From the NCBI GenBank assembly GCA_900542325.1, contig UQMY01000004.1, positions 179-64,178 of the forward strand: a stretch of DNA of 64,000 nt. Reading direction: 5' to 3'. Within the stretch, counting starts at the first letter, position 1, and the number at the start of each line of letters is the position of its first letter. The notes under the pieces were generated by a model. That model was not told the origin of the DNA and searched no databases. It worked only from the letters and a program-made list of their open reading frames with translations. The DNA comes from an uncultured Collinsella sp. Lineage in GTDB: Bacteria > Actinomycetota > Coriobacteriia > Coriobacteriales > Coriobacteriaceae. A program made the translations under genes and the position numbers. Shown here piece after piece: positions 1-64,000 of the stretch.

Positions 1-590
1 AGCTCAAACTGCGTATAGCCGCAGGCGTTGATGATCATCGTTCCACACACATGCTGCCGCTCGCGCTGAAAATCGTTACCGTAGCTTCGATGTACATGCC
101 CATGCACCATGTAGTCGGCCCCCCAGGACTCAAGCGCCGTGTTAAAGCATTCAAACCCTCGATGCGGCAGATCGTCCAGATCACCCATACCGGCGGCGGG
201 TGCATGGGTAAGCAGAATGTCGCACCCGCCGACCATCCTAACCTTACGCGACAGCTTGCGCATGCGCTTGGACATCTCGCGTTCGGTGTACATGTTGGCG
301 CCGTCGCGATAACGCATGGACCCGCCAAGGCCCGCAATGCGAATCCCTCGGTACGTGTACACGCTGTCTTCCACGCAGATACATCCGCCCGGTGCATGAC
401 GTGCGTAGCGGTCGTCGTGATTGCCGCGCACGTAGATGAGCGGTTTGTTGATGACGGTGACCAAAAACTCAAGATAGTCCGGGTCCAGATCGCCGGCAGA
501 CAGAATCAGGTCGACACCCTCAAAGCGCTCCTTGCGAAAGCACTCCCAAAGGCATCGTTCTTCGGTATCTGCTATGGCAAGGATCTTCAT
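1..590 (-). CDS. Metallophosphoesterase (YfcE/MJ0936-like phosphodiesterase). The ORF runs off the window start, so the C-terminus is not captured.
   Basis: Minus-strand translation from ATG at 590-588 reads MKILAIADTEERCLWECFRKERFEGVDLILSAGDLDPDYLEF...GNHDD..., typical calcineurin-like phosphoesterase motifs (D-x-H-x(n)-GD-x(n)-GNHD). The start overlaps the stop of the upstream gene (ATGA overlap). It is absent from the ORF track because there is no in-window stop. Confidence 0.7.
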   Translation of the reverse strand, partial: MKILAIADTEERCLWECFRKERFEGVDLILSAGDLDPDYLEFLVTVINKPLIYVRGNHDDRYARHAPGGCICVEDSVYTYRGIRIAGLGGSMRYRDGANMYTEREMSKRMRKLSRKVRMVGGCDILLTHAPAAGMGDLDDLPHRGFECFNTALESWGADYMVHGHVHRSYGNDFQRERQHVCGTMIINACGYTQFE

Positions 591-2503
591 AGGGCGGTAA
601 CTCCCGGCTCATCGTCGAGCTGCGGAATGGTGCCTACCACGTTGTCCGCCAGCCAATTCATCTCGACAATCTGCGCGCTCGGCAGCGGAGGGAAGCCTTC
701 GATCTGTACCACGCCGTTCTGGCTGTGGAGCTCGCCGCCAAAGGGGTTGATGGATCCCTCAACAATGCCGTTGCGGAGCAACTGCACGAGTTTGCGCGTC
801 TGGTAGGGTAGGCCCGGAGCGTAACGGATGTCGATAACGCCGGAGCTCATGCCGTACCAGTAGTTGACGGCGCGCACTTGGTTGTCGTCGCTGGTCTCGT
901 CCCACGTGCCGTGCAGAAGGCTGCGAACGATGAGCTCGTAGTAACGGCCCCAGTTCCATACGGGCATGGCGATGCCGGTGACTTTGCCGTCGACCAAGCG
1001 GTGAAGTCCGTAGGCCGTAGGGTCTACGAGCGACTTTGACATGTCAGCGCCGGTCATGACGCTTACACCTTCGCGGCACATGGCTTCGGCAAGACCTCCA
1101 GCGGGCACATCGCCCCAGGTCAGGATAATTTGCGCACGGGGGTCGAGCAGCGAGGCGCCAATCGCAAAGGCGTTGATCTCGCTGAGTGCGCCCGAGGCGA
1201 AGACCGACGCGTGGTAGCCGATGCGGTGGTTGTCCGCCATGCTGGCGGCAAGGGCGCCCAGGAGGAACTTGGCCTCGTACATCTTGCCAAAGTACGAACG
1301 GACGCTTTGGTGGGGAAGGCCGATAGAGCAGTTAAGGAACCGCACCTGGGGATACTCAACGGCAGCTCTGAGCGTGTATTCCATCAGGCGGTGCGAGGTC
1401 GAAAAGATGACGTTAGCTCCATGTTTGACAGCCGTTTCCACGGCGGCGTAGAACACATCCGGATTATGACAGTCCTCGAACGCCTCGGTGCGCACGATAC
1501 CGCCAAAGTGCTCATCGAGATACTGACGCCCTTGGTCGTGCAGGCTGTCCCAACTCGACGTCGCACAGGGGAACTCATGGATAAAGGCGATGCGCAGGGG
1601 GCTGGCCGCCGAGTAGACGGTCTTGCCCATAAAGAAGTTGAGCACGCCGGAGGTGGACTTGGCGGGCGCCTCTTCCTCATCGACACTCGGTGCCTCGACA
1701 AGATCGACCTTCTCCTCATCACTTTTGCCGGCAATGACCAACTCGCGCCAAATCTTGCACAGGCGGTTTACGACGATATCCGTCGGCGTATCCAGCAGGC
1801 GGTCCTGGTTGTACACATTGAGGTAGACGAGCATAGCGTCGGCGGGCGTAATGTCCAGATGGTCGCCGCCGGCGCGCAGGTAGGCGCGCTTAAAGAGCAG
1901 GAAGGTGTGGCGCAGGTAGTCGACCTTTTTCTGCGGCCATTTTTCGATAAGGTTCTGACCGAGCATCTTGGCGAGCGTTTCGTAGCTTCCCTCACGCGAG
2001 AACTCGATCTCGTATAGGGGGCAGACGCGCCAAAACGCGCAGAACTCGCCATAGAGGCGGCTTTCGACGGAATCCCATTTTCCGGGGTAGAGGCGGGTGA
2101 CCTTGGCCGAAACCGTCGGGGCGTCCAGGAATTTGAGGACGCTGACGCGCTTGTTGCCCTCTTGGACGTAGAACCGATGCATGAACTCGGTGACGATGAT
2201 GGGGTCGCGATAGCCCTCGGTCACCTGGATGTCGTAGAGGTTGGACCACTTGCGGGCGAACTCGGTGCTAAATGGCAACAGGGGCATAAAGTTGCACGAA
2301 AAGGCAGACTGACGGCCCTTGGTAACCGTGCCGACGACCATTTCGAGCGGAATATCCCGCAGGCCGACGCTCTCTCGCTGACCTAAGGGGAGCTGGGCAA
2401 CCAAGCTGTCGAGGTCCGTAAGGTATGGGTGCTCGCTTTGGCTGATGGCGCGACGGCGTCCCTGCTCGCCGCGCTTGCGTGCTTGACGATAGGCCTCTTC
2501 CAT
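587..2503 (-). CDS. BMP (PnrA/Med-like) domain protein of 638 aa with a ~300-aa N-terminal domain of unknown function. No signal peptide is apparent.
   Basis: The C-terminal half aligns by eye to BMP family lipoprotein substrate-binding domains (segments ...NVIFSTSH..., ...YPQVRFLNC..., ...GDVPAGG...). The N-terminal half is not recognised. Its stop codon overlaps the downstream phosphoesterase start. Confidence 0.45.
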   Translation of the reverse strand: MEEAYRQARKRGEQGRRRAISQSEHPYLTDLDSLVAQLPLGQRESVGLRDIPLEMVVGTVTKGRQSAFSCNFMPLLPFSTEFARKWSNLYDIQVTEGYRDPIIVTEFMHRFYVQEGNKRVSVLKFLDAPTVSAKVTRLYPGKWDSVESRLYGEFCAFWRVCPLYEIEFSREGSYETLAKMLGQNLIEKWPQKKVDYLRHTFLLFKRAYLRAGGDHLDITPADAMLVYLNVYNQDRLLDTPTDIVVNRLCKIWRELVIAGKSDEEKVDLVEAPSVDEEEAPAKSTSGVLNFFMGKTVYSAASPLRIAFIHEFPCATSSWDSLHDQGRQYLDEHFGGIVRTEAFEDCHNPDVFYAAVETAVKHGANVIFSTSHRLMEYTLRAAVEYPQVRFLNCSIGLPHQSVRSYFGKMYEAKFLLGALAASMADNHRIGYHASVFASGALSEINAFAIGASLLDPRAQIILTWGDVPAGGLAEAMCREGVSVMTGADMSKSLVDPTAYGLHRLVDGKVTGIAMPVWNWGRYYELIVRSLLHGTWDETSDDNQVRAVNYWYGMSSGVIDIRYAPGLPYQTRKLVQLLRNGIVEGSINPFGGELHSQNGVVQIEGFPPLPSAQIVEMNWLADNVVGTIPQLDDEPGVTAL

Positions 2504-2552
2504 GGTGTCTACTCCCTTAGTCGTTTAAACAACGATATGAACCATGGTACCA

Positions 2553-2591
2553 CGATGCGAAACTACCACAAAGGTGCCTGTCCCCTTTGTG
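2553..2591 (-). terminator. Hairpin terminator downstream of the MscS gene, one of two copies of a shared 29-nt hairpin.
   Basis: CTACCACAAAGG-TGCCTGTCC-CCTTTGTGGTAG forms a 12-bp stem. It lies 3' of the minus-strand MscS CDS. Confidence 0.5.
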
Positions 2592-2596
2592 GTAGT

Positions 2597-3364
2597 TTAG
2601 GCGATGATGGGAGCGATGGCACGAATGCAGGCGTCGGCTGCCGTGAAGGTGGTGCTATCGTCGCTGACGATAAAGATGATTTTGCCCTTGACGCCAAAGT
2701 CGCCGATCTCGCTAAAGAGCACGTACGGCTCCTTGTCAAAGCCGGAGATGGGAAGCACCGCGGCCTTGGTGGCGTCGGTAAGCTCATCTGCCAGCGCGTC
2801 CAGCGAGGCCCACTTAGACGTGTCCTTTACGGCAACGGGCACGGCCACGCGCCCAAAGGGCATCAGATGCACGAGCGTGTTCTTGGAGATGTTGGAGTTG
2901 GGCACAATGATGGTCTGCCCGCAGGCGTCCTCGATGGTCGTGTGGCGCCAGGTGATGTCTTGGACCACGCCCGACACGCTGCCGACCTCGATATTGTCGC
3001 CGGGCTTGATGATGCCCATGAAGGTCACCTGCATACCGCCGATAAGGTTCGACAGCGTGTCCTGAAAGCCGAGCGAGATGGCGATGCCGCCGACGCCAAG
3101 AGCGGCGACGAGGGCGTTTGCATTAATGCCAAAACAGTTGTCGAGGATAAAGCTGCCGCCGATCATCCAGATGACGGCGCGTGTGATGTTGATGAAGATG
3201 CTCGATGCTGGGAGCGGGTTATCATCGCGGTTAAGCAGGTGGTGCAGGGTCTTGGACGCGATTTTGGCGGCAACGGCGGTGCCGATGGCCAAGATACCGG
3301 CCCAGATGATGTTGTGGACCCATCGTTGTGCAAAGAAATGAAGAATTGGCTCAAACAATTCCAT
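2597..3364 (-). CDS. Mechanosensitive ion channel family protein (MscS-like).
   Basis: The translation contains three TM segments followed by the MscS beta-domain pattern (...GGMQVTFMGIIKPGDNIEVGSVSGVVQDITWRHTTI...). A GAGGAGG RBS lies 10 nt upstream of the MELFEP start, so the start is moved from the 3388 ORF-track start to 3364. Confidence 0.8.
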   Translation of the reverse strand: MELFEPILHFFAQRWVHNIIWAGILAIGTAVAAKIASKTLHHLLNRDDNPLPASSIFINITRAVIWMIGGSFILDNCFGINANALVAALGVGGIAISLGFQDTLSNLIGGMQVTFMGIIKPGDNIEVGSVSGVVQDITWRHTTIEDACGQTIIVPNSNISKNTLVHLMPFGRVAVPVAVKDTSKWASLDALADELTDATKAAVLPISGFDKEPYVLFSEIGDFGVKGKIIFIVSDDSTTFTAADACIRAIAPIIA

Positions 3365-3492
3365 GTAGGGAAACCTCCTCATGATCATCCAACCATGATA
3401 CCCACCAAGAAGCCCGTCCGATCAAATTCGTACGGGCTTCTGTGCTCGATATAAGGTTTATGCGGCGGGGCTGCAAGGCCCGGCGGTGTAGC

Positions 3493-5526
3493 TTAGCGTC
3501 GACGCTTCCAGATAATACCGAGAATGATGATGACGATGCCGCCGATGAGGCATGCGCCGACCATAGCCAGCGTGCGGTCTCCCGTTGCGGCGAGCTTACC
3601 GGTCGTCTTCTTGGTGATGACCTTCGTGGTCGTCGTATCCGTCTGAGGCGAGGGCTCAGGCGTCGGGGCCGGTGTGGGCGTGGGGTCCACGGCGGCGGAG
3701 CCAAAGCTGATGGTGCCCGCGAGCGAGGCAATCTTGCTCTCCCAGCTGTTCTGCCCGATCAGCGCCCTTAGTGCTGACTCGCAGGTACCCCACTCGGTGT
3801 GCTTGGTGGCGTTTGCGAAGGTGGGGAAGTCGGTCGTGTTGGTGATGATGTAGTTGTTGGTGGCGACGGTATAGGTCTTGGCGGGGTCGAGCGTGCTGCC
3901 ATCCTTGGTGAGTGTGGCGCTCACGATGCGCTTGCCTTCGGACTGCGTCCAATCGATTGTCACGTTGATGCCGCCGAAGGAAAGGACACTGCCGGAGTCG
4001 TCGCGCCACTTGTACATGTCTTGCGCCTCCTGCTCGGTGTGGCCGGACGCCACGTAGGCTTGCTGAAGCTCGTAGCTGTGATTGCACTCGTCACTGATCT
4101 GCAGCGAGTGCTCGAGCGCTGCCAGGAAGTCCGCACCGGTCATGGTCCAGGTCTCCACGGTGTTGCCGTAGGGCGAGATAGCGATGACGTTGCCGGCGGT
4201 CACATCGCCCGCCGCGATGCCGCCGCGGATGCCGCCCGCGTTCTCGATGGCAAGGTCTGCGCCCGTCAGGTCAAGATAGGAGCCGCAGATCACATGTCCG
4301 ATGGTCTGGGTCTTGGTGGTGTCGCCCTTCTTGCTGGGACGGAAATCGGTGGTGCGCACCATTTCCCAACCATGCGTGCCTGCGGCGTCCTCGCCGTAGA
4401 AATAATTGGTAGAGCTCGTGCCGAGCACCTCGCTCGATGCGGCGCTAAAGGCATCGTAGAGCGGCTTGATCTTGTTGTTGTGGACCTCATCAAGGATGCT
4501 CTGATAGTAGGTGGAGCCCTTGTTGGGGTCGGTCAAAAGAACGTTTACGTCCTTGGCGGTATAGAGCTTCTCGTCGCTTTTGCCTGCGTATACCGCCACC
4601 GTGTCATCGTCGGTGCTTTCGGTGCCCTTGGTGTCGTACTCGTAGGGGACGGAAAGCAGTCCCACTTCGGCAAAGGCACTGCCCGCCTCGACAACGTGGA
4701 TTGTCTTGCCGTCGGCTCCCGTCACCTTCTCGTTAAGGTTGATGTGCTCGTGGCCTGCGATAAGGGCATCGACGCCACGGAGCCGCGTGGCAAAGGTCTT
4801 GGCGTCGAGCGTGTGCGCGATACACACAACAACATCGCAGCCCTCCTTGCGCAGCTGCTCCGCCTCGGCATTGATGGCGTTCGCGGCACTCGAGAAGCTG
4901 GTGCCCGCGACCAGGTCCGCGCGCAGCGAGGAACCTAGCGACTCATCCATGGCTCCGACGACGCCGACCTTAATCTTGTAGTTAAACGTGGAACTGTTCT
5001 CGCCGTCCTTCCAAGTGCGGTTGAGCGTCTTGGTGATGCTCGAGCTCCATACGCCGTTCGAGGACGTTGCATTCGCGCAAAGCATGGCGAAGGGCGTGCC
5101 GGTGGTGCTGTGGCCGGTCATGGCGCGGAGCTTGTCCGCGCCGTAGCTCCAGTCGTGGTTGCCCGGCGTGGTCGCGTCGTAGCCGTCGGCATAGAAGGTG
5201 TCCATGAGCTCGGCGATGCTTTTGCCTTCGCTCATGGTGGCGAAGGACTGTCCATGGAAGGTGTCACCCGCATCGAGCAGAAGATCGGGGGCGTTGCCCT
5301 GGGCGCTATAGAGGACTGCCAGTCCGTCAAAGCCCACAGTGCCGGTGCCCTTGCTTGCGTTGTAGCTGTACTTGTAGCTGCCGTGGATATCGTTGGTGTG
5401 CATGACGGTCACGGAGTCGTTGATCGCCTGGGGCAGATTGCTCGCAAGGGCGAGGCTGGGTGCGCCAGTGAACACGCCGGCAAGCAGCGCGGCGGTTAAC
5501 GCAAGGCGGGGGACGAATCTTTTCAT
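3493..5526 (-). CDS. Cell-wall anchored bifunctional metallophosphatase/5'-nucleotidase. It has a signal peptide and an LAATG sortase (class E-type) sorting signal.
   Basis: An AAGGAG RBS precedes MKRFVPRLALTAALLAG... (signal peptide). Calcineurin-like motifs are present (NDIHG, DAGDTFHG, GNHDW, GHEH) with a C-terminal 5'-nucleotidase domain. The C-terminus is KLAATGDRTLAMVGACLIGGIVIIILGIIWKRRR: an LAxTG motif, a hydrophobic segment and a basic tail. Confidence 0.8.
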   Translation of the reverse strand: MKRFVPRLALTAALLAGVFTGAPSLALASNLPQAINDSVTVMHTNDIHGSYKYSYNASKGTGTVGFDGLAVLYSAQGNAPDLLLDAGDTFHGQSFATMSEGKSIAELMDTFYADGYDATTPGNHDWSYGADKLRAMTGHSTTGTPFAMLCANATSSNGVWSSSITKTLNRTWKDGENSSTFNYKIKVGVVGAMDESLGSSLRADLVAGTSFSSAANAINAEAEQLRKEGCDVVVCIAHTLDAKTFATRLRGVDALIAGHEHINLNEKVTGADGKTIHVVEAGSAFAEVGLLSVPYEYDTKGTESTDDDTVAVYAGKSDEKLYTAKDVNVLLTDPNKGSTYYQSILDEVHNNKIKPLYDAFSAASSEVLGTSSTNYFYGEDAAGTHGWEMVRTTDFRPSKKGDTTKTQTIGHVICGSYLDLTGADLAIENAGGIRGGIAAGDVTAGNVIAISPYGNTVETWTMTGADFLAALEHSLQISDECNHSYELQQAYVASGHTEQEAQDMYKWRDDSGSVLSFGGINVTIDWTQSEGKRIVSATLTKDGSTLDPAKTYTVATNNYIITNTTDFPTFANATKHTEWGTCESALRALIGQNSWESKIASLAGTISFGSAAVDPTPTPAPTPEPSPQTDTTTTKVITKKTTGKLAATGDRTLAMVGACLIGGIVIIILGIIWKRRR

Positions 5527-5548
5527 GGCAGTCTCCTTAGTCCTTAAC

Positions 5549-5590
5549 AAAAACCACCACAAAGGTGCCTGTCCCCTTTGTGGTGGTTTT
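5549..5590 (-). terminator. Rho-independent, likely bidirectional, terminator after the ABC ATPase gene. It is the second copy of the shared 29-nt hairpin.
   Basis: AAAACCACCACAAAGG-TGCCTGTCC-CCTTTGTGGTGGTTTT: a 16-bp stem flanked by an A-tract and a T-tract. Confidence 0.65.
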
Positions 5591-5598
5591 CTAAGTCG

Positions 5599-6393
5599 TT
5601 AGCTTAGCAGCATGCGGTCGTTGGCGAGCTCGCCGCCCGAGACCTCCTCGAACTTCTGCAGCAGGTCGGCCACGGTGAGCGACTTTTTCTCGTTACCTGC
5701 CACATCGTAGATCACGTGGCCCTCGTGCATCATTATCAGACGGTTGCCCAGACGGATGGCGTCGTTCATGTTGTGTGTGACCATGAGCGTGGTCAGGTGG
5801 TTCTCGTCGACGATTTCCTCGGTCAGGTTGAGCACCTTCGATGCCGTCTTGGGGTCGAGGGCCGCCGTGTGCTCGTCGAGCAGCAGCAGGCGCGGCTTGG
5901 TGAGCGTGGCCATCAACAGGGTGAGTGCCTGGCGCTGGCCACCCGAGAGCAGGCCGACCTTAGCGTTGAGGCGCGTATCCAGACCAAGGTCCAGACGCTT
6001 GAGCAGCTCAACGTACTCGTCCTTCTCGGCCTTGGTGACGCCCCACGAAAGACCGCGATGCTGGCCGCGGCGCTTGGCGAGGGCCAGGTTCTCGGCGATC
6101 TGCATGTCGGCTGCGGTGCCGCGCATGGGATCCTGGAACACGCGGCCCAGGTACTTGGCGCGCTGCGACTCGCTCAGGCGCGAGATATCGGTGCCGTCGA
6201 GCTCGATAACGCCCGAATCGAGCGGATACACGCCGGCGATCATGTTGAGCAGCGTGGACTTGCCGGCGCCGTTGCCGCCAATCACGGTTACAAAGTCGCC
6301 GTCGTTAAGGGTGAGGTCGACACCGGTGAGCGCGCGCTTCTCGGTGACGGTGCCCTTGTTAAAGGTCTTCTTGACGTGTGAGAGCTTAAGCAT
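5599..6393 (-). CDS. ABC transporter ATP-binding protein (COG1101 type, partner of COG4120/COG2984).
   Basis: Walker A GGNGAGKST, signature LSGGQRQ and Walker B LLLDE are present. The start MLKLSHVKK is chosen from RBS spacing, and the gene overlaps the permease stop. Confidence 0.85.
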   Translation of the reverse strand: MLKLSHVKKTFNKGTVTEKRALTGVDLTLNDGDFVTVIGGNGAGKSTLLNMIAGVYPLDSGVIELDGTDISRLSESQRAKYLGRVFQDPMRGTAADMQIAENLALAKRRGQHRGLSWGVTKAEKDEYVELLKRLDLGLDTRLNAKVGLLSGGQRQALTLLMATLTKPRLLLLDEHTAALDPKTASKVLNLTEEIVDENHLTTLMVTHNMNDAIRLGNRLIMMHEGHVIYDVAGNEKKSLTVADLLQKFEEVSGGELANDRMLLS

Positions 6394-7309
6394 CAGCCTC
6401 ATCTCCCTTCGTGTAGGAGCTGCGGAGCTTATATCGCTCCCAAACCACGGGCACGCACAGGGCCACGGCCACGATTACGGCGGAGAGCAGCTTCATGTCG
6501 TTGGCGTCCATGCCCAGCTGCAGCACGATGGCGCGGATAAGGAAGTACACCACGGAGCCAAAGACGGCGGAGGCAAGACGGACGCTAAACTGCGTGAGTC
6601 CGCCGGGCAGCAGGCGACCGAGCACTTCGCCGATGACGATGGCGGCAAGGCCGATAACGATGGCGCCTGTGCCCATGCCAATGTCGGCATACTTTTGGCT
6701 CTGGCAGATAAGCGCACCCGAAAGGCCGATGAGGGCGTTGGAGAGCACGAGAGCGATCATCTTGGTGAAGTTGGTGTTAACGCCCAAGGCGCGGATCATG
6801 TACTCGTTGTTGCCGGTGGCGCGAAGCGCCGAGCCGATCTCGGTACCAAAGAACCAGTACAGGATGGCGACGATAGCCACAGCGAGCAAGATGCCCAGGA
6901 TGATGGCGACGGTGGACTGCGGCAGGCCCGTCATATTGCTGACGGCCGAGAATACGGTGCCCTTGGCAAGGATGGGCGTGTTGGATTTGCCCATGATGCG
7001 CAGGTTGACGGACCACAGGCTGATTTGGGTGAGGATTCCAGCGAGGATCGCGGGAATCTCGAAGACGGTGGTCAGAATGCCCGTGACCGCGCCCGCGATG
7101 GCGCCGGCGCACATGCCGGCCAGCACGGCGAGCAGCGGGTCGACGTTATTGTTGACGATGAGTACGGCGCAGACACAGCCGCCGAGGGCAAAGCTGCCGT
7201 CGCAGGTCATATCGGGGATGTCGAGCAGGCGGAACGTGATAAACACGCCAAGCACCATAATGCCCCAGAGGACGCCCTGCGAAACGGCGCCCTGCAATGC
7301 AATGAGCAT
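6386..7309 (-). CDS. ABC transporter permease (COG4120 family).
   Basis: 307 aa with multiple TM segments. An AGGAGG RBS lies 9 nt upstream, and the gene overlaps the ATPase start. Confidence 0.8.
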   Translation of the reverse strand: MLIALQGAVSQGVLWGIMVLGVFITFRLLDIPDMTCDGSFALGGCVCAVLIVNNNVDPLLAVLAGMCAGAIAGAVTGILTTVFEIPAILAGILTQISLWSVNLRIMGKSNTPILAKGTVFSAVSNMTGLPQSTVAIILGILLAVAIVAILYWFFGTEIGSALRATGNNEYMIRALGVNTNFTKMIALVLSNALIGLSGALICQSQKYADIGMGTGAIVIGLAAIVIGEVLGRLLPGGLTQFSVRLASAVFGSVVYFLIRAIVLQLGMDANDMKLLSAVIVAVALCVPVVWERYKLRSSYTKGDEADA

Positions 7310-7414
7310 GCTTCATACCTCCTAGGATAGGGTGGACACGTGATGTTCCATAATAGCGGTAACAATGAATATAAGAGCGGCAGACAAACGTTTTGTTTTA
7401 TCTGAAACAAGCAG

Positions 7415-7441
7415 GGCGAACGTCGGTCTATGACGTTCGCC
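7415..7441 (-). terminator. Intra-operon hairpin between the substrate-binding protein gene and the permease gene.
   Basis: GGCGAACGTC-GGTCTAT-GACGTTCGCC is a 10-bp perfect stem in the 200-nt spacer between the two genes. Confidence 0.4.
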
Positions 7442-7513
7442 CCAAGGACTCAGATATTGAATAACGCAGCTATAGTGCGAGAACGAACCCTAGATGCGTT
7501 ATGGCGCATGGCG

Positions 7514-8494
7514 CTACTCGTCCAGGGCGGAAAGGTCGATGCCCAGCACCTCGGCCATCTCGTCGTTCTTGACGACGACCAAGTCCTTGCTCGAGAGGTG
7601 CTCGATAGCCATATCCTCGGGCTTGGCCTCGCCCTTCAGGATCTTAACGGCCATCTCGCCCGCGGCATAGCCCAGGTCCTCATAGTTGATGGAGAGGGTG
7701 AACAGACCGCTGGCCTTGCACATGCCCTCCTCGCCGGTAACGAAGGGGAGCTTGTTCTCCTTGCAGATCTGACCGACCTGCGAAGCGCCCGCGGCGATGG
7801 TGTTGTCGGTGGGGGAGTAGAGCGCGTCCACCTTGCCCACGGCGGACTCGACGACGGACTGGATCTCGTTGGAGCTCGAGACGGTGAAGTCGGTGTACTC
7901 CAGGCCAAGCTTGTCGAGTTCCTTCTTGGCGGCCTTGATTTGGACGTCGGAGTTGGACTCGGCGGTGCAGTAGAGCAGGCCGACCTTCTTTACGTCGGGC
8001 AGGACCTTCTGCATCATCTCGAGTTGCTCGGCGACCGGGGTAAGGTCGGAGGCGCCGGTGACGTTGGTGCCGGGCCTGTCGTTGTCCTGGACCAGGCCGG
8101 AGGCGGCGTAGTCGGTGATGGCGCAGCCCACGATGGGGATATCCGCCGTGGCACCGGCAGCAGCCTGTGCGGCGGGCGTGGCGATGGCGTAGATCAGGTC
8201 GACGCCATCGCCCACGAACTTGTCGGCGATGGACTTACACGTGGACTGGTCGTTCTGGGCGTTCTTCTGGTCGATCTTGACCTTAAGGCCGCTTTTCTTG
8301 ATGGCCTTGACAAAGCCGTTGTTGGCGGCATCGAGTGCGGAGTGCTCGGTGAGCTGCAGAACGCCGATGGTGTAGTCGGAACCGGCGGCAGCAGAGCCGG
8401 AACCAGAGTTGCCGCCGCATCCGGCGAGCGGGGCGAGCGCGAGCAGGCCGGCGGAGACCAGAAGGCTCCTGCGGCTGATGGTGATGTCCTTCAT
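7514..8494 (-). CDS. ABC transporter substrate-binding lipoprotein (COG2984 / ABC_sub_bind family).
   Basis: MKDITISRRSLLVSAGLLALAPLAGCGG is a lipoprotein signal with an LAGC lipobox. The remainder matches the COG2984-type periplasmic binding fold. The start is moved from the ORF-track 8716 to the ATG at 8494. Confidence 0.8.
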   Translation of the reverse strand: MKDITISRRSLLVSAGLLALAPLAGCGGNSGSGSAAAGSDYTIGVLQLTEHSALDAANNGFVKAIKKSGLKVKIDQKNAQNDQSTCKSIADKFVGDGVDLIYAIATPAAQAAAGATADIPIVGCAITDYAASGLVQDNDRPGTNVTGASDLTPVAEQLEMMQKVLPDVKKVGLLYCTAESNSDVQIKAAKKELDKLGLEYTDFTVSSSNEIQSVVESAVGKVDALYSPTDNTIAAGASQVGQICKENKLPFVTGEEGMCKASGLFTLSINYEDLGYAAGEMAVKILKGEAKPEDMAIEHLSSKDLVVVKNDEMAEVLGIDLSALDE

Positions 8495-8654
8495 ATCATT
8501 ACCCCCAGTATAAAAATGGCTGGAAACACTGCACTGGGACAAAGTGCAAGTGGAACTATAGTAACGCCGATGTCCATTTTTACAACAGCCTGGCGGGTTT
8601 TTTAATACAGAACCGGATAGGCGGTACGGGTAGTCGAATGGGTGACAGAGATGC

Positions 8655-9452
8655 TTATGCGGCGGAGACGGCGTCATCATCCTCGTCCAGGGCGGCAAAG
8701 AGTTTCTTGCCGTCAAGGAGGCGCGTGCTGACGTTTCTCATACGGGTGATCTCGACGGTGCGCAGCGTATCGTCGGTGCCTCGGGCGTCGTAGACCGTTC
8801 CCAGCAGATACGAGATGCCATCGCGCTGCCTGATGGCAAAGGGTCGGAGCGTCATCCGCACCGCTTCGGTTGCGCCACGGGCGAGGGTACTCGAGATATC
8901 AAAGCTGACGGTCGTTCCGTGGTCGATGGCCTGCTCGATGAGCTCGCACGTGTCGATGCGCTTGATGGGCGTGCGTGTTGCCTTGGTAGCCTTGCTGCTT
9001 GCGCTTGGAGCGGGTTCGGGTGTATCGAGGTAGTCGCGAACGTCGGCACTCGCCATGGCAACTAAATGCTGCGCCATGCTCTTGCGGATAGCGATAGGCG
9101 TGGAGCGGTTGCGCATGACCATGCCGTGGAGCCGGATGATCTCTTCATCGGTGAGCGGGCGGGTAAGAAGTTTGTAGCCCACGCCGCGTTTGTAGTCGAT
9201 TTCGTATCCGGCGTGACGAAGCGCGGATATCGAGGTGTAGATGCTGCGCCGCGCCGCCGAGATGGGCATGCGGGTGGGGTCATCGGGATGGGCGAGGTGC
9301 TCGATTAACTCATCGGAAAGCAATGCCTTGTCTTCGCCGGTGTTTTCGCTCAAGAGCTGCAGGATGCGCACGGCGCGATAGGCCGCCATCGAGGCGGCGC
9401 CTCTGGTCGTGGTCTCATAGTTTTCAACAACGGCTTCGGTCATAACGCCCAC
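8655..9452 (-). CDS. WYL domain-containing transcriptional regulator with an N-terminal HTH.
   Basis: The N-terminus carries an HTH (...AAYRAVRILQLLSENTGEDKALLSDELIEHL...). The C-terminus carries a WYL-like domain (...RPFAIRQRDGISYLLGTVYDARG...TVEITRMRNV...). The exact start (8655..9452 vs internal Met) is uncertain. Confidence 0.55.
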   Translation of the reverse strand: MGVMTEAVVENYETTTRGAASMAAYRAVRILQLLSENTGEDKALLSDELIEHLAHPDDPTRMPISAARRSIYTSISALRHAGYEIDYKRGVGYKLLTRPLTDEEIIRLHGMVMRNRSTPIAIRKSMAQHLVAMASADVRDYLDTPEPAPSASSKATKATRTPIKRIDTCELIEQAIDHGTTVSFDISSTLARGATEAVRMTLRPFAIRQRDGISYLLGTVYDARGTDDTLRTVEITRMRNVSTRLLDGKKLFAALDEDDDAVSAA

Positions 9453-9618
9453 GTCCTTTCCATTTTGGGTGGCGACGGTACGGAGCCTAGGACGCGGGGC
9501 TTGCCTAGGGGCGCAGGGCGCTCTGGGCGGTCGGTAGTCGTCGGCAGGCGGCGGGTCGAGTTTTCAACAGCCCTGCTCAACTAACCAAAACCTTGCCAAA
9601 AGCTTGACGGGTGCTGTT

Positions 9619-9652
9619 GAAAAAAGCGCCCCTCGGCTTGCCGAGAGGCGCT
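9619..9652 (-). terminator. Rho-independent terminator of asnS.
   Basis: On the minus strand: CCAGCGCCTCTCGGCAAGCCGAGGGGCGCT followed by TTTTTT. Confidence 0.7.
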
Positions 9653-9692
9653 GGCGCGATGCGCTGTAACGCGCTGGGTGGCGCTGTGGCGA

Positions 9693-11108
9693 TTAGAAGT
9701 CGGCGTTGCCCACGGTGCGCGGGTGCGGCAGGACGTCGCGGATGTTGCCCACGCCGGTGAGGTACATCACCAAGCGCTCGAAGCCCAGACCGTAGCCGGC
9801 GTGCTTGCAGGAACCGTAGCGGCGCAGGTCAAGGTAGTACTTGTATTGCTCGGGATTCATACCCAGGTCCTTGATGCGGGACTCGAGCAGATCCAGGCGC
9901 TCCTCGCGCTGGGAGCCGCCGATAATCTCGCCGATACCGGGGACCAGGCAGTCGGCGGCGGCGACGGTCTTGCCGTCCTCGTTCATGCGCATGTAGAACG
10001 CCTTGATCTCGGCAGGGTAGTCGGTTACGAAGGTCGGGCGCTTAAAGTGCTCTTCGGTCAGGAAACGCTCGTGCTCGGTCTGCAGGTCGATGCCCCAGCT
10101 CACGGGATAGTCAAACTTGTGGCCGGCGGCGACGGCCTGCTCCAGGATCTCGACGGCCTCGGTGTAGGTAACGCGGGCAAAGTCGGAGTTTGCCACGTGG
10201 TCCAGGCGCTCGATCAAGCCCTTGTCCACAAACTTGTTGAGCATGTTGAGCTCGTCGGGGCAGGTGGCCATAACGTCCTTAAGGACGTACTTGAGCATGG
10301 CCTCGGCGTTATCCATGTAGTCGTTAAGGTCGGCAAAGGCCATCTCGGGCTCGATCATCCAAAACTCGGCGGCGTGACGCGTGGTGTTGGAGTTTTCGGC
10401 GCGGAAGGTGGGGCCAAAGGTGTACACGTCGCCAAAGGCCATGGCAAAGTTCTCGGCATTGAGCTGACCGGACACGGTGAGGCTCGCATGCTTACCAAAG
10501 AAGTCCTGGCTCCAGTCGACCTCGCCGGACTCGGTGAGGGGCGGATTTTTGGGGTCGAGCGTGGTCACGCGGAACATCTCGCCGGCACCCTCGCAGTCAC
10601 TCGTGGTGATGATGGGGGTGTTGACGTAGACAAAGCCCTGCTCCTGGAAGAACCGGTGGATGGCGGCAGCCGCGACAGAGCGGATGCGGAACACGGCGCG
10701 GAACAGGTTAGTGCGCGGGCGCAGGTGCTGCTGGGTGCGCAGGAACTCGACGGTTGCGCGCTTCTTCTGCAGCGGGTAATCCGGGGCGCTGACGCCCTCG
10801 ATCTCGATGGAGGTGGCAGAAAGCTCGAAGGGCTGGGGCGCATCGGGGGTCAGCTTGACGGTGCCAGTGCAAATGAGTGCGGCCGAGACGTTTTGGTGGG
10901 CGATCTCGTCGTAGTTGTCGAGCGCCTCGCGGTTCATGACGACCTGCAGGTCGCGGAAGCAGCTGCCGTCGTTGAGCGTAACAAAGCCAAAGTTCTTCAT
11001 GTCGCGGACGGACTTGACCCAGCCGGCGACAGTGACGGTCTGGCCGCCGAGCGACTCGGCATCGGCGTAAAGCTGCGCGATTTTGGTGCGGTTCACGTAT
11101 CCTCCCAT
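9693..11108 (-). CDS. asnS: Asparagine--tRNA ligase.
   Basis: Class II aaRS motifs and the AsnRS-typical segments ([39 protein letters not shown]) are present. The start could be as far upstream as 11162. Confidence 0.9.
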
Positions 11109-11194
11109 AGCGGTTGAATGATAGTTATCCATACAGTTCGATATTCTAGCAGCTCGGCTCATTTGGGCTATACAGATAAGGCATTGGCGGGATG

Positions 11195-11240
11195 GTTTTT
11201 CAAACGAAAAGCGCCCGCGGCCAAATGGTCGCGGGCGCTT
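11195..11240 (-). terminator. Rho-independent terminator downstream of crr.
   Basis: AAGCGCCCGCG-ACCATTTGG-CCGCGGGCGCTT followed by TTTCGTTTG on the minus strand. Confidence 0.7.
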
Positions 11241-11277
11241 GACGAGGTGCCTTTTGGCTGTGTGGCACGGGGCCTGG

Positions 11278-11841
11278 CTACTTGGTCTTGGCTACCAGCA
11301 GCGGGTCGCCAAGCTTGACGAGCGGGTTGCCGCCGATAAGCGTTCCAGACTCGCCGACATGGTCGATGCTCTTAAGACGATCGAGCTCGGAGACGATGAC
11401 GGTCACGATGTCCTCGTGACCGGCGGCCTTAATAGCCTCGCGGTCGAAGCTGATGAGCGGCTGGCCTGCCTTGACCACATCGCCCATCTCGACAAAGCGG
11501 GCAAAACCCTTGCCGTTCATTTCCACGGTGCCCAGGCCAACATGGATGAACACGCGAAGACCGTCCTCGGTGATCATGCCGATGGAGTGGTTGGTGACGG
11601 TGGTGGCGCCGATGCGGCCGTTGGCGGGCGCATAGATGGTGCCGGTGATGGGCTCGATGCCATAGCCCTGACCGAGCATGCCCGCGGCGATGGTCTCGTC
11701 GGGAACCTCGTCCAGATTGACGAGTACGCCGTTGACAGGGGCATAGATGACGCCTTCGCGGGTAGCGAAGCTTGCTGAGGGCGGAACGGACGCCTCGCCC
11801 GACGAAGTGAACGTGGACTTGAGCGAATCGAGCAGACCCAT
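11278..11841 (-). CDS. crr: PTS glucose-family EIIA component.
   Basis: The EIIA-Glc fold signature is present (...GYGIEP..., ...[15 protein letters not shown]...) with conserved His residues. The start MGLLDSLK is chosen. Confidence 0.8.
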
Positions 11842-12087
11842 AGTTGCCTCCAACGTATCAAGCGCGCCTGTTGCACGCGTGTAATGTAGCCGGAAACGTT
11901 ACGTATGTGTTTCCCGGCACGGTCAGCGTCCCTATTTTACGCTGTGAAACGATAGTGCTGAGCTGGGATTATGTGATATATCAGTTGAAAGGGAACTTAT
12001 TGCGGGAGTGTTTCTGCGCCGTGGGTCCAACTGGGGTACGCTTGAGGACGAAAATAGTGCGCACGAATTGCGCGAAGGGAGCACCAA

Positions 12088-12990
12088 TTGATTATCGAGA
12101 GTCATGCGCTGTGGGGCGAGGAGCCGACTGAGGAGTATCCGGCGACGTTTACCTATTTGGGCGCCGAGCCGCTGCCCGATAAGCCTAATGGTCGTCGCCC
12201 GGCAGCGATCATCTGCGGCGGAGGCGCGTTTACGCACATCGCTCCGCATGAGCAAGATCCGGTGGCGTTTGCGTTTTTGGATCACGGGTACCAGGCTTTT
12301 GTGCTCAACTATGTGACAAGCGGCACGGGCGACGTGAGTTTTCCGCACCCGCATGCCGATCTTGCCAAGATGGTCGCCACGGTGCGCGCTAATGCCGACG
12401 AATGGCATGTCGACCCCAAGCGCGTGTGCGTCGTGGGCTTTTCGGCGGGCGGCATGCTCTGCGCCTCGTTAGCAACGCAGTGGAAGACCGGTCCCTTTGC
12501 GGCGCTTGCCGGGGTGCGTCCGGATGATATTCGCCCCGACGCCGTGGTGCTGGGCTATCCATTGCTCGACCTTGCCTATGTGCGCGACACGCAGACGCGC
12601 GATCCGCGCATTGACCTGCGCGTGCCCAAGACGGGCGGCAAGACGGGACGTGATTTGCTTAACGACTACCTGTCGATGGTGACGGGCGGTGAGGCAACCG
12701 ACGAACACTTGGCCGACATCTGCCCCACCACGCATGTTTCGCGCCAGATGCCGCCGACCTTTGTGTGGGGCGTGTCCGACGACAAGACGGCGCCGATCGC
12801 GCAGGTCTACCCGTTTGCGCAGCGCATGGCCGAGGAGGGCGTTGCATGCGAGATGCACGTCTTTGACCAGGGCGGCCACGGCCTTTCGCTCGGCAACGCC
12901 AACACCGCAGTCGACAACGAGGACAAGCAGGTGGCGGTCCGTCCTTGGATTCGTCTAGCCTTCCGCTTCCTCGAGCGTCACGGGTTTTAG
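12088..12990 (+). CDS. Alpha/beta hydrolase (esterase/lipase-like).
   Basis: A GFSAGG nucleophile elbow (GxSxG) and a DxxxxHGL-type catalytic His region are present, consistent with the acetyl-esterase family. Confidence 0.75.
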   Translation: MIIESHALWGEEPTEEYPATFTYLGAEPLPDKPNGRRPAAIICGGGAFTHIAPHEQDPVAFAFLDHGYQAFVLNYVTSGTGDVSFPHPHADLAKMVATVRANADEWHVDPKRVCVVGFSAGGMLCASLATQWKTGPFAALAGVRPDDIRPDAVVLGYPLLDLAYVRDTQTRDPRIDLRVPKTGGKTGRDLLNDYLSMVTGGEATDEHLADICPTTHVSRQMPPTFVWGVSDDKTAPIAQVYPFAQRMAEEGVACEMHVFDQGGHGLSLGNANTAVDNEDKQVAVRPWIRLAFRFLERHGF

Positions 12991-13190
12991 TTACGGCGTT
13001 TTACCAAACGCCGTAACTGCTCGACGCTGCAAGTCCGCCAGGGCGGCAATCTGCCTTTCAACTTCGGCGGCATGACCAGAAGGTCAATGCCGCCTCGTTT
13101 CAAGGCACCTTGCTCGCTCTGGCGGGTTTTCGCTGTCGGTTCCAAGAGCATCGAGGTAGTCATTGGGGACGTTCTTAAGCGACTAGTCGA
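12989..13190 (+). ncRNA. Family 2 structured intergenic module, copy 1, a candidate cis-regulatory RNA or sRNA. It starts at the esterase stop codon and precedes feoAB.
   Basis: It is homologous over about 170 nt to positions 32036-32230. Shared blocks include TAGTT.CG.CGTT, CGCTGC, CAATCTG, CATGACCARAAGGTCAATGCC, TTTCA.GSCACCTTG, CGCTCTGG and AAAGGGACA. Compensatory changes occur in three helices, with G-U wobbles only on the plus strand. Confidence 0.5.
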
Positions 13191-13315
13191 AAGGGACACT
13201 CTTGCGGCACTTGGCACTCGGGGACGTTCCTTTTGTGCCGGCACTTGGGGACGGTCCTTGCACCGATCTGTCGATTGAACATCGTTGCATGTTCGCGCTA
13301 TCATGCATGGTTAAA

Positions 13316-13348
13316 ATTGGTTAGCCATGGCAAACGGTTAGCCAAGGT
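13316..13348. promoter_or_regulatory. Candidate metalloregulator (DtxR/IdeR-like) operator upstream of feoAB.
   Basis: GTTAGCCATGGCAAAC is a 14/16-bp near-palindrome, directly followed by a second GGTTAGCCAAGG. This partly resembles the IdeR box half-site TTAGGTTAGC. It lies about 50 nt upstream of the feoAB RBS. Confidence 0.3.
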
Positions 13349-13395
13349 GAACATAAAAACAACGCCCTGTGGGCGCCGGGGGAGGAACACGGACG

Positions 13396-15755
13396 TGAAG
13401 CTCGATACACTCGAGATTGGAAAGGACGCCGTTGTCGCATCGGTGGCATCGGACGATCAGGCACTCCGACAGCATATTTTGGACATGGGTCTAACGCCGG
13501 GCACCGAAGTCACCATGATGAAGTACGCCCCTATGGGCGACCCGCTCGAGATTCGTCTGCGTGGCTACGAGCTGACGCTGCGCAAGGATGATGCCGCTCG
13601 TATTGAGCTCGTAGGTATTCATGACACCGATACGGGTCCGCGCGTGAACGCCGCTATTGGCACAACGGAGCACCCGGCCCTCGGCGAGGGAACGTATTCG
13701 CCCCGCGCGGCAAAGACGGCCGTGCCCGAGGGCGCGCCGCTGCACTTTGCCCTCGCCGGCAACCAAAACTGCGGTAAGACCACGCTGTTCAACCAGCTGA
13801 CGGGCTCCAACCAGCATGTCGGTAACTTTCCCGGCGTGACGGTCGACCGCAAAGACGGCACCATTCGTAACCACCCCGAGGCGAGCGTTACCGACCTGCC
13901 CGGTATTTACTCCCTGTCGCCGTACACGGGCGAAGAGATTGTGAGCCGCCAGTTTATCCTGGACGAGCATCCCGACGCCATCATCGACATCATCGACGCT
14001 ACTAATATTGAACGCAACCTGTACCTGACGCTGCAGCTTATGGAACTCGATCGCCCCATGGTCATCGCGCTCAACATGATGGACGAGGTGACGGCCAACG
14101 GCGGCGCCGTGGACGTCAACCTGCTCGAGAGCTTGTTGGGCGTGCCTGTTGTCCCCATTAGCGCTGCCCGCAACGAGGGCATCGGCGAGTTGGTGGATCA
14201 TGCCTTGCACGTGGCGCGGTTCCGTGAGCGCCCCGGTCGCCTGGACTTCTGTGCGCCCGATGGCTCGGACGGCGGTGCGCTGCACCGCTGCATCCACGGC
14301 ATTGCCAACCTTATCGAGGATCATGCCGCGACGGCGCACATTCCCGTGCGTTTTGCGGCGACCAAGCTGGTTGAGGGCGACGAGCTGGTAACCGAGGCGC
14401 TCCACCTAGACCGCAACGAACTCGACGCCATCGAGCACATCATTACCCAGATGGAGGGCGAGGCGGGCACCGACCGTCTGTCCGCGCTGGCCGACATGCG
14501 CTTTAGCTTTATCGGCGACGTGTGCGGGCGCTGCGTTGTCAAGCCGCACGAGAGCCGCGAGCACGTGCGTTCCGTCAAGATCGACCGCATCCTGACGGGT
14601 CGCTACACGGCCATTCCGGCGTTCCTGGTGATCATGGGCCTCGTCTTTTGGTTGACGTTTGGCGTGATCGGCGCGGCGTTGCAGGGCCTCATGGAGGACG
14701 GCATCGCTGCCATCATCGCCTCGGCCGATGCGGGTCTCAAGGTGTTCGGCACCAACGACGTGGTGCGCTCGCTGGCTGTCGACGGCGTGCTCACAGGCGT
14801 GGGCAGCGTGCTCACCTTCCTGCCGATCATCGTCGTGCTCTTCTTGTTCCTCTCTATTTTGGAGGACTCGGGCTACATGGCGCGCGTGGCCTTTGTCATG
14901 GATAAGGTGCTGCGCCGCTTTGGCCTGTCGGGTCGCAGCTTCGTGCCCATGCTCGTCGGTTTTGGCTGCACCGTGCCGGCTATCATGTCGACCCGTACGC
15001 TCCCATCCGAGCACGACCGCAAGATGACGGTCATGCTCACGCCGTTTATGAGCTGCTCGGCCAAGCTGCCGGTCTACGGTCTGCTGTGCGGGGCGTTTTT
15101 CCCACAGGCGACGGTTCCCGCTATGGTCTCGCTTTATCTGATCGGCATTGCGGTTGGTTGCATCGCGGCTTTGGTGCTTAACCGCACGGCATTTAAGGGC
15201 GACCCGGTGCCGTTTATCATGGAGCTTCCCAATTACCGCCTACCGAGCGTCAAGACGACGGTGATGCTGGCATGGGATAAGGCCAAGGACTTTATTACCA
15301 AGGCCTTTACCATTATCTTTGCCGCTACCGTGGTCATCTGGTTTCTTCAGACGTTCGACATTCGCTTTAATGTGGTCGCCGATCAGTCGCAGAGCCTACT
15401 TGCCGGTCTGGGTAGCATTATCGCACCGGCGCTGACGCCGCTTGGGTTTGGCGACTGGCGTGCATCCACGGCGCTTGTTACTGGACTTATCGCCAAGGAG
15501 AGCGTTATCTCGACCCTCACGGTGCTTTTGGGTACAACCTCGCCCGCGGCACTGTCGACCATGTTCTCGCCGTTTACCGCCTACGTGTTCCTGGTCTTTA
15601 CACTGCTGTACCCGCCTTGTGTGGCGGCAATCGGCGCCGTCAAGAGCGAGTTGGGCGCGCGCTATGCCGTTGCCGTGTTCGCGTTTCAGGTGGCAGTCGC
15701 CTGGATCGTGGCGTTTGTCGTGCATTCGGCGGGCATATTGCTGGGGTTGGCTTAG
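13396..15755 (+). CDS. feoB: Ferrous iron transport protein, FeoA-FeoB fusion.
   Basis: A GGGGGAGG RBS lies 8 nt upstream of GTG. The N-terminus is an FeoA SH3-like domain (VKLDTLEIGKDAVVASV...). It is followed by the FeoB G-domain (GNQNCGKTTLFNQLTG, DLPGIYS) and the multi-TM permease domain. Confidence 0.85.
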
Positions 15756-15879
15756 TTATGTATTGACGGCGCAACCTCTGTGTATCGAATTGTTTTCGGC
15801 CCTGCATCTGTACTGACGGATGCGGGGCCGTTGCTATATAATCGCCCACCGCTCAAGATAATCGGAGAGGTTTTCCTAT

Positions 15880-17076
15880 ATGGCTCAAACAAAGCAAGAT
15901 GGCATCTCGCTCAAGCAGTGGCTCCCGCTTATCGGGCTCGCCTGTTGCGCGTTCGTGTTCAACACGTCGGAGTTTATGCCCATCGGCCTTCTGACTGATA
16001 TCGCCGCGTCGTTCTCGCTCACCGAGGCCCAAGCCGGCATCATGATTTCGGTCTATGCCTGGGGCGTCATGCTGCTGTCGCTGCCACTCATGGTGTTTGC
16101 CTCGCGCTTTGAGTTCAAGTGGATGCTGCTCGGCGTGCTCGCCGTGTTTTCTCTGGGTCAGTTCCTGTCTGCTGTGGCACCGACATATCCCATCCTGGTC
16201 TGTGCGCGCCTGGTGGTCGCTTGCGCACATGCCGTGTTCTGGTCGGTCGCCTCGATTATGGCCTCGCGCCTGGTTGACGCCCGCCACGGGGCGCTCGCCA
16301 TCAGCATGATCGCCACGGGCTCGTCTATCGCGCAGATCTTTGGCCTGCCGATCGGCCGCGCTATCGGCCTTGCCGTGGGCTGGCGCATGACGTTCGCCGC
16401 GGTCGGTGCCCTTTCTGCCGCCGCGGTGGTGTACCAGGCCGCGGTGTTCCCGGCCATGCCGGCGGATGAGCGCTTTACCGTTAAGCAGCTGCCCGAGCTG
16501 CTCAAGAACCCGTTCCTGATTGCGCTCTACGCGGTCACGGTCTTTATGGCGACCGGCTACTACGCGGGTTACAGCTATATCGAGCCGTTCCTGGCACAGG
16601 TCGCGCACGTCGACGCAGGTGCCATCACCATGACGCTGACGGCGTTTGGCTGCTCCGGTCTGGTGGGCAGCTGGCTGTTCGGCCGACTGTTCGATGGGCA
16701 TCGCTTCCCGTTCTTGGCTATCACGCTCTCCGGCGTGCCGGTGGCTCTGCTGCTTATGGCCCCCGCAGCCTCGGCACTCGTGTTGGTGCTTGCCGTCTGC
16801 GCACTATGGGGCTGCTGCGCCACGGCCTTTAACGTGGCGTTTCAGGCCGAGCTCATCAAGTACACGCCGGCGGACTCGTCGGCTGTCGCCATGTCGATCT
16901 TCTCGGGCCTGTTCAACCTGGGTATTGGTACGGGCACGGCGATTGGTGGCGCCGTGGTGTCGGGCCCGGGCATCGCTTGGATCGGCTACGCGGGCGGCAC
17001 GATTGCCGTCGTGGGCTTCATCCTTGCCATTACCGTGCTGTTCCCGGCCATACGCCGCGCAAAGCCTGTTGCCTAA
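15880..17076 (+). CDS. MFS transporter (sugar efflux/SotB-like).
   Basis: 398 aa with about 12 TM segments. An MFS motif after TM2 and a GGAGAGG RBS are present. Confidence 0.8.
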   Translation: MAQTKQDGISLKQWLPLIGLACCAFVFNTSEFMPIGLLTDIAASFSLTEAQAGIMISVYAWGVMLLSLPLMVFASRFEFKWMLLGVLAVFSLGQFLSAVAPTYPILVCARLVVACAHAVFWSVASIMASRLVDARHGALAISMIATGSSIAQIFGLPIGRAIGLAVGWRMTFAAVGALSAAAVVYQAAVFPAMPADERFTVKQLPELLKNPFLIALYAVTVFMATGYYAGYSYIEPFLAQVAHVDAGAITMTLTAFGCSGLVGSWLFGRLFDGHRFPFLAITLSGVPVALLLMAPAASALVLVLAVCALWGCCATAFNVAFQAELIKYTPADSSAVAMSIFSGLFNLGIGTGTAIGGAVVSGPGIAWIGYAGGTIAVVGFILAITVLFPAIRRAKPVA

Positions 17077-17204
17077 CCACACCCCCTCATCAGTTGCGGC
17101 GGAATGCGGACTGGATTGGGTAGCTAAAAAAGCCCCGTCCCAAATTAGCTACCCTGCTGGGCATACAATGGATGTCGTTGTGTTGAGCTTACCGGGAGGC
17201 TGTT

Positions 17205-18581
17205 ATGTGGGCATACGAGACGACGTTCTATCAGATCTATCCGCTGGGCTTTTGCGGGGCTCCGCGCGAAAACGCCGCGCCTGTTGCCGAGGATGAGCTC
17301 TTCCAAGCTGCCGGTACCGCGCCCAATCCCGATGCCCCCATCATGAAAATCGCCCAATGGGCCGATTACCTGCAGGAGTTCGGTATCGGTGCCGTGTTGA
17401 TCAACCCTCCGCTTGAGTCCGATGGCCATGGCTACGATACGCGCAGCCTGCGCCATATCGACCGCCGCCTGGGTGGAGATGCCGACTTTGCCGCCGTGTG
17501 CGAGACGCTGCATGCCCATGGCATACGCGTGGTGCTCGATGCCGTCTTTAACCATGTGGGCCGCGGCTTCTGGGCATTCCGCGACGTGCAGGAGCGCAAG
17601 TGGGATTCGCCCTACAAGGATTGGTTCCACATCAGTTTTGACGGCGATTCCTGCTATGGCGACGGCTTTTGGTATGAGGGCTGGGAGGGCCATTTTGAGC
17701 TCGTGAAGCTCAACCTGCAAAATCCTGCCGTAGTCGATTACCTGCTCGAGTCTGTGCGCCGTTGGGCCGATGACTTTGGCATCGACGGCCTGCGCCTGGA
17801 CGTCGCCTACATGCTCGACCGCGACTTTATGCGCCGCCTGCGCTCCTTTACCCGCGAGCTCAAGCCCGACTTTGTACTGATCGGCGAGACGCTCCACGGC
17901 GACTACAACCAGATCGTCAACGACGAGATGCTCGACTCCTGCACCAACTACGAGTGCTACAAGGGCCTGTATTCCAGCTTTAACTCAGTCAATATGTTCG
18001 AGATCGCCCATTCGCTGCATCGCCAGTTTGGCGGCGACCCGTGGTGCATCTACCGCGGCAAACACCTGCTGTCGTTTGTCGACAACCACGACGTGCCGCG
18101 TCTGGCCAGCATCCTCACCGACAAGTCGTGCCTGCGTCCCGCCTATGGCATGCTCTTTGGCATGCCGGGAATCCCGTGCGTCTACTATGGCAGCGAGTGG
18201 GGAATTGCCGGCGAAAAGGGCGGCCCCGATGGCGACTGGGCGCTGCGACCTGCGCTCAATGCGCCTGCGCCCAACGAGCTGACGGCGTTCATCACGCAGC
18301 TCGCGCACCTTCGTTCGGCCGACGACGCGGCGGCACGCGCTCTCAACTACGGCGCGTACCGTAACGTGGTGATTCAAAACAAGCAGCTGCTGTTCGAGCG
18401 TGCCTGCGACGACGCCACGGTGCTCGTGGCGGTGAATGCCGTGGACGAGACCTATTCCTTTACAGCCGGCGAGCTCAACGGGTCCTTTGTCGACCTGCTT
18501 GCCGACGACGCGCCCACGGTCGAGCTGGCGGGCACGCTTGAGCTTGCGCCCTATGAGGTGCGTTATCTGCTGAGGGTCTAG
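17205..18581 (+). CDS. Glycoside hydrolase family 13 (alpha-amylase family) protein.
   Basis: The four conserved GH13 regions are present: DAVFNHVG, GIDGLRLDVAYML, LIGETLHGDY and FVDNHDVPR. Confidence 0.8.
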   Translation: MWAYETTFYQIYPLGFCGAPRENAAPVAEDELFQAAGTAPNPDAPIMKIAQWADYLQEFGIGAVLINPPLESDGHGYDTRSLRHIDRRLGGDADFAAVCETLHAHGIRVVLDAVFNHVGRGFWAFRDVQERKWDSPYKDWFHISFDGDSCYGDGFWYEGWEGHFELVKLNLQNPAVVDYLLESVRRWADDFGIDGLRLDVAYMLDRDFMRRLRSFTRELKPDFVLIGETLHGDYNQIVNDEMLDSCTNYECYKGLYSSFNSVNMFEIAHSLHRQFGGDPWCIYRGKHLLSFVDNHDVPRLASILTDKSCLRPAYGMLFGMPGIPCVYYGSEWGIAGEKGGPDGDWALRPALNAPAPNELTAFITQLAHLRSADDAAARALNYGAYRNVVIQNKQLLFERACDDATVLVAVNAVDETYSFTAGELNGSFVDLLADDAPTVELAGTLELAPYEVRYLLRV

Positions 18582-18584
18582 CCC

Positions 18585-19148
18585 ATGCCTGCGTCTGACG
18601 AGGGCTATCAACATATTGAGCATGGGTTTGAGCCCGTGTTCGACCGGCACTCGCGCGTTTTGGTGCTCGGGTCATTCCCCTCGGTGCTTTCGCGCGCCAA
18701 TGCCTTTTACTATGGCAACCCTCAGAACCGCTTTTGGCGCGTGATAGCGGCATGCCTCGGTGCGCCTGTGCCACCCAATGAGGGCGATCCTTTGGCGGAC
18801 GGTACGCCGGCGACACTCGACGCCTCGATTGCCGCCAAGCGATTCATGCTCCTCGACGGCGGCGTAGCCCTGTGGGATGTGATCGAGAGCTGCGATATCA
18901 AGGGCTCGAGTGACGCTAGTATTCGTAACGTCGTGCCGGCACACATCGAGCTCATCACCAGCAACGTGTCCATTGAGCAGGTAATATGCAACGGTGGCAC
19001 GGCGGGGCGCCTCTACAAGCGCTATCTACAGGAGCGGACGGGCCTGCCCGCTGTCATATTGCCGTCAACAAGTCCCGCTAACGCGGCCTGGCGCCTGGAG
19101 CGCCTCGTTGAGTGCTGGCGCGAGGCCGTTGACTGGGGTGCTCGATAA
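18585..19148 (+). CDS. DNA-deoxyinosine glycosylase / uracil-DNA glycosylase superfamily protein.
   Basis: GSFPS, YYGNPQNRFW and LPSTSPAN motifs are present. The start is 4 nt after the GH13 stop. Confidence 0.65.
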   Translation: MPASDEGYQHIEHGFEPVFDRHSRVLVLGSFPSVLSRANAFYYGNPQNRFWRVIAACLGAPVPPNEGDPLADGTPATLDASIAAKRFMLLDGGVALWDVIESCDIKGSSDASIRNVVPAHIELITSNVSIEQVICNGGTAGRLYKRYLQERTGLPAVILPSTSPANAAWRLERLVECWREAVDWGAR

Positions 19149-19149
19149 T

Positions 19150-19812
19150 TTAGATAGTTGATTGAGCACGGGTGCCGAGACGTTTGATGATGGCGTGCCA
19201 GATTGACGTGGGCACGGCGGGCTTGGCGAAAACCACGCCATCTGCTGTGACATCCCCGGTGTCGCCGCCGCCGAGTCGTTGGGCGTGCTCAACCGAGCAG
19301 CCCATGCGCACGGCGCCTACCAGCTTATCCATCGCTTCGGAAAACGGCCGTCGCAGAAGTCCCATGCGTGGGGAATGGTGAAGCGCCGCGATGCCGCTGC
19401 CGGCACAGATGACAACGCCGCCGCACCACGTTAGCCTACGGAGTTCGCAAGCTTGGCGCAGGCACTCGATATACCGGTGCGCCTCCTCGGTGCGCCCACA
19501 GGTGGCTTGAACGACGACATAGACGCGCGTTCCCGTATTGCCAAAGCGATCGAGTGCTTGTTGAGCGGCGGATGCCGCCTCATCGTTGGGCTTATCCGTA
19601 ATCGCGAGCACAATGCCATCGACGGCGGCATCGGCGTCATTCGCCTTCAAGTCGACCGGGCGGGGGAGCGCGGTGCCGGAAAGCCGGGCATAGGCCGCGA
19701 TGGCATCCTGCAGGTCCCAGAGCAAAAACTCAAGATCGGCGCTATTGGGAATACTGACGTATGCAATCTTCTGCAGTGTTTTGGGCTTATTGCCCTGCGG
19801 ATCTGTCTCCAT
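19150..19812 (-). CDS. Hypothetical protein, possibly with a flavodoxin-like fold.
   Basis: 220-aa ORF with coding-like composition and no recognisable motif. It is convergent with the glycosylase gene. Confidence 0.4.
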   Translation of the reverse strand: METDPQGNKPKTLQKIAYVSIPNSADLEFLLWDLQDAIAAYARLSGTALPRPVDLKANDADAAVDGIVLAITDKPNDEAASAAQQALDRFGNTGTRVYVVVQATCGRTEEAHRYIECLRQACELRRLTWCGGVVICAGSGIAALHHSPRMGLLRRPFSEAMDKLVGAVRMGCSVEHAQRLGGGDTGDVTADGVVFAKPAVPTSIWHAIIKRLGTRAQSTI

Positions 19813-19905
19813 GCCGCCTCCTTTCCGGTTCGTTTCCGTTTAGGTTACACCGTCTGGCGGCGCCTCGCCGCGCTATCCTAGTGCAACCCTTACGAAAGGA
19901 ACGCC

Positions 19906-21042
19906 ATGCGCCTGCCCATGAATACCTCGCTTGCCACGCTCAAGCCTTCCGGCATCCGCCGGATCAACGCGCTCGCCGCTCAGCACCCGGGGTGCATCGC
20001 GCTCGCGCTTGGCGAGCCCGATTTTCCCACGCCCGATGTGATTGGCGCCGAGGTGACTACCTCGCTGGTGCGCGGTGACACGCACTATCCGCCCAACAAC
20101 GGTCGCCCCGCCCTGCGCGAGGCGCTGTCTGCCTACATGGGCGACGCGGGTCTTACGTTTTCTGCCGACGAGGTCATCCTGACCGACGGCGCGACCGAGG
20201 CCCTGTCGGCAACGTTCATGGCTATGCTCAACCCTGGTGACGAGGTCATTATCCCCACACCGGCCTTTGGCCTGTACGAGAGCATCGTCGTGGCCAACCA
20301 CGCCAAAGCAGTCTTTTTGGATATAGAGCCCGCACAGTTTCAGATTGACGAGCACGCGCTTCGTTCCTGCGTGACGCCGGCGACCAAAGCCATCGTCATT
20401 TGCTCGCCCAACAATCCCACGGGCTGTATCCTCAACGCGGCTTCGCTCGACGCCGTGGCGCACGTGGCGGAGCGGACGGGCATCTACGTGGTCTGCGACG
20501 ACGTCTACAACCGCCTGGTCTATGTGGATGGCTACGAGCGCTTTGCCCAGCGTCACCCGGAGCTGCGTGAGCAGACGGTAGTCATCGAGAGCTTTTCCAA
20601 ACCCTGGGCCATGACCGGCTGGCGCTTGGGCTGGCTCGCAGCCGCAGCCCACGTCATCGCCGAGATCGCAAAAGCTCACCAATACTTAGTATCGAGTGCC
20701 GTCTCCTTCGAAATGGACGCCGCAGCCAGAGCCCTCACCGTCGACCCAACCCCCATGCTCGAAGTCTACCGAGCCCGCCGCGAGCGCGTACTCGCAGCCT
20801 TAGACGCCATGGGCCTCGACGCAGTAGAACCAGCAGGAGCCTTCTACGCCTTCCCCAGCATCAAACAGTACGGCCTAACAAGCGAAGATTTCTGCATCAA
20901 AGCCATCAAAGAAGCAAACGTAGCCCTAGTCCCAGGCGACTGTTTCGGCTGCGAAGGCCACATTCGCCTAAGCTACTGCGTCTCCGACAAAGACCTAGAC
21001 GAAGGCCTCAATCGCCTGTCCACCTTCATTTCAACCTTATAG
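19906..21042 (+). CDS. Pyridoxal phosphate-dependent aminotransferase, class I/II.
   Basis: The N-terminus (...LKPSGIRRINALA...LALGEPDFPTP) and the SFSKPWAMTGWRLGW Lys-containing motif are present. Confidence 0.85.
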   Translation: MRLPMNTSLATLKPSGIRRINALAAQHPGCIALALGEPDFPTPDVIGAEVTTSLVRGDTHYPPNNGRPALREALSAYMGDAGLTFSADEVILTDGATEALSATFMAMLNPGDEVIIPTPAFGLYESIVVANHAKAVFLDIEPAQFQIDEHALRSCVTPATKAIVICSPNNPTGCILNAASLDAVAHVAERTGIYVVCDDVYNRLVYVDGYERFAQRHPELREQTVVIESFSKPWAMTGWRLGWLAAAAHVIAEIAKAHQYLVSSAVSFEMDAAARALTVDPTPMLEVYRARRERVLAALDAMGLDAVEPAGAFYAFPSIKQYGLTSEDFCIKAIKEANVALVPGDCFGCEGHIRLSYCVSDKDLDEGLNRLSTFISTL

Positions 21043-21135
21043 CCCAACGGGACTCAACACATCAGTCCACCGACATAAGGGTTATGCGTGGGGCGCGCCG
21101 GCCAACGGCAACCCTGGCTGCCCCAAAGTCAACAC

Positions 21136-21269
21136 AGGTCGCGCCGCCAAAGGCCAGGCGCAAGCTTTTCGTAGATTCCGCACGAGCCGAAGAGCACTAA
21201 ATGTGCTCTTCGTGCGAGCCCAGGACCTGACCGAGCGAAAAGCTTGCGCCTGGCCTTTGGCGGCGCGAC
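21136..21269 (+). repeat. Family 1 nested-hairpin element, copy A, upstream of rplJ.
   Basis: A 35-bp perfect outer inverted repeat (21136-21170 and 21235-21269) encloses the core. The core holds the conserved TTCCGCACGAGCC, a 9-bp inner hairpin GAAGAGCAC-TAAAT-GTGCTCTTC, and GTGCGAGCCCAGGAC. Confidence 0.8.
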
Positions 21270-21549
21270 CGAGATGGTGGAATTGTGTGCAGCCAGGGTT
21301 GCCGTTGACCGACGCCGGGGTCCCCGCCATAATACTTTCGGTTCACGCACGAATCCGCTGCCAGAGACAGCCGGTGCAAACGGGCATCGCCCGCGAGCTT
21401 AATGGGATATCCCGCCAGCCGAGGTGGTCGAGTAGATATGTCTTCTCGCCCCCGTCGCTCATGCAGCGCGGGGGCTTTCTTTTTGGACATGCCCCCGTCA
21501 CGTCCTTGTGGCGGACCGTGCCCGGAAAGAATTCGAGGAGGTGTAATTT

Positions 21550-22071
21550 ATGCCCCAGCAGTACAAAATCGACAAGGTTGCAGAGATCGAGTCCCGTATC
21601 GCCGAGAACGCCGGTCTGTTCGTCGTCAACTACAACGGTCTGACGGTTAAGCAGGCTCAGGAGCTGCGTCATCAGCTTCGCGAGTGCGGCGCCGAGATGA
21701 AGGTCTACAAGAACAACCTGGTCAAGATCGCTCTCAAGAACCAGGAGCAGCCCGAGATCGACGAGATCCTCGCCGGCCCCGTCGCTTATGTGTTCTACGA
21801 GACCGAGCCGGTCGAGGCCGCTAAGGCCCTTAAGGACTTCTCCGCTAAGTCCAAGGGCGTCCTTGAGATCAAGGGCGGTATCTCCGACGGCAAGGCCGTT
21901 TCCGCTGATGATGTTAAGGCTATCGCCGAGCTGCCCACCAAGGATCAGCTTCTCGGTCAGATCGCCGGTCTCATCTCCGGTTTCGCTCGCGACATTGCTG
22001 TCTGCGTCAACGGCGTTTCCTCTGGTCTCGCTCGTTCGATCCAGCAGGTCTCCGAGCAGAAGGCAGCCTAG
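21550..22071 (+). CDS. rplJ: 50S ribosomal protein L10.
   Basis: Typical L10 sequence with a GAGGAGG RBS. Confidence 0.95.
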   Translation: MPQQYKIDKVAEIESRIAENAGLFVVNYNGLTVKQAQELRHQLRECGAEMKVYKNNLVKIALKNQEQPEIDEILAGPVAYVFYETEPVEAAKALKDFSAKSKGVLEIKGGISDGKAVSADDVKAIAELPTKDQLLGQIAGLISGFARDIAVCVNGVSSGLARSIQQVSEQKAA

Positions 22072-22173
22072 TCGCTGTTTTCACCCGCGGCGGCAACGCC
22101 GCACCCCTGGCGCATTCGCGCCGTGTTTTAACTGATCTCCGTGCACAGACACGGAAACCGAAAGGACTTAGAA

Positions 22174-22551
22174 ATGGCTAAGCTTACCACCGATGAGATC
22201 ATCGATGCTCTTAAGGAAATGACCCTTCTCGAGGCTTCCGAGCTCGTCAAGGCTATCGAGGACACCTTCGGCGTTTCCGCCGCTGCTCCTGCCGCTGTTG
22301 TCGCCGCTCCCGCTGCTGGCGCTGCTGAGGCCGAGGAGAAGACCGAGTTTGACGTCGTGCTCGAGGGCTTCGGCGACAACAAGATCCAGGTCATCAAGGC
22401 CGTCCGTGAGCTCACCAACCTTGGCCTGAAGGAGGCCAAGGAGGTCGTCGAGGGCGCTCCCAAGGCTGTTCTCGAGGGTGCCAAGAAGGAGGACGCCGAG
22501 GCTGCCAAGGAGAAGCTCGAGGCTGCTGGCGCTGCTGTCACCCTCAAGTAA
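22174..22551 (+). CDS. rplL: 50S ribosomal protein L7/L12.
   Basis: [34 protein letters not shown], then an Ala-rich hinge and a conserved C-terminal domain. The start is moved from the ORF-track 22141 to 22174. Confidence 0.95.
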
Positions 22552-22578
22552 TCAGGCTTTCTCGCCAGATTTCTTTGC

Positions 22579-22619
22579 AGACGGGGTTCGCATTGCGAGC
22601 CCCGTCTTTTTTGTTTTTT
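22579..22619 (+). terminator. Rho-independent terminator after rplL.
   Basis: GACGGGGTTCG-CATTG-CGAGCCCCGTC followed by TTTTTTGTTTTTT. Confidence 0.85.
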
Positions 22620-22865
22620 GGCCCCTCGGCATCGGTTGCTCAAACTGCCATGTTCTGTGATTTGCGTCGTATCGGGTGCCCTGTCGTTGGGCAATAAAAT
22701 TGCACCATTCGAGCAATAATTTGCGTTGACCTGCTGAAGAATTGTCTCTGCCTTGTAGCGACATATAGTTCCAGCGGTAAGATGCTTGGGTATCGCAATT
22801 TGGTCTGCGGCTGTGCGCCGCACGCACGGGGCGCTTTTGCGCCTGCGAAAGGATCTTTGAATAAC

Positions 22866-23774
22866 ATGAAGGCAATCATCCCCGCCGCCGGTCTTGGCAC
22901 GCGTTTTCTGCCTGGCACCAAGTGCACGCCCAAAGAAATGCTACCGGTGCTCGACAAGCCGGTCATCCAGTATGTCGTCGAGGAGGCACTCGACCCCGAG
23001 GAGGTCGACGACGCCATCATCGTTACCTCGCCCGGCAAGCCCGAGCTGCTGAACTACTTCCAGCCCGACCGTTCGCTCGAGAACCTGTTGCGCGAGCGCG
23101 GCAAGAACGCCTATGCCGATGCCGTCGCCCACGCTGGCGGTATGCCGGTCGACTTCCGTTATCAGTACGAGCCCAAGGGCCTCGGCCATGCTATTCGCTC
23201 TGCTGCCGACGCCGTGGCAGGGGAGAACTTCCTGGTTCTTCTGGGCGACTACGTTGTACCTAACCGCGACATCTGCGACAAGATGCTCGCCGTTTCCAAG
23301 GAGCACGGTGGCGCTTCGGTTATCGCCGTCGCTGCTTGCTCGCCCGAGGAAGTCAGCCGCTACGGTGTTATCGCCGGCGAGCGCGTCGGTTCGCTCGAGG
23401 GCGCCGAGGACGTTGCCGATGCCGAGCCGGGCGCTGTCTGGCGTATCGGCGGTCTGGTTGAGAAGCCCGCTCCCGAGGCTGCTCCGTCCAACCTGTACAT
23501 CGTCGGTCGCTACCTGCTGAGCCCGCTGGTCATGGACTTGCTGGCAGATCAGCAGGCCGGCAAGGGCGGCGAGATCCAGCTCACCGACGCCATGGCCCGT
23601 TCGCTCGACCGCGAGGCCATGTATGCCGTCGTCATCGACCCGCTGTCGGGCTACGACACCGGCACTCCCTCTGGTTGGATGGCCACCAACGCCCTCATGG
23701 CTGCAAGCGACCCCCGCTTTGCCGATGCCTTCTGGGATGCCATCGACGAGCGCGGCGGATTGATGCGCAAGTAA
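22866..23774 (+). CDS. galU: UTP--glucose-1-phosphate uridylyltransferase.
   Basis: MKAIIPAAGLGTRFLPGTKCTPKEMLPVLDKPVIQYVVEEA, with a GAAAGGA RBS. Confidence 0.85.
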   Translation: MKAIIPAAGLGTRFLPGTKCTPKEMLPVLDKPVIQYVVEEALDPEEVDDAIIVTSPGKPELLNYFQPDRSLENLLRERGKNAYADAVAHAGGMPVDFRYQYEPKGLGHAIRSAADAVAGENFLVLLGDYVVPNRDICDKMLAVSKEHGGASVIAVAACSPEEVSRYGVIAGERVGSLEGAEDVADAEPGAVWRIGGLVEKPAPEAAPSNLYIVGRYLLSPLVMDLLADQQAGKGGEIQLTDAMARSLDREAMYAVVIDPLSGYDTGTPSGWMATNALMAASDPRFADAFWDAIDERGGLMRK

Positions 23775-23795
23775 GCCTTCGGGCATCGACATTTA

Positions 23796-23828
23796 CGGGC
23801 GCGGACTTCGGTTCGTGCCCGTTTTTTA
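23796..23828 (+). terminator. Rho-independent terminator after galU.
   Basis: CGGGCGCGGACTTCGGTTCGTGCCCG followed by TTTTTTA. Confidence 0.7.
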
Positions 23829-24061
23829 TAAGAGCTGCGATTGCCGGCCCTCTGTTCACAGAAAATATATGAACAGATGTTCGATATACATACATCTACC
23901 TGCGTGTTTTCTGTCGAAAAACTTTGCTACTCCAAAAACTCAATCGCGTCAAGGCTTTTCTTGCCCAACGGTCGGTACCTGATAAACTATTAGGTTGCGA
24001 TAACTGGCGAAGCTATGCCTCGCCAACCCACCGAGCATTTCCGTGAAGGAGGAAAAACCTG

Positions 24062-27553
<3,492 letters not shown>

Positions 27554-27559
27554 TTGACT

Positions 27560-32035
<4,476 letters not shown>

Positions 32036-32230
32036 TTAGTTCCGCCGTTCTAACGAACGGCGGCGACCTCCGTCGCTGCGCGGCCCCCAGAGCTACAATC
32101 TGTCATTCAAAAGGCAGGGCATGACCAAAAGGTCAATGCCCTGCCTTTTTCATGCCACCTTGTACGCTCTGGGGGCCGCTCGCTTGCGTATGCTCAACCT
32201 GTTGCGTTCCGTTGATCCCTTGCCAAAAAG
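32036..32230 (+). ncRNA. Family 2 structured intergenic module, copy 2. It lies immediately after the rpoC stop and upstream of the ECF sigma factor gene.
   Basis: Hairpin 1 is CCGCCGTTC-TAAC-GAACGGCGG. A long-range helix GGCCCCCAGAGC / GCTCTGGGGGCC (12 bp) encloses hairpin AGGCAGGGCATGACCAAAAGGTCAATGCCCTGCCT followed by TTTTT. All three helices covary with copy 1. Confidence 0.5.
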
Positions 32231-32342
32231 GGACAGGTTTATTTGGTCGGTTTTTCATGCTTGAATTTGAAACATTTCGCCCGACAAGAGCGTATCTATG
32301 GTGAGGGCCTCATCGAGAACCATTAATGTCACCGGGAGGTGA

Positions 32343-32863
32343 TTATGGAAGAACAAGCTTTTAGACAGGCGGTCGAAGACCACCGGGATGTCGTGTTTCG
32401 AATCGCTTTGACGTACCTGCGCGATCGCGCCGACGCCGACGATGTCGCTCAAGACGTCTTTCTAAAGTTACTCAAAAGCGATACGCATTTTGAAAGCTGG
32501 GAGCATCTTCGCCGATGGCTTATCCGGGTCACGATCAATGAATGCAAATCGCTCTTTCGAAAGCCATGGAGGCGTGTGGAGGATATTGAGAACCTGGCCG
32601 ATTCGCTTTCGACGGCGCAGGATGAGACTAGGGCCGTCCTATTAGACGTCATGCGGCTTCCGGAACGATTCCGTATCCCCATCGTGCTCTATTACTATCT
32701 GGGCTTTTCGACCTCAGAGATTGCCGAGTTATTGCATGTGCCAGCCGCGACCGTTCGAACGCGTTTAGCTCGCGGTAGATCGAAGCTCAAGTTCATCCTA
32801 GAGGAGGGCGACCGTGAAATCCAACCAGATCAAGCAGGCCTTCGAGTCCGTCCAAGCCGATAG
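32343..32863 (+). CDS. RNA polymerase sigma-70 factor, ECF subfamily.
   Basis: Sigma region 2 (...VAQDVFLKLLKSDTHFE...WLIRVTINECKS...) and region 4 (...LPERFRIPIVLYYYLGFSTSEIAELLHVPAATVRTRLARGRSKL) are both present. Confidence 0.85.
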
Positions 32864-33890
32864 CGATCTTGCTGACCGTGTTCTTTATGCCGCTGCTGGC
32901 GAGCCGCTTCACCGAAAGGGTCACGCGAAGCCTCTGTATGTTGCCGTAATCGGATGTCTTGCCGGAGTGCTGGCGACCGGAGGGGTCGCCTACGCTGTTG
33001 TCAATTCCAGTTATTTTGCCTCTGCCTGGGGAAACCATGGCAACGGAGAGTCCGTTACCTGGACAAATGGCGGCTCGTCGGGGACGAAATATACCTACAC
33101 CAGAGAGTTTGGTGATGGTATCGCGCCCCAAAGCCTGGAGGGTGCAGTCCAGAAGGTCAATCTGTCCGTCGAGGGCAACGGCTATACACTCGACATTCAT
33201 GATATGGCTATCGACCAAAACGGCTGCGGTGCTGTGACGTTTACGCTGTCCAATCCAAATGGTGTTAACTACTACAAGCCGGCAGCAGAGACAGGCGAAC
33301 TTGTTCTCTATGGTGAAGAAGAACAAGGCATCGGTACACCCAGCATGAACTTCGGCGAGGAATGGGCTGATACACGCTGCACCATTGATAAGGACACATC
33401 AAGCGATACTGTCATTAATGGCACGATGTACTTTGCTTCTATGGATCGCGAGCGAGGTTTTCAACATGCGGTCACCTGGAATATCTCGTGGACCGAGGGC
33501 GAAGGAGAGGATGCGAAGCCGTTCGAGGCATCGACGCCCGAGTTTAGCGTTGGAGCGTACGTCGATACTAAGGAACTCCGCTCCGATGACTCGCCTCTCG
33601 AGATCAGCCCGTTTTCCATCCAGACGCACATCGATGATCTGGGCATTGACGCAGTCACGAAGAAGTTGACGGTTACCTACAAGGATGGATCGGAGCAGAT
33701 TATCGAAGATGACGACGCAGGGGCGTTCAACTTATATTTTTCTTATACGCGCAATAGCGGAGAGAACATCTGGGTGCCAACGAAGTTGATTGATGTCGAC
33801 CAAGTGGTCTCAGTAACGCTTGAGGGCACACGCTGCACTTCAACAGGGGGCGCCGAAACGTCGGAACCCTTTACCATCGTCTATTCGTAA
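32814..33890 (+). CDS. Putative anti-sigma factor: a single-pass membrane protein with an approximately 290-aa extracytoplasmic domain.
   Basis: The gene overlaps the 3' end of the ECF sigma gene, with GTG after GAGGAGGG. It encodes a short N-terminal cytoplasmic segment, one TM (LYVAVIGCLAGVLATGGVAYAVV), then a large extracellular domain. Confidence 0.55.
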   Translation: MKSNQIKQAFESVQADSDLADRVLYAAAGEPLHRKGHAKPLYVAVIGCLAGVLATGGVAYAVVNSSYFASAWGNHGNGESVTWTNGGSSGTKYTYTREFGDGIAPQSLEGAVQKVNLSVEGNGYTLDIHDMAIDQNGCGAVTFTLSNPNGVNYYKPAAETGELVLYGEEEQGIGTPSMNFGEEWADTRCTIDKDTSSDTVINGTMYFASMDRERGFQHAVTWNISWTEGEGEDAKPFEASTPEFSVGAYVDTKELRSDDSPLEISPFSIQTHIDDLGIDAVTKKLTVTYKDGSEQIIEDDDAGAFNLYFSYTRNSGENIWVPTKLIDVDQVVSVTLEGTRCTSTGGAETSEPFTIVYS

Positions 33891-33894
33891 GATT

Positions 33895-33930
33895 TGGGGC
33901 CGCTTCCTATTAGGGAAGGCGGCCCATTTT
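33895..33930 (+). terminator. Rho-independent terminator after the anti-sigma gene.
   Basis: GGGGCCGCTTCC-TATTAGG-GAAGGCGGCCC followed by ATTTTG. Confidence 0.7.
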
Positions 33931-34097
33931 GCATTAAATGGACGGTTAGACCGAGCGATATACTTCCGAAGACGCCGCCGATTTCCATGCGACAGATGAG
34001 AGCAGATCAACGCTGGAGTGCGACGTTTCCCCAGATAAAACCGACCATAATAAACCTGTCCCTATTTGGAAGGGAACGTTGCCCCAACGAGCACGTC

Positions 34098-34236
34098 GGA
34101 TTCCCGGGCCGGGCGGCACAGGGGTTAAGTTTGTCGCGAGTTCCGCACGAGCCGGAGGCCACTTAATGTGGCCTCCGTGCGAGCCAGGACTGTAGAGCAG
34201 CAAACTTAAAACCTGGGCCGCCCGGTCCGGGGATCC
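34098..34236 (+). repeat. Family 1 nested-hairpin element, copy B, upstream of rpsL.
   Basis: The outer stem is 36 bp (31 of 36 paired, including 2 G-U pairs that are valid only for plus-strand RNA). The core is TCGCGAGTTCCGCACGAGCC, inner hairpin GGAGGCCAC-TTAAT-GTGGCCTCC, and GTGCGAGCCAGGACTGTAGAGCAG. Confidence 0.8.
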
Positions 34237-34442
34237 TCCCAAGCGCACAGGAGGGGATTCCTTTTGTGTAGGCTTTGCGGAAATGTGCCGATTTTAGGAT
34301 ACGCCCGGCGGCGTGGTCTGTTGACGGCACAGCTAACGCCACGTATCCTATCGAACTGCGTGTTTCGTAGGGGGATGCTGACCCCTCGATTCAAGCCGTT
34401 GCACTTTACAGAAAGCTGGAATCATTCGAGAAGGAGTACGCT

Positions 34443-34820
34443 TTGCCTACTATTAACCAGCTGGTTCGCCAGGGCCGTCGTTCCGTGCCCAAGAAGTCCA
34501 AGAACGCTGCTCTGCAGCACAACTCCCAGAAGCGCGGCGTGTGCACCCGCGTCTTCACCACGAGCCCCAAGAAGCCGAACTCGGCTCTTCGTAAGGTTGC
34601 CCGTGTTCGCCTTGTCAACGGCATCGAAGTTACTGCTTACATCCCGGGTGAGGGCCACAACCTGCAGGAGCACTCCATCGTGCTCGTCCGCGGCGGTCGT
34701 GTCCGTGACCTCCCTGGTGTCCGTTATCACGTCATCCGTGGCGCCTACGACGCTGCTCCGGTCCAGAACCGTATGCAGGCCCGTTCCAAGTACGGTGCTA
34801 AGCGCCCCAAGGCTAAATAA
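34443..34820 (+). CDS. rpsL: 30S ribosomal protein S12.
   Basis: (M)[12 protein letters not shown]...[16 protein letters not shown]..., with a non-ATG (TTG) start. Confidence 0.95.
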
Positions 34821-34893
34821 GCCAGATAACGTTTTGATACTTTCGCCGTGTGCCGCCTAAGCGCCGCACGGTAGACACTTAAGGAGATTTCAC

Positions 34894-35367
34894 ATGCCGC
34901 GTCGTGCAGCAGCTAATCGTCGTGAGGTTCAGCCTGACGCCGTTTACAACAACCGCCTGGTGACTCAGCTCATCAACAAGGTCCTTCTTGACGGCAAGAA
35001 GGCCACCGCTGAGCGCATCGTTTACACCGCTTTCGAGATCGTTGCCGAGAAGTCCGAGGGTGGCGACGCTCTCGCTACCTTCAAGAAGGCTATGGACAAC
35101 GTCAAGCCCACGCTCGAGGTTAAGCCCAAGCGTGTCGGTGGCGCTACCTATCAGGTCCCGATGGAGGTCAACTCCCGTCGTTCCACCGCTCTGGGTATCC
35201 GCTGGATCGTCAACTTCTCCCGCGCTCGCAAGGAGAAGACCATGGCCGAGCGTCTCGCCAATGAGATCCTCGACGCTTCCAACGGCCTGGGCGCTTCCGT
35301 CAAGAAGCGTGAGGACGTCTTCAAGATGGCCGAGGCCAACCGCGCGTTCTCTCACTATCGTTGGTAA
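34894..35367 (+). CDS. rpsG: 30S ribosomal protein S7.
   Basis: [29 protein letters not shown]... Confidence 0.95.
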
Positions 35368-35386
35368 GTTAAGGTAAGGAACTAAC

Positions 35387-37486
35387 ATGGCTAAGCCTAA
35401 GTACAAGCTTTCCGATACCCGTAACATCGGCATCATGGCCCACATCGATGCCGGTAAGACCACCACGACCGAGCGTATTCTTTACTACACCGGTAAGACC
35501 CACAAGATCGGTGAGGTTCATGAGGGCGCTGCCACCATGGACTGGATGGTTCAGGAGCAGGAGCGCGGCGTAACCATTACCTCCGCTGCTACCACGTGCT
35601 TCTGGAACAAGGACGGTAAGGACTACCGCATCCAGATCATCGACACCCCGGGCCACGTTGACTTCACCGCCGAGGTCGAGCGCTGCCTGCGCGTCCTCGA
35701 TGGCGCTGTCGCCGTCTTCGACGCCGTTGCCGGCGTCCAGCCCCAGTCTGAGACCGTTTGGCGTCAGGCTTCTACCTTCAACGTCCCCCGCATCGCCTTC
35801 ATCAACAAGTATGACCGCGTGGGCGCTGACTTCTTCAACGCTATCGAGACCATGAAGGATCGTCTCGACGCTAACGCCGTGGCCGCTCAGGTCCCGATGG
35901 GCGCCGAGGACAACTTCTGGGGCGTCATCGACCTGGTCACCATGACCGCATGGGACTTCAAGGCCGACGAGAAGGGTATGACCTACCCCGAGCCGATGGA
36001 CGAGATCCCGGCTGAGTTTGCCGACATCGCTGCCACCAAGCGCGAGGAGCTCCTTGACGCTGCTGCCAGCTTTGACGACGAGCTCATGGAGAAGATCCTC
36101 ATGGAGGAGGACTTCACCGTCGAGGAGCTCAAGGCTGCTCTGCGCAAGGGCGTTCTGGCCAACGAGCTCAACCTCGTCTTCGTGGGTTCCGCCTACAAGA
36201 ACAAGGGCGTTCAGGAGCTGCTCGACGCTGTCGTCGACTACCTGCCCAGCCCGCTCGACGTTGAGGCCGTCACCGGTACCGATCCGGACACCGGCGAGGA
36301 GATTCAGCGTCATCCTTCCTTCGACGAGCCCTTCTCCGGCCTGGTCTTCAAGATCATGACCGACCCGTTCGTCGGTAAGCTCACCTACGTCCGCGTTTAC
36401 TCCGGCCGCGCCGAGTCCGGCTCCTACGTTGTCAACGCTTCCAACGGTCAGCGCGAGCGCCTCGGCCGCATCCTCGAGATGAACGCCGCCGAGCGTATCG
36501 ACCGTGACGACGCTGCCGCCGGCGACATCGTCGCTTGCGTCGGCTTCAAGAACTCCACCACCGGTGACACCCTTTGCGCCGAGGGCAAGGAGATCGTCCT
36601 CGAGAAGATCGAGTTCGCTAAGCCCGTTATTGACGTTGCCATCGAGCCCAAGACCAAGGCCGAGCAGGACAAGATGTCCCTGGCTCTGACCAAGCTCGCC
36701 GAGGAGGACCCGACCTTCCAGGTGTCCACCAACCACGAGACCGGCCAGACCATCATCGCCGGCATGGGCGAGCTGCACCTCGAGATCATCGTCGACCGTC
36801 TGCTCCGCGAGTTCAAGGTTGACGCTAACGTCGGTAAGCCCCAGGTTGCCTACCGCGAGACCGCCGGTCACGACGTCGAGAAGGCTGAGGGCAAGTTCGT
36901 CCGTCAGTCCGGCGGTCGCGGTCAGTACGGCCACGCCGTCATCAAGCTCGAGAAGATGGAGGAGGGCTTCGGCTACGAGTTCGTCAACGCTATCGTCGGC
37001 GGCGTCGTGCCCAAGGAGTACATCCCGTCCATCGACAAGGGCATCCAGGAGGCCCTGAACACCGGTGTTATCGCCGGCTTCCCGGTCCTCGACGTTAAGG
37101 TCACCCTGTTCGACGGTTCTTACCACGAGGTCGACTCCTCCGAGGCCGCCTTTAAGATCGCCGGTTCCATGGCTATCAAGGACGCCCTCAAGAAGTCCGA
37201 TCCGCAGCTGCTCGAGCCGATCATGGCTGTCGAGGTCGAGACCCCCGAGCAGTACATGGGCGACGTTATGGGCAACCTCTCCGGTCGCCGCGGCAAGATC
37301 GAGGGCATGGAGGATCGCAAGAACAGCAAGCTCATCCGTGCCAAGGTGCCGCTGGGCGAGATGTTCGGTTACGCTACCGACCTTCGCTCCCAGACCCAGG
37401 GCCGTGCATCCTACACGATGCAGTTCGACTCTTATGAGCCCGCGCCCAAGTCCATCGTGGACGAGGTCATGAGCAAGAACGCCTAA
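35387..37486 (+). CDS. fusA: Elongation factor G.
   Basis: G-domain motifs AHIDAGKTT and DTPGHVDF are present across 699 aa. Confidence 0.97.
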
Positions 37487-37547
37487 GTTCGAGCTCCCTG
37501 TTACGTAATCCTGCGAGAACATCTCTCGCACTCTTTGGAGGTTTAAG

Positions 37548-37856
37548 TTGGCTACCCAGAAGATCCGCATTCGCCTCAAGGGCTATGATCACGAGGTCGT
37601 CGATCAGTCCGCGAAGCTCATCGTCGAGACCGCTCAGAAGACCGGCGCTCGCGTTTCCGGTCCTGTCCCCCTGCCCACCGAGCGCAACCTGTACACGGTT
37701 ATCCGCTCGCCGCACGTGAACAAGGACTCCCGTGAGCAGTTCGAGATGCGCACCCACAAGCGCCTCATCGACATCCTCGACCCCACCTCGGGCACCGTTG
37801 ATTCGCTTATGCGTCTCGACCTCCCCGCTGGCGTCGACATCGACATCAAGCTCTAA
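37548..37856 (+). CDS. rpsJ: 30S ribosomal protein S10.
   Basis: (M)[20 protein letters not shown]... Confidence 0.95.
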
Positions 37857-37878
37857 GCGATATCGCTCATAGCTTAAA

Positions 37879-37918
37879 GGGCCCCGCTGCCGTTACGGTA
37901 GCGGGGCCCTTTTGTTTT
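37879..37918. terminator. Bidirectional rho-independent terminator after rpsJ (plus strand) and birA (minus strand).
   Basis: GGGCCCCGCTGCCGTTACGGTAGCGGGGCCC followed by TTTTGTTTT. Confidence 0.85.
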
Positions 37919-37972
37919 GCATGATGGGTTTGGATCGCCGGGTAAGGCTGCCGAGCGGCTGGCTGTGGCGAC

Positions 37973-38749
37973 CTACTCACTCAAGGGGCGCAATGACGCT
38001 TCCTCAAAATGGAAGGATCGCAAGCCGTCTTCTGTTTCGATGCACGCACGACCAAAGCCATCGACCGTTTTAAAGATGCCTCGCGCCAGCTCGTCACCGG
38101 CAGGGGAGCGGGCGATAACGTGCTTTCCAATCCAATTGAGGTGAGCGACATATTCGCCGTGGACGGGCGCGAGCGGTCCGGTGTTTTCTTCCATGGCGTT
38201 GAGGCGTTCTGCCCAGGCATCTATAGCGTCTATAACTGCGTGATAGACCTCATCGAGGAGCATGTCGACAGCTGGAACGTTCTCGTTAAGGTCCGAGAGA
38301 CCGATTGCCGGCAGGCCGCCATCGGGCACCTCTTGGGGCGCATAGTTCACATTGACACCAATGCCACAGACGGCGAAAGGTTTGCCTTCGTTATCGCGTG
38401 CGGCCTCGACCAGAATGCCGCCGAGTTTGCGTCCACGCGCGACCAGGTCGTTGGGCCATTTGAGGCCAATCTCGTTTGCAAGACCCTGTTTTTCGAGCGC
38501 CTCGAGCACCGCTAGGCCGCTGACGGCAGCAAGACCAGAGTACTTCGCAGGATTAACGCATGGACGCAGGACAATCGAAAGCAATAGGTTGCCGGCGGTT
38601 GAATCCCACTTGTGGCCGCGCCGGCCGCGTCCTGCTGTCTGAGCCCGGGCGGCAAGTCCTGTGCCGTGCGGCGCTCCCTGTTTTCCTGCTTCGAGCAGGT
38701 CATCGTTGGTCGATCCGGTTACGTCGACTATCGTTAATTTGGCATCCAT
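37973..38749 (-). CDS. birA: Biotin--[acetyl-CoA-carboxylase] ligase, class I with no N-terminal HTH.
   Basis: An AAGGAGG RBS lies 9 nt upstream of MDAKLTIVDVTGSTNDDLL. The ...GRGRRGHKWDS... biotin-binding motif is present. The ORF-track start at 38830 was trimmed to 38749. Confidence 0.85.
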   Translation of the reverse strand: MDAKLTIVDVTGSTNDDLLEAGKQGAPHGTGLAARAQTAGRGRRGHKWDSTAGNLLLSIVLRPCVNPAKYSGLAAVSGLAVLEALEKQGLANEIGLKWPNDLVARGRKLGGILVEAARDNEGKPFAVCGIGVNVNYAPQEVPDGGLPAIGLSDLNENVPAVDMLLDEVYHAVIDAIDAWAERLNAMEENTGPLAPVHGEYVAHLNWIGKHVIARSPAGDELARGIFKTVDGFGRACIETEDGLRSFHFEEASLRPLSE

Positions 38750-38925
38750 AACGGCTGCTACCTCCTTAATGAATAAGTGAATAACGCAATGGTGTCGAGA
38801 GATAGACACAATGTGAAGCCTGTGTCGCATTTGGGCAATTTAATGTTAACACGTCAACAACGACTGAAATGCGCTATCCTCTCATGGTCGATGTAAACAC
38901 GTCAACAACTCAAAGGAGGTTAGTG

Positions 38926-39885
38926 ATGGGTTTCACGATTCTTGGAACGGGCTCGGCGCTTCCTAAGCGCAGTGTTTCCAATGACGAGCTGTCCGAGTTC
39001 CTCGATACCTCGGATGAGTGGATTTTTACCCGCACAGGTATCAAGAGCCGCCACGTCTGCACCACCGAGTCACTTGATGACCTTGCCGTAGCGGCGAGCG
39101 AGCGGGCACTCCAGGTGTCCGGAATCGACGCGAGCCAGTTGGATTTGATCGTCTGCTCGACGACGACGGGTGACCATCTTGTTCCCGCTGAGGCGTGTGC
39201 CGTTGCTGAGCGACTAGGCGCGACGTGCCCTGCCTTCGATGTCTCGGCGGCCTGCGCCGGCTTCGTATTTGCGCTCGATGTTGCCGAGGGCTATATCGCC
39301 CGAGGACGAGCCAAGCATGTGCTTGTCGTTGCCGCCGAGCAGATGACGCGCGCGCTCGACTGGACCGACCGCGCCACCTGCGTGCTCTTTGGCGATGGGG
39401 CAGGCGCCGCGGTGATTGAGGCCGGGGGAGACAGCCCCCTTGCCGTTGAGCTTTCGACGGCGCCCGACGTCGAGACGTTGCGCGTTCCCGGACTGGTCGG
39501 CACCTCGCCGTTTAAGGCCTCCGTAGATAGCGAGAGCGTGCTGTCCATGAATGGCCGCCGTGTGTTCAAGTTCGGCGTCAACGCCATCTGTGACACGGTT
39601 CATAAGCTTGCGAGCGATGCGGGCATTTCGGTCGAAGACATCGACCATTTTGTATTCCATCAGGCTAACGAACGAATCCTGAGCCAGGCAGTCAAGCGCC
39701 TCGGCGTGCCAGGCGAGCGCGTGGTTCGAACGCTGCGCGAGACCGGCAATATTTCGAGCGCCTGCATTCCCTTTGCGCTTGATCGGCTGGCGCGCACCAA
39801 CGCACTGAATGCGGGCGACACCATCGCCCTCGTTGGATTTGGCGCCGGCCTGGATATAGGTGGCTATCTGCTTCGTTGGAAGTAG
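38926..39885 (+). CDS. fabH: 3-oxoacyl-ACP synthase III.
   Basis: MGFTILGTGSALPKRSVSNDELSEFLDTSDEWI..., with a catalytic Cys in ...AACAGFVFAL... and the C-terminal AGDTIALVGFGAGL. Confidence 0.9.
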   Translation: MGFTILGTGSALPKRSVSNDELSEFLDTSDEWIFTRTGIKSRHVCTTESLDDLAVAASERALQVSGIDASQLDLIVCSTTTGDHLVPAEACAVAERLGATCPAFDVSAACAGFVFALDVAEGYIARGRAKHVLVVAAEQMTRALDWTDRATCVLFGDGAGAAVIEAGGDSPLAVELSTAPDVETLRVPGLVGTSPFKASVDSESVLSMNGRRVFKFGVNAICDTVHKLASDAGISVEDIDHFVFHQANERILSQAVKRLGVPGERVVRTLRETGNISSACIPFALDRLARTNALNAGDTIALVGFGAGLDIGGYLLRWK

Positions 39886-39937
39886 TCGCACATAGGAAAT
39901 AAAAACGCCCCTAGGGCACAAACAAAGGAGAACTACC

Positions 39938-40174
39938 ATGGCAGATCAGAAGACCTTCGAGCGCGTTTGCGATGTTATCCGCGAGACCGCCGGTCTTGAC
40001 GACGTCGAGATGAAGCCCGAGTCCACGCTCGAGGAGATCGGCCTCGACAGCCTGGGCACCGTCGAGATCCTCGTCGCCGTCGAGGATGAGTTTGGCATCC
40101 AGCTCGATACCGAGGAGAACCCCAAGACGGTCGGCGAGTTCGCCGATACGGTCGAGGCGGCATTGGAGAAGTAG
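39938..40174 (+). CDS. acpP: Acyl carrier protein.
   Basis: 78 aa with the LGLDSL phosphopantetheine attachment motif. Confidence 0.95.
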   Translation: MADQKTFERVCDVIRETAGLDDVEMKPESTLEEIGLDSLGTVEILVAVEDEFGIQLDTEENPKTVGEFADTVEAALEK

Positions 40175-40176
40175 TG

Positions 40177-41121
40177 ATGCTCAAGTCTCCTCTCTGCGAT
40201 CTACTCGGCATCGAAAAGCCCGTGTTCCAGGGCGGTATGGCCTGGATTGCCGACGCCTCGCTGGCATCTGCCGTGTCCGAGGCGGGCGGCTTAGGGATTA
40301 TCGCGGCCATGAACGCCGACGCTAACTGGCTGCGCGACCAGATTCACGAGCTGCGCGCCAGGACGGATAAGCCCTTTGGCGTCAACGTTATGCTCATGAG
40401 CCCGTTTGCCGACGAGGTCGCGCGGGTCGTGATTGACGAGCGGGTGCCGGTCGTCGTGACGGGTGCCGGCAATCCCACCAAGTACATGAAGGCGTGGAAC
40501 GAGGCGGGCATCAAGGTCATCCCGGTTGTTGCCTCGGTGGCGCTGGCGCGTCTCGTGGCGCGTCGCGGAGCCACTGCCGTGGTTGCCGAGGGCACCGAAT
40601 CAGGCGGCCATATTGGCGAGACCTCGACGATGGCATTGGTGCCGCAGGTTGTCGATGCGGTCGATATTCCCGTGGTTGCGGCTGGCGGTATCGCTGATGG
40701 CCGCGGCGTGGCGGCCGCCTTTATGCTGGGCGCCGCCGGCGTGCAGGTGGGTACGCGCTTTCTGATCGCAGATGAGTGCACCGTATCGGAGCAGTACAAG
40801 GAGATGGTCCTGAAGGCCAACGACACCTCGACGCGTGCGACCGGCCGCTCGACGGGACACCCGGTGCGTGCCCTCAAGAGCCCCTTCACCAACGCCTACG
40901 CCAAGAGCGAGGCGGCGGGCGTAAGCGTCGAGGAGCTCGGGGCCATGGGCACGGGCGCCCTTCGCAAGGCCGCCAAGGACGGCAATTACGAAGAGGGCTC
41001 GTTTTTGTGTGGACAGATTGCCGGCATGGTCAACGAGCGCCAAAGCGCACGTGAAATCGTTGACGACCTGGTCGATGGCGCCGAGCACGTCCTGAAGGGT
41101 GCGTGCGCATGGGTGGCGTAG
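40177..41121 (+). CDS. fabK: Enoyl-ACP reductase II, FabK (FMN/nitronate monooxygenase-like).
   Basis: ...IEKPVFQGGMAWIADASLASAVSEAGGLGII..., an NPD family TIM barrel. The gene overlaps the acpP stop. Confidence 0.85.
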   Translation: MLKSPLCDLLGIEKPVFQGGMAWIADASLASAVSEAGGLGIIAAMNADANWLRDQIHELRARTDKPFGVNVMLMSPFADEVARVVIDERVPVVVTGAGNPTKYMKAWNEAGIKVIPVVASVALARLVARRGATAVVAEGTESGGHIGETSTMALVPQVVDAVDIPVVAAGGIADGRGVAAAFMLGAAGVQVGTRFLIADECTVSEQYKEMVLKANDTSTRATGRSTGHPVRALKSPFTNAYAKSEAAGVSVEELGAMGTGALRKAAKDGNYEEGSFLCGQIAGMVNERQSAREIVDDLVDGAEHVLKGACAWVA

Positions 41122-42035
41122 CGTTTCTGTTTGCCGGCCAGGGCGCCCAGCACCCCGCGATGGGCGTCGACCTGATCGAGGCATCGCCGGCGGCCGCCGA
41201 GGTGTTCGCCATTGCCGACGAGGTGCGCCCGGGGACCAGTGAGCAGTGCCGAAGCGCCTCCAAGGAGGAGCTCTCGCAGACCGAGAACACGCAGCCGTGC
41301 GTGTTCGTTCACGATCTGGCAGCGGCTGCCGCCCTGCGTGAGCGCGGCGTGGTACCTGCCGCCTGTGCGGGTTTTTCGCTTGGCGAGGTCGCCGCGCTCA
41401 CCTTTGCGGGGGCGTTCGATACGCGAGCGGGCTTTGAGCTCGTGTGCGAGCGCGCGGCGCTGATGGCCGCGGCTGCCGAGCGCCATCCGGGCGGCATGCG
41501 CGCCGTCATCAAGCTCGATGCGGCGCAAGTCGAGAACCTGGCAAAACAGGCCGGCGAGGACTGCTGGCCGGTCAACTACAACAGTCCGCAGCAGACGGTT
41601 GTTGCCGGACCGCCCGAGGCGCTGCAGGAGCTCGACGTCCTAGTAAAAGAGGCTGGCGGCCGCGCTATGAAAGTCGCGGTGTCGGGCGCATTTCATAGCC
41701 CCTATATGGCCGAGGCGACTGAGGGGCTGGCGACGTATATCCAAGCCGGCCACGCGCCGTCACCGCTGCTGATTCCGGTCATGGCAAACATGACGGCGGC
41801 GCCCTATCCGGCGGACCCGCGAGCGGCATCGGATGTCTTGGCCAATCAGGTGAGTCATGCCGTTCGTTGGGTCGACACGCTGCATGCTCTGCAGAATCAG
41901 GGCATCGACACGTTTATTGAGGTCGGCCCTGGCAAAACGCTGTCGGGCCTGGCCAAGCGTACGCTGAGCGACGTTCGCGTGTATTCGTGCGAAACGGCCG
42001 AGCAGGTCGCAGCTATTGCCGACGAGCTCGCATAG
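41109..42035 (+). CDS. fabD: ACP S-malonyltransferase.
   Basis: AFLFAGQGAQ and GFSLGE active-site motifs are present. The start (41103 or 41109) is uncertain. Confidence 0.9.
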   Translation: MGGVAFLFAGQGAQHPAMGVDLIEASPAAAEVFAIADEVRPGTSEQCRSASKEELSQTENTQPCVFVHDLAAAAALRERGVVPAACAGFSLGEVAALTFAGAFDTRAGFELVCERAALMAAAAERHPGGMRAVIKLDAAQVENLAKQAGEDCWPVNYNSPQQTVVAGPPEALQELDVLVKEAGGRAMKVAVSGAFHSPYMAEATEGLATYIQAGHAPSPLLIPVMANMTAAPYPADPRAASDVLANQVSHAVRWVDTLHALQNQGIDTFIEVGPGKTLSGLAKRTLSDVRVYSCETAEQVAAIADELA

Positions 42036-42065
42036 TCCACAGGGCTGTAACCCGAAAGGAATGAC

Positions 42066-42839
42066 ATGGGCAACTTGAACAACGGCGCGCTCGAGCGCAA
42101 CGACTCACGTCGCGTGGCACTGGTCACGGGCGGCTCGCGGGGTATCGGCCGCGCCTGCGCTGTCGGTCTGGCGGAGGACGGCTTTGATATCGCCGTCGTC
42201 TATGCCGGCAGCGTCGATGCGGCGCGCAAGACGTGCGAAGCCTGTGAGGCGGTTGGCGCCACGGCACGCGCATATCAATGCGACGTGGCCGATCCCGCTG
42301 CTGTCAACGCGTGCGTGGAAGCGGTCCTCAACGACTTTGGTTCCATTTGGGCGCTCGTCAACAACGCCGGCATCACCCGCGATGGCCTGCTCATGCGCAT
42401 GGGCGATGACGCATTCGATCGCGTGCTCGATGTCAATCTCAAGGGAACATTCAATATGACGCGCGCGCTCACCAAGACCTTTATGCGCCAGCGCGGCGGT
42501 TGCGTCGTCAACATGAGCTCGGTCGTGGGCCTGATGGGCAATGCCGGGCAAGCCAACTATGCTGCTTCCAAGGCGGGCGTGATAGGGCTTACCAAGGCGG
42601 TGGCGCGCGAGCTTGCGCCTCGTGGCGTACGAGCGAACGCGGTCGCTCCCGGGTTTGTCGAGACAGATATGACGGCAAAGCTCTCGGAGAAGGTGCGTAC
42701 GGCAACCGAGGAACAGATTCCCCTTAAGCGCATGGCACGTCCCGAGGAAGTGGCCGGCGTGGTGCGCTTTTTAGCGAGCGATGCGGCTGCTTACATTACG
42801 GGCGAGGTCGTGCGCGTCGACGGCGGAATGGCGATGTAG
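42066..42839 (+). CDS. fabG: 3-oxoacyl-ACP reductase.
   Basis: SDR motifs are present: TGGSRGIGRA, NAG and YAASKAG. Confidence 0.9.
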   Translation: MGNLNNGALERNDSRRVALVTGGSRGIGRACAVGLAEDGFDIAVVYAGSVDAARKTCEACEAVGATARAYQCDVADPAAVNACVEAVLNDFGSIWALVNNAGITRDGLLMRMGDDAFDRVLDVNLKGTFNMTRALTKTFMRQRGGCVVNMSSVVGLMGNAGQANYAASKAGVIGLTKAVARELAPRGVRANAVAPGFVETDMTAKLSEKVRTATEEQIPLKRMARPEEVAGVVRFLASDAAAYITGEVVRVDGGMAM

Positions 42840-42875
42840 AAACCAGGGCCGAAGAACGGCTTGGATGAGGAGACC

Positions 42876-44126
42876 ATGATGGAACAGAGAGTTGCAATCA
42901 CCGGCATCGGTGCCGTATCGCCGCTCGGCAATACCGCGCTTGCCACCTGGGCGGCCATGTGCGCCGGGACCTGTGGCATCGGCCCGATCACGCACTTCGA
43001 TACCGATGCGTTTACCGCCAAGGTGGCGGCCGAAGTCAAGGGCTTTGACGGCAACGAGTACTTTGGCAAGCGCGACGCCAAGCATCTGGACCCCTGCGTT
43101 CAGTTTGCGCTGGTGGCTTCGGACGAGGCAATGCACGATGCGGGCTTTGATGCCGAAGGCGCCATCGATCGCGAGCGCCTGGGCGTTTACGTGGGGTCGG
43201 GCGTGGGCGGCATGCAGACGCTCGTCGACAACGTCCATACGATTGCCGACCGTGGGCCCCGCCGCGCATCGCCTTACATGATCGCGATGATGATCCCCAA
43301 CATGGCATCGGGCAATATCGCAATCCGTCACAAGGCAAAGGGACCGACCCTGCCAGTCGTGACTGCGTGCGCGACCTCGGCCCATGCGGTGGGCGAGGCG
43401 TTCCGTGCTATTAAGCACGGCTATGCCGACGCGATCCTCGCGGGCGGTGCCGAGGCGGCCATTATCCCCGATGCTGTTGCAGGCTTTACGTCCTGCCGCG
43501 CATTGACCACCAACCCCGATCCCGCGACGGCCTGCCGCCCGTTCGATGCAGACCGCGACGGCTTTGTGATGGGCGAGGGCGCTTGCGTGCTGGTACTCGA
43601 GAGCATGGAGCATGCGCAGGCGCGCGGTGCGCACATTTATGCCGAGGTCGTGGGCTACGGCAACACCGATGATGCCTATCACATTACGAGTCCCGACCCC
43701 GATGCCGCCGGCATTGCCCGTGCGATATCGCTGGCGGTAGCCGAGGGCGACGTCAAGCCTTCCGAGGGTCTCTACATCAACGCCCACGGCACCTCGACCA
43801 AGCTCAACGATTCGTCCGAGACGACAGGCATTAAGCGGGCGCTCGGCGAGGACGCGGCACGCGCCGCACACGTCTCGTCGACCAAGTCGATGACCGGGCA
43901 CATGATCGGTGCCACGGGTGCCATCGAGGTCATGGCCTGTGCCATGGCGCTCGAGCAGGGCGTGGTGCCCCCGACCATTAACTACCACACGCCCGATCCC
44001 GCCTGCGATCTTGATTACACGCCTAATCGAGCGGTTCGCGCCGACCTTACCTGGGCGCTTTCGACCAACCTGGGCTTTGGCGGGCACAACGCCGCCATCG
44101 CGCTGCGTAGATATACGAGGAGCTAG
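42876..44126 (+). CDS. fabF: 3-oxoacyl-ACP synthase II.
   Basis: A KAS I/II fold with catalytic Cys (VTACATSAHA) and His residues. The start is moved from the ORF-track 42861 to 42876. Confidence 0.9.
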   Translation: MMEQRVAITGIGAVSPLGNTALATWAAMCAGTCGIGPITHFDTDAFTAKVAAEVKGFDGNEYFGKRDAKHLDPCVQFALVASDEAMHDAGFDAEGAIDRERLGVYVGSGVGGMQTLVDNVHTIADRGPRRASPYMIAMMIPNMASGNIAIRHKAKGPTLPVVTACATSAHAVGEAFRAIKHGYADAILAGGAEAAIIPDAVAGFTSCRALTTNPDPATACRPFDADRDGFVMGEGACVLVLESMEHAQARGAHIYAEVVGYGNTDDAYHITSPDPDAAGIARAISLAVAEGDVKPSEGLYINAHGTSTKLNDSSETTGIKRALGEDAARAAHVSSTKSMTGHMIGATGAIEVMACAMALEQGVVPPTINYHTPDPACDLDYTPNRAVRADLTWALSTNLGFGGHNAAIALRRYTRS

Positions 44127-44129
44127 AGC

Positions 44130-44603
44130 ATGGATTCCAAAAGACTTGCCGAGATAGCCGATGTGATGGAGGACCGCGGCCTTACGCGCGTACGTGTTGA
44201 GGAGCCCGATGGCACCGCGGTCGAACTCGAGCGCGCGAGTGCCGCGCAGCCGGTTGCCGTGCCCATGCCTATGCCGGGTGCCGTGGCCGCTCAAGTTGCA
44301 GCTCCCACAGTCGCGCCTGCCGCACCGGAACCCGCCACGCAGACACCTGCCGCCGCGCCGGAGCCCAAGGGCACCGAGGTGACTGCTCCCATGGTGGGCG
44401 TCTTCTATGCTGCCCCTGCGCCGGGCGACGAGCCATTTGTGCGCGTGGGCTCCAAGGTCAAGGCCGGCGAGACCCTCTGCATCATCGAGGCCATGAAGGT
44501 TCTCAACGAGGTGACGGCCGAGGCAGACGGTGAGGTGCTCGAGATCTGCGTGGCCGACGGCGACCTCGTGGAGTTTGGCAGCTGCCTCATGAGGATCGGA
44601 TAG
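44130..44603 (+). CDS. accB: Acetyl-CoA carboxylase biotin carboxyl carrier protein.
   Basis: An Ala/Pro-rich linker and the biotinylation motif EAMKVLNEV are present. Confidence 0.9.
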   Translation: MDSKRLAEIADVMEDRGLTRVRVEEPDGTAVELERASAAQPVAVPMPMPGAVAAQVAAPTVAPAAPEPATQTPAAAPEPKGTEVTAPMVGVFYAAPAPGDEPFVRVGSKVKAGETLCIIEAMKVLNEVTAEADGEVLEICVADGDLVEFGSCLMRIG

Positions 44604-44612
44604 GTGATATCC

Positions 44613-45035
44613 ATGAACAAAGAAGAGCTCAAGAAGCTATTACCGCATCGCGAACCGATGCTTTTGCTCGACGAAGCCGAGCTAGTGGGCGACGAGGCCC
44701 ACGGCAAGATCACGATTACGGGTGACGAGTACTTTTTGCAGGGGCATTTTCCGGGAAACCCGGTAGTCCCCGGCGTGATTCAGTGCGAGATGCTCGCCCA
44801 AAACTGTTGCATGCTGCTGATGGGCGACGAGGAGGCGCGCGGCGCGACGCCGTTCTATACGAGCCTCGATAAGGTGCGCTTTAAGCGCCCGGTGCGCCCG
44901 GGCGACACGGTTGATCTGGTGTGCACCATCACGCGTGCGCGCGGGCCGTTCCGCTTTGCGACGGGTACTGCGAGCGTCAACGGTGAGGTTTGCTGCCGCG
45001 CCGATATGTCTTTTGCACTCATGCACGAAAGTTAA
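44613..45035 (+). CDS. fabZ: 3-hydroxyacyl-ACP dehydratase.
   Basis: ...LPHREPMLLLDEAEL...FLQGHFPGNPVVPGV... Confidence 0.9.
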   Translation: MNKEELKKLLPHREPMLLLDEAELVGDEAHGKITITGDEYFLQGHFPGNPVVPGVIQCEMLAQNCCMLLMGDEEARGATPFYTSLDKVRFKRPVRPGDTVDLVCTITRARGPFRFATGTASVNGEVCCRADMSFALMHES

Positions 45036-45046
45036 GGAAGGCTTCA

Positions 45047-46389
45047 TGTTCGACAAAGTGCTCATCGCCAACCGCGGAGAAGTCGCGGTCCGTGTTATCC
45101 GCGCGTGCCGCGATATGGGCATCAAGACCGTCGCCGTTTATTCCACGGCCGATGCGGACGCGCTGCACGTGCAGCTTGCCGACGAGGCGTATTGCATCGG
45201 CGGCCCGCGTCTTGCCGAGAGCTACCTCAACGACGATGCCGTGCTCACCTGTGCCGTGAAGTCGGGGGCAAAGGCGATCCATCCTGGCTACGGTTTCTTT
45301 TCCGAGAAGGCGAGCTTCGTGCGCGACTGCGACAAGTTCGGTCTGGCGTTTGTCGGTCCTTCGGCCGAGGTGATCGACAGCATGGGCGACAAGGACGCCG
45401 CACGCCGAACGGCCGCTGCTGCGGGCGTGCCCATCGTGCCGGGCTGCGATTTGCTCAAAAGCCCCGAGGAAGCAACGGCCGAGGCCGAGCGCATCGGCTG
45501 CCCCGTGCTTATTAAGGCGCGCGCGGGCGGCGGCGGTCGCGGTATTCGCAAGGTCGAGCGCGTGGAAGATGCGGCAAAGGCGTTCATCGAGGCGCGTGCC
45601 GAGGGTGAGGCCGTTTTTGGCGACGGCGAGTGCTACATGGAGAAGTTCGTTGCGCCGGCGCATCACGTTGAGGTACAGATTATGGCCGATAAGCAGGGCC
45701 ATGTGTTTTCGCTCGGCGAGCGCGAGTGCTCGGTGCAGCGCCGCAACCAAAAGCTGATCGAGGAGAGCCCCGCGCCGTGCCTCGACGGACGCGATGATAT
45801 TCGTGCCCGTATGCACAAGGCCGCGCGCGACCTGGCTCGTGCCGTTGGCTATGAGGGCGCTGGCACCATCGAGTTTTTGTACTCAGATGACGGCAATTTC
45901 TACTTTATGGAAATGAACACGCGCTTGCAGGTGGAGCATCCGGTTACGGAGTTTGTGACCGATACCGACCTGGTTAAGTGGCAGCTGCGCGTGGCTGCCG
46001 GCCAGCCTCTGCCCTTTGAGCAGGAGGACGTACCGGTCCGCAACCACGCCATGGAGTGCCGCATCAATGCCGAAACGCCGGACTTTCTACCGTCATGTGG
46101 AACGGTCACCGCGTTGCGTGTGCCGGGTGGTCCGCGCGTGCGCTGGGATTCCGCCATGTTTACCGGAGCGAAAGTTCCGCCGTACTACGACTCCATGCTC
46201 GGCAAGCTCATCGTGTGCGCGCCCACGCGTGACGGTGCCATTCGCAAGATGCGCTCGGCCCTGGGCGAGCTCGTGATTGAGGGCGTGAGCGAAAATAGCG
46301 AGCTTCAGCTCGACGTGCTGGCAAACGACGAGTTTTTGTCGGGCATGTATCACACCGATCTGATGGGGCATCTCTATGCTGATGAATAG
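45047..46389 (+). CDS. accC: Acetyl-CoA carboxylase biotin carboxylase subunit.
   Basis: MFDKVLIANRGEVAVRVIRACRDMGIKTVAVYS... The start is moved from the ORF-track 44911 to 45047, after an AAGGAAGG RBS. Confidence 0.93.
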
Positions 46390-48100
46390 AAAAGCGAAGA
46401 CGGTCAATGTCCTTGAGGGGCCGATAACCGAGTCGGGCGCCGAGTTCCCCGCGCGCCACGTGTTTGTCAAATGCCCGGAGTGCCGCCGTGTGATCGATGA
46501 GGCGCGCCTGCACGACAACCTCGAGGTCTGCCCTCGTTGCGGCAAACACTTTCGCGTGAGCGGTCGCGCGCGCATGCGCATGACGGTCGACGCGGGTACC
46601 TTTGAGGAATGGGATGCCAATCTGGCGTCGAAGGACTTCCTCTCGTTTCCCGGTTATGCCGACAAGCTTAAGAGCGCGGGCGAGCGTTCGGGCGAGCGAG
46701 ATGCCGTTGTGTGCGGCAGGGGCAAAATCCGCGGTTGCGATACGGCACTCTTCTTTATGGATGCCAACTTTATGATGGGCTCGATGGGCTCCGCAGTGGG
46801 CGAAAAGATCTGTCGCACATTTGAGCGTGCGACCGAGCTGGGATTGCCAGTTGTCGGCTTTACCGTTTCGGGCGGCGCGCGCATGCAAGAGGGCGTGACC
46901 TCGCTTATGCAGATGGCCAAGATTTCTGCGGCGGTTAGGCGCCACAGCGAGGCGGGCGGCCTGTATATCACGGTGCTCACCGACCCCACGACCGGAGGCG
47001 TAACCGCGAGCTTTGCCATGGAGGGCGACATTATCCTGGCCGAGCCCGATGCCCTGACGGCATTTGCCGGCCCGCGCGTGATCGAGCAGAACATGCACAA
47101 GCGTCTGCCCAAGGGATTCCAGCGTTCCGAGTTTTTGCTGGAGCACGGCTTTTGCGATGCCGTTGTTCCGCGTGGTGAGATTGCGCTCACGATAGGCGAG
47201 CTGCTGGCGCTGCACGAAGGGCACGCGCCCGGCCTGGGGGCACCGCATGAGATCGTGCATACGGGTCGTCGCGGCAAAAAGCTGGGACACTTGTTTAAGC
47301 GCTCGGCCGCACCAAAAAGCGCGCTCGAAATCGTCAAACAGACTCGCTCGGCGAACCGCGCCACGGCAGGCGAGATGATCTCGTTGGGTCTCGACGGATT
47401 CGTAGAGCTGCACGGCGACCGCTACTTTGGCGACGATGCTGCCGTGGTGGGCGGCATCGGCTGGAAAGACGGGCGACCCGTGACGCTTATCGCCATCGAG
47501 CGCGGTACCACGACCAAAGAGCGCATGCGTCGCAACTTTGGCATGGCGCATCCTGAGGGCTACCGCAAGGCGCGGCGCCTAATGCGCCAGGCCGAAAAGT
47601 TTGGTCGACCGGTTCTGTGCCTGGTCGATACTTCGGGCGCGTTTTGCGGCATCGGTGCCGAGGAGCGCGGTCAGGGCGAGGCGATTGCCCAGAATCTCAT
47701 GGAGATGAGCGGCCTTAAGACGCCGATTGTCTCGGTGGTGACAGGCGAGGGCGGCTCTGGTGGCGCACTGGCACTGTCCGTGGCCGACCGCATCCTGATG
47801 CTCTCAAGCTCGGCCTATTCGGTCGTGAGCCCCGAGGCCTGTGCGTCGATCCTGTGGAAGGATACCGAGCGCGCGAATGAGGCCGCTGAGGCGCTTAAGC
47901 TCACGGCCCCCGATCTGTTGGCGCTCGGCATCATCGACGGCATTGTCGACGATAGGGGCCTGTCGCATGAGGAGATCGCCGGTGTCGTCATGTCCTCGGC
48001 ATTTGATGCCTTTGATACGCTTGGGCAGCTCGACGACGCGACCCTCACAAACCTCCGCTACGAAAAGTACCGCGCAATCGGTCAGTACCGCACGATGTGA
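46376..48100 (+). CDS. accD: Acetyl-CoA carboxylase carboxyltransferase, a fused beta-alpha polypeptide (AccD-AccA).
   Basis: The N-terminus carries the AccD zinc ribbon CPECRRV...CPRCGKHFR and the beta domain. The C-terminal half is an AccA-like alpha domain. The gene overlaps the accC stop. Confidence 0.85.
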   Translation: MLMNRKAKTVNVLEGPITESGAEFPARHVFVKCPECRRVIDEARLHDNLEVCPRCGKHFRVSGRARMRMTVDAGTFEEWDANLASKDFLSFPGYADKLKSAGERSGERDAVVCGRGKIRGCDTALFFMDANFMMGSMGSAVGEKICRTFERATELGLPVVGFTVSGGARMQEGVTSLMQMAKISAAVRRHSEAGGLYITVLTDPTTGGVTASFAMEGDIILAEPDALTAFAGPRVIEQNMHKRLPKGFQRSEFLLEHGFCDAVVPRGEIALTIGELLALHEGHAPGLGAPHEIVHTGRRGKKLGHLFKRSAAPKSALEIVKQTRSANRATAGEMISLGLDGFVELHGDRYFGDDAAVVGGIGWKDGRPVTLIAIERGTTTKERMRRNFGMAHPEGYRKARRLMRQAEKFGRPVLCLVDTSGAFCGIGAEERGQGEAIAQNLMEMSGLKTPIVSVVTGEGGSGGALALSVADRILMLSSSAYSVVSPEACASILWKDTERANEAAEALKLTAPDLLALGIIDGIVDDRGLSHEEIAGVVMSSAFDAFDTLGQLDDATLTNLRYEKYRAIGQYRTM

Positions 48101-48116
48101 CAAAGGGACAGCCCGC

Positions 48117-49355
48117 ATGTCACATTGGGAAAGGCGTTCCATGTCACAAGTTTCTAACACCTCGTTTACAACGACGGTTTCATCAAACGCCATGGCCGTG
48201 GTGGACTATCTGTCCAAAAGCATGATGTCGGCGCTGCCGTTTATTGTCTGCGCGGCGTTGTTCCGCACCGCCGCCGTCATTATGGGCGAAGGCATGCTGG
48301 GCCTGTGGTCTGCCGATTCCGAAATCTATCGCCTGTTCTACAGTTGGCTCTATAACGCCGGCTATTACTTTTTGCCCATCTATCTTGGTTGGGCCGCTGC
48401 CCGCCAGCTCGGTTGCTCGGAGCAGCTGGGCATGATGCTGGGCGGCGTATTGATTGTGCCCGATCTGCTTAAGCTCGTTGATGCCGCATCGACGACGGGG
48501 GCATCGATGACTTTCGTGTATGGTCTACTTCCCGCGCCGGTCAACGATTACACGACGACTGTTATTCCGGTTCTCATCTCGGTGCCCGTGCTATGGCAGG
48601 TGGAGCGTTTCTTTAAGCGCACTATCCCTCAGGCTGTGGCGTTTTCTTTTGTACCGTTTGCAACCATGCTTGTCATGGTTCCGGTGTCGCTGTGTGTTAC
48701 GGCGCCGGCAGGCAGCTATCTGGGCATGCTGTTGGGACAGTTTATGTTTATGCTTGGCAATTCCGGTGGCATGGTGTCGCTGCTCACGCTCATGGGGCTT
48801 GCCGCGGGCTGGGAGTTTCTTAAGATCGCGGGTGTCAGCAACGTTGTCCTATCGCTCGCCTATGCGCAGTTTATGAGTGTGGGAACGGATTCGTGCATCC
48901 TGATCGCCGCGACGATGGCAACGTTCGCCGTTTGGGGCATGCCCTTTGGCGCGTCGCTCCGCGTTGTGGATAAGGACGAGAAGGCGCTCATGCTGGGCTA
49001 TTCGATCTCGGGCGTGCTTGGCGGCGTAAGCGAGCCGGCGCTGTACGGCTGCGGCTTTAAATATGGCAGGTGTCTGACATGCATGGCCATTGGCGGCGCC
49101 GTCGGAGGCCTTGTTGCGGCCGTGGGCCACGTTACGGCCTATACCATCGGCATGACGAATGTCCTTATGGTCATTGGCTTTGCCACGGGCGGCATTTCGA
49201 ACCTGCTGTGGTGCTGCGCTGCCGGTGGCACGGCATTTGCGGTGTCTGCGGCGCTGAGCTACTGCTTTGGCGTGGTGCCGGCGAGGGGGCGGGCGGCAGA
49301 AGACGAAGTCGATTCGCCCGAAACAGTGGCGAGCGCTGCTGAAGCAAGCGTATAA
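48117..49355 (+). CDS. PTS EIIC-like integral membrane protein (glucose-family-like).
   Basis: About 10 TM segments. The N-terminal pattern resembles PtsG (…DYLSKSMMSALPFIVCAALF…) and there is a GxSEP motif (GGVSEPALYG, cf. GITEP). The start and the family assignment are both uncertain. Confidence 0.45.
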   Translation: MSHWERRSMSQVSNTSFTTTVSSNAMAVVDYLSKSMMSALPFIVCAALFRTAAVIMGEGMLGLWSADSEIYRLFYSWLYNAGYYFLPIYLGWAAARQLGCSEQLGMMLGGVLIVPDLLKLVDAASTTGASMTFVYGLLPAPVNDYTTTVIPVLISVPVLWQVERFFKRTIPQAVAFSFVPFATMLVMVPVSLCVTAPAGSYLGMLLGQFMFMLGNSGGMVSLLTLMGLAAGWEFLKIAGVSNVVLSLAYAQFMSVGTDSCILIAATMATFAVWGMPFGASLRVVDKDEKALMLGYSISGVLGGVSEPALYGCGFKYGRCLTCMAIGGAVGGLVAAVGHVTAYTIGMTNVLMVIGFATGGISNLLWCCAAGGTAFAVSAALSYCFGVVPARGRAAEDEVDSPETVASAAEASV

Positions 49356-49505
49356 ACCTGTGCGACAAAAGGACGATTCCTTTGTCATGTTCCAAGGTCG
49401 TGGCCCGTGTGGGTTGCGGCCTTTTTGTATCTGTGGGGCAAAGTGGCTACACTACAATCCGTTTGAGCAATAGATATATAGGTAGTACCGTGGGGGCGGA
49501 TATAG

Positions 49506-50660
49506 ATGGTCGAGTGGATTGTTAAGCGTGCGCAGGGCGACCGTGCACGCGTGGGTACGTTGACGGGCATGGTGTGTATTCTCGCCAATGTGGCACTATG
49601 CGCTGCGAAGGGTGCAATTGGCGTGCTGTCGGGTTCGGTTTCGATCGTGGCAGATGCCATGAACAACCTGTCCGATGCCAGCTCGAATATCGTGAGCGTG
49701 CTGGGCTTTAAGCTGGCGACCAAGCCGGCCGACCCCGAGCATCCTTACGGACATGGCCGCTACGAGTATCTCTCGGGTCTGGTCGTGGCGGCGCTCGTGC
49801 TGCTGATTGGCGTTGAGCTGGTGAAGTCCTCGGTTGAGCGCATCATCCACCCCGAACCTGTCGAGTTCTCGCTTGCCCTGGTGGCAGTCTTGGTGCTTTC
49901 GATGATTGTTAAGCTCTGGATGGCGGCCCTCAACCAAAAGCTCGGCGATCGCATTGAGTCCGAGACGCTGCATGCGACCGCTCAGGACTCAAAGAACGAT
50001 GTCCTAGCTACGGGTGCTGTGCTGGCGTGCGCAATTGTTTCGCAGGTGACGCACATCAATCTTGACGCATGGGTCGGCCTTGCCGTTGGCGCCTATATCG
50101 GCTGGAGCGGCTTTGAGCTCATCCAGGATACGGTGAGCCCGCTTTTGGGCCAGGCACCCGATCCAAAGCTGGTCAAGCACATTCGAGACAAGATCATGAG
50201 CTACCCCGGCGTTTTGGGCGTTCACGATTTGATGGTTCACGACTACGGCCCGGGCAGGAAGTTCGCAAGCGCTCACGCCGAGATGGCAGCCGAGGCCAGC
50301 CCGCTGGAAAGTCACGACACGCTCGATAACATCGAGCAGTCGTTTAGGGTCGAAGACGGCATGATCGTCACGCTCCATTACGATCCCATCGTGACCGACG
50401 ATCCAAAGGTGGCGAGCATGCGTCTGCGCATCAACGCTATGGCTCAAGAGATTGATAGCCGCCTCTCGATCCACGACCTACGCTGTGTTCCGGGCCCCAC
50501 GCATACCAACGTAATCTTTGACTGCGTACGTCCCTCAGATTTGGGCATGGGAGCCGATGAGCTCAAAAACGCGTTGGCCCAGAGGGTCGAATCGGAATAT
50601 CCCAAGTCGGTCGCCAAGATCACGATCGACGAGGACTATGTCGGCCATACCCACGAGTAG
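49506..50660 (+). CDS. Cation diffusion facilitator family transporter.
   Basis: A six-TM N-terminal domain with metal-site His/Asp residues (...HPYGHGRYEYLSG...) and a C-terminal cytoplasmic domain are present. Confidence 0.8.
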   Translation: MVEWIVKRAQGDRARVGTLTGMVCILANVALCAAKGAIGVLSGSVSIVADAMNNLSDASSNIVSVLGFKLATKPADPEHPYGHGRYEYLSGLVVAALVLLIGVELVKSSVERIIHPEPVEFSLALVAVLVLSMIVKLWMAALNQKLGDRIESETLHATAQDSKNDVLATGAVLACAIVSQVTHINLDAWVGLAVGAYIGWSGFELIQDTVSPLLGQAPDPKLVKHIRDKIMSYPGVLGVHDLMVHDYGPGRKFASAHAEMAAEASPLESHDTLDNIEQSFRVEDGMIVTLHYDPIVTDDPKVASMRLRINAMAQEIDSRLSIHDLRCVPGPTHTNVIFDCVRPSDLGMGADELKNALAQRVESEYPKSVAKITIDEDYVGHTHE

Positions 50661-50699
50661 GGCTGTGCCGGCAAGGTAACTGAAGCAGAAGGGGAGAGC

Positions 50700-51326
50700 A
50701 TGAAGAAGCTGTATCTACTCCGCCACGGTCAGACGGAATTTAACGTTAAAAAGCTGGTCCAGGGCCGCTGCGATTCACCGCTGACCGACCTGGGCCGTCA
50801 GCAGGCACGGACGGCAGCCGCATGGCTCAAAGCCCACGGTGTCGTCCCGGATAAAGTGGCCTCTTCGCCCTTAGGCCGCGCCATGGACACAGCTCAGCTC
50901 GTCGCTACCGAACTCCTTGGCCCGGACGCAGCAGTCGAGCCCTGCGAAGGCATCATCGAGCGCAGCTACGGTACCTTCGAAGAAGGCCCCCACGACGCCC
51001 TGCCCACCGATGTCTGGGACCCGGGCGAGGACCTGGTCCCCTTCGGAGGAGAAGGAAGTCATGCCCTGCAGGAGCGCATGGTAGGCACCCTCACCAATCT
51101 CATGGGCGCCGAGGGCATCGAAACCCTCCTAGCAGTAAGCCACGGCAGCGCCAGCCGCCAATTCATCAAGGCCGCAGCCCCAGAAGGTTTCGAGCTCCCA
51201 ACAAAACTCCCCAACTGCGCCATCATGATCTTCAATTTCGAAGAGGAAAAGTCGGGAGAAGAAGGCAACGCGCCCCAATCCAAGTTTATCTTGCAGCAAA
51301 TCATCGATCCTCAACAAAGTAATTAG
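50700..51326 (+). CDS. Histidine phosphatase family protein (phosphoglycerate mutase-like).
   Basis: The LLRHGQTEFN catalytic His motif is present. Confidence 0.8.
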   Translation: MKKLYLLRHGQTEFNVKKLVQGRCDSPLTDLGRQQARTAAAWLKAHGVVPDKVASSPLGRAMDTAQLVATELLGPDAAVEPCEGIIERSYGTFEEGPHDALPTDVWDPGEDLVPFGGEGSHALQERMVGTLTNLMGAEGIETLLAVSHGSASRQFIKAAAPEGFELPTKLPNCAIMIFNFEEEKSGEEGNAPQSKFILQQIIDPQQSN

Positions 51327-51370
51327 CTGAGCGAGCAGAGTTAAGCAGACATCAACGTGTCGTCTCCCGA

Positions 51371-51507
51371 GCACGGCGGAGGGCCGGAGAAATATATTAA
51401 GGTCATCGCGAGTTCCGCACGCAAAGGAGAGCACTTAATGTGCTCTCCGTCTTGCGCAGGACTGTAGAGCAGGGACCTTAATATATTTCTCCGGCCCTCC
51501 GCCGTGC
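51371..51507 (+). repeat. Family 1 nested-hairpin element, copy C, upstream of rplC.
   Basis: A 34-bp perfect outer stem (51371-51404 and 51474-51507) encloses the core. The core is ATCGCGAGTTCCGCACG, inner hairpin GGAGAGCAC-TTAAT-GTGCTCTCC, and AGGACTGTAGAGCAG. Confidence 0.8.
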
Positions 51508-51784
51508 CCAGGAGCCATCCACGCACTTTACCTGCGTAAACAATGTGAGTGAAATATGAATCTCGATGGATACGCCCGTAGCCGTGTATACTAAACAGCT
51601 GTGTGTAACCAGGGGAGTATTCTGGCTGGACAAAATGCCTGCTTAATAGGGTTGTCAGGTAGTCCGGGCGAAATACAAGGCTGGGGAGCACGTCGTGTAA
51701 GTAGTGGTCCTCTAGGGGCGTACGCTCGGTGGTGTACGCATTGTCCCAAGACCACGCGAGAGTTGGGATCATATCTTGATCAGC

Positions 51785-52396
51785 ATGATTCTCGGCCGCA
51801 AGATTGGCATGACCCAGGTTTGGGACGAGGACGATAACGTCGTTCCCGTCACGGTCATCCAGGCTGGCCCCTGCGCTGTCTCGCAGGTTAAAACTCAGGC
51901 AACCGACGGCTATGACGCCGTCCAGATCGGTTTCGGCGACATCAAGGCCAAGAACGTGAACAAGCCCATGGCTGGTCACTTCGCCAAGGCTGGCGTCGAG
52001 CCTGTCCGCTTCCTTCGTGAGGTCCGCGTCGAGAACGGCGAGGAGCACAAGGTCGGCGAGGTCGTCACCGTCGCTGATTTCGCTGATGTCGAGAAGGTCG
52101 ACGTCATCGGTACCTCCAAGGGTAAGGGCTTCCAGGGTCGCATCAAGCGCTGGGGTCAGCGCCGCGGTCCTATGACGCATGGTTCTCACTTCCAGCGTCA
52201 CCCCGGTTCTATCGGTCAGTGCGCCTATCCTGCGCGCGTCCTCAAGGGCGTCAAGATGGCCGGTCACATGGGTAACGAGCGCGTTACCGTCAAGAACCTT
52301 TCCGTTGTCCGCATCGATGCCGAGCAGAACCTCATCTTGGTCAAGGGCGCTGTCCCGGGTGCCAAGAATGGTCTCGTCGCCATCCGTATGGCCTAA
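51785..52396 (+). CDS. rplC: 50S ribosomal protein L3.
   Basis: [15 protein letters not shown]... An alternative TTG start lies at 51776. Confidence 0.93.
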
Positions 52397-52442
52397 GGGC
52401 CCAGCCCATTTAGCCCAGCGTCATACCAAGGAGAACACTTAA

Positions 52443-53069
52443 ATGGCAAAGTTTGAAGTAAAGAACAGCGAGGGCAAGAAGGTCGCCGAGGCCGAGCTCG
52501 CCGCTGAGGTGTACGGCATCGAGCCGAACATCCACGTTATGCACCACATCGTCAAGTGCCAGATGGCCTCTTGGCGTCAGGGCACCCAGTCCGCTAAGGG
52601 CCGCTCTGAGGTTTCCGGTGGCGGCAAGAAGCCTTGGCGTCAGAAGGGCACCGGCCGTGCCCGCCAGGGTTCCATCCGTGCTGCCCAGTGGCGTCACGGT
52701 GGCGTTGTCTTCGCCCCCAAGCCCCGTTCCTACGCTAAGCGTATGAACAACAAGGAGGTCAAGCTGGCTATGCGCTCCGCGCTGTCCGCCAAGCTGGCCG
52801 ATGGCGAGCTCGTGCTCGTCGACGACTACGGCTTCGAGAAGCCTTCCACCAAGGCTGCCGTTGCCATGCTCAAGGCTCTTGGCCTTGAGGGCAAGCGTCT
52901 GACCATCATCGTTCGCGATGAGGACGTCAACGCCTACCTGTCGTTCCGCAATATTCCCAAGACGTTCATCATCACCGCTGACGAGGCCAACACCTACGAT
53001 CTCGTCAACAACAACGCTGTGCTGATGCCCGCCGACATCGCCGCTCACTTCGGGGAGGTGCTTGCATAA
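52443..53069 (+). CDS. rplD: 50S ribosomal protein L4.
   Basis: Typical L4 sequence. Confidence 0.93.
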   Translation: MAKFEVKNSEGKKVAEAELAAEVYGIEPNIHVMHHIVKCQMASWRQGTQSAKGRSEVSGGGKKPWRQKGTGRARQGSIRAAQWRHGGVVFAPKPRSYAKRMNNKEVKLAMRSALSAKLADGELVLVDDYGFEKPSTKAAVAMLKALGLEGKRLTIIVRDEDVNAYLSFRNIPKTFIITADEANTYDLVNNNAVLMPADIAAHFGEVLA

Positions 53070-53357
53070 ATGACCGCCCACGAGATCATCATCCGTCCGA
53101 TCGTGTCCGAGCGTTCCTTCTCCGGCATGGAGCAGAACAAGTACACGTTCGAGGTCGCCAAGGATGCTAACAAGTATCAGATCAAGGACGCTGTCGAGGA
53201 GATCTTCGGCGTCAAGGTCGTTCGCGTGAACACCTTGACGGTCAAGCCCAAGACCAAGCGCGTTCGCTATGTCGCCGGCAAGACCCGTTCTTGGAAGAAG
53301 GCCATCGTCACGCTGGCCGAGGGCGACACCATCGAGGTCTTTGGCAACCAGGCCTAA
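53070..53357 (+). CDS. rplW: 50S ribosomal protein L23.
   Basis: Typical L23 sequence. Confidence 0.93.
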   Translation: MTAHEIIIRPIVSERSFSGMEQNKYTFEVAKDANKYQIKDAVEEIFGVKVVRVNTLTVKPKTKRVRYVAGKTRSWKKAIVTLAEGDTIEVFGNQA

Positions 53358-53536
53358 GACTCGCTGCTGTTGAGTGAGCTCATGCCTCCCAAATAGGGGA
53401 GGCGAGAGCTCAAGGTTTCGGGCGTATAAAATGGACACGCCCGGAACCGTGTATACGTCCGGTGTCATCGCACCCGAGGCAGAACCTCGAATCCCTGTCT
53501 GCGATGGCTAACGGATTCCTATTGAAAGGGATTGTA

Positions 53537-54367
53537 ATGGCTGTAAAGCACCTTAAGCCGACCTCCGCTGGTAGGCGTTGGCAGACGATCTCCGACTTCT
53601 CCGAGATCACCTGCACCAAGCCCGAGAAGTCTCTTCTCGAGCCCCTGCCCAAGAAGGCCGGTCGTAACAACAACGGCCGCATCACCACCCGCCACCAGGG
53701 CGGCGGCGTGAAGCGTCGTTACCGCGTGATCGACTTCAAGCGCAACAAGGACGGCGTGCCCGCCAAGGTTGCCACGATCGAGTACGATCCGAACCGTTCC
53801 GCTCGCATCGCTCTGCTGCACTACGCTGACGGTGAGAAGCGCTACATCCTGGCCCCCAAGGGCCTCGAGGTCGGTCAGACCATCATGTCCGGTTCTGACG
53901 CCGACATCAAGCCGGGCAACGCTCTGCCCCTCGCCGACATCCCCGTCGGTACGCTCATCCACGCCGTCGAGTTCCAGCCGGGCAAGGGCGCTGCTATCGC
54001 CCGTTCCGCCGGTAACTCCTGCCAGCTGATGGGTAAGGAGGGCAAGTACGCTATCGTCCGTATGCCTTCCTCCGAGATGCGCCGCATCCTCGTTACCTGC
54101 CGCGCCACCGTCGGTGAGGTCGGCAACGCCGATCACGCCAACATCGTCATCGGCAAGGCCGGCCGTAAGCGTCACATGAACGTGCGCCCGACCGTCCGCG
54201 GTACCGTCATGAACCCTGTCGACCACCCGCACGGCGGTGGCGAGGGCAAGAACCACACCTCTGGTCGTCCCTCTGTTACCCCCTGGGGTAAGCCGACGAA
54301 GGGCCTTCGTACGCGCAAGAAGAAGAAGGTCTCGAACCAGCACATCATTCGTCGCCGTAAGAAGTAA
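53537..54367 (+). CDS. rplB: 50S ribosomal protein L2.
   Basis: [14 protein letters not shown]... The ORF-track start at 53462 was trimmed to 53537. Confidence 0.93.
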
Positions 54368-54399
54368 TTTCGGATACCGAGTTTTAGGAGAAAGCACTT

Positions 54400-54660
54400 A
54401 TGAGCAGAAGTCTCAAAAAGGGCCCGTTCGTGGAGACTCGCCTTCTCTCGCGTATCACCGCGATGAACGAGGCTGGCAAGAAGGACGTCGTGAAGACCTG
54501 GTCCCGCGCGTCCACCATCTTCCCCGAGATGGTTGGTCACACCATCGCCGTCCACGACGGCCGCAAGCATGTGCCCGTGTATGTTACCGAGTCCATGGTT
54601 GGTCACAAGCTCGGCGAGTTCGCGCCGACTCGTACGTTCCGTGGCCACAAGGCCAAATAG
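54400..54660 (+). CDS. rpsS: 30S ribosomal protein S19.
   Basis: [12 protein letters not shown]... Confidence 0.95.
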
Positions 54661-54674
54661 GGGGTTAACCGTAA

Positions 54675-55046
54675 ATGGCAACTAAGTCTATTGAAACTGA
54701 GGCCACCGAGGTTCGCGCCGTCGCTAAGTACGTGCGTGTTTCCCCCAGCAAGGCCCGCCTGGTGGTCGATCTGATCCGCCGCAAGCCTGTCGCTCAGGCC
54801 TTCGACATCCTCCACTTCTGCGACCGCGCCGTCGCCGTGGATGTCGAGAAGGTTCTCCGTTCCGCCGTCGCGAACGCCGAGAACAACAACGGTCTGCGTG
54901 CCGACAACCTGGTTGTCGCCGCTGCCTATGTTGACGAGGGTCCGACGCTTAAGCGCATCCGTCCCCGCGCCAAGGGTTCCGCTTCTCGCATTCTGAAGCG
55001 TACTTCCCACATCACCGTCGTCGTTGCTCCTCGAAAGGAGGCGTAA
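54675..55046 (+). CDS. rplV: 50S ribosomal protein L22.
   Basis: Typical L22 sequence. Confidence 0.93.
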
Positions 55047-55052
55047 AGCTGT

Positions 55053-55763
55053 ATGGGTCAGAAAGTCTACCCCACCGGCTTCCGTCTTGGCATCACCGAG
55101 AACTGGCGCTCCCGCTGGTTCGCAGAGAAGGATTACGCTAAGACCCTCGGTAACGATCTCGAGATCCGCAAGTACCTCGAGAAGCGTCTTTCCCGCGCAG
55201 CTGTCTCCCGCGTCGAGATCGAGCGCGCTGGCGACAAGGTGAAGGTTATCATCCTCACCGCTCGCCCCGGCGTTGTCATCGGTAAGAAGGGTGCCGAGAT
55301 CGATACCCTCCGCACCGAGCTCGAGAAGGTCGCTGGCGTCTCCAAGGGCCAGCTCTCCGTCGACGTTGTCGAGATCAAGCGCCCCGAGCTCGACGCCAAC
55401 CTCGTTGCTCAGTCTATCGCCGAGCAGCTCGAGGGCCGCGTTGCCTTCCGTCGCGCTATGCGCAAGGCTGTCCAGTCCGCCCGCAAGGCCGGCGCTAAGG
55501 GCATCCGTATCCAGTGCTCCGGTCGTCTCGGCGGTGCCGAGATGGGCCGTCGTGAGTGGTACCGCGAGGGTCGCGTGCCTCTGCACACCCTCCGTGCCAA
55601 GATCGACTACGGCACGGCTGTCGCCAGCACCACCATGGGCGCTTGCGGCGTGAAGGTCTGGATCTACCTGGGCGAGAAGCTCCCGGGCCAGCCTGTTCCC
55701 AACCCTGCACTCGAGGGCTCTTCCCGTCCTCGTCGTCGTAACTCCGAGAGGAGGGGTCAGTAG
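55053..55763 (+). CDS. rpsC: 30S ribosomal protein S3.
   Basis: [24 protein letters not shown]... Confidence 0.95.
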
Positions 55764-56266
55764 TGCTTGCCCCTAAGCGTATTCTTCACCGCAAGGTGCA
55801 GCGTGGCTCCATGAAGGGCCAGGCCAAGGGTAATACCGAGCTGCATTTCGGCGAGTTTGGTATCCAGGCTCTCGAGGCCCATTGGATCACCAACCGTCAG
55901 ATCGAGGCCGCTCGTATTGCCATGACCCGCTACATGAAGCGTGGCGGTCGTGTCTACATCACGATCTTCCCCGATAAGCCCATCACCAAGAAGCCTGCCG
56001 AGACTCGCATGGGTTCTGGTAAGGGTAACCCCGAGGAGTGGGTGGCCGTCGTCAAGCCCGGCCGCATCATGTTCGAGGTCAAGGGCGTGCCCGAGGAGGT
56101 CGCTCGCGAGGCTCTGCGTCTTGCACAGCACAAGCTTCCCATCAAGACCAAGATTGTTGCTGCCAAGAACGCTGAGCAGCGCATCGAGAAGGAGATGGCT
56201 GAGGAGGCCGCTCTCGAGGCCAAGTGGGCTGCTGAGGACGCCGCCGCCGCCAAGGAGGAGAACTAA
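55763..56266 (+). CDS. rplP: 50S ribosomal protein L16, with an approximately 30-aa Ala/Glu-rich C-terminal extension.
   Basis: [19 protein letters not shown]...; the tail is [31 protein letters not shown]. Confidence 0.93.
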
Positions 56267-56481
56267 TGAAGCCCGCAGAGATTCGTGAGCTCTCGGACGC
56301 TCAGCTCGTTGAGAAGCTGAAGGAAATGCGCGCCGAGCTCTTTAACCTTCGTTTCCAGATGGCCACCAGCCAGCTGGACAACACCGCTCGCGTCAACACC
56401 GTGAAGAAGGACATCGCTCGCGTCCTCACGGAGCAGCGCGCCCGCGAGATCGCAGCGGAGAAGTCCGCTGTCGCCGAGTAG
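56266..56481 (+). CDS. rpmC: 50S ribosomal protein L29.
   Basis: Typical L29 sequence. Confidence 0.9.
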   Translation: MKPAEIRELSDAQLVEKLKEMRAELFNLRFQMATSQLDNTARVNTVKKDIARVLTEQRAREIAAEKSAVAE

Positions 56482-56497
56482 GACCTAAGGAGAGAAC

Positions 56498-56758
56498 ATG
56501 ACTGATTCGCGTAACTCGCGTAAGGTCCGTACGGGTGTCGTTACCTCCGTCTCCGGTGCCAAGACCATTGTTGTCACCATCACCGAGCGCAAGCGTCACC
56601 CCAAGTACGGCAAGATGATGACCAGCTCCAAGAAGCTGCACGCTCACGACGAGGAGTGCACGGCTGGCGTGGGCGATACCGTCCGCGTTATGGAGACCCG
56701 TCCTATGTCCAAGATGAAGCGTTGGCGCCTCATCGAGGTCGTCGAGCGCGCTAAATAA
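56498..56758 (+). CDS. rpsQ: 30S ribosomal protein S17.
   Basis: Typical S17 sequence. Confidence 0.92.
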   Translation: MTDSRNSRKVRTGVVTSVSGAKTIVVTITERKRHPKYGKMMTSSKKLHAHDEECTAGVGDTVRVMETRPMSKMKRWRLIEVVERAK

Positions 56759-56876
56759 GCAGTCGCTCTTACGACTTGTACGTTTCCGAAGATGTGCGTA
56801 TGCCTGGCTTGCATACCATGGGCCGTATAAAGGCTGCGCACCTCTCTTCGGTTCTTAGTTCGGAGGAACATCTACC

Positions 56877-57245
56877 ATGATTCAGATGCAAACCATGCTG
56901 AACGTCGCCGACAACTCCGGCGCTCGCAAGATTCGCTGCATCAAGGTGCTTGGCGGTTCCAAGCGTCGTTATGCAGGCATCGGCGATGTGTTCATCGGTG
57001 CTGTCCAGGAGGCTACCCCTGGCGCCAACGTCAAGAAGAAGGACGTTGTCCGTTGCGTCGTCGTTCGCACCGTTAAGGAGATCCGCCGCAAGGATGGCTC
57101 CTACATTCGCTTTGATGAGAACGCCTGCGTTGTCATCAACAACGATGGTTCGCCCGTCGGCACCCGTATCTTCGGGCCCGTCGCTCGCGAGCTTCGTGAC
57201 AAGAAGTACATGAAGATCGTCTCGCTCGCTCCCGAGACCCTGTAG
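56877..57245 (+). CDS. rplN: 50S ribosomal protein L14.
   Basis: [28 protein letters not shown]... Confidence 0.95.
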
Positions 57246-57258
57246 TTAGGGGAGATAT

Positions 57259-57564
57259 ATGTATATCAAGAAGGGCGATAAGGTCCAGGTTCTCTCTGGT
57301 AAGGATCGCGGCAAGCAGGGCGTTGTCCTGCGTGCTCTCCCCGCCGAGAACAAGGTCGTTGTCGAGGGCGTTTCGGTCGTCAAGAAGGCCGTCAAGCCCA
57401 ACGCTGCCAACCAGCAGGGCGGCATCGTTTCGCAGGAGGCTCCCATCGACGCCTCCAACGTCAATCTCGTCTGCCCCGAGTGCGGTAAGGTTACCCGCGT
57501 CGGTCACGAGAAGGACGGCAAGAACAAGCTGCGCGTCTGCAAGAAGTGCGGCCACAAGTTCTAA
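57259..57564 (+). CDS. rplX: 50S ribosomal protein L24, a variant with a C-terminal Cys4 zinc ribbon.
   Basis: A KOW-domain N-terminus ([21 protein letters not shown]...). The C-terminus is ...[35 protein letters not shown], where CxxC...CxxC replaces the usual FNAATGK...RFFKSNSE segment. Confidence 0.9.
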
Positions 57565-57593
57565 GCTGCCCGCAACAGTTAAGTTGCTAGCAA

Positions 57594-57626
57594 AGGCCCG
57601 GATGCCACGGCACCCGGGCCTTTTTC
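57594..57626 (+). terminator. Rho-independent terminator after rplX. It truncates the usual spc operon continuation.
   Basis: AGGCCCGGATGCC-ACGG-CACCCGGGCCT followed by TTTTTC. Confidence 0.7.
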
Positions 57627-58316
57627 TATCCCCACTCGATGGCTTCGGTTCTGCCGTCCCGTCATTCCGGTTGCATCCAGTTTTCGGTGCCGTCTCGAAT
57701 CGAGTGCCGCCAGGTGACACCCTGTCGCGTTTCGTCGGCTTCGGGGACAAAAGTCGGGACAACTCCAAAAACTATTTTCGAACTCAGGGCTTTGAGTTTT
57801 TGTTTTTTGTCCCAAAGGGCGCGGCGGGATGCCTTTGGAGGCTCGATAGCGCCGAAAACGCCCGTTTTGAAACTTAAATGCCTTTTCGCGTGCAAGCCGC
57901 CAGCTGCAATAGGAAGTGAATCAACGCAGGTGGCTTTCAAGCAGTTTGCAAAACTGCAGGTCGCAGGTCTTCATTGCCAGTAGGAGAAATGAGTAGTCTC
58001 AGGTGGCTTGCCCATGAGTTGACGAACGGGATTTGAGATTACGCTGACGTCCGGAAACGCTTCGAGCACGGCGTTACGTTTTTGGGGTTTGGGCGTAGCC
58101 CCTGCACCCGCGAGCGCGGGCCTTAAGCCCGCCGAGAGGATGACGCGTCGAAAACGAAGGGGAAAGAGAGAAGGGGCCGTCCCTATCATTCAGGTTGCGA
58201 CCGAAGAAGACAAGGAGACCCCCTGAGCCTGAATGATGCCCCACAGACCGCGTCCGACCGAGCTCAAGCCGAGCTTTTCCTGACGTCCGCCTTCGCGAAG
58301 ATGATGGCTGGATTGG

Positions 58317-58820
58317 CTATGGATTGGCAACACTTATTTGGACGATTCCGGGAGGGACGGCCCCGCCTCCCTGAACTCGACCGGCGACATGTAGCCCAGC
58401 GTCGAGTGGATCCTGAAGTTGTTGTACCAGTGCACGTAATCCAAGAGCTTGGCTCGGAGCTCGCGCGTCCCTCCTCGGTCCTTCGGAGTGGCCGACGATC
58501 TCCCCGTTGCAGAGGTCGACGAGCAGGCAGACGTAGTTCCACGACGCCCCGACGCGCACGCAGGCCAAGTCGCTGCATATATGGGTGCACGGCGCCCTGC
58601 CGCCGAAGCCGCGCGCGACGACGTTCGACACGTCGGCCTCGTTGACCGCCCCGGGGTGCACCTTGAACCTCTTCCTGCCGTATGCGCCGGCCAGGCCGTT
58701 CTCCCTCATGATGCGGCAGACGCGGCGCCGGCTGACGGTAACGCCCGACCTCCCGGGCGACGCCTTGATCTTGCGCGATCCGTTCCGGCCCTTGCTGGCG
58801 GCGTGCGCCGCCGCGGCCGC
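58317..58820 (-). mobile_element. IS3-family transposase OrfB remnant. It is internally deleted and frame-disrupted, with no orfA and no complete DDE core.
   Basis: The minus-strand translation contains ...RRRVCRIMRENGLAGAYGRKRFKVHPG...WNYVCLLVDLCNGEIVGHS..., the IS3 OrfB N-terminal region. This joins in a shifted frame to ...AKLLDYVHWYNNFRIHSTLGYMSPVEFRE*, the IS3 OrfB C-terminal end. The central DDE portion is missing. Confidence 0.7.
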
Positions 58821-59109
58821 CGTCGCCCCCGACATTAAGGTCCTCAAGGGCCGCGTCGTCTCCGGCGACCAGTTCGTCTCGCCCGCGGAACAGAAGGAGC
58901 GAATCCTCGCGGCCTTCGGCGACCTGTGCTGCGAGATGGAGGGCTGCACCATCGCGCAGGCCTCCTATCTCAACGGCGTGCCCCTCGTCGTCGTGCGCGC
59001 CATCAGCGACAAGCCCTGCGCCGAGGGCCGGGTCGTCGACTACAACACCTTCGAGAAGAAGGCCGCCTGCGACTGCGCCCGCATCGCCGCGCGCATGGTT
59101 AAGCTTTAG
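58800..59109 (+). pseudogene. mtnN: 5'-methylthioadenosine/S-adenosylhomocysteine nucleosidase (MtnN/Pfs) C-terminal fragment.
   Basis: ...GRVVSGDQFVSPAEQKERILAAFGDLCCEMEGCTIAQASYLNGVPLVVVRAISD... matches the MtnN C-terminal 100 aa (SGDQFV, EMEG..IAQ, VP.VVVRAISD). No N-terminal half is present upstream. Confidence 0.7.
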
Positions 59110-59302
59110 GCCCGGCGCGCCGGGGCCCTTTCCAAAGCGAAGTGTCGAGCCGAAGTGTTGAGCGTCGGCCCTGAATGTTCAATGGCCGTTGTTTTCTGCC
59201 CCTCAAGTGGTGGACTTTTCCTCGGAGCTGTTGATTCCCCCACGCGCCCCCTTCCGTTCTCTGTTCTCCCCTTATACTCCTTGTACGAGGAGGTAAGAAG
59301 TC

Positions 59303-62044
59303 ATGGACAAGACCACACAGGACAGCTTGGCAAAGAAACCCGTCGACATGAGGGACAGGATTCTCGAGCATCTCGAGGCCCTCACCTCTGCCGTCTCGCT
59401 CGACGACCTTGCCCGTCTGTCCACCTCCGACATCGCCGAGACGCTCATCATCTCCAGGAGCCTGGCGAGCCAGTACCTCAACGACCTTGTTCGCGCCGGT
59501 CTTGTGGTTAAGGTGGCGGGCAGGCCTGTCCGTTATTTTCATCGCCGCGCGTTCCAGAAGCGTTTTCAGGTAAAGCTCTCTGCAAGCGAGTATGCCTCGC
59601 TCGCCGACCTCATCCAGGCGACGGGAATCGCCGATCACCGCGACTTCGCGCGTGCCGTGGGCTTCGACATGAGCCTCAGCTCCGTTGTCGAGCAGTGCAA
59701 GGCTGCGGTTCAGTACCCTCCGTTTGGCCTGCCCATCCTCTTGAGCGGCGGCGTGGGTGTCGGTAAGTCTTTCCTTTCTCGCCTTGTGTACGAGTACGGC
59801 AAGAACCAGGGCTTGCTGTCCCGCGACTCCTCCTATGTGCGCATCGACTGCGCCGGGGTCCCGGACGCCGCCTCGTTCAACGGGCTTCTTGACGAGTCGA
59901 TCGCGAAAGCGCGCGGGGGTGTGGTCTTTGTCAACGGCATCGAGGCACTCTCTCCCTCTGCGATGGAGCACTGCCTTGCGACGGCCCTCGGGCTCGATGC
60001 CTCCCAGGATGCGCCGCGCGCTCGCCTCGTTCTTTCGACGACGCTTTCCGCCGATGACCTGAAGGTTTCCTCGGCCTACAGCAAAATGCCCATCTGTGCC
60101 CGCGTCCCCTCACTCAAGGAGCGGACCCCCGAGGAGCGCGAGGATCTCATCTTGAGCTTCCTGCGCAGCGAGGGGTGCCGAATCGGTTCTGATGTGAAGA
60201 TCAGCCGCGGCGCATACCGTTGCCTCGTGAACGCGGACTTTTCCGATAACATCGCCGGCTTGCGCGCCTGCGTGACGAACTGCTGTGCCAAAGCGTTCCT
60301 CAATCGCGAGGGCGACTACGTCGTCGTTCGCCCGTATCTTCTTCCCAGCGGGCTCCTCTCCTCCGCGCAGATCGATCAACAGCCCGACGATGGCGTTCTG
60401 ATCGACGCGTCTCTGGATGCCGCCGAGAGCACAGGGCCGGTCGAGCAGGCGCTCGATGCCCTGTGCTCCCTCGATGAGCGATTCTGCGCCGGGGAGCTCT
60501 CTGTCTCCGAGCTTGTCTCGCAAGCTGTCTCCGCTGTGCGCGGCGTTGAGGATCACTTGATCTTCGACCACGGCGTCGCCTCCTCGAGGTCGCGCGCCTT
60601 CGAGCGCGTCGTGGGCGCGGTCCTTGCCGACGCAGGCTCTTCTTATGGCATCGAGCTTTCGAGGAAGGTCGCTTTTCTACTGGCCCAGGAGATTTGCCTG
60701 CAGTTGTGGCCGGGTATCGGCCTGGCTAAGCGAAAGTCTGCCTGTGCGGAGCAAATCTCCCATCTCCTCGGTGCCGTGACCTCCGAATTGCCGTTTGCCT
60801 CGAGTGTCTCCGATCAGGTCGCCGCAGACGTGGAAGGGGCGCTGGGAATCTCGCTCGATCACTTCACGAAGACGCTTCTGACGCTGTGCGTCGCATCGGA
60901 GTCTCGCGATGCGAAGGCCCTTCGGACGCTCTGCGTCATCTTGTCCCACGGCTACTCAACGGCGACGAGCATCGCCGACGCGGCGAACCGTATGCTCGGC
61001 ATGCATGTGTACGAGGCTGTCGACATGCCCTACGACCAGCAGCTGAAGGACATCGTCGGTCCGCTCCAGCGCCTCGTCGACCGCCATTCCTACTGCACCG
61101 GGGTCGTGTTCCTCGTCGACATGGGCTCCTTGGAGGAGGCCTATAAGGCCCTCGAGAACGTTACCGACTCCACTATCGGCGTGGTGAACAACGTCTCTAC
61201 CGGTCTTGCGCTCGAGATCGGGGTCGGGCTGCTCGGCGGCAAGTCCATCGCCGAGGTTCTTGGCGATGCGACCGCCGCGTGCGTGACGCACTGCAAGGTG
61301 ATCGAGCGCGTCAACCGTGAGGACGCCATCGTCTTCTGCTCCGAGTCCGGGGTCGACGCCGCGGAGAGGATACGCCAGCTCGTCTCGCAGAGCCTCCCGC
61401 GCACCATAGGCGCGCGCCTGCTCACGAGGCCCTTCAAGCAGCTCGTCGCGAACGGGTCGAACGACGCCGTTTTCTCCGAGCACCGCGTCTGCGCCGTCAT
61501 CGGCACGGGAGACCCCGGGGTCGCCTCCGTCCCCTTCGTCGCCCTCGAGGACATCATGTCGACGGCGTCCGCCTCTAAGGTTGATGCCGTGTTCGGCAGG
61601 TGGCTTGACGCTTCCGAGCTCTCTTCTTTCCACGAGAAGCTGCTCTCGAACATGACGCTGCAGAACGTCATCCGCTCCATCACCATCCTCGACCCGGAGC
61701 GGCTATTCCATGAGATCGAGAGCGCCGTGCACGAGCTTCAGCGCAGGACAGGCGAGAAGATCGGCAGCAACGCCATCATTGGGCTCTACGTTCACCTCTG
61801 CTGTCTCGTCGAGCGCCTTGTTACCAGAAACCCCATTGAGACCTACGTTGGCCAGGACCGCTTCGAGGAGGAACGCGCCGATTTCATCGAGTCCTTCAGG
61901 CAGAGCTTCTCGAGCATCTCGACGCGCTATCGCGTAGAGGTTCCCGTAAGCGAGATCGCATATGTCTTCGACTACATAAGCGTGAGCGCCGCCCCGGCGC
62001 GAGAAGAGCGCCTCGGCTCCTCGGACCTCCTGCTCGACGAGTGA
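59303..62044 (+). CDS. PRD-containing transcriptional regulator, LevR-like, with an N-terminal wHTH and an apparently degenerate AAA+ domain.
   Basis: 913 aa with an N-terminal winged HTH, then Walker A GGVGVGKS. The sigma-54-interaction GAFTGA region is not recognisable. The C-terminal two-thirds has PRD- and EII-like regulatory domains. The gene lies immediately upstream of a mannose-family PTS operon. Confidence 0.6.
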   Translation: MDKTTQDSLAKKPVDMRDRILEHLEALTSAVSLDDLARLSTSDIAETLIISRSLASQYLNDLVRAGLVVKVAGRPVRYFHRRAFQKRFQVKLSASEYASLADLIQATGIADHRDFARAVGFDMSLSSVVEQCKAAVQYPPFGLPILLSGGVGVGKSFLSRLVYEYGKNQGLLSRDSSYVRIDCAGVPDAASFNGLLDESIAKARGGVVFVNGIEALSPSAMEHCLATALGLDASQDAPRARLVLSTTLSADDLKVSSAYSKMPICARVPSLKERTPEEREDLILSFLRSEGCRIGSDVKISRGAYRCLVNADFSDNIAGLRACVTNCCAKAFLNREGDYVVVRPYLLPSGLLSSAQIDQQPDDGVLIDASLDAAESTGPVEQALDALCSLDERFCAGELSVSELVSQAVSAVRGVEDHLIFDHGVASSRSRAFERVVGAVLADAGSSYGIELSRKVAFLLAQEICLQLWPGIGLAKRKSACAEQISHLLGAVTSELPFASSVSDQVAADVEGALGISLDHFTKTLLTLCVASESRDAKALRTLCVILSHGYSTATSIADAANRMLGMHVYEAVDMPYDQQLKDIVGPLQRLVDRHSYCTGVVFLVDMGSLEEAYKALENVTDSTIGVVNNVSTGLALEIGVGLLGGKSIAEVLGDATAACVTHCKVIERVNREDAIVFCSESGVDAAERIRQLVSQSLPRTIGARLLTRPFKQLVANGSNDAVFSEHRVCAVIGTGDPGVASVPFVALEDIMSTASASKVDAVFGRWLDASELSSFHEKLLSNMTLQNVIRSITILDPERLFHEIESAVHELQRRTGEKIGSNAIIGLYVHLCCLVERLVTRNPIETYVGQDRFEEERADFIESFRQSFSSISTRYRVEVPVSEIAYVFDYISVSAAPAREERLGSSDLLLDE

Positions 62045-62167
62045 CCTTCCCCGCGCCGCCGCAAGCTGACCGCGCGTCCTCAATAATCCGATAACCCCTT
62101 GCCCGGCGCGAATCCGGATAGCGCCGAGGCGGTACCGAACGTAAAACTTCATTTGATAGGAGCAAAC

Positions 62168-62641
62168 ATGAGTGTTGTTATGGCACGAATCGACAATCGC
62201 CTGCTTCACGGCATCATCGTGACGCAGTGGGCCCCGGTGTCGGGCGCGACCCGAGTCATGGTCATCGACGACAAGGTCGCCGGCGACGAGGTCCTGAAGT
62301 CCACCATGAGGATGGCGCGCCCCGCGGGCATGGCCGTTTCGATCATCTCCGAGCAGACCGCGCTCAAGAACTTCGCCGCGGGCAAGTACGACCGCGAGAA
62401 GGTCTTCGTCATCGCCAAGGAGCCCGAGACGATGCTTCGCCTGGTCGAGTCGGGCGTCGAGCTCCCGTCGCTGGTCGTCGGCGGCTCGCTCGTCAAGGAG
62501 GACGGCATCCAGCTCACCCAGCGCGCCTACGCCTCCGCCGAGAACGTCCAGAGCTACAAGGCGCTCATCGCCCGTGGCGTCAAGGTGACGGCCCAGTTCG
62601 TGCCCGCCGACAAGCCCGTCTCCGTCGCAGACCTCATCTAA
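62168..62641 (+). CDS. PTS mannose/fructose/sorbose family EIIB component.
   Basis: MSVVMARIDNRLLHGIIVTQW... contains the phospho-His motif. Confidence 0.85.
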   Translation: MSVVMARIDNRLLHGIIVTQWAPVSGATRVMVIDDKVAGDEVLKSTMRMARPAGMAVSIISEQTALKNFAAGKYDREKVFVIAKEPETMLRLVESGVELPSLVVGGSLVKEDGIQLTQRAYASAENVQSYKALIARGVKVTAQFVPADKPVSVADLI

Positions 62642-62650
62642 GGGGGAAAT

Positions 62651-63436
62651 ATGGTCAACTTCACTATCCTGCAGGTCGTCCTTTTGACCCTGCTGGCCTT
62701 CATCAAGCACGTGGACTACTACGGCATCCCGATGATCTTCGTCAATTACGCCGTTTTCTGGGGCCTCATCACCGGAGTCGTCATGGGCGACTGGAAGACC
62801 GGCCTTGTCATCGGCGGCACCATTCAGCTCATGCAGCTCGGCGTCGCGGGCTTCGGCGGCTCCTCCATTCCCGACTACGGCACGATGGCCATCATCGCCA
62901 CCGCCTACGGCGTGACCCTGGGCTCCGACACGGGCCTCGCCATCGGCCTGCCGGTCGGCATGCTCGGCATCCAGCTCGACGTCGTCGCCAAGATCCTCAA
63001 CGGCTTTGTCGTCGAGAAGTCCCAGAAGTTCTGCAACGAGGGTAAGTTCAATCAGATGAACGCCATCCTGTGGGTCTGCCCCGCGCTCTTCGGCCTGTGC
63101 GCCGCCCTGCCCGTCTTTGTCTCCGTGACGCTCGGCCAGCCCGCCGTCAACTGGCTCCTCGAGGTCATGCCCCAGTGGTTCCTCTCCGGCCTCACCCTCG
63201 CCGGCAAGATGCTCCCGGCCGTCGGTATCGCCATGCTGCTCCGCTACATGCCAACCGCCAAGTACTTCCAGTACCTGCTCGCCGGCTTCTTCCTCTCGGC
63301 CTTCCTGAACGTGCCCATCATCGGCGCCGCCATCGTCGGCGTTGCCCTCGCGATTGCGTTCTACCAGCGTGCCGAGAGGGACACCGAGCTCGCCGCCCAC
63401 GCTTCCGCAGACGCCTTCATCGGAGAGGATGAGTAA
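62651..63436 (+). CDS. PTS mannose/fructose/sorbose family EIIC component.
   Basis: Multi-TM protein. The GGTIQLMQLGVAGFGGSSIPD segment is typical of ManY/LevF. Confidence 0.85.
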   Translation: MVNFTILQVVLLTLLAFIKHVDYYGIPMIFVNYAVFWGLITGVVMGDWKTGLVIGGTIQLMQLGVAGFGGSSIPDYGTMAIIATAYGVTLGSDTGLAIGLPVGMLGIQLDVVAKILNGFVVEKSQKFCNEGKFNQMNAILWVCPALFGLCAALPVFVSVTLGQPAVNWLLEVMPQWFLSGLTLAGKMLPAVGIAMLLRYMPTAKYFQYLLAGFFLSAFLNVPIIGAAIVGVALAIAFYQRAERDTELAAHASADAFIGEDE

Positions 63437-63438
63437 CC

Positions 63439-64000
63439 ATGGAAAACGAGAACATCACCGCCGTCGCTGAGGGCAAGCCCTCCGGCTACAAGGTCACCAA
63501 GAAGGACCTGCGCAACGCGAACTGGCGCTGGCTCATGAGCGTGTGCACCTTCAACTACCAGACCCAGCAGGGCGCCTCAGTCGCCTACGCCCTCTCGCCG
63601 GTCCTGAGGAAGATCTACACGAACGACGAGGACTATAAGCAGGCGCTCAACAACCACTTCCGCTACTACAACACCCAGCCTTGGCTCGCCGCCATCATCC
63701 TTGGCGCCTGCGTGGCCATGGAGGAGCGCGACGGCCTAGCGGCGGCGGACGCCGTCCAAGACCTGAAGATCGGCACCATGGGACCGCTCGCCGGCGTCGG
63801 CGACTCCCTGCTCATGACCATGATCCCGACCATCATGGGCTCCATCGCCGCCTACATGGCCATCGAGGGCAACCCCGTGGGAGCCGGCATCTGGTTCGCG
63901 CTCATCCTGGCCATCTTCTGGGTCCGCATGCACGCCCTCGAGTTCGGCTACAAGCAGGGCGTGAAGCTCGTCACCGACTTCAGCGAGAAGCTTCCCAACC
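63439..64000 (+). CDS. PTS mannose/fructose/sorbose family EIID component, running off the window end.
   Basis: ...KKDLRNANWRWLMSVCTFNYQTQQGASVAYAL... matches the ManZ/LevG N-terminus. Confidence 0.85.
   Translation, partial: MENENITAVAEGKPSGYKVTKKDLRNANWRWLMSVCTFNYQTQQGASVAYALSPVLRKIYTNDEDYKQALNNHFRYYNTQPWLAAIILGACVAMEERDGLAAADAVQDLKIGTMGPLAGVGDSLLMTMIPTIMGSIAAYMAIEGNPVGAGIWFALILAIFWVRMHALEFGYKQGVKLVTDFSEKLPN

Follow-up and report, generated by a model that had tools for sequence, protein, structure and literature searches.

Palindromic elements upstream of three ribosomal-protein operons belong to a dispersed, probably REP/MITE-like repeat family of Collinsella

The REP and BIME sequences of Enterobacteria and Pseudomonas, with their REPIN doublets and RAYT transposases, are dispersed, strictly extragenic palindromic repeats. 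They cluster at the 3' ends of genes and between genes in convergent or tandem arrangement, often a few nucleotides from the stop codon, and their positions are conserved between related strains. REPINs also form hairpins of ~100 nt, and the roles proposed for these repeats are mRNA 3' protection, termination, and the binding of gyrase or other proteins. MITEs, ERIC/IRU, Neisseria Correia elements and the pneumococcal BOX, RUP and SPRITE repeats are non-coding, multi-copy sequences of 100–170 bp with a long hairpin, which are lineage-restricted, have empty sites in relatives, and can adjoin promoters and terminators and alter transcript boundaries. The Collinsella element described here is like both groups in these respects. 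Three copies of it lie in the window, a 64,000-nt stretch of DNA from an uncultured Collinsella sp. (contig UQMY01000004.1) that was analysed as a whole, and they are members of a lineage-specific dispersed palindrome family of Collinsella aerofaciens-type gut bacteria. We put at roughly 0.7 the probability that our explanation as a whole is right, namely that the family is in kind a REP/MITE-like intergenic repeat and not a ribosomal-protein leader.

The three copies are all on the plus strand, at 21137–21270 (copy A), 34098–34236 (copy B) and 51364–51514 (copy C), where a preliminary description had placed them, and they end 207–280 nt before the start codon of rplJ, rpsL or rplC. Copy A has a perfect 35-bp outer stem (arms 21137–21171 and 21236–21270) around a core at 21172–21235. 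The 5' part of this core reads TAGA-TTCCGCACG-AGCC, the inner hairpin at 21189–21211 is GAAGAGCAC/TAAAT/GTGCTCTTC, and the part 3' of the inner hairpin is GTGCGAGCC-CAGGAC-CTGACCGAG. Its junction subtype, CGTAGA...CCTGACCGAGCG, was seen again at other family sites, and it has orthologues in L020, L024, L028, L044, L055, L082 and L105. Copy B has its core at 34134–34200 and its inner hairpin at 34154–34176. Its stem (34098–34133 and 34201–34236) has 36 positions, as described before; by our own reading these are 31 Watson-Crick pairs, 2 G·T pairs and 3 mismatches, so the earlier count of 31 pairs including two G-U was slightly off. Its orthologues L021 and L104 have near-perfect 37-bp stems (that of L021 is perfect). 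To the left of copy B, the element is followed on the minus strand by a small hairpin that has a T-rich tail. Copy C has its core at 51405–51473 and its inner hairpin at 51426–51448; the perfect 34-bp stem described earlier is present (the innermost 34–35 bp are perfect) and extends to arms of 41 nt (51364–51404 and 51474–51514) that are 95% complementary. The alignment of copy C with its orthologues contained compensated substitutions and a 4-nt indel carried by both arms.

The 9-bp inner hairpins of the three copies (GAAGAGCAC, GGAGGCCAC and GGAGAGCAC) differ in the compensated manner first reported, and the 5-bp flanking helices have registers differing between copies, also as reported. The conserved core was likewise recovered: a 38-nt degenerate core pattern had exactly three matches in the window and none in 100 shuffles. 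A covariance model of 52 family members found only copies A, B and C in the window (88.3, 93.4 and 101.5 bits, respectively), the next match being the rpoC terminator hairpin at 23 bits. When folded on either strand, all three copies were far more stable than shuffled sequences (z from -8 to -15).

Further members with covariation were found in related genomes. At least 120 matches in genome stretches were obtained, nearly all named Collinsella among the matches listed, and the 139 element instances in those matches were grouped into at least about 28 orthologous intergenic sites with few singletons. The sites are conserved between Collinsella species. Thirteen places were found on one 900-kb C. 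aerofaciens replicon; a density of ~1 copy per 70 kb, or ~30–35 copies per genome, is based on the matches and this one record, not on whole genomes. The elements are interrupted palindromes of roughly 105–165 bp, in which an outer stem of 19–49 bp, with a sequence particular to each site, encloses an asymmetric core of ~65 nt that runs from TTCCGCACG through a 5-bp helix and a 9-bp hairpin to CAGGAC and a 3' bulge. The top of the inner hairpin (CAC-TWAAT-GTG) is invariant across the family. Many of the family sequences come from MAGs, and assembly chimeras may account for some of the hybrid inner hairpins, although cultured isolates, too, have different alleles at the same site (L005 vs L018). 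The element matched no Rfam family, in keeping with the initial view that it is not recognisable as a known ribosomal-protein leader or riboswitch class.

The position of the three window copies had been tied to ribosomal-protein operons. On that reading, the element would be a plus-strand cis-acting structured RNA of these operons (a leader, processing site or insulator) whose fold is selected. In its favor, each of the three copies precedes a ribosomal-protein operon that runs in the same direction, very strong folds are predicted, the covariation is massive, and a weak plus-strand excess of G·U was seen in the promoter-upstream class (13 vs 4). However, the family as a whole adjoins ordinary housekeeping genes (among them clpX/valS, thrC/thrB, polA, pnp/rnj, tsaBD, pcrA, gyrA, groES, gatB, leuS and nrdD), and ~25 of the roughly 28 sites are unrelated to ribosomal proteins. 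At 14 sites the opposite strand is the one that the adjacent gene would transcribe; G·U pairs hardly occur; and indels in one arm have their mirror image in the other.

The promoters of these operons also argue against this reading. The copies near rplJ, rpsL and rplC sit upstream of promoter-like sites; in our promoter scans around A, B and C, plus-strand sites were found downstream of A and B only, and none was directed into any copy. The rplJ promoter (TTGACC-17-CATAAT, 21305–21333) is downstream of copy A, and the L10 leader at 21343–21490 is separate from it. Both are kept in Enorma, Collinsella sp. zg1085, C. vaginalis and C. ihuae, in which the covariance model found no copy. C. ihuae has the same aminotransferase–rplJ order with an empty site, and its spacer is 338 nt compared to 507 nt in the window. 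The rplJ promoter is older than the insertion of copy A. Empty sites were not limited to rplJ: the pnp–rnj spacer of C. bouchesdurhonensis is 227 nt without the element, whereas that of L006 contains two elements, and downstream of gatB the model found no copy in the contig with a C. tanakaei-named GatB or in L139. In light of the family distribution, the ribosomal-protein RNA reading is largely refuted, and we consider it extremely improbable. Independent small-RNA genes, each giving a long hairpin from its own promoter, would explain the strong structure and conserved core, and the minus-strand hairpin with its T-rich tail left of copy B could be counted in their favor. However, no promoter pointed into A, B or C, no terminator was consistently attached to the element, and many copies lie 3–20 nt from stop codons, within the transcripts of other genes, which makes such genes very unlikely.

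The placement of the element is non-random. At 23 of 28 sites the gap on the right was smaller than the one on the left. The hairpin begins 3–46 nt past a stop codon at 14 sites, and the gene ending there is always directed into the element's right end. At the other 14, including A, B and C, the element is upstream of the downstream gene, and most of these also follow an upstream gene on the same strand; only three sites are between divergent genes. The right end points to the nearest gene, regardless of whether a stop or a start codon forms the boundary, a rule that is not accounted for by any single transcribed strand. A T-tract was sought on either side of the element and none was found, which supports the earlier statement that this is not an ordinary intrinsic terminator. 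At least 5 of the 14 stop-codon sites have a canonical terminator beyond the element, which places the element within the 3' UTR there.

These 14 sites raise the question of a host-beneficial 3'-UTR or intercistronic RNA element, i.e. an mRNA stabiliser, RNase III site or modulator of translation termination, with RNA pairing selected and DNA templating incidental. The constant orientation of the hairpin just past the stop codon, the terminators beyond it, the conservation of sites across species, the near absence of decayed copies and the constraint on the core are all consistent with this. E. coli REPs act likewise, stabilising the upstream mRNA, and Liang, Rudd and Deutscher (2015) reportedly found an effect on translation for REPs lying within 15 nt of stop codons. 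However, the strand relation to the neighbouring gene is opposite at half of the sites, G·U, which is normally tolerated under RNA selection, is nearly absent, mirrored indels and copied flanks require a DNA mechanism, and an exonuclease block needs no conserved asymmetric core of ~65 nt. We regard such an RNA element as conceivable but unlikely.

Watson-Crick pairing in the stems reaches 97.7%, with 67 of 118 stems perfect. After duplicates were removed, the mismatches in 77 distinct stems were G·T (20), A·C (16) and others (25). The proposal that G-U wobbles make sense only for plus-strand RNA did not survive this comparison, in which G·T and A·C were about equally frequent. In the two variable helices, G·U made up ~0.5% of cells by our own count from the per-pair table. 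The plus-strand G·U excess of the promoter-upstream subclass was non-significant relative to the other class (p = 0.10, Fisher test) and would fit some RNA-level tolerance.

Changes in the two arms were nearly always matched. In the 52-sequence alignment, 338 cells were changed at both sides of a pair and 13 at one side, with 99.6% of cells paired. When perfect-stem alleles at the same site were compared, 18 of 33 pairs differed by internal indels, which were spread over at least seven sites and mirrored in both arms, and the 33 pairs had 144 compensated substitutions in addition. Mean divergence of the stem was 0.19, similar to the 0.21 of the left intergenic flank (p = 0.26), while that of the core was 0.08 (p = 4e-7). 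The stems therefore drift at the rate of neighbouring intergenic DNA while their arms remain complementary. The ends of the outer arms can be inverted copies of earlier flank, in the cases seen a terminator T-tract and a -35 box. In L006, the outer arm GCCCTTTTGC overlaps the T-tract of the ancestral pnp terminator, and GCAAAAGGGC is found in the far arm. Copy A is enclosed by a second, imperfect inverted repeat (arms 21095–21133 and 21277–21315, 39 nt, 82%), whose right arm overlaps the ancestral rplJ -35 box TTGACC (21305–21310) and whose left arm includes GGCCAAC, an inverted copy of the promoter -35 region, and co-varies with its partner arm in the orthologue L105. Which way the flank was copied is clear at the pnp site and only suggested at copy A.

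The mirrored indels, the flank copies in the outer arms and the flank-like stem divergence speak against the preliminary claim that structure-preserving divergence marks a selected fold. If each arm serves as a DNA template for the other, "compensatory" change arises without selection on RNA, and covariation is then weak evidence for a selected RNA fold. We infer that arm complementarity comes from such DNA-level templating (quasipalindrome correction), although sequence alone does not separate templated correction from selection on pairing. In our explanation, intra-strand template switching, comprising quasipalindrome correction and outward palindrome growth, would mainly keep the arms complementary, and exchange between copies may contribute as well.

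The core is under constraint. The family alignment has 29 invariant columns, and almost no degenerate copies were found in ~1 Mb of sequence. Selection would keep the core constant, probably as a protein recognition surface on a folded single strand (DNA or RNA), and concerted evolution may be a further or alternative reason. A protein-recognised DNA structure is possible. One version would be duplex or extruded-cruciform DNA bound by a host protein (gyrase-type, nucleoid-associated or recombinase) at transcription-unit boundaries; it would influence supercoiling or the structure of the chromosome, a role proposed for BIME/REP in E. coli. Arms with Watson-Crick pairs only and no overall strand bias, 5' arms that are G-rich on both strands, and an orientation that tracks the nearest gene boundary and not one transcribed strand would agree with it, and the locations before strong promoters and past gene ends may be zones in which transcription-driven supercoiling builds up. 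However, no binding protein or motif was identified, and the arms of the inner hairpin co-vary, whereas a sequence-specific duplex-binding dimer would need conserved arms; we consider this version improbable.

A conserved core with all else variable could also be the recognition site of a transposase, as REP is for RAYT enzymes. The element would then be a selfish, non-autonomous mobile element without host function, mobilised in trans by a putative transposase or HUH nuclease reading the folded core. Its lineage restriction with empty sites in congeners, its multi-copy and strictly intergenic occurrence (no copy inside a gene among the matches listed), the many contigs that terminate within it, the three head-to-head pairs, and an enriched AT(T)CAG motif on the left that could be a target or boundary signal are in line with mobility. 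On the other hand, no two sites have a stem in common, no near-identical copies occur at different sites, a target-site duplication was sought and not found, no degenerate "dead" copies turned up, and no transposase gene was seen beside any copy in ~1 Mb of flank annotations read by eye. Many species have the element at orthologous sites, a sign of little recent movement, and a recent MITE burst is excluded, as first argued, because the stem differs at every site. A purely selfish element is therefore doubtful.

For the REP/MITE-like repeat that we favor, our best guess at a role, by analogy with E. coli REP, is that of a transcript-boundary element. Once transcribed, its long hairpin would block 3' exonucleases, be an RNase III substrate, or both. 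At the 3'-UTR half of the sites it would do so 3–46 nt past the stop codon, and at the upstream half, A, B and C included, it would shield the downstream promoter against read-through. The RNase III or insulator idea put forward earlier is a reasonable guess at a candidate role.

Compared to REP, in which the palindrome itself is conserved with a GTAG-type 5' motif, the Collinsella element has a site-specific stem and a conserved, central, asymmetric core. It is present in tens of copies rather than hundreds, its host is a Coriobacteriia genus, and no RAYT gene was identified for it, short of a genome-wide search. It differs from the MITE-type repeats in having no terminal inverted repeats conserved between copies, no target-site duplication and no known parent insertion sequence; its sites have only the core and scattered 11–13-mers of the stem in common. 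The TRIT motif of Mycobacterium tuberculosis, reportedly described in the RNIE work of Gardner and colleagues (2011), is said to be a lineage-specific conserved terminator-like hairpin. Both are conserved-sequence hairpin families found after genes in an actinobacterial lineage without a canonical U-tract. However, the Collinsella element, with its complex core, is much longer, half of its copies are upstream of the next gene, and canonical terminators are often found beyond it, so that it is not simply the terminator. Integron attC sites likewise form hairpins with conserved structure and a largely variable stem sequence, and they function as a folded single strand recognised by a protein. 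In attC the base of the stem is conserved (R''/L'' and L'/R' boxes) and the centre is variable, the reverse of the Collinsella element, and attC sites are in tandem cassette arrays beside an integrase, whereas Collinsella copies are scattered singly or head-to-head. Quasipalindrome template-switch mutagenesis, an established mechanism in E. coli and also described in yeast (PMC7202029), is a mutational mechanism and not an element family, and its experimental basis is short reporter quasipalindromes rather than the long-term mode by which a repeat family evolves in nature. It turns an imperfect into a perfect inverted repeat in one step, with multi-base changes and indels, and this outcome is the pattern seen between alleles of the Collinsella element.

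A degenerate 38-nt core pattern matched at exactly three places in the window, each of them on the plus strand (0 in 100 shuffles), and a covariance model derived from 52 diverse family members likewise recovered copies A, B, and C of the palindromic element as the sole family matches in the window. The outer stem of copy A (21137–21171/21236–21270, plus strand) was perfect over 35 bp, and a second, imperfect inverted repeat (21095–21133/21277–21315) enclosed it. Copy B (34098–34236, plus strand) had 31 Watson–Crick pairs, 2 G·T pairs and 3 mismatches in its 36 stem positions, and the 41-nt arms of copy C (51364–51404/51474–51514, plus strand) showed 95% complementarity. Both strands of each copy folded far better than shuffled controls (z −8 to −15). 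The preliminary description of three same-strand nested hairpins was thus borne out, as were the compensated differences that it noted among the inner 9-bp hairpins and the 5-bp helices. The best non-family match of the covariance model (23 bits; 32081–32178) was a hairpin with 29-nt arms and a T-run just after rpoC, which is an ordinary terminator. At the gathering threshold, none of the 4227 Rfam models matched anywhere in the window, so the element does not belong to a known Rfam family, and permissive searches (E ≤ 1–10) of the regions of A, B, and C returned generic long-hairpin (miRNA-precursor) matches far below threshold and nothing specific.

Two further features of the window were recorded. 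Predicted genes were all on the minus strand to the left of ~11.9 kb and all on the plus strand to the right, and the boundary (~11850–12090) is a candidate for a replication-origin-like site or a major point of divergence. According to the gene labels of the preliminary description, rpsJ (37548–37856) follows fusA and rplC (51776) opens a separate cluster ~14 kb downstream, and the usual S10 operon appears to be split by unrelated genes.

To place the three copies in a wider context, 185,579 species-representative genomes were scanned with a core pattern of 24 specified bases. At least 120 genome stretches matched, nearly all of them Collinsella-named, and these contained at least 136 instances of the element, or 139 with the window copies, of which 118 had full flanks. 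Among the matches listed, many contigs ended inside the element, as expected of a repeat that breaks assemblies. Clustering of the flanks gave 25–35 clusters, or ~28 orthologous sites after obvious duplicates were merged, each present in 1–13 species with few singletons, and none of the 74 deduplicated copies lay inside a gene. A 900-kb replicon of C. aerofaciens carried the element at 13 places, approximately one per 70 kb. Searching ~1 Mb of Collinsella sequence with the covariance model added hardly any diverged copies. The neighbours of the element were ordinary housekeeping genes, including clpX/valS, thrC/thrB, polA/cof, pnp/rnj, tsaBD, and pcrA, as well as gyrA, sdaA, fructose PTS, groES, leuS, and nrdD. 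With ~28 sites lying mostly beside such genes among the matches listed, the dedication to ribosomal-protein operons suggested by the window alone did not hold. We conclude with high confidence that the element is a lineage-specific intergenic palindromic repeat family.

Collinsella is an abundant and clinically studied gut genus, and no prior description of the element was found in plasmid and phage collections or in the literature (keyword and sequence-string searches); as far as these searches show, this is the first intergenic repeat family described in the genus. The element accounts for contig breaks in Collinsella MAGs and for some of their chimeric joins, and its site-specific stems could be used as strain markers. 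One matching contig binned as Methanobrevibacter smithii (CAVHBE010000088.1) ends in the Collinsella-specific element, and the bin is probably contaminated. The 900-kb C. aerofaciens record (NZ_OY725717.1, strain TSDC17.2-1.1), which holds the 13 copies, is labelled 'plasmid 6' and is non-mobilizable, and it looks like a part of the chromosome.

A phage origin of the stems was rejected, as the distal stems of A, B, and C had no exact matches in 2.9 million viral contigs (exact matching only). Three viral contigs matched the core, and these look like one and the same site in the host, adjacent to a prophage-like region and a tRNA gene. At 1200–1400 in the C. aerofaciens record, one element site has as neighbours a tRNA gene, an inverted part of a tRNA 3′ end, and a gene whose 762-aa product matched neither Pfam nor NCBIfam. 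A prophage or integrated island may have its edge here; two of the viral contigs (L121 and L122) had a model score equal to that of this site.

The stems were nearly perfect palindromes that differed from site to site. Among the matches listed, 97.7% of the positions in the 118 stems were Watson–Crick pairs and 67 stems were perfect; the deduplicated mismatches comprised 20 G·T, 16 A·C, and 25 others, and the distal arms of the 77 distinct stems held almost no positional information. In an alignment of 52 sequences, 99.6% of cells were paired, with changes on both sides in 338 cells and on one side in 13.

Such covariation could point to a structured RNA, and it is possible that RNA-level selection maintains the hairpin. 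Structured RNAs usually have G·U at roughly a tenth of their pairs, far above its share in the two variable helices of the element (~0.5% of cells in the 52-sequence alignment). The G·U wobbles of copy B had been taken as a sign of RNA from the plus strand. Family-wide, no such bias was present; a weak and non-significant plus-strand excess of G·U (13 vs 4; Fisher p = 0.10 against the other placement class) appeared in the promoter-upstream class, and it is the sole hint of RNA-level tolerance for copies resembling A, B, and C.

Comparisons of alleles at the same site instead point to the DNA. Divergence between orthologous alleles was 0.19 in the stem, 0.21 in the left intergenic flank (p = 0.26), and 0.08 in the core (p = 4 × 10−7). 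The stem diverged as much as its flank, which indicates that the stem sequence is essentially unconstrained while pairing is retained. Hypervariable stems, first suspected from the alignment of site C and from a bimodal divergence relative to 4-fold sites, were rejected because stem divergence did not exceed that of the left intergenic flank next to it; the flanks of site C are simply constrained. Among the matches listed, internal indels separated 18 of 33 same-site pairs of perfect-stem alleles, over at least seven sites, and since both alleles are perfect, these indels necessarily lie in both arms; the 33 pairs also differed by 144 compensated substitutions. The ancestral pnp terminator is conserved in the empty site of C. 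bouchesdurhonensis; in the core-matching stretch L006, its T-tract is overlapped by the outer arm GCCCTTTTGC, and the far arm ends in the inverted copy GCAAAAGGGC. The outer repeat of copy A includes the ancestral −35 box in its right arm and an inverted copy of the box in its left arm, and the two arms co-vary in an orthologue. Symmetric indels and inverted flank copies are the signature of arm-to-arm templating by quasipalindrome template switching, a process established in E. coli (PMC7202029), and such templating yields 'compensatory' change without any selection on RNA. On these sequence comparisons, maintenance of the stems by DNA-level templating appears well supported.

Stems of different sites shared 18 11-mers (~0.1 in shuffled controls), and their distal arms were slightly more alike than chance (z = 4.3), with G-rich 5′ arms, suggesting common descent and/or exchange between copies. 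Insertion of the core into the loop of a pre-existing terminator was rejected, because the stems are too long, no T-tract follows them, and the old pnp terminator is intact beside the element. The family provides a natural case of near-perfect 'compensatory' covariation and mirrored indels in a DNA palindrome that drifts at a neutral rate. It is thus a warning for covariation-based RNA discovery, and it could serve as a system to study quasipalindrome correction on an evolutionary time scale.

The core was conserved, with 29 invariant columns in the 52-sequence alignment, including TTCCGCACG, the hairpin top CAC-T.AAT-GTG, and CAGGAC. The element may alternatively be a DNA-structural protein-binding site. 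The 5-bp helix below the inner hairpin occurred in three forms with different registers (CGCAC/GTGCG, CGCAA/TTGCG, and CACGA/TCGTG). The inner stem was drawn from a small set of variants (GGAAAGCAC, GGAGAGCAC, GGAGGCCAC, GAAGGCCAC, GAAGAGCAC, and others), which may differ between close orthologues with identical outer stems, as at site C between the window and L035. We read these variants as reflecting short-patch exchange between copies. Hybrid elements were seen in the MAG contigs L034, L072, L091, and L092 (also L046, L047, and L075), combining the 5′ arm of one inner-hairpin variant with the 3′ arm of another or having mismatched left and right outer arms. Either recombination between copies or chimeric assembly at the repeat would have produced these hybrids. 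Assembly chimeras may also contribute to the variant differences, although cultured isolates likewise differ at one site (L005 vs L018).

Neither the placement nor the orientation of the element was random, orientation being read from the asymmetric core with the window copies taken as plus. Among the matches listed, the gap to the nearest gene boundary was shorter on the right-hand (CAGGAC) side than on the left at 23 of 28 sites. A gene reads into the right end at 14 sites, where the hairpin begins 3–46 nt past its stop codon, and at no fewer than five of these a canonical hairpin and T-tract terminator lies 50–115 nt beyond, which places the element inside the 3′ UTR there. The remaining 14 sites, A, B, and C among them, have a right-hand gene directed away from the element; the element lies 35–85 nt upstream of a scanned promoter-like site at A and B and of sites recognized by eye at several others. 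These two placement classes exclude one transcribed strand as the basis of the orientation. The original interpretation, which joined ribosomal-protein operons to a plus-strand RNA, is mostly without support. Head-to-head pairs with left ends facing occurred at three loci among the matches listed, and such adjacent pairs indicate that orientation is not set by replication direction; just three sites lay between divergent genes.

On the left side, an AT(T)CAG motif was present 19–111 nt from the palindrome in 21 of 34 site representatives from the core-matching stretches (background 0.105 per 120 nt). It was ~6-fold above the intergenic background and frequently lay just past the T-tract of the upstream gene's terminator, with a window instance at 21061–21065. 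The motif was rejected as a general terminator feature, because its ~5-fold enrichment at terminators was confined to the neighbourhood of elements. A longer conserved unit reaching into the flanks was also rejected, since a single 45-nt block was common to two sites. This block, CCCCAGATAAAACCGACCA(A/T)AATAAACCTGTCC, lies left of copy B (~34026–34070) and recurs in the pnp–rnj spacer of L006 and L034; read on the minus strand, the block includes a short hairpin (34075–34059) with a T-rich tail, and it may be a second small repeat or terminator module.

The promoter-like sites lie downstream of the element. The rplJ site TTGACC-17-CATAAT (21305–21333) follows copy A, which ends at 21270, and is itself followed by a sub-threshold L10_leader match (21343–21490; 31.4 bits vs a gathering score of 44). 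For copy B, which ends at 34236, the promoter-like site lies at 34321–34349. The strict scan found none at copy C; by eye, a TG-extended −10, TGTATACT, occurs ~90 nt downstream in a block nearly invariant among orthologues. Starting at the −35 box, the rplJ locus was strongly conserved in Enorma phocaeensis, Collinsella sp. zg1085, C. vaginalis, and C. ihuae; nothing upstream of the box could be aligned with these relatives, and the covariance model found no element at their rplJ loci. The gene order of aminotransferase then rplJ is retained in C. ihuae with a spacer of 338 nt, compared to 507 nt in the window, which marks an empty site. The rplJ promoter is older than copy A. A ribosomal-protein leader (e.g. 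L10_leader, RF00557), a tempting false lead, was therefore rejected: A and B lie upstream of promoter-like sites and outside the 5′ UTR, and the element is absent from four relatives that keep the rplJ promoter and leader. The L10 leader of Coriobacteriia seems to fall just under the Rfam cut-off. In L135, a Collinsella-like genome without an element before rplJ, an ISL3-family transposase gene (3870–5243) lies directly downstream of rplL.

Other spacers also varied in content. The pnp–rnj spacer is 227 nt without an element in C. bouchesdurhonensis, while L006 carries two elements there, and the covariance model found none after gatB in the contig with a C. tanakaei-named GatB or in locus L139. 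Insertion boundaries were sought at the empty rplJ (C. ihuae) and gatB sites, where the flanks were too diverged or the gene order was different. A selfish element mobilized in trans is a possible explanation for the family; no RAYT (Y1 HUH transposase) gene was present among the flanking genes examined, and no parent element for the arms was found in phage, plasmid, or viral collections.

Our preferred reading is that the element is a putative REP-like transcript-boundary element. In 3′ UTRs it would act as an exonuclease block and/or an RNase III site, before strong promoters it would act as a shield against read-through, and the conserved core would be a putative protein-recognition surface. 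If the core is recognized by a protein, the placement of the element would make it a candidate regulator of housekeeping-gene expression, straight after stop codons, just upstream of the rplJ and rpsL promoter-like sites, and upstream of rplC, groES, rnj, and aminoacyl-tRNA synthetase genes.

A more far-reaching and, in our judgement, improbable extension is that the family represents a new type of element, a self-maintaining and self-extending palindrome with a protein-recognized core that was co-opted as an oriented boundary element. Here, a putative nuclease or polymerase-associated protein would recognize the asymmetric core, and this protein, or stalling at the core, would promote foldback or template-switch synthesis. 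Such synthesis could keep the arms identical and lengthen them outward by copying the adjoining flank, for example a terminator T-tract or a promoter −35 box, so that every site would build its own stem. The host may then have co-opted the element as an orientation-dependent insulator or boundary between transcription units, in which the protected gene is always on the side of the right end.

Compared with known classes, the element is not an intrinsic terminator, since neither orientation shows a T-run after the hairpin (over the first 8 nt, a mean of 1.1 T in the plus orientation and 2.5 in reverse). Terminator scans found nothing at A and C and, near B, one small minus-strand hairpin left of the element that is not the element itself. 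An inverton (invertible promoter) was rejected, as no orthologous site pair had a flipped core among all instances listed. A classical MITE was also rejected, because terminal repeats are not common to the sites and there is no target-site duplication; junction direct repeats in 70 distinct elements were ≤4 nt and at chance frequency, and outward growth of the palindrome could have erased a duplication. The element does resemble MITEs in having empty sites between species, in C. ihuae (rplJ) and C. bouchesdurhonensis (pnp–rnj). Integron attC sites have conserved R″/L″ and L′/R′ base boxes around a variable centre and are arrayed by intI; the element shows the opposite arrangement and its copies are scattered, so an attC identity was rejected. 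Like REP/REPIN sequences, the element is extragenic, multi-copy, and biased to gene 3′ ends; however, REPs conserve the palindrome itself with a GTAG-type 5′ motif, whereas the element conserves only the central core. The family is REP/MITE-like, and it is unusual in that the centre is conserved and each site has built its own stem.
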